A stretch of 32,170 bases of DNA from a virus (Duplodnaviria > Caudoviricetes): positions 1 through 32,170 of the IMG/VR virus record IMGVR_UViG_3300025160_000016; one strand, written 5' to 3'. Position 1 is the first letter of the stretch, and each line of letters begins with the position of its first letter. A program made the position numbers and the translations under genes. Shown one piece after another: positions 1 to 32,170 of this stretch. The notes under the pieces were generated by a model. That model was not told the DNA's origin. It was given only the letters and a program-made list of their open reading frames with translations, and made no database searches.

Positions 1-2
1 CT

Positions 3-1061
3 ATCCAACACGATCATCCCGTTGTCCCGCAAATCCTTGAGTACAAAGAGTTTAGCAAACTACGGGGGACGTATGTCACTCCAATGCCCAAGTTGGCCCG
101 AAGCATGGGTGATGGTACTTGGAGAATGTTCCCTCACTTCTCAACTACCAGAGTACCCAGTGGTAGATTAAGTTGTAGAGACCCTAACCTACTCGCTATG
201 CCTACCCGAACTGAACGAGGGAAGGACATACGCCGGGGATTCATAGCTCCTCAAGGTTGGAAGATAGTCTCTGTAGATTATTCCCAGATTGAGCCTCGAA
301 TCACGGCGCACCGTAGTCAGGATGAGAACCTATTGCGGGTGTACAGGAACAAAGAGGACATTTATAGTGACTTCGCCATAGCTGCTTTTAAGATCAAGGA
401 TGAGCGATTCCAGGACAAGAATGGCAAGTGGCAATACCCTGGCGTTCACGCTATGGAGCATAGGTATCCCGCTAAGACTTGTGTGCTGGCTACCTTCTAC
501 CGAGTGACAGCTAAGGGGCTATTAGAACAGATGCCGGTGGTATGTGCCAACTGCAACAAAGAGGCTACCCTGCATGACTGCGGTAGATTCCGGTCCCTAT
601 GGACTGAGGATAAGTGTCAAGGTCTCATTAACACATTTTTCCTGAGATACCCCGGCGTACTCAAGATGTGGTCTGAGGATGATAAGAGAGCTAGGCGGAA
701 CGGGTATCTATGGGATATGTGGGGCCGCATTCTGCATACGGCGGCTGTGAGGAGTGTACTACCGTGGGTAGTGCAGGCAGCACTTAGGGAAGCAGGCAAC
801 TTCCCTATCCAGTCTGGGGCGCAGGGATGCTTGAAACTTAGTATGGCGGCGGTACAGGATGATCTGATAGCAGCAGGGTTGTTGGAAATAATACGGCCTT
901 TGTTGCAGGTACATGATGAGCTTCTATTCCTATGCCGGGATGACTTGGTTGAGGATTGTGGGGCTATCACAGCCTACAGATTTGAGAATCTAGTGCCACT
1001 GAGTATTCCGGTCAAGGCCGGGGTAGCTGTGGCACAGAACTGGGGGGATTTGGAGAAATGA
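3..1061 (+). CDS. polA: Family A DNA polymerase, C-terminal part (5' end lies outside the window)
   Basis: Frame is open from base 3 (IQHDHPVVPQILEYKEFSKLRGTYV). Motifs: SGRLSCRDPNL, motif A DYSQIEPR, motif B RYPAKTCVLATFY, NFPIQSGA, motif C QVHDELLF. Confidence 0.95.
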   Translation: MQHDHPVVPQILEYKEFSKLRGTYVTPMPKLARSMGDGTWRMFPHFSTTRVPSGRLSCRDPNLLAMPTRTERGKDIRRGFIAPQGWKIVSVDYSQIEPRITAHRSQDENLLRVYRNKEDIYSDFAIAAFKIKDERFQDKNGKWQYPGVHAMEHRYPAKTCVLATFYRVTAKGLLEQMPVVCANCNKEATLHDCGRFRSLWTEDKCQGLINTFFLRYPGVLKMWSEDDKRARRNGYLWDMWGRILHTAAVRSVLPWVVQAALREAGNFPIQSGAQGCLKLSMAAVQDDLIAAGLLEIIRPLLQVHDELLFLCRDDLVEDCGAITAYRFENLVPLSIPVKAGVAVAQNWGDLEK

Positions 1062-1222
1062 AGAATACTAAGGTAGTGGAGATAGCTGTTGAAGTTACCG
1101 ATGCCCAACTGAAAAGGCTTTTGGCTTTCCTGAAAATGAGTCGTATTCCACGGTATGTGGAACCTACTAATCCAGCCTTCACTTGCCTTGAGGATGTGGA
1201 GTGTGCCTGTGAGGGCAAATAA
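1058..1222 (+). CDS. Small hypothetical protein (54 aa, MKNTKVVEIAVEV...), below the ORF-track cutoff
   Basis: ATGA overlap with the polA stop, GGAG upstream, TAA at 1220-1222. Confidence 0.6.
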   Translation: MKNTKVVEIAVEVTDAQLKRLLAFLKMSRIPRYVEPTNPAFTCLEDVECACEGK

Positions 1223-1235
1223 CGTAACCGTTACA
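1223..1235. repeat. Dispersed palindrome copy 1 (CGTAACCGTTACA)
   Basis: Directly after a stop codon and 13 bp upstream of TTGACA at 1249. Confidence 0.95.
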
Positions 1236-1248
1236 CCAAAAATAAGAC

Positions 1249-1277
1249 TTGACAAGGCTTGTTCCGTTTGATAGTAT
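1249..1277 (+). promoter_or_regulatory. Sigma70-type promoter
   Basis: TTGACA (1249-1254), 17 bp spacer, TGn-TAGTAT (1272-1277), then AGGAGG RBS and ATG at 1299. Confidence 0.75.
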
Positions 1278-1298
1278 TATAACAGTAGGAGGTAAGTC

Positions 1299-1766
1299 AT
1301 GGCAAAACAACTAGTTAGCTCTAACATGAAAGCGGAGTCTAAGACTCTAAAGGACCGTCTCAATAAGGCCACTCAGCAGTCCAAGCCAAATCTGATGCCA
1401 CAAGACCCACCACCCCCGCCTCAGAAAGAAGAGGAGGAACCCATACCTGACATGACTGAGGTAGTCTATGACAAGGCTGACCAGATGAGACTACAGAGCC
1501 TAGTAGGAGACTATCTGGTGTGGCAGAGCGCGGCTAAGGAAGCTGGGGACGAGAAAGACAAGATTTCAGCACAGATCAAACAGATCGTAGGGACTTACGA
1601 GTTATCCAAGCTCACAGTCAACGGTAATTTGGTGAACTACTTTGATAGTCCCCGTAAGACTATCAAAGCTGAGTTGCTACTACAGCATAACGTGAGTCCC
1701 CGAGTGATTCAGGAGTGTACACAGGTAACGCATTCTTATACTCTGCGTATCACTAAACAGGGTTAG
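1299..1766 (+). CDS. Hypothetical protein (155 aa)
   Basis: AGGAGG RBS downstream of a promoter; Pro/Glu-rich linker and a helical C-terminal half. Confidence 0.8.
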   Translation: MAKQLVSSNMKAESKTLKDRLNKATQQSKPNLMPQDPPPPPQKEEEEPIPDMTEVVYDKADQMRLQSLVGDYLVWQSAAKEAGDEKDKISAQIKQIVGTYELSKLTVNGNLVNYFDSPRKTIKAELLLQHNVSPRVIQECTQVTHSYTLRITKQG

Positions 1767-1902
1767 ACGAAATCATCACGCTGCGTTGTGTCCAGTCAGC
1801 GATGAACGCCGCCGATCCTCAGATGCACCAACGGTATGTAGAGGGAACCGCAACTCTACGCCAAATCTGATGCGGAAGGGGTCGGCGGCTGATTAAGGAG
1901 GG

Positions 1903-2094
1903 GTGATGGACGAGAAGCGGATCAAGGAATTGCTGGAATTGTGCGAGAAGGCTACGCCTCTTACACACCAGGAGCAGGTTCAAGGGAATTGGTGCACAAT
2001 CTCCGAGCGAGAGTATCTGCTGCATATAGAAGCCCGCACCGCCTTCCCTGAAGCCCTGCGGGAGATCGAGCGGCTGCGGAAGGAGTCCCAATGA
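1903..2094 (+). CDS. Small hypothetical phage protein
   Basis: AAGGAGG RBS; ends in a helical ALREIERLR segment; ATGA coupling to the next gene. Confidence 0.7.
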   Translation: MMDEKRIKELLELCEKATPLTHQEQVQGNWCTISEREYLLHIEARTAFPEALREIERLRKESQ

Positions 2095-2288
2095 GTGAAC
2101 CGCGATTACAAATAGGGGAAGTTTGCACTTGTGGGCCAAACGAGTGTGCTCACTTTATGGAGCCGCCGAGTAAGTGCGTTTATCGTTTTCCTGGAGCACA
2201 CCTCACACCTTGCTCCTGTACGACCGAGGCGACCTGGCACGATGCACACGGGAAGTGTCTTGCCTGTGGAAAGGAACCCGATGCCTAG
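2091..2288 (+). CDS. Small Cys/His-rich hypothetical protein
   Basis: AAGGAG RBS; CTC, CSC and CLAC motifs; overlaps both neighbours. Confidence 0.6.
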   Translation: MSEPRLQIGEVCTCGPNECAHFMEPPSKCVYRFPGAHLTPCSCTTEATWHDAHGKCLACGKEPDA

Positions 2289-2472
2289 AGAGGATGAACG
2301 TTGTCAAGATTGTGGAAGTGGGGCGCATCTTTATTGTGAAGAAGAACCAACCAAGCCGTGCCTGCGATGTAAGGGGCATGGGACAATTCAGCGGCATAGT
2401 GTGAAATGCCCGGACTGCAAAGGAACCGGGCGCGTTCCAGCGAAAGCTCAACCAGAGCAGAAAGGTGGGTGA
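2281..2472 (+). CDS. Small DnaJ-type zinc-finger protein
   Basis: CQDCGSG, CLRCKGHG and CPDCKGTG (CxxCxGxG repeats); AAGGA before ATG 2281. Confidence 0.65.
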   Translation: MPREDERCQDCGSGAHLYCEEEPTKPCLRCKGHGTIQRHSVKCPDCKGTGRVPAKAQPEQKGG

Positions 2473-2644
2473 TTGCGAATTGCAGGAGTACAGGATTATC
2501 AGGTTACGTGATGGCAAGAAGATGGCGGAAGGAGCAAGGGTGTTGGCAATCAGTGTTGCCGACGCATTAGTTAAAGCCAAGCAACTTTTCAGTGAGCCTG
2601 AATGCGCTGGGGATACCTACGAAGTAGAAGAGGATTTTGCATAA
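2465..2644 (+). CDS. Small hypothetical protein (59 aa, MGDCELQEYRIIRL...)
   Basis: GTG start overlapping the previous gene, open to TAA 2642-2644; fills the gap between neighbours. Confidence 0.5.
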   Translation: MGDCELQEYRIIRLRDGKKMAEGARVLAISVADALVKAKQLFSEPECAGDTYEVEEDFA

Positions 2645-2664
2645 CCAGCGAAGGGAGAGTCGAA

Positions 2665-3354
2665 ATGAGTTACAAATTGGATGAACTAACGTCCGATGAG
2701 TTATCTTTGTTGGCGGAATCCTCAAAAGAAGAATTGATTAAGTGGGGCACCAAATGGCGAGAGGTAGTAGCCGCCTTGCTACGTGAGCGGGAGCCTCTTG
2801 CTACTGGCATCCGACGCGTGACTTGCACGGTCGGGATCACGCACATGCATACAGAGGAGGGCCACTGTGCCGAGTTGCTGTGCCCTGATGACGTGAGGCG
2901 AGAGCGGGACGAGTTGAAAGCCGAGAGGGACCGCTTGCAACGGGCTATAGGTGAACATACGGTACGGACGACGAAAGTCTTGGAATCTGCTATTGCTGAG
3001 AAAGACGCCCTCCAAGCCGCACACGACGAGTTGAAAAGATGGCTTTCTATGACTTCCGGGGTAGCTTCCGATTACCTCAGCAATGGAAAATGGGAGCACC
3101 CAACCGAGATAAACGCCCAGACCAGGATGGTTGATGAGTTGATTGATGATCTTCGAGATGAAATCCTTGGTCTGTACAAGGCTCTTCGGTCGCACATGGA
3201 TAAGTGCAAGAACTTGTCGAAGGAGCGGGATGAGTTACGGTTTGAGCTAGATCAATTAAATCGCGTCTCCGCGATTACCATGCACTGTTCCACTGAAGCG
3301 GGAATGGCGAAAAAGTTGGAAGCGAGGCTTGGTGATGATCCGAGTCATATTTGA
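2665..3354 (+). CDS. Coiled-coil hypothetical protein
   Basis: GGGAGAG RBS before ATG 2665; repeated ERDELK/ERDRLQ/ERDELR heptads. Confidence 0.75.
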   Translation: MSYKLDELTSDELSLLAESSKEELIKWGTKWREVVAALLREREPLATGIRRVTCTVGITHMHTEEGHCAELLCPDDVRRERDELKAERDRLQRAIGEHTVRTTKVLESAIAEKDALQAAHDELKRWLSMTSGVASDYLSNGKWEHPTEINAQTRMVDELIDDLRDEILGLYKALRSHMDKCKNLSKERDELRFELDQLNRVSAITMHCSTEAGMAKKLEARLGDDPSHI

Positions 3355-3646
3355 GTCTGGTGAGGATATATACCTTGCTAAGGGTGAATCTCTACCCCTT
3401 ACCACTCCCGTATCTGTTGCAATCCCTGGAATGGCTTATGGCACACTGATACATCGTCTCCATATTGAAACTATATCAGGCACACCATTCCTAGTGAGAA
3501 ATCCAGGGGTATTTATGGCGAAGGGGTTTATTGTGGATCAGGGGCCATTACAGAATGGGCCAGTTGAGACCTATATATTCAACCTATCTAATCTCAACGT
3601 GCGAGTGAGCAAGGGCGAGTCCATAAGCTCCCTGATTGTACTGTAA
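3335..3646 (+). CDS. Degenerate dUTPase-fold protein
   Basis: C-terminus (YIFNLSNLNVRVSKGESISSLIV) resembles trimeric dUTPase motif IV; catalytic motifs are not recognisable. Confidence 0.5.
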   Translation: MIRVIFESGEDIYLAKGESLPLTTPVSVAIPGMAYGTLIHRLHIETISGTPFLVRNPGVFMAKGFIVDQGPLQNGPVETYIFNLSNLNVRVSKGESISSLIVL

Positions 3647-3654
3647 CGGTTACA
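3642..3654. repeat. Dispersed palindrome copy 2 (TGTAACGGTTACA)
   Basis: Contains the TAA stop of 3335..3646; symmetry extends to ACTGTAACGGTTACAGT. Confidence 0.95.
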
Positions 3655-3658
3655 GTTT

Positions 3659-3877
3659 ATGCTACTCCAAACAGTTCCTAATTTGCCTAAGTCCATTAGA
3701 GTCATGGCTTTATGCCTAGATTCTAACGGGTACTTTATGCTGGTCCAAGACTCCTGGGGGCAACGTACTGAGTGGGGTATAAGAGACGGGGTATCCGTAC
3801 CCCTGCCGGAGAAGGATATTTTGAACATAGCCAACTTCCATGTGAGATACAGCATGGGATGGTCGAGGAGGAACTAA
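3659..3877 (+). CDS. Hypothetical protein (72 aa)
   Basis: Fills the gap between co-oriented genes. Confidence 0.55.
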   Translation: MLLQTVPNLPKSIRVMALCLDSNGYFMLVQDSWGQRTEWGIRDGVSVPLPEKDILNIANFHVRYSMGWSRRN

Positions 3878-3879
3878 AA

Positions 3880-4323
3880 ATGCAATGGACAGATTGGGAT
3901 CGTGCAGTATTAGCACTTATGATGTGGCGCGAATATCGTAGCCTGGGTGTTGAGGGTATGAGACCTTGCGGCCATGTGGCGCACAACAGAGCCATACGGG
4001 ATAAGCAGCCTATTCATGTCATTATCACGCGGGATGCACAATTCAGCAGCATCAATCCCCCCAAGAAAACCTATGATCCTCAACTCGACGTATGGCCCCA
4101 ACAGCCAGACGTTAGGTTCGCTGAGGCTATGCAACTAGCCGAGGGTATCCTAACGGGAGCCTTAGAGGACAACACAGGAGGAGCCTTATTCTATTGGAAC
4201 CCAAAGTATGCTAAGGACGGGGGATGGTTCAGCCGGAACATAGCCTTTAGGGGCACTCCGTTAGAGCCAAGGAACGGCCATAAGGTAACTCTGGTATCGG
4301 GTGAGCATATCTTCTATACTTAG
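3880..4323 (+). CDS. SleB/CwlJ-type cell wall hydrolase (Hydrolase_2 family)
   Basis: GAGGAGG RBS before ATG 3880; LALMMWRE (catalytic Glu position), VAHNR, AQFS, DNTGGALFY, GEHIFY. Confidence 0.85.
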   Translation: MQWTDWDRAVLALMMWREYRSLGVEGMRPCGHVAHNRAIRDKQPIHVIITRDAQFSSINPPKKTYDPQLDVWPQQPDVRFAEAMQLAEGILTGALEDNTGGALFYWNPKYAKDGGWFSRNIAFRGTPLEPRNGHKVTLVSGEHIFYT

Positions 4324-4328
4324 GTGAG

Positions 4329-4360
4329 AGGGGGCTAAGTAGGCGAGTACCTAACCCCCT
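4329..4360. terminator. Imperfect hairpin between convergent transcription blocks
   Basis: AGGGGG...CCCCCT stem between the hydrolase and parB-like 3' ends. Confidence 0.4.
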
Positions 4361-4382
4361 TGAAAGGTGGGATCACTGGCAG

Positions 4383-5714
4383 TTACTTCTTTTTTGGTGT
4401 GACCTTTGGCGGGTCTTTCTTCCCCTCTCCTTTCTTGTTATTATTCGGCCTCTCTGGAAACCCCTCCGATTTCTCACCAACGGCCTCTTGAAGCTCCCTG
4501 TAGCACATCCTGGCACTCGTCAGGTTCGTGACCAGCCTGATTAGAGCCTTACCTATGAGGGCCACCTTTGGCGTAGCACCGGGAGCCATGAATAAGTAGA
4601 TAGCTTCCTTGATCTGAGTGGGGTTCATGCCCTTGTTCTTGTTGACCGAGCTACCTTCCTTGTCTGCCGCTTTGGAGATTGCCGCCGGGCTAACCGGCTT
4701 CGCGGCCTTCTCTTCCCGCGCCTTAGTCAGCTTCTCAGCTATCTCCCGTGCATGATCCGCTGCCTTGGTAGCCTTCTCTTTCAACTTACGCTCGTCACTC
4801 TGGGCGGTTTCCAGAGCCTTCTTCGCGGCAAGAGCTTCAGCCTGCTTTGCTCGAAACTCCTTAGCCGCCGCCTCTTTCTCTTCCTTGGTAGACTTCGACG
4901 GCATCTTGGTCTGAGTTTCATACGCCGCCGCCGCCGCTTCCGTGGCCGTTTTGTAGGTATCCTCTGTGACCTTGAGAACTTCCATAGCCTTGGTCAACTC
5001 CGAGGTGGCAGTCTCAGCCTTGACCTTGGCTTCCTCTTCCTTTTTGACAGAGGCAAGGTATTCGGCCTCTATCTTACCCTCAAATGCAGTCTCCTCTGCC
5101 GTTTCCTTGACCGCCCGCGCTAGGATCGGCTCCCACTTGTCCTCTGGTTCGCGGGTGAGGAAGTAAGCCGCCTTGACTCCAAGCTCCCCACTGTGAATCA
5201 TGTTCTGGATTTTCTTGGGGAAGTTTAGGAAACTCATACGCATATTGAGGAAAGAGTTGGTTGCAGGTTCCTTCAAACCGGGGCGGGTGAATATCTCTCT
5301 GATTTCCATGCGTGTCAGACCTTCACCCAAGAGTTGTGTAATAGCCACGGCCTCATCCATCGGACTCATGTTCTCGCGCTCGGTGTTCTCAGACAACTGC
5401 CGCCGGAGACGTTCAATCCCCGCAGATTGTACGATGATGGCCGGGATAGTCAACCCCGCACCATCCCTGTTTAGCCTAGTCACAGCCGCATGACGGTAGT
5501 TACCAGAGGTTAGGCTGTAGGTTCCATTCTTGATCGGTTCCACTTCAACCGGGACGATGACCCCGCCTTTCTCTGCAATGTCAGCGGCCAAAGAATCAAT
5601 TCGGGACTGCTTCAACCCGAACCGAATGTTACTATCTGCCACAATCTGCTCCGGCTTCAAATGAAGCAGGACACCAAGATCGGCAGTCTTGCTCGTCTGT
5701 GTTTTGTTTGCCAT
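4383..5714 (-). CDS. ParB/Spo0J/KorB-family DNA-binding protein with a long Ala/Lys/Glu-rich C-terminal coiled coil
   Basis: ParB N-domain signature: NIR, LAADIAEKGGVIVPVEV, GNYRHAA (GxxR), ENTERENMSPMDEA, then an HTH-like segment; AAGGAG RBS. Confidence 0.85.
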   Translation of the reverse strand: MANKTQTSKTADLGVLLHLKPEQIVADSNIRFGLKQSRIDSLAADIAEKGGVIVPVEVEPIKNGTYSLTSGNYRHAAVTRLNRDGAGLTIPAIIVQSAGIERLRRQLSENTERENMSPMDEAVAITQLLGEGLTRMEIREIFTRPGLKEPATNSFLNMRMSFLNFPKKIQNMIHSGELGVKAAYFLTREPEDKWEPILARAVKETAEETAFEGKIEAEYLASVKKEEEAKVKAETATSELTKAMEVLKVTEDTYKTATEAAAAAYETQTKMPSKSTKEEKEAAAKEFRAKQAEALAAKKALETAQSDERKLKEKATKAADHAREIAEKLTKAREEKAAKPVSPAAISKAADKEGSSVNKNKGMNPTQIKEAIYLFMAPGATPKVALIGKALIRLVTNLTSARMCYRELQEAVGEKSEGFPERPNNNKKGEGKKDPPKVTPKKK

Positions 5715-5731
5715 TGTCTGTGCTTGTCTCC

Positions 5732-5935
5732 TTATCTGTGAATTTCAGCCTTACATGATTGCGCTAACTCTGCGGCAAGAATCGCGCAGCCGGGGATAGA
5801 TACGACATGCGGAAACATCGTTCCTTTGACACCTTCCGCATGAACCCGTTTCTTCTTCGCATACTGTTTCCTAGTCAACTTCCCCCGGCGCAAGTTGAAC
5901 TGCCCACATAGGCATTCATAACCTCGCTTTGCCAT
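5732..5935 (-). CDS. Small basic Cys-containing hypothetical protein
   Basis: AAGGAGG RBS before ATG 5935; lies between a promoter and the parB-like gene. Confidence 0.7.
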   Translation of the reverse strand: MAKRGYECLCGQFNLRRGKLTRKQYAKKKRVHAEGVKGTMFPHVVSIPGCAILAAELAQSCKAEIHR

Positions 5936-5951
5936 TGACTCTTTCCTCCTT

Positions 5952-6260
5952 TCAGCTAACATCTGAGAGTTTAGATACTCTCCGAAACCATGTCAACAAA
6001 AATCCAGGTACTAGCAGTCTCATTCTGCTAGGGCTAGGAATAGTACCACAATCCCTAGTGGGAGCTATCAAATCGGCCACAACTGCATACCGTCCAGGTG
6101 TAACGGTTACGGTTTTCCTGAGTGCTGGGAGCAGTTTTGCAAGGGGCTGCACAGCGGAACTGCCACAATGCTCGCACCTATACTTATTCTGTAAGTCACT
6201 GAAAGCGCAGATGTTATCACAATTGGCGCATAGCAGAGCTTGGTTAAGGGGGATGTTCAT
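5952..6260 (-). CDS. Zn-ribbon hypothetical protein
   Basis: GGGAGG RBS; CANC...CEHCGS. Confidence 0.65.
   Translation of the reverse strand: MNIPLNQALLCANCDNICAFSDLQNKYRCEHCGSSAVQPLAKLLPALRKTVTVTPGRYAVVADLIAPTRDCGTIPSPSRMRLLVPGFLLTWFRRVSKLSDVS
5968..5996 (-). promoter_or_regulatory. Sigma70-type promoter for 5935 and the parB-like gene
   Basis: Minus strand TTGACA (5996-5991), 17 bp spacer, TAAACT (5973-5968). Confidence 0.7.
6099..6111. repeat. Dispersed palindrome copy 3 (TGTAACGGTTACG)
   Basis: Reads VTVT in 5952..6260; about 100 bp upstream of the parB-operon promoter. Confidence 0.95.
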
Positions 6261-6434
6261 TGGTCCCTCCCAGCTATTCTGGTTATGACTTCACACGAAC
6301 CGCGAGATACAGCAAATCGGAGAACTGCAATAGGATTCTAAGTCTGTGCGGGTTGTTGTCCTAGCGGTAATCAAATCTTCCACTTCACTTAATGTTAGAG
6401 CGGCATATTGTTTCATGGATTAAGCCCCCCTTCC

Positions 6435-6656
6435 CTATTGCCTTGTGGCAGCAATTATCTTCCTCGCCGTATCTACCTCAGAAGATGAATGGCAGATAAG
6501 GTATTGGGGTTCCTCCCCCACTACTTTATGAAAGGTGTCACAGGCAGTGTTCCAGTCCTCTCGGTTCCATTGTGTTCTGCCCTCACGCCTCATCCGCCTA
6601 TTCGCCTCATCCTGTGCGGCGGCTATGGCTAGTTTGTAACTGAGTTTGATCTTCAT
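6435..6656 (-). CDS. Hypothetical early protein
   Basis: GGAGG RBS; ATGA coupling to the upstream gene. Confidence 0.7.
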   Translation of the reverse strand: MKIKLSYKLAIAAAQDEANRRMRREGRTQWNREDWNTACDTFHKVVGEEPQYLICHSSSEVDTARKIIAATRQ

Positions 6657-6883
6657 TCTCCCTCCATAAACCTAAACCCATCCCGCAGTTTCTCACTGAG
6701 TCTGCTACTCCTATTCCGTCCTCCTTTGGAGTGGTAGGTTCTCTCAACAGCGTTAGATTCTGCCGCCCGCTTACCATAAGCAGAACGGCATTCGGCGCAG
6801 AATTTAGCCCCGGTGTCTAACTCATTCTTACACCCGTTGGTGAGGCAGTGAGTCAGGTCAACCCGCCTAGGTAGATTGTCCAT
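6653..6883 (-). CDS. Small Zn-finger-like early protein
   Basis: CLTNGC...FCAEC; GGAGG RBS. Confidence 0.7.
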   Translation of the reverse strand: MDNLPRRVDLTHCLTNGCKNELDTGAKFCAECRSAYGKRAAESNAVERTYHSKGGRNRSSRLSEKLRDGFRFMEGE

Positions 6884-7097
6884 TTACTCCTCCCTCCTGA
6901 TAAACATCATCCCATACTTTGAGGAACATTTCAAAGGGCAATCGTGCTTGCAAGACCCACTTCCCATTTACCCTCTTATCCATTACCACCGATGATCCTA
7001 CCCATAAACGTACTTCTTTACTCCGTGAGTAGAAGTGGCCTAACTCCCCTAAGGTGTATCCCCCGTTCTGTATTCTTGACAGAACTTGCTGTTTCAT
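6867..7097 (-). CDS. Hypothetical early protein
   Basis: Coupled to its neighbours; GGGGAG RBS. Confidence 0.65.
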   Translation of the reverse strand: MKQQVLSRIQNGGYTLGELGHFYSRSKEVRLWVGSSVVMDKRVNGKWVLQARLPFEMFLKVWDDVYQEGGVNGQST

Positions 7098-7276
7098 TGC
7101 TCCCCCCTCACGGGTGCGAGCTCCATGACGTTGTAGGTTTCCTTCATCATGTCAATGCAGATTTTCACACCCATTAGGGCAGCATCCTTTTCAAGCTGAG
7201 AGGGCATCCACTCTATGAGAGTGTCAATAGCCTTTCTCATTCTCTGGTTGGTTCGTTCCTTATATTCATTATCCAC
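7094..7276 (-). CDS. Hypothetical early protein
   Basis: GTG start after AAGGAG; overlaps both neighbours. Confidence 0.6.
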   Translation of the reverse strand: MDNEYKERTNQRMRKAIDTLIEWMPSQLEKDAALMGVKICIDMMKETYNVMELAPVRGEQ

Positions 7277-8150
7277 TGATTCTCTCCTTCAAATCTGAAA
7301 TTAGACTCTGTAGGTTCCTGTACTCTGTCCTATCTTGTAAGAACTTTTGTTGAGCTTCCCTGTGCCTAACCTTCCAATCTCCAGACAATGTAGGCTTTGG
7401 GTCATAAGGCTTCCTGCGCCCAGTCATAGCGAAGAAAGCTCTACCGCCTCCACCATATATCTGAAACTGTTTCTGAGTGTGTTTGAACTCCGGCCGTCTG
7501 CCTACTATTCGCTCGAACTCAGCATAGAACATAGCCCATGTTAAGCGTTCTTGTCTGGCCCCGGCTAGGTACTGCTTATAGCTAGGGTGTCGAGGTTTAT
7601 CCTTACGGGCTAGAAGCCTAGATAACCCTTTTCGTATGTGCTTCTCCCCCTTCCACTTAGCCCATTCCTCCATAGTCACACCGTAACCGTCACACTTTTG
7701 GAGCATAGGATTCACTGGGAATTGAGGCTCCTGCTTGCCGAAGCTCTTTCTCATTTCACGCTCTAGCTTTCTTAGATGGTCTAGGAGCTTACCTGTACCA
7801 TTGCGGTTAGCTGCCTTACGGGTATGGTTCTTACGCTGTGACTCAGCCCACTTATTCACTACGCCTCTGATATGCCCCTCTTGCAAGCCTTGTTCTACTC
7901 TACCCCCGTAAGAGCTATAGGCGCCGGTGTATTTCTTGTCTTTACGTAGGTCCGTAACGTTGTAGACAACCTTATCCCCAGAGAATAACCTAACTCCACG
8001 CTCAGTTAGGACCGCTTCTAAAGTGGGAGCTTCCAAGGCAGCTAGTAAATGGACTCTCGATAGAATCAGCTTACTACCATCCTCGAATGGGACACCTATG
8101 ATCGGGCACTTGGCCCTAGCTGCTATCTCTAGTTGAAGTATTAGCTCCAT
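7269..8150 (-). CDS. Basic hypothetical protein (293 aa)
   Basis: Long ORF with a GAGG RBS in the coupled minus-strand array. Confidence 0.8.
   Translation of the reverse strand: MELILQLEIAARAKCPIIGVPFEDGSKLILSRVHLLAALEAPTLEAVLTERGVRLFSGDKVVYNVTDLRKDKKYTGAYSSYGGRVEQGLQEGHIRGVVNKWAESQRKNHTRKAANRNGTGKLLDHLRKLEREMRKSFGKQEPQFPVNPMLQKCDGYGVTMEEWAKWKGEKHIRKGLSRLLARKDKPRHPSYKQYLAGARQERLTWAMFYAEFERIVGRRPEFKHTQKQFQIYGGGGRAFFAMTGRRKPYDPKPTLSGDWKVRHREAQQKFLQDRTEYRNLQSLISDLKERISG
7682..7694. repeat. Degenerate palindrome copy (CGTAACCGTCACA, one core mismatch)
   Basis: Followed by CTTT, like several perfect copies. Confidence 0.5.
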
Positions 8151-8464
8151 CTTCCTCTAGCTCCTCTATTCTCTGATACCGTAGTAGATTCCAAATTGTC
8201 TGGCCTATTGTTTGTGGGGTTCTTATCGTTATGATCTACGTCTGCCCCGGCTATGTCCTGTCCAAAGGTCTCAGCTACTAGCCTATGGACGTACTCTATA
8301 ATACGAGTACCAGACTTCCACCTACCCTCTCCCGTCCACCAATCCACGGCCCTATAGGTTACGCCATCAGCCCCACCCCGCTTCCAACCTTTGCGCTCTA
8401 GGAACACTCTCCCGTCAGAGCTACAGATGATGTTGGGATAGCGGGGGTGTTGGCGTAACTCCAT
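8141..8464 (-). CDS. HNH homing-type endonuclease (HNH_3-like)
   Basis: SSDGRV, YVHRLVAETF, VDHNDKNPTNNRPDNLESTTVSEN. Confidence 0.85.
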   Translation of the reverse strand: MELRQHPRYPNIICSSDGRVFLERKGWKRGGADGVTYRAVDWWTGEGRWKSGTRIIEYVHRLVAETFGQDIAGADVDHNDKNPTNNRPDNLESTTVSENRGARGRWS

Positions 8465-8469
8465 TGTAA

Positions 8470-8754
8470 TCAAGCCTTTCCGTGACACGGGTCAATTTGT
8501 AAGTCCCGCTCGATACGGTCCTGAACCAGTTGCTCTTGAGCTTGGAGACAGTCATAACAAGAGCATCCGGGATCGTGGTCGTCATCAACACAGACTGCCT
8601 CAGCGTCATCGAGTACCCTGCATTCACCTTCCATGCACTCATCAACGTAGGTTCCCTCTCCGGCTTTGACTCTGGCTATGGCATCCGCTTCTGAATCTGC
8701 TTCCACTTCTACAGCAGACGGAATCCAAACGTTTACGATATACCCATGTTTCAT
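8470..8754 (-). CDS. Acidic hypothetical early protein
   Basis: VEVEADSEADAIARV pattern common in small phage proteins; CSCYDC. Confidence 0.7.
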   Translation of the reverse strand: MKHGYIVNVWIPSAVEVEADSEADAIARVKAGEGTYVDECMEGECRVLDDAEAVCVDDDHDPGCSCYDCLQAQEQLVQDRIERDLQIDPCHGKA

Positions 8755-8900
8755 TTCTTCCCCTTTCTCATTTTGGCTAGAGCCTCTTTCGCATCCTGCT
8801 TATGCTTAGAGCAATAGCCTACGTTGTTAACAGTGAATGATATCCGTCGTGATCCGCACACAGCACAGGCCCAGCGTGACGGCGGGATAACTCTTGTCAT
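8751..8900 (-). CDS. Small Zn-finger-like protein (49 aa, MTRVIPPSRWACAVCG...YCSKH)
   Basis: ATGA overlaps at both ends; below the ORF-track cutoff. Confidence 0.6.
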   Translation of the reverse strand: MTRVIPPSRWACAVCGSRRISFTVNNVGYCSKHKQDAKEALAKMRKGKK

Positions 8901-9040
8901 TCCTGCGGTCCTGGTTCAGTATCAGCTAAGGCTCTTCTCAGATTATCACGCACCAATTCTATAGATACAGCTTGATTGCCATGCAACCATGCAGTCAATT
9001 CGTCAACTGTATCCCTAGCGGACTCTCTCAGAATATCCAT
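8897..9040 (-). CDS. Small hypothetical protein (47 aa, MDILRESARDTV...)
   Basis: First ORF after the 9102 promoter; GAGGAG upstream; ATGA coupling. Confidence 0.55.
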   Translation of the reverse strand: MDILRESARDTVDELTAWLHGNQAVSIELVRDNLRRALADTEPGPQE

Positions 9041-9073
9041 ACAATACTATACTCCTCTCTTGTTCCTTTAGAG

Positions 9074-9102
9074 ATTCTATCACGGATTTGGAACCTTGTC
9101 AA
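9074..9102 (-). promoter_or_regulatory. Sigma70-type promoter with extended -10
   Basis: Minus strand TTGACA (9102-9097), 17 bp spacer, TGn-TAGAAT (9079-9074). Confidence 0.8.
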
Positions 9103-9105
9103 GGG

Positions 9106-9372
9106 TTATTTTGGCTTTTTGACTCGGAATGTGCTCCTATTCTCTGACCTTTTGCCAAAGTAATAAGGCTGCACTATGGCTAGGTTTCCGTGTTGGATGT
9201 ACATCGGGCGCAGAGTCTTTGCCTTTGGGTTTGGGTCATCAATCCAGACATACCCGCTCCCTTGATTATGGGATGCCTGTACATTAGAAGTCTCCCATTC
9301 ATTCACGATCAGGCCGTCGGGTTCTACTTCCAAGAGCAGCATATTTGGCAGTCTCATAGTCTTGTTTGACAT
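9106..9372 (-). CDS. Hypothetical early protein
   Basis: GGGAG RBS; TAATG coupling to the upstream gene. Confidence 0.65.
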   Translation of the reverse strand: MSNKTMRLPNMLLLEVEPDGLIVNEWETSNVQASHNQGSGYVWIDDPNPKAKTLRPMYIQHGNLAIVQPYYFGKRSENRSTFRVKKPK

Positions 9373-9545
9373 TACTTTATCTCCCTTATTTCAAGTATCG
9401 CCCCCGGAGCTATCGTCCGGGAGTCTAGCATCAAACCCTGGCGCATAATCCGCCGTGAGGCAACAGGGAAGGATTCACGCGTAACCGTTACAGTTCTAAC
9501 TATTTTTCCTTCCCTGTCGAAGTGGGTTATTTCAAGATGTGCCAT
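9372..9545 (-). CDS. Small hypothetical protein (57 aa, MAHLEITHFDREGKIVRTVTVT...)
   Basis: Stop overlaps the next start (TAATG); below the ORF-track cutoff. Confidence 0.55.
   Translation of the reverse strand: MAHLEITHFDREGKIVRTVTVTRESFPVASRRIMRQGLMLDSRTIAPGAILEIREIK
9480..9492. repeat. Dispersed palindrome copy 4 (CGTAACCGTTACA)
   Basis: Reads VTVT in 9372..9545. Confidence 0.95.
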
Positions 9546-9553
9546 ACTGGGGC

Positions 9554-9751
9554 CTAGCCTTTCTTGACGGTTCCACCATTAGGGCCACACTCGCCCGCGA
9601 TGTAGGCCAGCCAGCGTTCACGGTCGAACTGTGAATTTTGAGACTTGCAAAAGTCAGCAAGCTCGCCTATCTGCTCCTCAGTGAATTTACACCCATGTAC
9701 GTTTGCAGCGATGATACAATTTGCTAGTGCATTGATATGTCTCTTTTTCAT
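9554..9751 (-). CDS. Small hypothetical early protein
   Basis: AAGGAG RBS; MKKRHINALA...LADFCKSQNSQFDRERW pattern typical of small phage early proteins. Confidence 0.75.
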   Translation of the reverse strand: MKKRHINALANCIIAANVHGCKFTEEQIGELADFCKSQNSQFDRERWLAYIAGECGPNGGTVKKG

Positions 9752-9816
9752 TGTTTCTCCTTTTCAGTTTTGTTAGCCTTTCTCTCTTGCACTCCGTAGA
9801 ATGCAAGAGGCAAGGG

Positions 9817-10062
9817 CTAACTGTACTGTTTGATATTCCCAAAGCAACGCAGACAACTTTTCCAAGTCCGAGAACCTATCTTATGCATTGCGGACGGTCT
9901 GCGTTTGCTACCGCAATGGCATTTATGCGATATGGCCGCTCGGTGTCTGGCTTTGACACAATCCATGCAGGGGTTATTGAAAGTGTACGTCAATTCCTGG
10001 CATCCGTCACAAGGTACGGTGTAGCTCGGTCTTCTAATAGACTCTAGTGTGATTCTGTCCAT
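9817..10062 (-). CDS. Cys-rich hypothetical early protein
   Basis: CDGC, CMDC, CHC and CLRC motifs; AAGGGG RBS. Confidence 0.7.
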   Translation of the reverse strand: MDRITLESIRRPSYTVPCDGCQELTYTFNNPCMDCVKARHRAAISHKCHCGSKRRPSAMHKIGSRTWKSCLRCFGNIKQYS

Positions 10063-10120
10063 AGGTTCCCCTTTCGTCTAATCCTTCCGCCTTACTCCCG
10101 TTAGAAGCAAGGCGCAAGAA

Positions 10121-10558
10121 TCAGATAGTGTACAGCGAATGATACCTTGATCTTGCCCGGTCTGCCGTCTCATAATCGGGATACTCTTCCGGCTCTTCCG
10201 ATACCATGAGACCGCCGTGCCCTTGACATTCAAATCGCTCATATACTTTCAATTCGCGGCGGTACTCGGCATCCTTTGGGCATCCTGTCTCATGGCAATT
10301 AAGACCATTGATAGCCACGGACGCACATTGGTCACAAGGGAATGTCAGCTCTTCCGGCTCCTCATTCTCGCAATCGCAAGGGAAGTAGTATCCTCCAAAG
10401 TTACCGTCACTCTCCCAGTTACCTTGCTTGGCCTTTGCTTCTAAATTGGTGGCTAATTCATCCTTGGCATCCTCTGCATTATCCGCCATAATAATGCAGT
10501 CATACACCGTGCAATCATTCCCGTCACTCTCGCGTATCTCGAATAGGTATGCTTTCAT
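10121..10558 (-). CDS. Acidic Cys-containing early protein
   Basis: GGAGG RBS before ATG 10558; CDQC...INGLNCHETGCP motif. Confidence 0.75.
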   Translation of the reverse strand: MKAYLFEIRESDGNDCTVYDCIIMADNAEDAKDELATNLEAKAKQGNWESDGNFGGYYFPCDCENEEPEELTFPCDQCASVAINGLNCHETGCPKDAEYRRELKVYERFECQGHGGLMVSEEPEEYPDYETADRARSRYHSLYTI

Positions 10559-10699
10559 ACTACCTCCGTCACTCCGATTGTTGTGTCTCACTACAGCTGC
10601 CTACTTCGATGGACGAGCTACCTAGTGTAGTAGGTGTAACAGGCCGCGTCCGCTCTGTTCTTATCCTTTTCATACGTCTATTCTAATCCAAGCAAACAG

Positions 10700-11235
10700 C
10701 ATTCATATAGTACTTTTGTCTCATTTATTGCAGGACTAGCACACCGTACTATCTGGCGTACTGTGCATCCTATCAATTATAGGTGTCCTAAGAGGCATAA
10801 ATCTGTAACGGTTACACAGTCCTAGTACTGGCAAATGGGACATCTAGTACTGTCATGATATGATAGTAGTCCTAGTCATAACGGGATACCTAGTACCCAG
10901 GTGCCACTAGTGGCACGATACGTAATGCTACGGTACATCCTGCCTTCGGCAGTATGTCCCTCCGCATTAGCCAGCTGTGTGTATGTTATTGGTTATTATA
11001 CCACTTAACTACGTTAGTACTATTAGTCCTATTGTTGTAGTAGGCGAGTACTATCAGTACGGTACTGGTAGTCCCGACTAGTATAGGACTAGGGCGTAAT
11101 AGGCGTCCTGGGAGTCACGTGATAGAGAGCGGGTCCCATAGGGCATAGGACAGGGAGGGGGGGGTTTCCTTTAGGCCACACGGCCATACGCCTAATAGAG
11201 AGTGGGTCATTTGGGTAAAGCAATAGATAGGATTA
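10700..11235. other. Non-coding region rich in GTAC/CTAG micro-repeats and palindromes (candidate origin, packaging site or genome end)
   Basis: No ORF of 60 aa or more; repeated TAGTAC and AGTCCTAG; perfect 16-bp palindrome at 10901-10916; G-run at 11153-11164. Confidence 0.5.
10804..10816. repeat. Dispersed palindrome copy 5 (TGTAACGGTTACA)
   Basis: In the non-coding region. Confidence 0.95.
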
Positions 11236-11721
11236 CTACTGGTTCTGGATGTAACCGTTACACTTTTCGATGATGATTTTGCGGTCAGAATTATCTAATA
11301 GGCAGAAGTATTGAATGATGTCTGGGGTAGGGGCTGGTTCCCAGTGGGATTCATAGCAGACAAAGAAGTCATATATAGGTACGGATAGACCACAACATAA
11401 TTGGATTAAGGTATGATAGTAAGGGGATAATCTGTTATCTTCCACGCGGTATATGGTCTGCCTGATAAGATGGGAGGATATGGCTAGGTCGCCCTTATTC
11501 ATGCCTTTTTTTAGTCTAAGGTCATGCACAATATGGCCCAAAGTTAGGTAAGGATATCTATTCCTCGCCAATTTTGGAGGTGGTGGGGGTACTAGTTTAG
11601 GTGGAGGCGGATCGAGGGAAGTGGAGCAGCGTCGGCACAGATGATTACGGGTCTGAAATTGATTGAGGTGGCAACGGGGGCAACGCACAACCTCCCGAAT
11701 TTCTAGCAGGGCTGAACTCAT
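11236..11721 (-). CDS. Zn-ribbon plus XRE-family HTH transcriptional regulator
   Basis: REVVRCPRCHLNQFQTRNHLCRRC, a Pro-rich linker, then LGHIVHDLRLKKGMNKGDLA...RQTIYRVEDNRLSPYYHTLIQLCCGLSV (HTH_3 pattern). Confidence 0.85.
   Translation of the reverse strand: MSSALLEIREVVRCPRCHLNQFQTRNHLCRRCSTSLDPPPPKLVPPPPPKLARNRYPYLTLGHIVHDLRLKKGMNKGDLAISSHLIRQTIYRVEDNRLSPYYHTLIQLCCGLSVPIYDFFVCYESHWEPAPTPDIIQYFCLLDNSDRKIIIEKCNGYIQNQ
11250..11262. repeat. Dispersed palindrome copy 6 (TGTAACCGTTACA)
   Basis: Reads CNGY at the 3' end of the XRE gene. Confidence 0.95.
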
Positions 11722-11728
11722 GTGGGGT

Positions 11729-11757
11729 AGTATATGGTACAGCAAAGTTACTGTCAA
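11729..11757 (-). promoter_or_regulatory. Sigma70-type promoter for the XRE gene (probably leaderless)
   Basis: Minus strand TTGACA (11757-11752), 17 bp spacer, TATACT (11734-11729); ATG follows 7 nt later. Confidence 0.75.
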
Positions 11758-11774
11758 GAAAATAAATAAATAGC

Positions 11775-11802
11775 TTGACAAGGCAAAAAACCAGTACATA
11801 AT
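11775..11802 (+). promoter_or_regulatory. Divergent sigma70-type promoter toward the packaging genes
   Basis: TTGACA (11775-11780), 16 bp spacer, CATAAT; A-rich upstream tract. Confidence 0.6.
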
Positions 11803-11902
11803 CTCTTTATATATATATAATACATTCACATAGCTTACTAACGTAATCTATGATTATAAGACCATAGGAAGTAAGAAGCATATATGCCCCTTCAGTTTTC
11901 AC

Positions 11903-11932
11903 TTGACACCCATAAACTGTAACGGTTACACT
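11903..11932 (+). promoter_or_regulatory. Sigma70-type promoter overlapped by a palindrome copy
   Basis: TTGACA (11903-11908), 18 bp spacer, TACACT (11927-11932); GGAGG RBS; ATG 11951. Confidence 0.6.
11918..11930. repeat. Dispersed palindrome copy 7 (TGTAACGGTTACA)
   Basis: Overlaps the promoter spacer and -10 box. Confidence 0.95.
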
Positions 11933-11950
11933 TTGGTTGGAGGATTTGAC

Positions 11951-12142
11951 ATGAATTTCACCCGTAGAGAGTCTTTTGCTGCTTTGTTGGCTCCTTTGGT
12001 AGCTCCTTTGGTGAGTAAATCTAGCCCTCTACCTGCTCCTGTGACTTTGAACGACTTAGATATTACAGTTCACTGCGCCAATCCAGACTTCGCTGAGTTT
12101 TTCGGTGATGCGCTGTATGAGAAACTGGTTGAAAAGGGGTAG
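11951..12142 (+). CDS. Small protein with a twin-arginine-like N-terminus
   Basis: GGAGG RBS; MNFTRRESFAALLAPLVAPLVS. Confidence 0.65.
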   Translation: MNFTRRESFAALLAPLVAPLVSKSSPLPAPVTLNDLDITVHCANPDFAEFFGDALYEKLVEKG

Positions 12143-12145
12143 AGT

Positions 12146-12685
12146 ATGGGCCGACCAACTAGAAAGCAGCCGGAAGTTGCGGTAGAGACGTACAAACCTG
12201 CCCGGATGTTAAAGGATTTTAGGCGGGTGAGGACTGAAATTAAGCCCAGACAGTCCAGTATGGTATCCAATCCCCGCAAAATTGAGATGATTGAGCGGAG
12301 GTATAGGGTAATTGAGTTAAGGAAGATGGGTTATACACTCAGGGAGATAGCTTGGGAGTTGAACGCTTCAGAGGATACCGTCATACGGGACTTACGGGAG
12401 ATATTGAGAGTAGCTATCAAAGATACCTGTGAGAGTACGGAAGAGTGCCGTCAGTTAGAGATTGAGCGGCTGGATGCTCTCCTAAAGGCTTATTATGCTA
12501 CGGCAACAGAGCCTTTGGTGGATGAGTATGGCACAATCATCCCCGAAAATATGGCGGCGGCTGCTTTGGTGCTGAAAGTAATTGAGAGCCGTAGGAAAAT
12601 GTTGGCCTTGGATAAGCCCGAGGCTAAAGGCGGGGTTGAAAGTGGGATTCGAGAGTATATTGGCGTGGATATGGATCAAGTATGA
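12146..12685 (+). CDS. terS: Terminase small subunit (HTH)
   Basis: ELRKMGYTLREIAWELNASEDTVIRDL HTH and RQLEIERLDALL; directly upstream of terL. Confidence 0.75.
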   Translation: MGRPTRKQPEVAVETYKPARMLKDFRRVRTEIKPRQSSMVSNPRKIEMIERRYRVIELRKMGYTLREIAWELNASEDTVIRDLREILRVAIKDTCESTEECRQLEIERLDALLKAYYATATEPLVDEYGTIIPENMAAAALVLKVIESRRKMLALDKPEAKGGVESGIREYIGVDMDQV

Positions 12686-14082
12686 GTTCCAGACGCGATA
12701 GGCCACTCTCGGAGGATGATGATGTTGTAAGAGCTACCGGCATGAAGTTCCGGTATCACCCTTGGGGGTCGGCTAAGGACCTGTTTCATACCAGAGACCC
12801 AGAAATTCTCCTTTGTGGGCCTGCCGGAACTGGAAAATCCTACGCAATTCTACAGAAAATCCACCTAATGCTGTGCAAATATCCTGGTTCCAGGGCTTTC
12901 ATGGCCCGAAAAACTAGGACTAGCATGACCAATTCCTGCCTTTTGATGTACCAGAGGCAGGTATTGAAGCCGCCCGATCATGTACATTTTCACAAAGTAG
13001 ACCAAGTTTTCAATTACCCGAATGGTTCCATGCTGGCTGTGTTAGGGTTAGACGATCCCGAGCGTGTGAAATCTACAGAGTGGGACGTGGGATACATCCA
13101 AGAGGCTACGGAGTGCTCCCAAAATGATGTGGAAATCTGTACTACTCGCCTCCGTAATGGTGTCATCCCCTATCAGCAGCTTATTATGGACTGCAATCCT
13201 GATAAACCTACTCACTGGCTCAAGAAAAGGTGTGATAAGGGCCAAACCATCATCATGGGGTCATATCATAAGGACAATCCTAGATTGTGGAATGATTTTC
13301 AGCAGCAATGGACCCCTGAAGGGCAGGCTTACCTTAACAAACTAGAGAGGTTAGAAGGTGCGCGGCGGGCTAGGCTCTATCAAGGTTTGTGGGTTGCGTC
13401 TGAGGGTATGGTGTATGAGGGGTGGGACCCGGAAGTGAATATGCTGAGCTTATCGGACTTACCTAAAGGGTGGGAGGAGTGGCAACATTGGTGGTCCATA
13501 GATTTCGGGTATAAACACCCGTTCGTTTGGGGTGATTGGATAGAGGATCAGCGTGGTGCTCTGTACCTATTCCGCCAAATCTACATGACGGAGCAGTTAG
13601 TTGAGGATCATGCTGCTCATATTCAGCAAATTATAGGAAATACAATCCCTAGGGCTATCATTTGTGACCACGACGCCGAAGCCAGGGCTACCTTGGAGCG
13701 TCATTTAGGCATGATAACCCTCCCCGCATACAAGTCAATCCTCCCAGGGATTGAAGCTGTGAAGGCCCGGTTGAAGCCTGATTGGGGCAATGATAGGCCG
13801 GGACTGTTCATTATCCGTGACTCCCTTGTGGAAGAGGACAAGACTTTGCGGGATAATGGTAAACCTGTGAAAACAGAGGACGAATGGGATGGTTATGTGT
13901 GGGATAGGTCACATAACGAGGAGGTTAATAGTAAGCGGGATGAGCTACCTGTTGATAAGGATAATCATGGTATGGATCAGGTTAGGTACATGGTGGCTTT
14001 TGCCGATAGTATAGCAGATGATCCGCAAGATCAAGATATGATTATGACCTATGAAGATGACATGCAAATCAGCCCATTCTAA
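12682..14082 (+). CDS. terL: Terminase large subunit (PBSX-like)
   Basis: Walker A GPAGTGKS, Walker B YIQEATE, DCNP coupling motif, nuclease SIDFGYKHP and DNHGMDQVRY. Confidence 0.95.
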   Translation: MSSRRDRPLSEDDDVVRATGMKFRYHPWGSAKDLFHTRDPEILLCGPAGTGKSYAILQKIHLMLCKYPGSRAFMARKTRTSMTNSCLLMYQRQVLKPPDHVHFHKVDQVFNYPNGSMLAVLGLDDPERVKSTEWDVGYIQEATECSQNDVEICTTRLRNGVIPYQQLIMDCNPDKPTHWLKKRCDKGQTIIMGSYHKDNPRLWNDFQQQWTPEGQAYLNKLERLEGARRARLYQGLWVASEGMVYEGWDPEVNMLSLSDLPKGWEEWQHWWSIDFGYKHPFVWGDWIEDQRGALYLFRQIYMTEQLVEDHAAHIQQIIGNTIPRAIICDHDAEARATLERHLGMITLPAYKSILPGIEAVKARLKPDWGNDRPGLFIIRDSLVEEDKTLRDNGKPVKTEDEWDGYVWDRSHNEEVNSKRDELPVDKDNHGMDQVRYMVAFADSIADDPQDQDMIMTYEDDMQISPF

Positions 14083-14083
14083 G

Positions 14084-14096
14084 TGTAACGGTTACA
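14084..14096. repeat. Dispersed palindrome copy 8 (TGTAACGGTTACA)
   Basis: 1 bp after the terL stop. Confidence 0.95.
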
Positions 14097-14252
14097 GTCT
14101 ATCCCATGCTGGTATTAAGGATTGACGAGGACGATGGTGGATATACTGCAATCGTGCGGCGTGAGGATGCGCTACGGCGCGTCGAACGTGTCCCAAAGGA
14201 GAGCACGTCAAGGCGATCATGCTGATCCTGGAAGCGGACGATAAGGAGTCGG

Positions 14253-14462
14253 ATGCAAATCAGTGAAGCAACGCTGGTGCTTGTCGTCGTGCAACTGATA
14301 GCCTTTGCCTACGGTTATGCGAAGCTGAAAGCGAAGGTCGAGGAGATCAATGGGGAAGTGAAGTATCAGCGGGCTTGGCGACATTGGGTTGCCCCGCCAC
14401 TGACGATAGCGTTTAATAAGTTGGGGATCAAGTTCGATCCGCCGCCGGAGAAGAGGCAATGA
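14253..14462 (+). CDS. Small single-TM membrane protein (holin-like)
   Basis: AAGGAG RBS; N-terminal hydrophobic helix followed by a coiled segment. Confidence 0.65.
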   Translation: MQISEATLVLVVVQLIAFAYGYAKLKAKVEEINGEVKYQRAWRHWVAPPLTIAFNKLGIKFDPPPEKRQ

Positions 14463-14809
14463 TTGATGAAGTCAAGATTGCCGAGTTCATGGGCGAAACC
14501 AAGGCAAGGCTCGACTCTCAAAATGCAGCCCTGATTGATGAGCGGGCCACAAGAGTTGCTAGATCAAATTCAGATGCTCAGGAATTGAATAGACGGCTAG
14601 AGGAGCGTCGGCGTTCTCAAGATGAGGATTTCAGGGCGCAGGCTGCAAACATAGGACAATTGGCAAAGGAGTTGCGGGAGCACATGTTAGCCTGCAAGGG
14701 ACACAACGGGGAAGCGTCATGGAAAAACAGGAAGGTGATTGCTGGAGCAGGCGGGGGCGCGGGGCTTATGGCACTCATTGAAATGGTGCGACATTGGATA
14801 ATGGAATGA
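14459..14809 (+). CDS. Coiled-coil protein with a C-terminal hydrophobic anchor
   Basis: ATGA coupling; IAGAGGGAGLMALIEMV tail. Confidence 0.65.
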   Translation: MIDEVKIAEFMGETKARLDSQNAALIDERATRVARSNSDAQELNRRLEERRRSQDEDFRAQAANIGQLAKELREHMLACKGHNGEASWKNRKVIAGAGGGAGLMALIEMVRHWIME

Positions 14810-15093
14810 CTGAATCGCGCGTCCCGCTCTGGCTCCGTGAACTCGGGCACTTTGCGGGCATGGTGATTGCGATTCAGACCCTAGCCTACTGGCTTGAGGG
14901 CGATACCATCCTGGGAGTGCTGGTGGTTCGCGGGCTGCTGCTCATCGTTACGATTTGGCTCACCGTGCGCCGGGAACTGATAGAATACCGGGAGATGCGG
15001 CAAAGCAAGTTCAAAACTTGGATGGACTTGGCCTGCAAGATTCCGGGGCTGACGGTAGGCGCGGCAACTGTAGGATGGTGGGAGGAACTGTGA
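14806..15093 (+). CDS. Multi-TM membrane protein
   Basis: Two to three hydrophobic segments; ATGA coupling. Confidence 0.6.
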   Translation: MTESRVPLWLRELGHFAGMVIAIQTLAYWLEGDTILGVLVVRGLLLIVTIWLTVRRELIEYREMRQSKFKTWMDLACKIPGLTVGAATVGWWEEL

Positions 15094-15362
15094 ACTTTGT
15101 TGAGCGCATCGTAATCGGACAAATCGTGAAGCGGGGGGAGAGGTATCTTATGAATCTGTCGAAGAACACGCTGACAACCCTGCTGGGAATCTGCATGATC
15201 CTGGCAGCTATCGGCAACGCAGGAGTGGCGATACTAGATGGCGATCCGGCAACCGTGTTTGACTGGAAAGTTACCGGCCTCGCTCTCGGTGCCGGGGTGA
15301 CGGCGATCAAGGCACGAGAACAGAGTCAGCACGAGAAAGAACAGAACGGAGGCTCGAAATGA
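15090..15362 (+). CDS. Two-TM holin-like protein
   Basis: GGAGGA RBS before GTG 15090; TTLLGICMILAAIG...LALGAGVTAIKARE and a charged C-terminus. Confidence 0.6.
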   Translation: MNFVERIVIGQIVKRGERYLMNLSKNTLTTLLGICMILAAIGNAGVAILDGDPATVFDWKVTGLALGAGVTAIKAREQSQHEKEQNGGSK

Positions 15363-15565
15363 GTTCGCGGGAATCACGTCGGGACGAGTACGACCGGATC
15401 GCTGGGTTTTACGGCAAGGGCGCAGGCTTCTCAAATCCACTGTGGGACAAGAAGCTACGGATGTTCTACTGCGGCGCTGGGCTGTACCGCAGCCCGAAGC
15501 ATCCGGTCATCAAGAAGCGGATTGCGGCTGGCAAGCTCGCTGCGCCGCCGAAGGAGAGGGGGTAA
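15359..15565 (+). CDS. Small basic hypothetical protein
   Basis: GGAGG RBS; ATGA coupling. Confidence 0.6.
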   Translation: MSSRESRRDEYDRIAGFYGKGAGFSNPLWDKKLRMFYCGAGLYRSPKHPVIKKRIAAGKLAAPPKERG

Positions 15566-15566
15566 C

Positions 15567-16091
15567 ATGAGACGCTTTCTCGACAGGCTACGATTCTACA
15601 TGATCTGGGACGTTCGCTGGGGTGCAACGCTGGCCCTCCTGCTGAGCCTGTGCGCCCTCGCTGCGCCGGCGGGGATGAGCCAAGATTATGCTATCCAACT
15701 TTCAGGTGGAATTGAGGCTTCCAATACCACTTTAGAGCCTTTTGGGGAGTTCTCCGCTCTTATTGGAGTTGTAGGACAGACCCTTTCAGTGACTTCCTTT
15801 AGGTTTAGGCCAATTGAGCCACGCGGAGTCTCTGTTGCTGTGATCCAAGAATTAGAGCAAACCCTGATTCATAATGGCAGGTATGCTCTAGGCGCTAGAG
15901 CGGGTGGCGGAATAGCCCAAAACTCAGAGGAAGTCACGGGTTTAGGCACAGTGGGGGGAGTATTCCGTATTGATTTAGGGCATAGTTTAGAATCAGTAAC
16001 TTACGGGCAATACTTCTACTCCCCTATTGTTGGTGGTCAGCTTAGGGTTGTGAGTGGTATTCGGCTGAATTTCCTTAGGCCGCAGCCATAA
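15567..16091 (+). CDS. Secreted beta-rich protein, possible small outer-membrane beta-barrel
   Basis: Signal-like LALLLSLCALAAPA, amphipathic strands and a near-terminal SGIRLNF. Confidence 0.55.
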   Translation: MRRFLDRLRFYMIWDVRWGATLALLLSLCALAAPAGMSQDYAIQLSGGIEASNTTLEPFGEFSALIGVVGQTLSVTSFRFRPIEPRGVSVAVIQELEQTLIHNGRYALGARAGGGIAQNSEEVTGLGTVGGVFRIDLGHSLESVTYGQYFYSPIVGGQLRVVSGIRLNFLRPQP

Positions 16092-16095
16092 AAAG

Positions 16096-16108
16096 TGTAA
16101 CCGTTACG
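16096..16108. repeat. Dispersed palindrome copy 9 (TGTAACCGTTACG)
   Basis: Intergenic, just upstream of the portal start. Confidence 0.95.
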
Positions 16109-16123
16109 CTTCAGGCGGGTAAA

Positions 16124-17836
16124 ATGGGAGTCAGAGACAAGATAGTTGGAGCAATGGTAGGGGCATCTTTGGGGGCTAATAGTCTCCAAGCTGCTGTTTC
16201 TAGTGCAGAAGAGGCAGAATTACGCGCTCAAGAGAGTATGGATGGTGGATTGGCTAACCTTGAGTTATCTATTGATGCTCAAGGATGGTCTGACCTAACC
16301 TCCGGCTATGGACGTTGGGACTTCCCCCGTGAACTGGTCCGTAGGATGGTGACTCTCGCCCGCCTGATGTTCGTCTGGAATCCCCTTATCCATAGAGCCG
16401 TGATTGTACAGGAGCTTTACGTTTGGGGGGGCGGGGTCAAGATCAAAGGGGATGACCCAGAAGTAGATAGGGTGCTTCAGGATTTCTTCCAAGACCGTAA
16501 GAATCAACGAGTTATAGGGGAGGCTTGGCCGGAACGTGAGAGAGAACAACGGATTGAGGGTAACACTTTCCTTGTGTTTTACCGCAATAAAGCTAACGGG
16601 AGTGCTAGGGTTCGTCTATTTCCTTTCGATCAAATCACAGATATTATCTATAACCCAGAGGATGCTAAGGAGCCGTGGTTCTACCGAAGAAGCTCACCGG
16701 CCACAGAATCGGACATCCAGAGGGACGAACTGTACCCGGACATAGACTTTTCTCCTAGCCGTAAGTCCTCTATTCCTACCAATATACCAAAGATGGCCGG
16801 TTTGAGGATTAGATGGGACAACCCTGTACTTCATATATCCACTGGGGGTATGTCCCAAATGAAGTATGGCATCCCAGAAATCTTCTCTGCTTTGCCTTGG
16901 GCTACCGCCTATAAGAAGATTCTTGAGAACTTTGCTACCATCTTAGGGGCCTACGCTCGGATGGCAATGCAGATTACAGGGTTAGGGGGGAAGAAAGGGA
17001 TTGCTGCAACCAAAACTAAGTTGAATACTGCCTTGAGTAGTGGCAATCTTAGGGATACCAACCCACCGCCAAATACTGCGGGTTGGGGTTTATTCTCTGG
17101 TGAGGCCAAAGTTGCGGCTATTAAAACATCAGGCTCTACAACCGCACCAGATGAGGCCAGAGAGTTGCAGTTGATGGTTGCTGCTGGCACAGACCTACCA
17201 ATTCACTTCTTCGGGGACTCTGACATCGGCAATTACGCCACGTCTGCCACTTTGGATAGACCCACCGAGTTGAAAATGGTGTCCCGCCAGAGAATGTGGA
17301 TGTTCGTCATCATCCGTATCTGTGAGAAGCTGAAACAATGGTCCGCTTTGGCTCCTCAAGGTAAACTCCGGCTGGCTGGTTATACGGCTGAGTCATCTAA
17401 GGATATTTTTGATGGTGGCAAAACTGTAACCGTTACACCACCAAAGGGCAGATTACTCACAGAAACCATTAAGTTCCCTAACATCCTTGAGCGGGATGTT
17501 GTAGATAGGGTTAGGGCTGTGGTTCAAGCCATAACTCTTGGTGGTAGCCCTGCTGAGGGTATCTTCCCAGGCCGTAAGTTGTCGTTCAGGTTGCTCTTGG
17601 AAGCCTTGAGCATTGAAGAGGATGAGGCTGAGAAGATCATCAAGGAATACTACCCGAAGGAAGTCTATCAAGGGTTCTTTGACCCAAAGGATAGGGCTAA
17701 GAATGAGGAGTTGGAGGCTAAAGGTAAGGCTGATCTTGGTCAAGCCGCGCTGGATTCTGCTGCTGCTGCTAAGGTTGCCGCCAAGAATAAGCCTAAGCCT
17801 TCAGGTTCTCCGGCTAAGGCAGTTAGTAATAAATAG
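16124..17836 (+). CDS. Portal protein
   Basis: 570 aa between terL and the head genes; NPLIHRAV, EGNTFL, YGIPEIFSALPW, HFFGDSDIGNYATS. Confidence 0.85.
   Translation: MGVRDKIVGAMVGASLGANSLQAAVSSAEEAELRAQESMDGGLANLELSIDAQGWSDLTSGYGRWDFPRELVRRMVTLARLMFVWNPLIHRAVIVQELYVWGGGVKIKGDDPEVDRVLQDFFQDRKNQRVIGEAWPEREREQRIEGNTFLVFYRNKANGSARVRLFPFDQITDIIYNPEDAKEPWFYRRSSPATESDIQRDELYPDIDFSPSRKSSIPTNIPKMAGLRIRWDNPVLHISTGGMSQMKYGIPEIFSALPWATAYKKILENFATILGAYARMAMQITGLGGKKGIAATKTKLNTALSSGNLRDTNPPPNTAGWGLFSGEAKVAAIKTSGSTTAPDEARELQLMVAAGTDLPIHFFGDSDIGNYATSATLDRPTELKMVSRQRMWMFVIIRICEKLKQWSALAPQGKLRLAGYTAESSKDIFDGGKTVTVTPPKGRLLTETIKFPNILERDVVDRVRAVVQAITLGGSPAEGIFPGRKLSFRLLLEALSIEEDEAEKIIKEYYPKEVYQGFFDPKDRAKNEELEAKGKADLGQAALDSAAAAKVAAKNKPKPSGSPAKAVSNK
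17425..17437. repeat. Dispersed palindrome copy 10 (TGTAACCGTTACA)
   Basis: Reads VTVT in the portal gene. Confidence 0.95.
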
Positions 17837-17918
17837 CTGTTACAACCTAGTTACGGTTGTTCCATATTGACTATATAAGCCCCTTGCTCGATGCTGGTTA
17901 TGGAGACCAGACTGTATC

Positions 17919-19016
17919 ATGCCGAAGCGAAACAAAAGCGAAACTCAGACCCTCATTGATGCTTTGCGGGTGTTCGAGAAGTCCTATGATGGCCTGTTAG
18001 ATGTGGTTAGAAGTTTCACAGAATCCTCTGATGGTGCTGTAACGGTTACACCCGGAGAGGTTGTTATGGAGTCCGTTGACTTCGGGGACTACATGCCAGC
18101 TAAGGAAGCGGGTCTGTCCCATGTCCCGGTTAAGCTCATTGGTCCTGGTTGGGGTTCACACGCCTACTACTCTGAGGCTTTGCTGAAGAAGTCTGGTCCT
18201 GTGGCGTTCCGTAAGGGAACCCATATGTACTGGAATCATGCCTCCTCTACAGAGGAAGCTGAGAGACCAGAGGGTGACTTAAACAATCTGGCCGCTGTTC
18301 TCACCAAGGATGCGTACTGGGACCAGAACGGTGCAAAGGGTCCGGGGTTGTACTCTGAGGCTAAGGTGTTTTCGGACTACTCTACTCAATTAGCAGAGAA
18401 AGGCCCCCATATCGGAGTGTCTATCAATGCTGCTATCAAGTTCCATGAGGGCGAAGCTGATGGCAAAGTTGGCAGGATTGCCGATGATTTTATCCACGCC
18501 TTCTCAACAGATTTTGTGACTAAGGCCGGTGCTAAAGGTGCTCCGGTGATGGAATCCCAGCGGGTAGAAGCCCCGCAGAATCAACAGGTTAAGGAGGGGT
18601 CAATGAGTCCTGAAGAGATTAAGGCCGCTGAGGATGCCAGGACTGCCAAGGCAGCAGCTTTGGCAACGGAGAATGCCGACCTGAAGGCCCGGTTGCAGAA
18701 GATGGAGACTGGCAGCTTTGTGTCTGAGGCTGTCCGCTCTGTGAGCCTAGCCCTCACTGAGGCAGAGATTGAGTTCAACCCCAAGTTGGTTGAGCGGGCC
18801 TGTATCAGCCCAGTCATCAAAGAGGGCAAGTTGGACCCCGAATGGCTCAAAGGCATCGTGGCCGACTTCTCCCCTGTTGGTGGTGGAAGAATTGAAGGCA
18901 ATGGTGCTCCCCTCACCAAGGAATCCTCTAAGGAAACTGGGGCAAGAATCCGTGAGACCATGAAGCGACTGGGCGTACCAGAAGCCGGGTTGGATGTGGC
19001 CTCTTCTCTCAACTAG
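17919..19016 (+). CDS. Prohead protease/scaffold protein
   Basis: LIGPGWGSHAYYS, MYWNH, IGVSINA, STDFVTKAGAKG, then a helical scaffold-like C-terminus; position before the capsid genes. Confidence 0.75.
   Translation: MPKRNKSETQTLIDALRVFEKSYDGLLDVVRSFTESSDGAVTVTPGEVVMESVDFGDYMPAKEAGLSHVPVKLIGPGWGSHAYYSEALLKKSGPVAFRKGTHMYWNHASSTEEAERPEGDLNNLAAVLTKDAYWDQNGAKGPGLYSEAKVFSDYSTQLAEKGPHIGVSINAAIKFHEGEADGKVGRIADDFIHAFSTDFVTKAGAKGAPVMESQRVEAPQNQQVKEGSMSPEEIKAAEDARTAKAAALATENADLKARLQKMETGSFVSEAVRSVSLALTEAEIEFNPKLVERACISPVIKEGKLDPEWLKGIVADFSPVGGGRIEGNGAPLTKESSKETGARIRETMKRLGVPEAGLDVASSLN
18038..18050. repeat. Dispersed palindrome copy 11 (TGTAACGGTTACA)
   Basis: Reads VTVT in the protease/scaffold gene. 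Confidence 0.95.
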
Positions 19017-19055
19017 CACGTTATCCGCGCAAGCGCATTCGATTAGGAGGATGAC

Positions 19056-19460
19056 ATGGCTCTGAACAGAAAGTTCGCAGGCAATAACACCACACTCCCG
19101 CTCACCAAAGCTACTGCCCAGACTGCCGCCCGTACCAGTAATGGTGCTCTGGCTGGTGATCCGGTTGTGATAGGGCAAATCCCCGGTGTGGCTTTGATTG
19201 ACGCTGACTCCTCGCAAAAGACCGTGGTTCAGATTGACGGGGTGTTTGAGTTGCTGGTTGCAGGCATTGATGCCAGCGGCTCTCCTGGCGATAACTCTGT
19301 TCTCGGTGGTGAGGCTGTGTACTTTAACAAAGATCACACACCCCCACTGGATGTTGACCCCAACGGTATCCTCTTTGGCTATGCTTTGGGGGATGCCGGA
19401 GTTGAACTGGTAGCCGCCGGTGCGACAACCACGCTAATCAACGTTTTGGTTGGCAAGTAA
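19056..19460 (+). CDS. DUF2190-like capsid cement/decoration protein
   Basis: AGDPVVIGQIPGVALID, GVFEL, GEAVYF, LFGYAL; AGGAGG RBS. Confidence 0.8.
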   Translation: MALNRKFAGNNTTLPLTKATAQTAARTSNGALAGDPVVIGQIPGVALIDADSSQKTVVQIDGVFELLVAGIDASGSPGDNSVLGGEAVYFNKDHTPPLDVDPNGILFGYALGDAGVELVAAGATTTLINVLVGK

Positions 19461-19462
19461 CC

Positions 19463-19475
19463 TGTAACCGTTACA
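19463..19475. repeat. Dispersed palindrome copy 12 (TGTAACCGTTACA)
   Basis: Intergenic, upstream of the capsid gene. Confidence 0.95.
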
Positions 19476-19503
19476 CTTTCACCTGTTCAAATTGGAGGGT
19501 AAA

Positions 19504-20712
19504 ATGAGGTTCACCGAAAGATTGAAGAGTATGATGACGGAAGCGCAGGCTGTTCGTGAGTCCCTAGCCTTCCATGATCCCTCCGTAAGGGAGAGCATTA
19601 GCACTCCCGATGCAGAACGGGGAGAGCGTCTGTTGCATCTGCGTAGCGGTCAACGCTGGAATGAGTTAGTCGCTGAGGCGGGTGAGTTGATTGCTGATGT
19701 GCGAGATGGGAAACGCCCTGACTGGCATCTCCGTGAGGCAATGACCACCAGTGATTTCCCAGAACTGTTTGGGGACTTACTCTATCGGCAGTTGCTCGGT
19801 AACTTCCGTGCTTTCCCCAGCACTATCAGTTCTTGGATGAAGATGCACGAAGTACGGGACTTCCGTGCTCTCAATCTGTACACTATTGATGGGGGCAATG
19901 GCATCTTGGAAACGGTAGCCGAGAGAGCACCTTACCCTGAGATTAGCTTTACCGAAGGCAAAAAGTCCATTCAAGTCCTGAAGTATGGCAAGCGATTTGG
20001 GCTGTCATTTGAGATGTTGATTAATGATGACTTGAACGCCTTCTCTGACCGTGCCCGGTTCATGGCTGAGTCAGCCCGCAATTCAGAGGAGAAGCTGGGG
20101 GCACAGCAGATTGCCGACATAAACGGTCCTCATGCTTCATTCTTCACAGCGGGTAATGCAAATATCGTGACGGGCAATCCTGCCCTGTCCATCGGGGGTC
20201 TGCAAACCGCCTACAAGGTTCTGGCCGCGATGACCGATAGTGAGGGGATGCCTATCGCAATCTCCGGGGTGATCCTCATGGTGACTCCTAACCTTGAGGT
20301 TACGGCCATGAATATTCTGAATGCAATCAACCTGGATATCCGTGGTGAGTCTGGCGGTGGGACTACGGAACAGTTCCTCACTGTGGGGAACTGGATGAGG
20401 GGCCGCGTCACTCTGATTGTCAACCACTTCCTGCCCCTGGTTTCCACTTCGGAGACTACAGATAATTGGTTCCTGATTGCCAATCCGAATGACGGAACTC
20501 GCCCTGCCTTCCACTTCGCTCATCTTCGTGGCCGTAGGAATCCTCAGTTGTTCATCAAGGACGGCAACGCCCGTCAGCTTGGCGGCGGGGTTGTTGATCC
20601 TCTTGAGGGTGACTTCGATAGCGACTCGGTTGACTACCGCCTGCGTCACATCATGGGTGCTCAACAGGGCGAACCTAAGATGGCGGTTGCATCAAATGGG
20701 TCTGGTTCGTAA
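19504..20712 (+). CDS. Major capsid protein (Mu gpT-like HK97 fold)
   Basis: TTSDFPELFG, VRDFR, KYGKRFGLSFEMLINDDLNAF, GDFDSDSVDYRLRH; GGAGG RBS. Confidence 0.9.
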   Translation: MRFTERLKSMMTEAQAVRESLAFHDPSVRESISTPDAERGERLLHLRSGQRWNELVAEAGELIADVRDGKRPDWHLREAMTTSDFPELFGDLLYRQLLGNFRAFPSTISSWMKMHEVRDFRALNLYTIDGGNGILETVAERAPYPEISFTEGKKSIQVLKYGKRFGLSFEMLINDDLNAFSDRARFMAESARNSEEKLGAQQIADINGPHASFFTAGNANIVTGNPALSIGGLQTAYKVLAAMTDSEGMPIAISGVILMVTPNLEVTAMNILNAINLDIRGESGGGTTEQFLTVGNWMRGRVTLIVNHFLPLVSTSETTDNWFLIANPNDGTRPAFHFAHLRGRRNPQLFIKDGNARQLGGGVVDPLEGDFDSDSVDYRLRHIMGAQQGEPKMAVASNGSGS

Positions 20713-20894
20713 TGGCTAGGGCTGACGGACTCCCCCATCCAGTTACCATAGGGGAGTCCTACCTAGCCGCTATCCTTGATGAACTGAGAGACTTGAAAAG
20801 TATGATGGCCCCTGTGGTACTTACGGAGAAGTCAGATGAGATCAGAGTTAGGGAGCCTGAAGTTCATCAAGGGAAACGAAAGAAGTTCGGTTAG
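20712..20894 (+). CDS. Small hypothetical head-associated protein
   Basis: TAATG coupling to the capsid gene; followed by a terminator. Confidence 0.7.
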   Translation: MARADGLPHPVTIGESYLAAILDELRDLKSMMAPVVLTEKSDEIRVREPEVHQGKRKKFG

Positions 20895-20924
20895 CATTGC
20901 GCTCGTCTGTGCCGATCCAAGATG

Positions 20925-20957
20925 GGGAGCCTTCCGACGGGACAGGCTCCCTTTTTT
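20925..20957 (+). terminator. Rho-independent terminator
   Basis: GGGAGCCT...AGGCTCCC stem followed by TTTTTT. Confidence 0.85.
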
Positions 20958-20958
20958 G

Positions 20959-20971
20959 TGTAACCGTTACA
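20959..20971. repeat. Dispersed palindrome copy 13 (TGTAACCGTTACA)
   Basis: Immediately after the terminator U-tract. Confidence 0.95.
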
Positions 20972-20992
20972 TTTTAGTGTGGGGGATTTCAC

Positions 20993-22996
20993 ATGACTTT
21001 GACTAGACTGCTATTGCTCTTGGCTCTATCCTGGCCTGCTTTTGGTCAGACCACCTTTAATCCTCCAAATGCTCCTGCGTCCAATGCTGCTGGTTTCTCT
21101 GGCTCTCTGGATGCTACGGATGAATGGTTGGAGATCATAGTAGGGGGGTACAGTTCTGTAGGGGTGCAACTTAGTGGTACTTGGGGGGGTACAATTAGCT
21201 TCCAATGCACATTGAATGGCACATCATGGACCGCCCTAGATTTTCAACCGTCCTCCGGTACGACGCTTGTTACCTCCTCTACCTCTAATGGCACATGGTC
21301 TACTCCCTCTGGTGGATGTACTAGAATAAGGTTCTACGGCACGTCTATAACTTCTGGGACGGCTATTATCAGTACTAGAGTTAGTACATCTTCTGCCTCT
21401 AGGGGGAAAGGTGGTGGTGGGGCTGGGGATATTGAGGGTGTGACGGCAGGAACCAACCTTAATGGAGGCGGGACTTCTGGGACCGTGACACTCAACGTAG
21501 ATAATCCGGTTGTGGCTGACCTGACGGGCAATGTTACGGGCAACGTGAGTGGGTCGAGCGGAAGCACAACGGGGAATGCGGCCACTGCTACGGCTCTTGC
21601 CGCCGACCCAGCCGATTGCTCTGCCGACAACTTTGCCACGGGGATTAACGCCTCCGGGACGCTTGCTTGCAATACCCTGGCATACATCGTGGGAAGCGTG
21701 AATCTCGGCGCTGCAACAAGCCTCATCCTCCCAAATGCTGCCGGAGCCGCGCCGACCGCAGACGCGGATTTTAGGTTCAACACTACGCCTGATCGTCCGG
21801 TTTGGGGGTGCGGTGGAATCACCTGTACAGGGGTGGCGACAGAGGACACGATTGATTTTACCACCTACGCCGATGGAAGCACCGTAACGGCGGTATCGGG
21901 TGCTCCTGTAGAGACGCCAATCACTGATAGCAACGCGACTGGGGAAGCTCTCCAGTTCGATGTACTGACGGGTTTCTCTAAGATCACTGGGATTGTACAG
22001 AACACCTTGACGCTTACCGGCGGCGCGGGCATCGCGGCGATTGGTGACTTGAGCGCAAACCGGACGGTGGCTACCGCTTCCGGTGAGGCTGATTTCCTGG
22101 CTTCGGGTGCGCTGACGTGCGGCGCAGCGACTCAGGGGAAGGTGCAAGTTCACACCACGCCGTTGCAATATTGCGACACCGCAGTAACGCCCGTGTTGCA
22201 GTACGCGGCCTATGGCGCTTCCGATGGCGATGCGCTGGCCGGAGATTCAATTCTCAGCTTCTTCCCCGCTTTCACCACCGCGCAACTTGCCACGGAATTG
22301 AGTGATGAGGACTACGAGCCGGGAGATGAGGTCAGCACGGAAGCCACACTTGATTTTGTCGCCTTGATTGACGACGAAGATACCCCGCTGGCCTTTCAAA
22401 GAACGCTGAATTTTGAGGGGGCGGGCGTCACTTGCGCGGACGATGTAGACCAAACGACCTGTACAATTGCCGGTGGCGGTTCAAATGCCATTATCAGAGT
22501 TCCACTTATCAATTGGGCAACCACCCCCGATGCCACCGGGCGGGCATTTTTCGAGAATTATACCACCAAAGCCACAAACGACATTTTCAAGCACCTTGTT
22601 CTAACTCTGAATAATCCGGGCGCGGGCGAGAGCCACGGGATTTATGGCACGTTCGACATTCCGAATGCCTGCACAGCATCCGAAGTTGTCAGGATTCTTT
22701 GGACCTCTACTGCAATTACGGGTGTAGCAAACTTCGCCTTCGATTACCGGGCGATTGGCGGGGATGATACTGAGTCGCTAGACCAAGCCACCTTCCAGGA
22801 ACAGATTGACATTGAGGATACGGCCCCGTCTGCTACGGATGAGCGCATGAACATCACGGGAGCCTTGACCGGGACAAACCTTGCCGCTGGGGACACGGTA
22901 GAGTTCTTTTTCTATCGACAGGACGAAACAGGAGTGGATACTCTTGCCGCTGCTGTTACGATTCACGGGCTGTTCTTTGAATGCACGGAGGAATAA
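20993..22996 (+). CDS. Fibre-like Gly/Thr/Ala-rich protein with a Sec signal peptide
   Basis: MTLTRLLLLLALSWPAFG|Q; beta-sandwich-like N-domain; GDIEGVTAGTNLNGGGTSGTVTL and GNVTGNVSG fibre-type repeats. Confidence 0.7.
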   Translation: MTLTRLLLLLALSWPAFGQTTFNPPNAPASNAAGFSGSLDATDEWLEIIVGGYSSVGVQLSGTWGGTISFQCTLNGTSWTALDFQPSSGTTLVTSSTSNGTWSTPSGGCTRIRFYGTSITSGTAIISTRVSTSSASRGKGGGGAGDIEGVTAGTNLNGGGTSGTVTLNVDNPVVADLTGNVTGNVSGSSGSTTGNAATATALAADPADCSADNFATGINASGTLACNTLAYIVGSVNLGAATSLILPNAAGAAPTADADFRFNTTPDRPVWGCGGITCTGVATEDTIDFTTYADGSTVTAVSGAPVETPITDSNATGEALQFDVLTGFSKITGIVQNTLTLTGGAGIAAIGDLSANRTVATASGEADFLASGALTCGAATQGKVQVHTTPLQYCDTAVTPVLQYAAYGASDGDALAGDSILSFFPAFTTAQLATELSDEDYEPGDEVSTEATLDFVALIDDEDTPLAFQRTLNFEGAGVTCADDVDQTTCTIAGGGSNAIIRVPLINWATTPDATGRAFFENYTTKATNDIFKHLVLTLNNPGAGESHGIYGTFDIPNACTASEVVRILWTSTAITGVANFAFDYRAIGGDDTESLDQATFQEQIDIEDTAPSATDERMNITGALTGTNLAAGDTVEFFFYRQDETGVDTLAAAVTIHGLFFECTEE

Positions 22997-22997
22997 T

Positions 22998-23801
22998 ATG
23001 CTTCGCTATTTCTTGATTGCGTTGCTGGCCTGCCAACTTTCTTTCGGCTCACGTGATTTTGACGGCACTGATGATTCAGTGGATTGTGGTTCTGGTGCGT
23101 CTCTTGATAACCTCAAAGCTGGTGGAGGCATGTCGATCTCTTTCTGGTTTTATGCGGACACCCTGACCCTTGGCGAAACTTACATAGAGAAAGAGGATAC
23201 GGGAGACTCTCTCGGCTGGGACATTAGGATTGGTGAGGGAGTAAGCAGCAGACTTCAATTTGTCCATCAGGGAACGACTGATTTTTTTAAAATAACTGTA
23301 AACGGCACCGTCACTACAGGAGTGTGGACTCATGTTGTTTTTACATGGGATGGTTCCGATACCGCAGCCAATTCCCATTTTTATGTGAATGGTACTGAGG
23401 CATCTTATCAGAGTGGTGGCGATGGTGTGAGTTTAACAGACGATTCAGCGCAACCTTTTATGATCGGCGCTGAAAGTAATGAGACCAACTCGTTTGATGG
23501 AAGGATCGCGGAAGTAGCAGTGTGGGGTGGTGGAGCTATTTTGGCAAATGAGATTGCCGCACTCGCCAATAAATTACCACCTACTAGAGCCGTCCGATCA
23601 AAGACTCTGGTATTTTGGGGTCCGCTAGGACAAGGTTCCCCCGAACCAGATTGGAGCGGAAATGCGAACAATTGTACCGTAACTGGGGCGGTGGTAGCGG
23701 ATCATCCGCCGGTTGCGCCTTACTTCGGATATATTTACAGGGACGCGTTAGATATCCTGGCAGGATTCCTTTCGGGGTTAAGATATGCTTTCCAAAGTTA
23801 A
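22998..23801 (+). CDS. LamG/concanavalin A-like lectin-domain protein with a signal peptide
   Basis: MLRYFLIALLACQLSFG|; FDGTDDSV, WTHVVFTWDG, FYVNG, FDGRIAEVAVW. Confidence 0.85.
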   Translation: MLRYFLIALLACQLSFGSRDFDGTDDSVDCGSGASLDNLKAGGGMSISFWFYADTLTLGETYIEKEDTGDSLGWDIRIGEGVSSRLQFVHQGTTDFFKITVNGTVTTGVWTHVVFTWDGSDTAANSHFYVNGTEASYQSGGDGVSLTDDSAQPFMIGAESNETNSFDGRIAEVAVWGGGAILANEIAALANKLPPTRAVRSKTLVFWGPLGQGSPEPDWSGNANNCTVTGAVVADHPPVAPYFGYIYRDALDILAGFLSGLRYAFQS

Positions 23802-26800
23802 GTGGCTTGTTCTACTCCTTCTCTGCGCGGCGACTCTTCAAGCCGCCACGATCAACTGTACTCATCCCTGTCTTGAGCCGACCCGCGTAGCAAATGCGGC
23901 GGCACACGAAGCAGCTAATACGGCCCAGTGGATCGCGTTCAAGGCTAACCTGGACCAACACCTGACAGATACCGTAGGCGATCCAGATTCGTTCGCACTC
24001 TACTACCACATCACCGGGAACGCAACCTATGGAGCGAAAGTAGCTCCATTTATGTGGCAGGTTGTCCGCACCAAAGAGCAAGAGTATCGGATCACATCCA
24101 TCTCAACGGCGAACCCTGCCGTAGTCACTACGCCAGTTGCACATAACCTAACGAACGGAGCAACGATTTGGATTATGGGAGCCACAGGTGATTGGGCTGC
24201 ATTAAATAGCGCCCACATCGCCACCGTGACCGGAACCACCACCTTTACCATCCCAGTAGACACATCCCTTTATATGGGCGCGTTCCCGGCCACCATCACG
24301 GCTTTTATTGGGAATCCAAATCTAAACATAGAGGGGGATTGGTGGAGGAACAACGCCTACGCATTCGCTCTCGGATACGATCTTGCCAGAGACCTCATCG
24401 TTGGGGATGAGCGAGATGCGCTTATATTCTTTCTTGCTGCTGAGGTTCAAGGAAGTTTTAATGAGTGGCTTGGGAACACGACCCAAGAGAATGTCGGAGG
24501 GAACATAAATTCAGGGTATCTTAGAACCAATATCGCGGTCACGATAGCCCTGAAAGATGACTGGGTGGACGCCCAAAGTACTTATGACACTCTACGTGAT
24601 CTTGTTGGTACCTACATGATTCCTGCCCTGAATGGCCTTCCGTGGAAGGGGGGGGCAACACCGGAAGGGTGGGAATACGGGCGGCAAGCGGTAAACATGA
24701 TGCTGACAGCCTTGATTAACATCGAAGCTGGGACTGGAGAGGACGTGTGGGCACTTGTAGAAAATTGGCCCGAAGATCAACTCGATCACCTTCTTTCTTC
24801 AATTTCCCCAACCGTTTCAGTGAAGAACTCCTTTTTCTGGCCTCAGTACGGGGATTTGCTGACTCAAAACCAGATCGCCTACAACGACCTCGACCGAGCG
24901 ATGATCTCTGGGCTATACAGTTACTTCAAAACAATCAATCCAGACGCGACCAGGGCGGCCTATGCACTCTACTGGTTGCAGAACATGAAAGATGAATATA
25001 ATAATGATACCTACCTGATTTACGAAGTAATGCGCCTAACGGCTGGTGGTTCCACTGCAACTGATTGGCGTACTGGAACCAATCTTACGCAGTACTTAGC
25101 ATCCGGCATGGGAATCATGTCGGCGAGAAGCTCCTGGGCAACAGACGCGAATTGGCTGACTTGCTTTGCCGGAATACGGGCTACGAATCACTGGCATAAT
25201 ACTTCCGGCGCATGTGATTGGTATCGTGGAGCTACTAAATTAAGTGTTACGGATAACGGCTATAATGGGATTTTCAAGCAACAGGTGGTTAAGAACGGGC
25301 CTCAAGTTGGGGTTTATCCGTATGTGAACGGCCCTGTACCAGGAAATACTCTGGGCGTGTTCGGGCAGGATGTCACTTCTCGCTATCGAGCGGTTCCTGG
25401 AACTTCAAGTCATGTTCGGTATGACGGGACGCTCCACTGGAAGCGAGTTACACCCGGTAGCATGCCGGAAGTGGATTTAGTCCAGAGTAACTTCCTGTAT
25501 ATAAACCCAAACTTCTTGGTTCTGTTTCGGCATCACACCTGCGAGGCTCCGGGCTGCTTTGCTACTGACCAATTCCAGACCCCAGCAGCTCCGGCCACGG
25601 TGGGGATTGTGGGAGACCGCATCACGATCACGAACGGAGACAATAAACTTTTCATTAACGGGGTCTATCCGACGGATTTGAACTACATCGAACGGGACAA
25701 CAACAAGCATCACGTCCTTAACTACCGGAAATCAAATCCCGCACTTTTGTTGATGGACAGCATTCATACAAAAAGGTTCCCGTTTACGCTCATCCTCACA
25801 GGGGCTACGGATGAATGCACCGATTTCAATGGGACCTGGACTGCCACGGTCCCTTCCGGTGGGGTCAACAACGGCTTTAGTGAACATGGTGTTACTATCC
25901 CTTATGATGCCACGAGCGAGACGTGCGACATGTCGGACCAGGACATTGAGACTGACTTGGTTGTCAATGGAAACAACCAACCTAACGGGGATCGGGTGGA
26001 TTCGATCAGTCCCACCATTTCGGAGGAAACATACCGCTTCTATGTTTACGAGTCCGGCGACGGGAGCGCGGTTGCTTCTACCGTGACAGCGTTGACGAAC
26101 CTGACGAACGCCATTGGCGCGGAGTTTGGGGATCAGGTAGTTGCGGCCCGAACGGGCGCAAGTGAAACGGCCACGCTCATTTTCAATTTCAACCCAACCG
26201 GCTCAAAAACTGTTCGCATTCTTGGCAACACGCCTTCAACTGGCTATGCCCGCTCTGTTGTGGGAAGCACATTTACGCTTTCGTCTCCCGGCTCGGACGT
26301 GACGGCGGATTCTGCCGGGGTGATTCTCACGGACGATGCGGGCGGAACCCCCACTCCGTTTATTGGCCTTGCGCCTACTGCGTTCACCTTCAATGCAACG
26401 GAGGGTGGCGCAAATCCGGCAACGCAAAGTCTCTCTATTACGAATCAGGGCGGTGGTTCGCTGGGCGCTTGGACCGCAGCGGGAAGCCAAGCGTGGCTTA
26501 CTTGCGCCCCGGCGTTAGGAACGGATGATGCAACATGCGCCGTCACGATAGACACCACGGGCCTTGCCGACATGACCTATAACGAGACGCTGACCATTAC
26601 GGCGGCGGCGGCTTCAAACAGCCCGCAGGTGGTTAATGTGACGCTGGTACTGAGTCCCGCCCCAGTCCCCACGATTGCGGCAACGCCGACCTCGCTCGCG
26701 TTCATGGCTGCATTGGGCGACATGGACCCGTCCGATACGGTAGCCATTGACGGAGGGGCCGTTGCATTGGGAAGTTGGACGTGTGGCGTTACTGCTGGGG

Positions 26801-27300
26801 CCGGATTGGAAGTTAGCCCGCTTGCAGGGGCAGGGAACGCTACGCTTACGATCACTTGGGTTTTGACGGGCCTGGCCGCCGGAAGCTACAACGGAAATGT
26901 CCAGTGTACCGATCCGACCGCCACTAATACGCCATTCAACATCCCGGTGACACTGGAACTGACAGGCTCCGATCCGCAGATTTCCGTGGATACCAACAGC
27001 CCAACAATGGACAGTCAGACGAATGCCGGAAGAACTCAAGTTATCACAGTGACGAACATTGGCGGCTTCCACGCAGATTGGGCATGGAGTGTGGTTGTGC
27101 TGGGAGATGAGTGCGGCTTGACGATCACCCCCACAACTGGAGGAACCGGAGAGACATTTACGATTTCCGCAAGTCCTCCTGCTGGCGTCAACGGTAGATG
27201 TACCGATCAAATACGGATTCTCGATAATTATGACGGCCAACTCATCATGCAAGTTGCGTTCACGGTTCGGCGATTCCTCCCGCTGAGGATAGGGCCATGA
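23785..27300 (+). CDS. Secreted multidomain protein: heparinase II/III-like lyase, E1-FCCH-like inserts and C-terminal BACON-like repeats
   Basis: Signal peptide MLSKVKWLVLLLLCAATLQA|; PEGWEYG, ARSSW, NHWHN; ITSISTANPAVVTTPVAHNL; repeats such as PTAFTFNATEGGANPATQSLSITN...AWL...NSPQVVNVTL. Confidence 0.75.
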   Translation: MLSKVKWLVLLLLCAATLQAATINCTHPCLEPTRVANAAAHEAANTAQWIAFKANLDQHLTDTVGDPDSFALYYHITGNATYGAKVAPFMWQVVRTKEQEYRITSISTANPAVVTTPVAHNLTNGATIWIMGATGDWAALNSAHIATVTGTTTFTIPVDTSLYMGAFPATITAFIGNPNLNIEGDWWRNNAYAFALGYDLARDLIVGDERDALIFFLAAEVQGSFNEWLGNTTQENVGGNINSGYLRTNIAVTIALKDDWVDAQSTYDTLRDLVGTYMIPALNGLPWKGGATPEGWEYGRQAVNMMLTALINIEAGTGEDVWALVENWPEDQLDHLLSSISPTVSVKNSFFWPQYGDLLTQNQIAYNDLDRAMISGLYSYFKTINPDATRAAYALYWLQNMKDEYNNDTYLIYEVMRLTAGGSTATDWRTGTNLTQYLASGMGIMSARSSWATDANWLTCFAGIRATNHWHNTSGACDWYRGATKLSVTDNGYNGIFKQQVVKNGPQVGVYPYVNGPVPGNTLGVFGQDVTSRYRAVPGTSSHVRYDGTLHWKRVTPGSMPEVDLVQSNFLYINPNFLVLFRHHTCEAPGCFATDQFQTPAAPATVGIVGDRITITNGDNKLFINGVYPTDLNYIERDNNKHHVLNYRKSNPALLLMDSIHTKRFPFTLILTGATDECTDFNGTWTATVPSGGVNNGFSEHGVTIPYDATSETCDMSDQDIETDLVVNGNNQPNGDRVDSISPTISEETYRFYVYESGDGSAVASTVTALTNLTNAIGAEFGDQVVAARTGASETATLIFNFNPTGSKTVRILGNTPSTGYARSVVGSTFTLSSPGSDVTADSAGVILTDDAGGTPTPFIGLAPTAFTFNATEGGANPATQSLSITNQGGGSLGAWTAAGSQAWLTCAPALGTDDATCAVTIDTTGLADMTYNETLTITAAAASNSPQVVNVTLVLSPAPVPTIAATPTSLAFMAALGDMDPSDTVAIDGGAVALGSWTCGVTAGAGLEVSPLAGAGNATLTITWVLTGLAAGSYNGNVQCTDPTATNTPFNIPVTLELTGSDPQISVDTNSPTMDSQTNAGRTQVITVTNIGGFHADWAWSVVVLGDECGLTITPTTGGTGETFTISASPPAGVNGRCTDQIRILDNYDGQLIMQVAFTVRRFLPLRIGP

Positions 27301-27309
27301 GGATGTACA

Positions 27310-27864
27310 ATGAGTAATATCAGTAAAGTCCGTACTCTTAGTGGTGATCCCATTCTCTATGGTAAAACTATCCTCACAGGAGATGGTGTATCGGTTCGAT
27401 TTCAAGTACTTAACTTTCCAATATATCCAGATACGGAGAATGTAGATGATGGGGGTAGTCCTTCACCTGAGTACACAATGGATGATTCTGTTGGACTTAT
27501 CACGTTTACTGCTGCCCCAGCCAATACCGAAAGTGTAACCGTTACATATAAGCACTCCCTTTTGACTGATGCCGAGATACAGGATTTCTTGGACCTTGAG
27601 GATGATGATGTGAAATTGGCTGCTGCTGACGCTTTGGACTCTATTGCATCATCTCAAGCTCTCATCCAAAAGAAGATCAAGGTTTTAGACCTGCAAACAG
27701 ATGGTCCGGCGTTAGCTGATGCCTTGCATAGATTAGCTGCTGATTACAGAAAGCAGGTTTTGGATGCGGATATGCAAGGTGCCGACTTCGATTACGCCGA
27801 GCAAATCAATGATGCTCCTGGATTCTATGAGAAAGTTATTAAGGATTGGATGAGAGAAGGATAA
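27310..27864 (+). CDS. Head-to-tail adaptor protein
   Basis: C-terminal LLTDAEIQDFL...AAADALDSIAS...DLQTDGPALADALH pattern; position after the head genes. Confidence 0.7.
   Translation: MSNISKVRTLSGDPILYGKTILTGDGVSVRFQVLNFPIYPDTENVDDGGSPSPEYTMDDSVGLITFTAAPANTESVTVTYKHSLLTDAEIQDFLDLEDDDVKLAAADALDSIASSQALIQKKIKVLDLQTDGPALADALHRLAADYRKQVLDADMQGADFDYAEQINDAPGFYEKVIKDWMREG
27534..27546. repeat. Dispersed palindrome copy 14 (TGTAACCGTTACA)
   Basis: Reads VTVT in the adaptor gene. Confidence 0.95.
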
Positions 27865-27871
27865 ATAATAC

Positions 27872-27900
27872 TTGACAAGTCTCGTCTTTGATGATAGAAT
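27872..27900 (+). promoter_or_regulatory. Sigma70-type promoter with extended -10
   Basis: TTGACA (27872-27877), 17 bp spacer, TGn-TAGAAT (27895-27900). Confidence 0.8.
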
Positions 27901-27921
27901 CTCTAAAGGCAAAGGGGATGG

Positions 27922-28305
27922 ATGCGCCAATTATTTGATAATCGGCTGAGGGCCAGTATTCAGGATGCCTTTCCCTCGCGCTGCACTATTGTTGCTCAGG
28001 ATTACACTGTTAATGCCGCTAATCAAAAGGTACAGAGTGGTGAGACTGCCGTTGCTGGCCTTACTGATATTTATTGTAGGATAGGGCCATTGATTGAGAT
28101 TAGACCCACAGACTCAGAGAGCCGCAAGTCTGATATCTCATCTCTGAGGACAGCCCGCCAGTGTAAGCTGCTAGGTCATTTCCCGCAGATTCAAGCTAAT
28201 GTTCATAGGGCGGTAGTGGATGGCGTGTCCTACCCTATCGTTGGGATTGAGGCTGATGGCAGTCAGATCAGTACCAGGATGAGGCTAGAGGTTATAATCC
28301 CGTAA
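27922..28305 (+). CDS. Head-to-tail stopper/closure protein
   Basis: Size, synteny and the C-terminal RAVVDGVSYPIVGIE pattern. Confidence 0.65.
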   Translation: MRQLFDNRLRASIQDAFPSRCTIVAQDYTVNAANQKVQSGETAVAGLTDIYCRIGPLIEIRPTDSESRKSDISSLRTARQCKLLGHFPQIQANVHRAVVDGVSYPIVGIEADGSQISTRMRLEVIIP

Positions 28306-28772
28306 TGGCTGACATACGAGTAACTACCACTCCGGTATCACGTACTCCTACTCCGTCAGGATTCCAAGGCCAAGTTGGTGTCCGGCTTAACACCTTTGGA
28401 ATGAGTAAGTTAGAGATTGGAGTCAATGGTGAGGCTCTGGCTGAGATTACCCTAGATGCCCTACAGCCCAGTTTGCAAGAGGCTCTTGGGAATTGGCCTG
28501 TACTTACCGGGGCTAGTAGGGACTCTCTATCCACGGACATAATCGAGATTGGCCCTCGCATGGCTAGAGCCGTACTACAGGTTGGGGGTGAGAAGCTAAT
28601 CAACGATTCCCGCAACAAGTCACATCGGGATTATGCACCTTATATTGAGTTTAACGGTACAGCTACGGCCCCGCCTGGAATCATATTTAGTGCTGTAGAG
28701 GGTCGGCGGGACGAGATCAGAGCAGAGATTCATTCTAAGGTTTCTGAGTTAATCAGGAGTCTCCTTACATGA
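28305..28772 (+). CDS. HK97 gp10-like neck protein
   Basis: PVLTGASRDS and DYAPYIEF motifs; synteny. Confidence 0.7.
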   Translation: MADIRVTTTPVSRTPTPSGFQGQVGVRLNTFGMSKLEIGVNGEALAEITLDALQPSLQEALGNWPVLTGASRDSLSTDIIEIGPRMARAVLQVGGEKLINDSRNKSHRDYAPYIEFNGTATAPPGIIFSAVEGRRDEIRAEIHSKVSELIRSLLT

Positions 28773-29167
28773 TTAGCCGTGTAGCCGCAGTCATAACCTT
28801 ACTGAACGATCAATTCTCTAGTCCTCAAATGGCCGGGATTAGCCCGGTTCCTTTACCTTCAGACGCGGGCGATCCTTATGTTACGGTCCAAGAGATTCTA
28901 GCTCAAGAGCTAGAGAGCCTTACTGGTCAGAGTGGTATGGCCCGCTCCACTATCCAAGTGAATGTATGGAGCCATGACTATGAGGTAGCTTATGCCCTGA
29001 GAGAAGCTATCAAATCCTACCTATTTGGGTTCTCTGGCAGCGTAGGTGGATCACCCCCGGATGCTGTCATTGGTTCTGTCAATCATCGGGGGGATCGAGA
29101 ATTACAGGACGGCTCTATTGAACGTCACCAGCTAATTTCAAGGTTTTTGATATGGTGGGAAGCGTAA
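28769..29167 (+). CDS. Tail terminator (DUF3168-like)
   Basis: PYVTVQEI and IQVNVWSHDYEVAYALREAIK; synteny. Confidence 0.75.
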   Translation: MISRVAAVITLLNDQFSSPQMAGISPVPLPSDAGDPYVTVQEILAQELESLTGQSGMARSTIQVNVWSHDYEVAYALREAIKSYLFGFSGSVGGSPPDAVIGSVNHRGDRELQDGSIERHQLISRFLIWWEA

Positions 29168-30570
29168 CGGTTACACCTGATTGGCTTGGTGAGACAGTAG
29201 TTTTGATCGGTGGTGGGCCATCCCTAACAAAGCAGGATGTGGATTATTGTAAAGGTAAGGCTAGGGTTATCGCTATCAATGATGCCTACAGACTAGCTCC
29301 GTGGGCTGATATTCTGTACGCTTGCGATGGCGCTTGGTGGGACTTACATAACAAGGATGTTACGAATCAGTTCAAAGGTGCAAAATGGACTTGTAGCTTG
29401 GATGCGGCTACCAAATATAATCTGAACCATATAAGGCATAAGTCTAATCCAGGTTTGTCTTTTGACCCCATGCTAATTCATAACGGCAATAACTCAGGGT
29501 ATCAAGCCCTGAACTTGGCAGTTTTATTGGGAGCCAAAAAGATAGTGCTTATTGGATTTGATATGATGGTGCGGCCTCATAAGTCTCACTGGTTTGGGGA
29601 TCATCCAAGGGGACTGAGCCAAATATCTAGTCAGGGGTTACAGAAATTCATAACTGCCTTTAATAGCTCCCTGACTGATCTACATAAAGCTCAGGTTTCT
29701 GTTATCAACTGTAGTCGGCATACAGCCTTAACTTGCTTCCCTCGTGCTGATATACAAGATGCCTTTGACTCTTATAGGTCAATGTTAGAAGCTGCGCCCT
29801 TACTAGAAGTTGTATGCAAATCAGTTCCAACATCCTACTCTGTCCCTATAGAAAAAACCAGTCCTAGGTTTGCCCAGGCTTGGGCTAGAGGTTGTGGTGG
29901 AGTAGTTGATACGTCCGGTAGGTTAGCTCCTGGGGCTGTGGCTATGTTTGGCTCCCCTGCCAGATGGGATATACTAAGGCAAGCTATCGGAGAGGGTAGG
30001 GACTGGTACTATGCGGATCACGCATACTTCGGGAGATTTGAATACTATAAGGTAACTAAGAATGCTTATCAGTTATCGAGCAACCATTTAGGTTTAGGCC
30101 CGAATGCTTATAGATTTGACCGCCTTAAGGTAGAAATTAAACCGTGGCGCAATTCTGGGGATTTCATTTTAGTTTGCCCCCCCGATGAGAAGTTTGCTAA
30201 ATTACATAGATTTAATGGGTTAGAGTGGCTTAGTCATGTATGCTCCGCTATCTCAGGATTTACAGATAGACCCTTGATGGTTAGACAGAGGGAAGATATA
30301 ACATACTCTAATACTTTATCCTCTGACCTAGTTGGAGCTTGGTGTATGGTGACGTATGTATCCAACGCCGCCGTAGAGTCCGTGTGTGCTGGGGTTCCAG
30401 TGATTTGCCTCGGTGATTGCGCGGCGTCTATTATGGGCAGTAACAATCTAGCCGACATAAATGATCCGCCAACACCTGATGGGCGTAGAGAGTGGGCATC
30501 CAGATTAGCGGCTAATCAATGGACCATGCAAGAGATAGCATCTGGTATGGCTTGGAGGGAGTTGCAATGA
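29152..30570 (+). CDS. Two-domain glycosyltransferase-like protein (DUF115/Maf-like N-domain plus capsule-synthesis-like GT-B C-domain)
   Basis: IGGGPSL, IAINDA, GNNSGYQALNLAVLLGAKKIVLIGFDM; C-terminal VTYVSNAAVESVCAGVPV. Confidence 0.7.
   Translation: MVGSVTVTPDWLGETVVLIGGGPSLTKQDVDYCKGKARVIAINDAYRLAPWADILYACDGAWWDLHNKDVTNQFKGAKWTCSLDAATKYNLNHIRHKSNPGLSFDPMLIHNGNNSGYQALNLAVLLGAKKIVLIGFDMMVRPHKSHWFGDHPRGLSQISSQGLQKFITAFNSSLTDLHKAQVSVINCSRHTALTCFPRADIQDAFDSYRSMLEAAPLLEVVCKSVPTSYSVPIEKTSPRFAQAWARGCGGVVDTSGRLAPGAVAMFGSPARWDILRQAIGEGRDWYYADHAYFGRFEYYKVTKNAYQLSSNHLGLGPNAYRFDRLKVEIKPWRNSGDFILVCPPDEKFAKLHRFNGLEWLSHVCSAISGFTDRPLMVRQREDITYSNTLSSDLVGAWCMVTYVSNAAVESVCAGVPVICLGDCAASIMGSNNLADINDPPTPDGRREWASRLAANQWTMQEIASGMAWRELQ
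29163..29175. repeat. Dispersed palindrome copy 15 (CGTAACGGTTACA)
   Basis: Contains the stop of 28769..29167 and reads VTVT in the next gene. Confidence 0.95.
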
Positions 30571-31280
30571 TACTCTATAAAGAAGGCCGCTGGTGGTTGC
30601 CGGATGGGGAGCAGCATCTACAAGAGTGGATGAACAAGGTAAACCACACTGAAATTGCAAATGGTGAATCTCGCTTAACCTACCAATACCATAAGTACAA
30701 AGTGGCTATGGAATATGTCAGGAGCCGTAGGCACTTCGTAGATGTTGGTGCCCATGTTGGACTTTGGTCATGGGTTATGGCCCGAGATAGTGTAACGGTT
30801 ACATCTTTTGAGCCTATGCCGGAGCATTGTCAGTGTTGGGCTGAGAATATGAAACACTGTTCTAATGCCAGACTTCAACCTTATGCCCTTGGCGCAGAGC
30901 AGGGGAGGGTTAGAGTCAAGACTAGAACCCCCGGCAGTTCTGGCGATACAGGAGTTGACCCCATAGCCGAAAGGTCTAGTTTGAGGGCCACTATTCAAGA
31001 GGATGGACATCTGGCAGAGTTACGCACACTAGACTCATTCGATCTACAAGATGTTGATTTCATTAAGATTGACTGTGAGGGCTATGAGTTATATGTCCTC
31101 CAAGGTGCGGTTGAGACTATACTGAAGTGGAAGCCTTGTCTCATAGTGGAACAGAAGCCGGAGACTGGTATGGCTGACAGGTATGGGCTTGCTGCCAAGG
31201 ATTCAATCAAGTTCATGGACAGGTTAGGGGCTAGGATGAGGAAGGTAATCCAAGGGGATTATATCTTTAGCTTTGATTAG
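30567..31280 (+). CDS. FkbM-family SAM methyltransferase
   Basis: VDVGAHVGLWS, SFEP, TLDSF, DFIKIDCEGYELYVLQGA. Confidence 0.9.
   Translation: MILYKEGRWWLPDGEQHLQEWMNKVNHTEIANGESRLTYQYHKYKVAMEYVRSRRHFVDVGAHVGLWSWVMARDSVTVTSFEPMPEHCQCWAENMKHCSNARLQPYALGAEQGRVRVKTRTPGSSGDTGVDPIAERSSLRATIQEDGHLAELRTLDSFDLQDVDFIKIDCEGYELYVLQGAVETILKWKPCLIVEQKPETGMADRYGLAAKDSIKFMDRLGARMRKVIQGDYIFSFD
30791..30803. repeat. Dispersed palindrome copy 16 (TGTAACGGTTACA)
   Basis: Reads VTVT in the FkbM gene. Confidence 0.95.
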
Positions 31281-31289
31281 GGGTACAAA

Positions 31290-32051
31290 ATGGGATTTGG
31301 GGATGAGATCATGGCATCCGGCCATGCCAGAGTTGAATCAGAGAGGTTAGGTGGTGGGAAGATTCATATTCTCGGCACAAATCATAGGGCACGCAATCAC
31401 GAGGTTTGGTGGGATTTGCCTTGGATAGCTGTTAAGGATGAGAAATCTGTTGGGTCTGTGCATAATGCTAGTGGGTGCCGCCCTTATATTACCTACCCGT
31501 TTACTATACATACTGGTTGCACCTACTCAGGTTGGAGAGCCAGAGACTATATGGGGGCCATCTATCTTAGGGGGTATGAGGTAGATCACGCTAGGTCTCT
31601 TGTTGGTCATCTAGGCCAATTCGCCCTAGTAGAGCCTGAGCTTAAGGAAGGCTCTAACCCCAACAAACAATGGGGATTACTGAAATGGGGCAGGCTGACT
31701 GACATGCTAGTTAAAGCTATGCCAGTAGTGCAAACGCTTATGCCCGGTAAGAAAGCCCTACCTGGGGTTATAGGCATTCGTTGTGATACCTTCCGTATAG
31801 CAGCCGCCGTGTTAAGTTTGGCTCATGTTCTGGTTCTTCCTGAAGGTGGGCTACATCATGCAGCCGCCGTACTGGGTAAGCCCGCTGTGGTCCTGTTCGG
31901 GGGGTCACCGTCACCCGAATACACAGGATACCCTATCCATACCAACATAGCTGCCGACAAACATTGTGGGGCTTGGCTACCCTGTAAACACTGTGCCCAG
32001 TTCTGGGATGGCCTAACTCCTGAGTATGTGTATTCCACTATCAAAGTGTAA
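31290..32051 (+). CDS. GT9-like (heptosyltransferase-fold) glycosyltransferase
   Basis: MGFGDEIM, NKQW, EGGLHHAAAVLGKPAVVLFG and a C-terminal CGAWLPCKHC. Confidence 0.8.
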   Translation: MGFGDEIMASGHARVESERLGGGKIHILGTNHRARNHEVWWDLPWIAVKDEKSVGSVHNASGCRPYITYPFTIHTGCTYSGWRARDYMGAIYLRGYEVDHARSLVGHLGQFALVEPELKEGSNPNKQWGLLKWGRLTDMLVKAMPVVQTLMPGKKALPGVIGIRCDTFRIAAAVLSLAHVLVLPEGGLHHAAAVLGKPAVVLFGGSPSPEYTGYPIHTNIAADKHCGAWLPCKHCAQFWDGLTPEYVYSTIKV

Positions 32052-32059
32052 CGGTTACA
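32047..32059. repeat. Dispersed palindrome copy 17 (TGTAACGGTTACA)
   Basis: Contains the TAA stop of the GT9-like gene. Confidence 0.95.
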
Positions 32060-32170
32060 GTTTTGGTGTTACAAGATAGGCACTCTTTTATCCTACATAC
32101 TACGTTTATCCTGTCTAGTATAATGGTGTTGGTGATCCATAAGTGCCTGAGCCTCTTATAGTTATCCCTG

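Follow-up and report, generated by a model that had tools for sequence, protein, structure and literature searches.

A genome-wide array of re-spelled palindromes and an orphan ParB-family protein as its candidate binder in a phage

What reads a 13-bp palindrome that recurs throughout a phage genome, and to what end? To our knowledge, orphan ParB-family proteins are common in phages, mostly with no job or target assigned. The window analysed here, a 32,170-nt stretch of phage DNA, holds both such a gene and a dispersed palindrome.

The palindrome array

The original prediction listed 17 copies of the palindrome and a near copy. All 17 starts are exact matches to YGTAACSGTTACR and the copy at 7682 lies one mismatch away, and 100 dinucleotide shuffles of the window gave a mean of 0.03 sites and a maximum of 1; the array is confirmed as real. 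The predicted invariant core with a central G or C also held, A or T never (0) occupying the centre. Flanks described as often symmetric are present at some sites only, with AAAG or AAAC on the left at 5 of 18, CTTT or GTTT on the right at 7 of 18 and both together at just 2 of 18, and the proposed spacing of mostly 0.4–3.4 kb has an exception in a 6.6-kb gap (20959–27534). The density is roughly one palindrome per 2 kb. Record G070, which overlaps positions 29612–32170 at 100% identity and belongs to the same phage, contributes seven further exact sites and locus L005 one more, so that the exact sites in the combined records total 25, spread over about 52 kb of a contig of 53.5 kb. The window sites, given without strand, are as follows (G011 is the nearest relative):

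1223..1235, site located at a stop codon, with TTGACA (1249) following after 13 bp
3642..3654, site overlapping a stop codon; G011 has a site at the same place
6099..6111, site upstream of the parB promoter, within a small gene (VTVT); G011 has one at a similar position
7682..7694, near copy with one mismatch, within a gene
9480..9492, site in a small gene (VTVT)
10804..10816, non-coding site near a strand switch
11250..11262, site at the 3′ end of the XRE gene
11918..11930, site overlapping both the spacer and the −10 element of the promoter with TTGACA at 11903, which precedes the packaging genes; G011 has one at the same offset
14084..14096, site directly after the terL stop; same place in G011
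16096..16108, site directly before the portal gene; same place in G011
17425..17437, site within the portal gene; VTVT here, VIIT in G011
18038..18050, site within the head protease gene; VTVT here, VMIT in G011
19463..19475, site between the decoration and major capsid genes; G011 has a site at the same place
20959..20971, intergenic site following a T-run
27534..27546, site within a virion gene (VTVT)
29163..29175, site at a gene junction; same place in G011
30791..30803, site within a methyltransferase gene (VTVT)
32047..32059, site overlapping a stop codon

Gene edges are preferred (11 of 18 window sites), and many sites fall on stop/start overlaps or on VTVT or MIT peptides, as might be expected if the repeats were a by-product of peptide preference, repeat-mediated recombination or faulty assembly. 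However, it is the DNA rather than the peptide that is conserved: across the 27 window genes, VTVT peptides are encoded by the site's own codons in 6/6 cases, with exact codons. Non-coding sites are identical, site flanks are unrelated, and separate assemblies of this phage agree with one another. The by-product reading is effectively refuted, and we give it next to no credence.

The orphan ParB-family protein

The gene proposed to act on these sites, and its parts, are:

4383..5714, minus strand, orphan parB gene (443 amino acids) with a CTPase-type N-domain, HTH, hairpin and small C-domain
5361..5669, minus strand, ParB N-terminal domain (residues 16–118); R31, G71, R74, N110 and R113 invariant in 26/26
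5220..5324, minus strand, HTH region (residues 131–165); N153 invariant
4719..5144, minus strand, predicted Ala/Lys/Glu-rich two-helix hairpin (residues 191–332)
4461..4703, minus strand, conserved four-helix C-terminal domain, presumed to dimerize
5968..5996, minus strand, sigma70-like promoter (TTGACA-17-TAAACT) lying about 100 bp from the site at 6099, upstream of a small gene and parB

The assignment of this reading frame to the ParB family, as predicted, is borne out by a PHROG ParB match (E 5e-15) and by profile matches to Spo0J, Noc and KorB (the last at E 1e-5), with Pfam ParB_N under its cut-off (E 7e-4). Foldseek likewise returned a Noc/ParB match (E 4e-9), with Noc as the best match. 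The CTP-contact residues G71, R74, N110 and R113, aligned to the Spo0J motifs, are invariant across the 26 orthologues, so the N-domain looks like that of the ParB-CTPase/HTH superfamily, and an HTH follows it as in that superfamily. The HTH has predicted helices at residues 135–141 and 153–164, scores above the Pfam HTH_ParB cut-off in the G011 orthologue and bears an inserted wing (GGRKG), of which the window protein lacks five residues. The catalytic positions have diverged: the acidic residue of GExR is retained in one of 26 orthologues, the position of Q52 in Myxococcus ParB is Asn in 25 of 26 and that of E93 is Glu in one of 26. On these substitutions, CTP hydrolysis may be slow. The helical C-terminal domain of about 80 residues is conserved, with no Pfam, PDB or Foldseek match found.

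Two further parts of the original prediction fared less well. Noc-like membrane attachment finds no counterpart, since an amphipathic N-terminal helix was not found in any of 26 orthologues, whose N termini are variable and polar (hydrophobic moment 0.09 in the window protein). A role in segregation meets the lack of a cognate ParA in 10/10 records searched; PF13614 gave no hit in the five complete records and PF01656 none in five records including the window and G070. The ParA-binding motif, as defined in PMC12704722, occurs in 0/26 ParB N termini.

Array, gene and candidate binders across related phages

In related phages the palindrome has siblings, mostly GTAAT-S-ATTAC and in about ten spellings, at 13–46 per near-complete genome, and the arrays extend over unrelated head and tail modules. 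Co-occurrence with parB, proposed as a check, held in both directions. Starting from the motif, of the 17 records with a completeness of 90% or more, all four with arrays (25–38 sites) encode the ParB clade and none of the 13 with one to three sites does. Starting from the gene, an array is present in 18/18 records with the close clade and in 0/5 ParB-less sisters, which nonetheless retain the replication operon; these sisters represent just two independent lineages, and two of them are 84–87% complete. All five records with a distant ParB have a palindrome of their own, one of them weak, and the motif scores of G085, G087 and G088 do not rise above the strongest background palindrome in records lacking ParB. 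G090 has lost parB among carriers: it nests with G087 and G088 with support 1.0 in two trees and has one site, against six in each of them. A site lies within 330 nt upstream of parB at 24 of 30 loci. In 16 of 19 records the sites are spaced more regularly than random placement would give, although not significantly in the window itself (p 0.13), and this regularity may be partly a product of the gene-edge preference.

The wider searches bound this association. A temperate Gordonia phage has a ParB-HTH gene and no array, so the link has exceptions; nothing like the array turned up in Gordonia phage Kiko or in 50 kb of a Leptospira phage. Among portal relatives at 37–40% (G006, G008 and G010 searched for ParB, five records for the motif), the complete G008 has neither. 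A search for further phages that use the window's spelling returned G070 alone, from the same phage. Scanning viral contigs with a single ParB protein found nothing; an alignment-based search succeeded. No close relative was found among cultured phages, nor did GTDB genomes yield an integrated prophage carrying this PolA; the one close match of nine was a free-standing phage-like contig within a bin. Host look-up via cluster members and Atlas found no host, and portal relatives at 39–43% in four Chloroflexota bins are too distant to assign one.

Ten window sites lie at homologous places in G011 in the other spelling, and two of these changes alter residues of the portal and protease. A His in the recognition helix, first seen in G024/L021, was met again in G064 together with the A that had been predicted, and the ParBs that bear it sit on separate tree branches. 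Such residue rules (His, wing deletion) were drawn up after the fact and do not hold throughout, exceptions being L022 and a Trp that co-occurs with four spellings. Distance-matrix covariation between motif and ParB HTH (partial r 0.57–0.60) counts as weak because the control failed, PolA given the HTH also reaching 0.57 and three of 35 PolA windows reaching 0.57–0.60. Natural intermediates carry mixed half-sites.

These comparisons bear on who binds the sites. A small HTH protein, either the core Cro-like gene heading the replication operon or the window XRE protein, was one candidate; the Cro-like gene is present in 11/11 first relatives and often has a site upstream. Yet phages that share an identical motif differ in the recognition helix of this Cro-like protein, and G024 and G039 have one and the same helix but different motifs. 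G064 (41 sites) has an RHH-like gene in its place, and the Cro-like gene was not found in G087 and G088, which have arrays, but was found in G096 and G100, which have none. On this distribution we discount it as binder, as we do the XRE gene (11236–11829), named as an alternative in the original prediction and present in 2 of 30 records; binding by either kind of protein is very improbable. A host factor, the other alternative raised, fares slightly worse still. A Fur/Zur-like regulator or nucleoid protein would suit an odd-length, AT-rich palindrome, which presumably resembles Fur/Zur-like operators. Against this, the ten or so spellings among close relatives follow a phage gene, and prokaryote genomes contain the commonest spelling no more often than chance would give, in an estimated 600 or so stretches from scattered taxa, with no chromosomal array seen in the 13 of 64 parts scanned and the 80 of 121 loci read. 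Because the array is present with ParB, is absent without it and does not track XRE or Cro-like genes, the phage's own ParB very probably binds the palindromes; as these are gained, lost and re-spelled in step with parB, they are likely to be its loading points.

Proposed mechanism and comparison with known systems

On the conserved motifs, the phage ParB probably works as a CTP clamp that slides. A ParB dimer would bind each palindrome, form a closed CTP clamp there and slide 1–2 kb out from its loading site; with the sites tiled as they are, sliding over that distance would therefore lay a protein coat over the whole genome. The coat would repress the few promoters with an adjacent site, parB's own and that of the packaging genes. 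We favour this combination of coating and KorB-like repression, with somewhat less assurance than the clamp itself; that the clamps are long-lived and that a genome coat is the selected function are what we infer.

KorB of the IncP plasmid RK2, as PMC11790492 and PMC13768133 describe it, is also a ParB-family CTPase/HTH protein whose OB operators are odd palindromes with a central G/C, dispersed over a replicon of 50–60 kb and in some cases directly upstream of −35 boxes; dispersed odd palindromes, some promoter-proximal, are found here too. The replicon here, however, is a phage with 25–46 evenly spaced sites in about ten natural spellings, against 12 sites given for RK2, its ParB has an inserted wing, a 140-residue hairpin and an unmatched C-domain, and no IncC/ParA partner was found for it, nor did a KorA-type clamp lock come to light. 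Bacillus Noc (PMC8429893, PMC7383237) is likewise an orphan ParB with scattered palindromes and CTP-dependent spreading, but the phage-encoded protein has no amphipathic helix and its sites are odd (11–13 bp), unlike the 16-bp NBS.

Might repression be the whole function? ParB could be purely an immunity repressor or stoperator-like transcription roadblock for a non-integrating carrier state, its spellings marking immunity groups. Sites favour gene edges, one covers the −10 of the packaging-gene promoter in two phages, the parB promoter has its own, no tyrosine or serine integrase was found in 5/5 complete records, and mini-genes with only the C-terminal domain, adjoining parB in two records, are candidate anti-repressors. 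Nevertheless, TTGAC lies no more than 45 nt away from only 59 of 482 sites, against 44 expected, promoter control does not need even spacing, and the carrier state is only postulated. Cluster A stoperators are bound by a non-ParB repressor, in phages that integrate. They too are many repressor sites at gene junctions over a phage genome, but PMC4351075 describes them as asymmetric and directional, whereas the sites here are perfect palindromes in a phage with no integrase found. We regard pure repression as unlikely. Less likely again is a dispersed centromere positioned or segregated by host ParA or SMC. The fold and CTP-contact residues match the partition ParBs of chromosomes, P1 and N15, and dispersed centromeres exist in N15; against this stand the missing ParA and ParA-binding motif, the lack of a clustered centromere, a site number (25–46) far above partition need and a PolA-type replication operon.

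A parallel comes from the Cluster O mycobacteriophages. Corndog has 34 exact 17-bp palindromes of unexplained function, one third of them inside genes, and ParB-like gp90 among three candidate binders; PMC4351075 gives no integrase or ParA, as in the window phage. Gp90 is homologous to the phage clade over the N-domain and HTH (probability 96.9), but its C-terminal two thirds and its site differ, the repeats are described as crowding one arm, and a Gordonia homologue of gp90 comes with no array. Possibly, though we think it doubtful, a non-integrating phage family has its own chromatin, in which slow-hydrolysing clamps with long helical arms, loaded at tiled and phage-specific barcodes, sheathe the genome, mark it as self and shield it from host defences or rival phages, while the 25–45 barcodes are all re-spelled along with their protein during lineage divergence; this would also explain the Cluster O repeats.

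In this family the likely target of a phage orphan ParB becomes readable from sequence, through about ten natural protein–site pairs with losses and intermediates, including a complete genome-wide re-spelling that cost even amino-acid changes in portal and protease. The family offers a direct test system for the role of phage ParBs, a natural series for the co-evolution of a DNA-binding protein with dozens of sites and perhaps orthogonal ParB/parS pairs with which to label DNA, and it makes gp90 a testable candidate for the Cluster O repeats, unexplained since 2015.

The palindrome array and the phage ParB

The palindrome YGTAACSGTTACR matches the window exactly 17 times, with a further one-mismatch copy at 7682, against 0.03 matches in shuffled window sequence, confirming the dispersed array first noted; every other palindrome there with 5-bp arms is limited to two copies at most. 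The window is a fragment of a tailed phage carrying PolA, parB within an early region transcribed leftward, and terminase, portal, capsid and neck genes. Locus L005 and virus record G070 are the same phage (100% identity) and extend it to roughly 52 kb out of 53.5 kb, raising the number of exact sites to 25. Judged by our own gene list, 11 of the 18 sites in the window are intergenic or at the edge of a gene (21% expected, p = 2.5e-4). All six VTVT peptides in 27 window genes are encoded by a site's codons, and those of the portal and protease correspond to VIIT and VMIT, respectively, in the nearest relative, G011. Within genes, the conserved entity is the DNA rather than the peptide.

Features of the window's phage and its relatives
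Window 10600–11230: non-coding, close to a strand switch, abundant in CTAG/GTAC words, containing site 10804; candidate origin or genome-end region
Window 29152–32051: glycosyltransferase-like and methyltransferase genes within the neck/tail operon; a similar gene set is described for Cluster O phages (PMC4351075)
L005 16508–18889 (−): UDG-exonuclease of 793 aa, interrupted by a LAGLIDADG-containing segment that is likely an intein; across the clade PolA is split into a UDG plus 3′-5′ exonuclease gene and a separate polymerase gene
G039 19615–19884 (−): ParB C-domain-only mini-gene near parB, 89 aa, E = 1e-11
G077 21868–22092 (+): the same, 74 aa, E = 1e-16
G064, L471 371–610 (−): RHH-like gene heading the replication operon in place of the Cro-like gene

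The ParB open reading frame (4383–5714) has 26 relatives at 32–51% identity (26 of 27 matches were aligned). Its profile matches Spo0J, Myxococcus ParB, Noc and KorB (E = 3e-11 to 1e-5), and the best structural match of its predicted model (pLDDT 83) is Noc (E = 4e-9). The protein combines a ParB N-domain, a helix-turn-helix (HTH) into which a GGRKG wing is inserted, a predicted hairpin of two helices spanning some 140 residues, and a helical C-domain of 80 residues, the last without a match in Pfam or PDB; the C-domain-only mini-genes are possible dominant-negative inhibitors. R31, G71, R74, N110 and R113 are invariant in the 26-protein alignment. The Glu of GExR is kept in 1 of the 26; a preprint identifies this residue as catalytic and reports that loss of hydrolysis yields hyperstable, far-spreading clamps (10.1101/2021.05.05.442810). 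We therefore infer by analogy that the phage clamps may be long-lived.

Arrays and parB among relatives

Of the 29 other close-clade loci (several redundant), 28 contain one or more sites of the form GTAA-N3/4-TTAC, GTAAT-S-ATTAC in most cases, and whole relative records hold 18–33. The exact window motif is absent from 57 loci (557 kb) representing distant ParBs or portal relatives, whose top repeats include no GTAA-type palindrome. Three records (G001, G004 and G005) have only replication genes and parB in common with the window, and sites spread over their unrelated structural genes, frequently at stop/start overlaps. Variants with two central bases make up 6 of 31 sites in G001 and 6 of 6 in L031, and also occur in L387. 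In distant ParB loci L058, L059, L061–L063 and L066–L070, an even palindrome whose arms are TGTCGAAC occurs two to three times and represents a parS-like, separate system; the first 50 kb of L657, a Leptospira phage record carrying parAB, hold six TTGAGT-N8 inverted repeats.

A motif-first scan covering 44 of 64 parts gave 149 loci; 49 of these were sampled, chosen as contigs with several sites, single-site contigs of mid GC content, or long controls. Among 17 records at least 90% complete, 4/4 with 25–38 sites encode the ParB clade and 0/13 with 1–3 sites do, a split of 1 in 2380 by count, kinship ignored. For a gene-first comparison, PolA and helicase scans supplied sisters (50 searched, 18 retrieved), and 30 records were scanned for palindromes. 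Arrays were found in 18/18 close-clade records and in 0/5 ParB-less sisters (84–100% complete), bearing out the expected co-occurrence in relatives; arrays lacking a parB region occurred in two of the 30 records, both fragments. All 5 distant-ParB records have a different odd palindrome of their own.

The ParB-less five, from two lineages, retain the replication operon mostly or wholly; of the shared genes tested, parB alone therefore separates array from array-less groups. Both the helicase tree and the UDG-exonuclease tree nest the complete ParB-less G090 with array-bearing G087 and G088; G090 has one site of their type, versus six in each of them. ParB-less G082 and G096 have two and one, so that one or two is the background level. 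The palindromes of G085, G087 and G088 score no higher than the best background palindromes in the 30-record scan; support for those of G087 and G088 comes from their 5-bp arms, their G/C centre and the regularity of their spacing (CV 0.22 and 0.08, respectively).

Site spellings
Close clade, among others: GTAAT-S; GTAAC-S (window); GTAAA-S (G064); GTAAT-W (G077); GTATA-W (G065); GTAYT-W (G066); GTAGT-S (G069); GTAGC (G073)
Close clade, mixed half-sites: G012, G024, G039; even-spaced form: L031
Distant ParBs, odd palindromes: G084 ×10; G091 ×13; G087 ×6; G088 ×5; G085 ×15 (4-bp arms, weak)

Site specificity and candidate binders

Ten of the window's sites have a counterpart at the homologous position in G011, always in the other spelling (pairs we chose from gene order). 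Such drift is plausible because four residues around the HTH are reported to switch ParB/Noc specificity (PMC7383237). A recognition-helix His accompanies A at base 5 of the site in G024 and L021, a pairing repeated in G064 after the pattern had been recorded; the three sit on separate branches of a ParB tree built without the HTH. L022 is an exception, with His present yet T in 13 of 14 sites. The three wing-deletion proteins in the comparison are, post hoc, the top C users. Distant ParBs G087 and G088 share SRVSE and TC-type sites, and G085 and G091 share PATVxQYE and TAG-type sites. In a matrix test, motif covariation gave a partial r of 0.57–0.60 for the HTH versus 0.20 for Cro; PolA given HTH reached 0.57 and PolA control windows up to 0.60, so this test is not specific.

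The serious rival is a small Cro-like protein whose gene heads the replication operon in 11/11 first relatives. Its recognition helix, however, differs between phages sharing one motif; an RHH-like gene replaces it in G064, which has 41 sites; and it was undetected in array-bearing G087 and G088 but detected in array-less G096 and G100. The XRE protein, originally named as an alternative binder, is set aside, its gene being confined to the window and G011 among 30 records. The palindromes bear a resemblance to Fur/Zur sites. A host factor, the other alternative proposed, is unlikely because spellings are many among phages and, in a partial scan, prokaryote-genome matches are scattered and at chance level (about 1100 at equal base frequencies). 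Sequence comparisons thus point to the phage's own ParB as very probably the binder.

Relation to known systems and proposed role

The array is real and, judging from sequence, appears to work like KorB/Noc loading sites, as first proposed; it falls outside the definitions of the ParABS, KorB and Noc systems. KorB is described as a CTP clamp that must close for distal repression, proximal repression being independent of closure (PMC11790492), and twelve KorB sites lie on 60 kb (PMC13768133). Noc is reported to require its amphipathic helix (PMC8429893), whereas no amphipathic N-terminus was found in the phage ParB relatives; the ParA-binding motif is present in 0/26. Orphan ParBs are described as common on mobile elements, phage forms being mostly fused to further domains (PMC12704722), and that survey's datasets may already list this clade. 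Certain phage ParBs reportedly activate DNA-modifying enzymes and have no DNA-binding domain (PMC13229309); the window ParB differs in having an HTH. Cluster O mycobacteriophages, according to PMC4351075, have 34 palindromes of unknown function and neither integrase nor ParA; their ParB-like gp90, one of three candidate binders there, was thought unlikely to act in stability. It is homologous to the window's clade across the N-domain and HTH. Gordonia phage Kiko has a gp90 homologue, and no array was found in it. Our literature search, with most subscription papers outside reach, found no phage ParB with genome-wide sites beyond Cluster O.

In 16 of 19 records the sites are spaced more evenly than chance would give, under a null model that ignores gene edges; for the window alone p = 0.13, its largest gap covering accessory virion genes. 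Arrays in the distant group are about a quarter as dense as in the close clade; those of G088 (5 sites at 11.6-kb intervals, CV 0.08) and G087 (6 sites at 7.2-kb intervals) are sparse and very regular, and the hairpin of their ParBs is far shorter or absent. TTGAC lies within 45 nt of 59 of 482 sites (44 expected), and a minority of sites look regulatory. In 24 of 30 loci parB has a site no more than 330 nt upstream, and in 23 of these a TTGAC separates that site from the gene start (read by eye); window site 1223 is 13 bp ahead of a −35, and site 11918, kept in G011, overlaps a −10 upstream of packaging genes. No ParA and no tyrosine or serine integrase was found in the records searched. Even gaps, few TTGAC-linked sites and the lack of ParA and integrase favour sites tiled for genome coverage by sliding ParB clamps, which would also repress a few promoters in a KorB-like manner. 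We consider this full mechanism, from tiled loading sites to sliding-clamp coat and local repression, somewhat favoured overall; the benefit of coverage could be shielding, organizing replicating DNA, silencing or excluding relatives.
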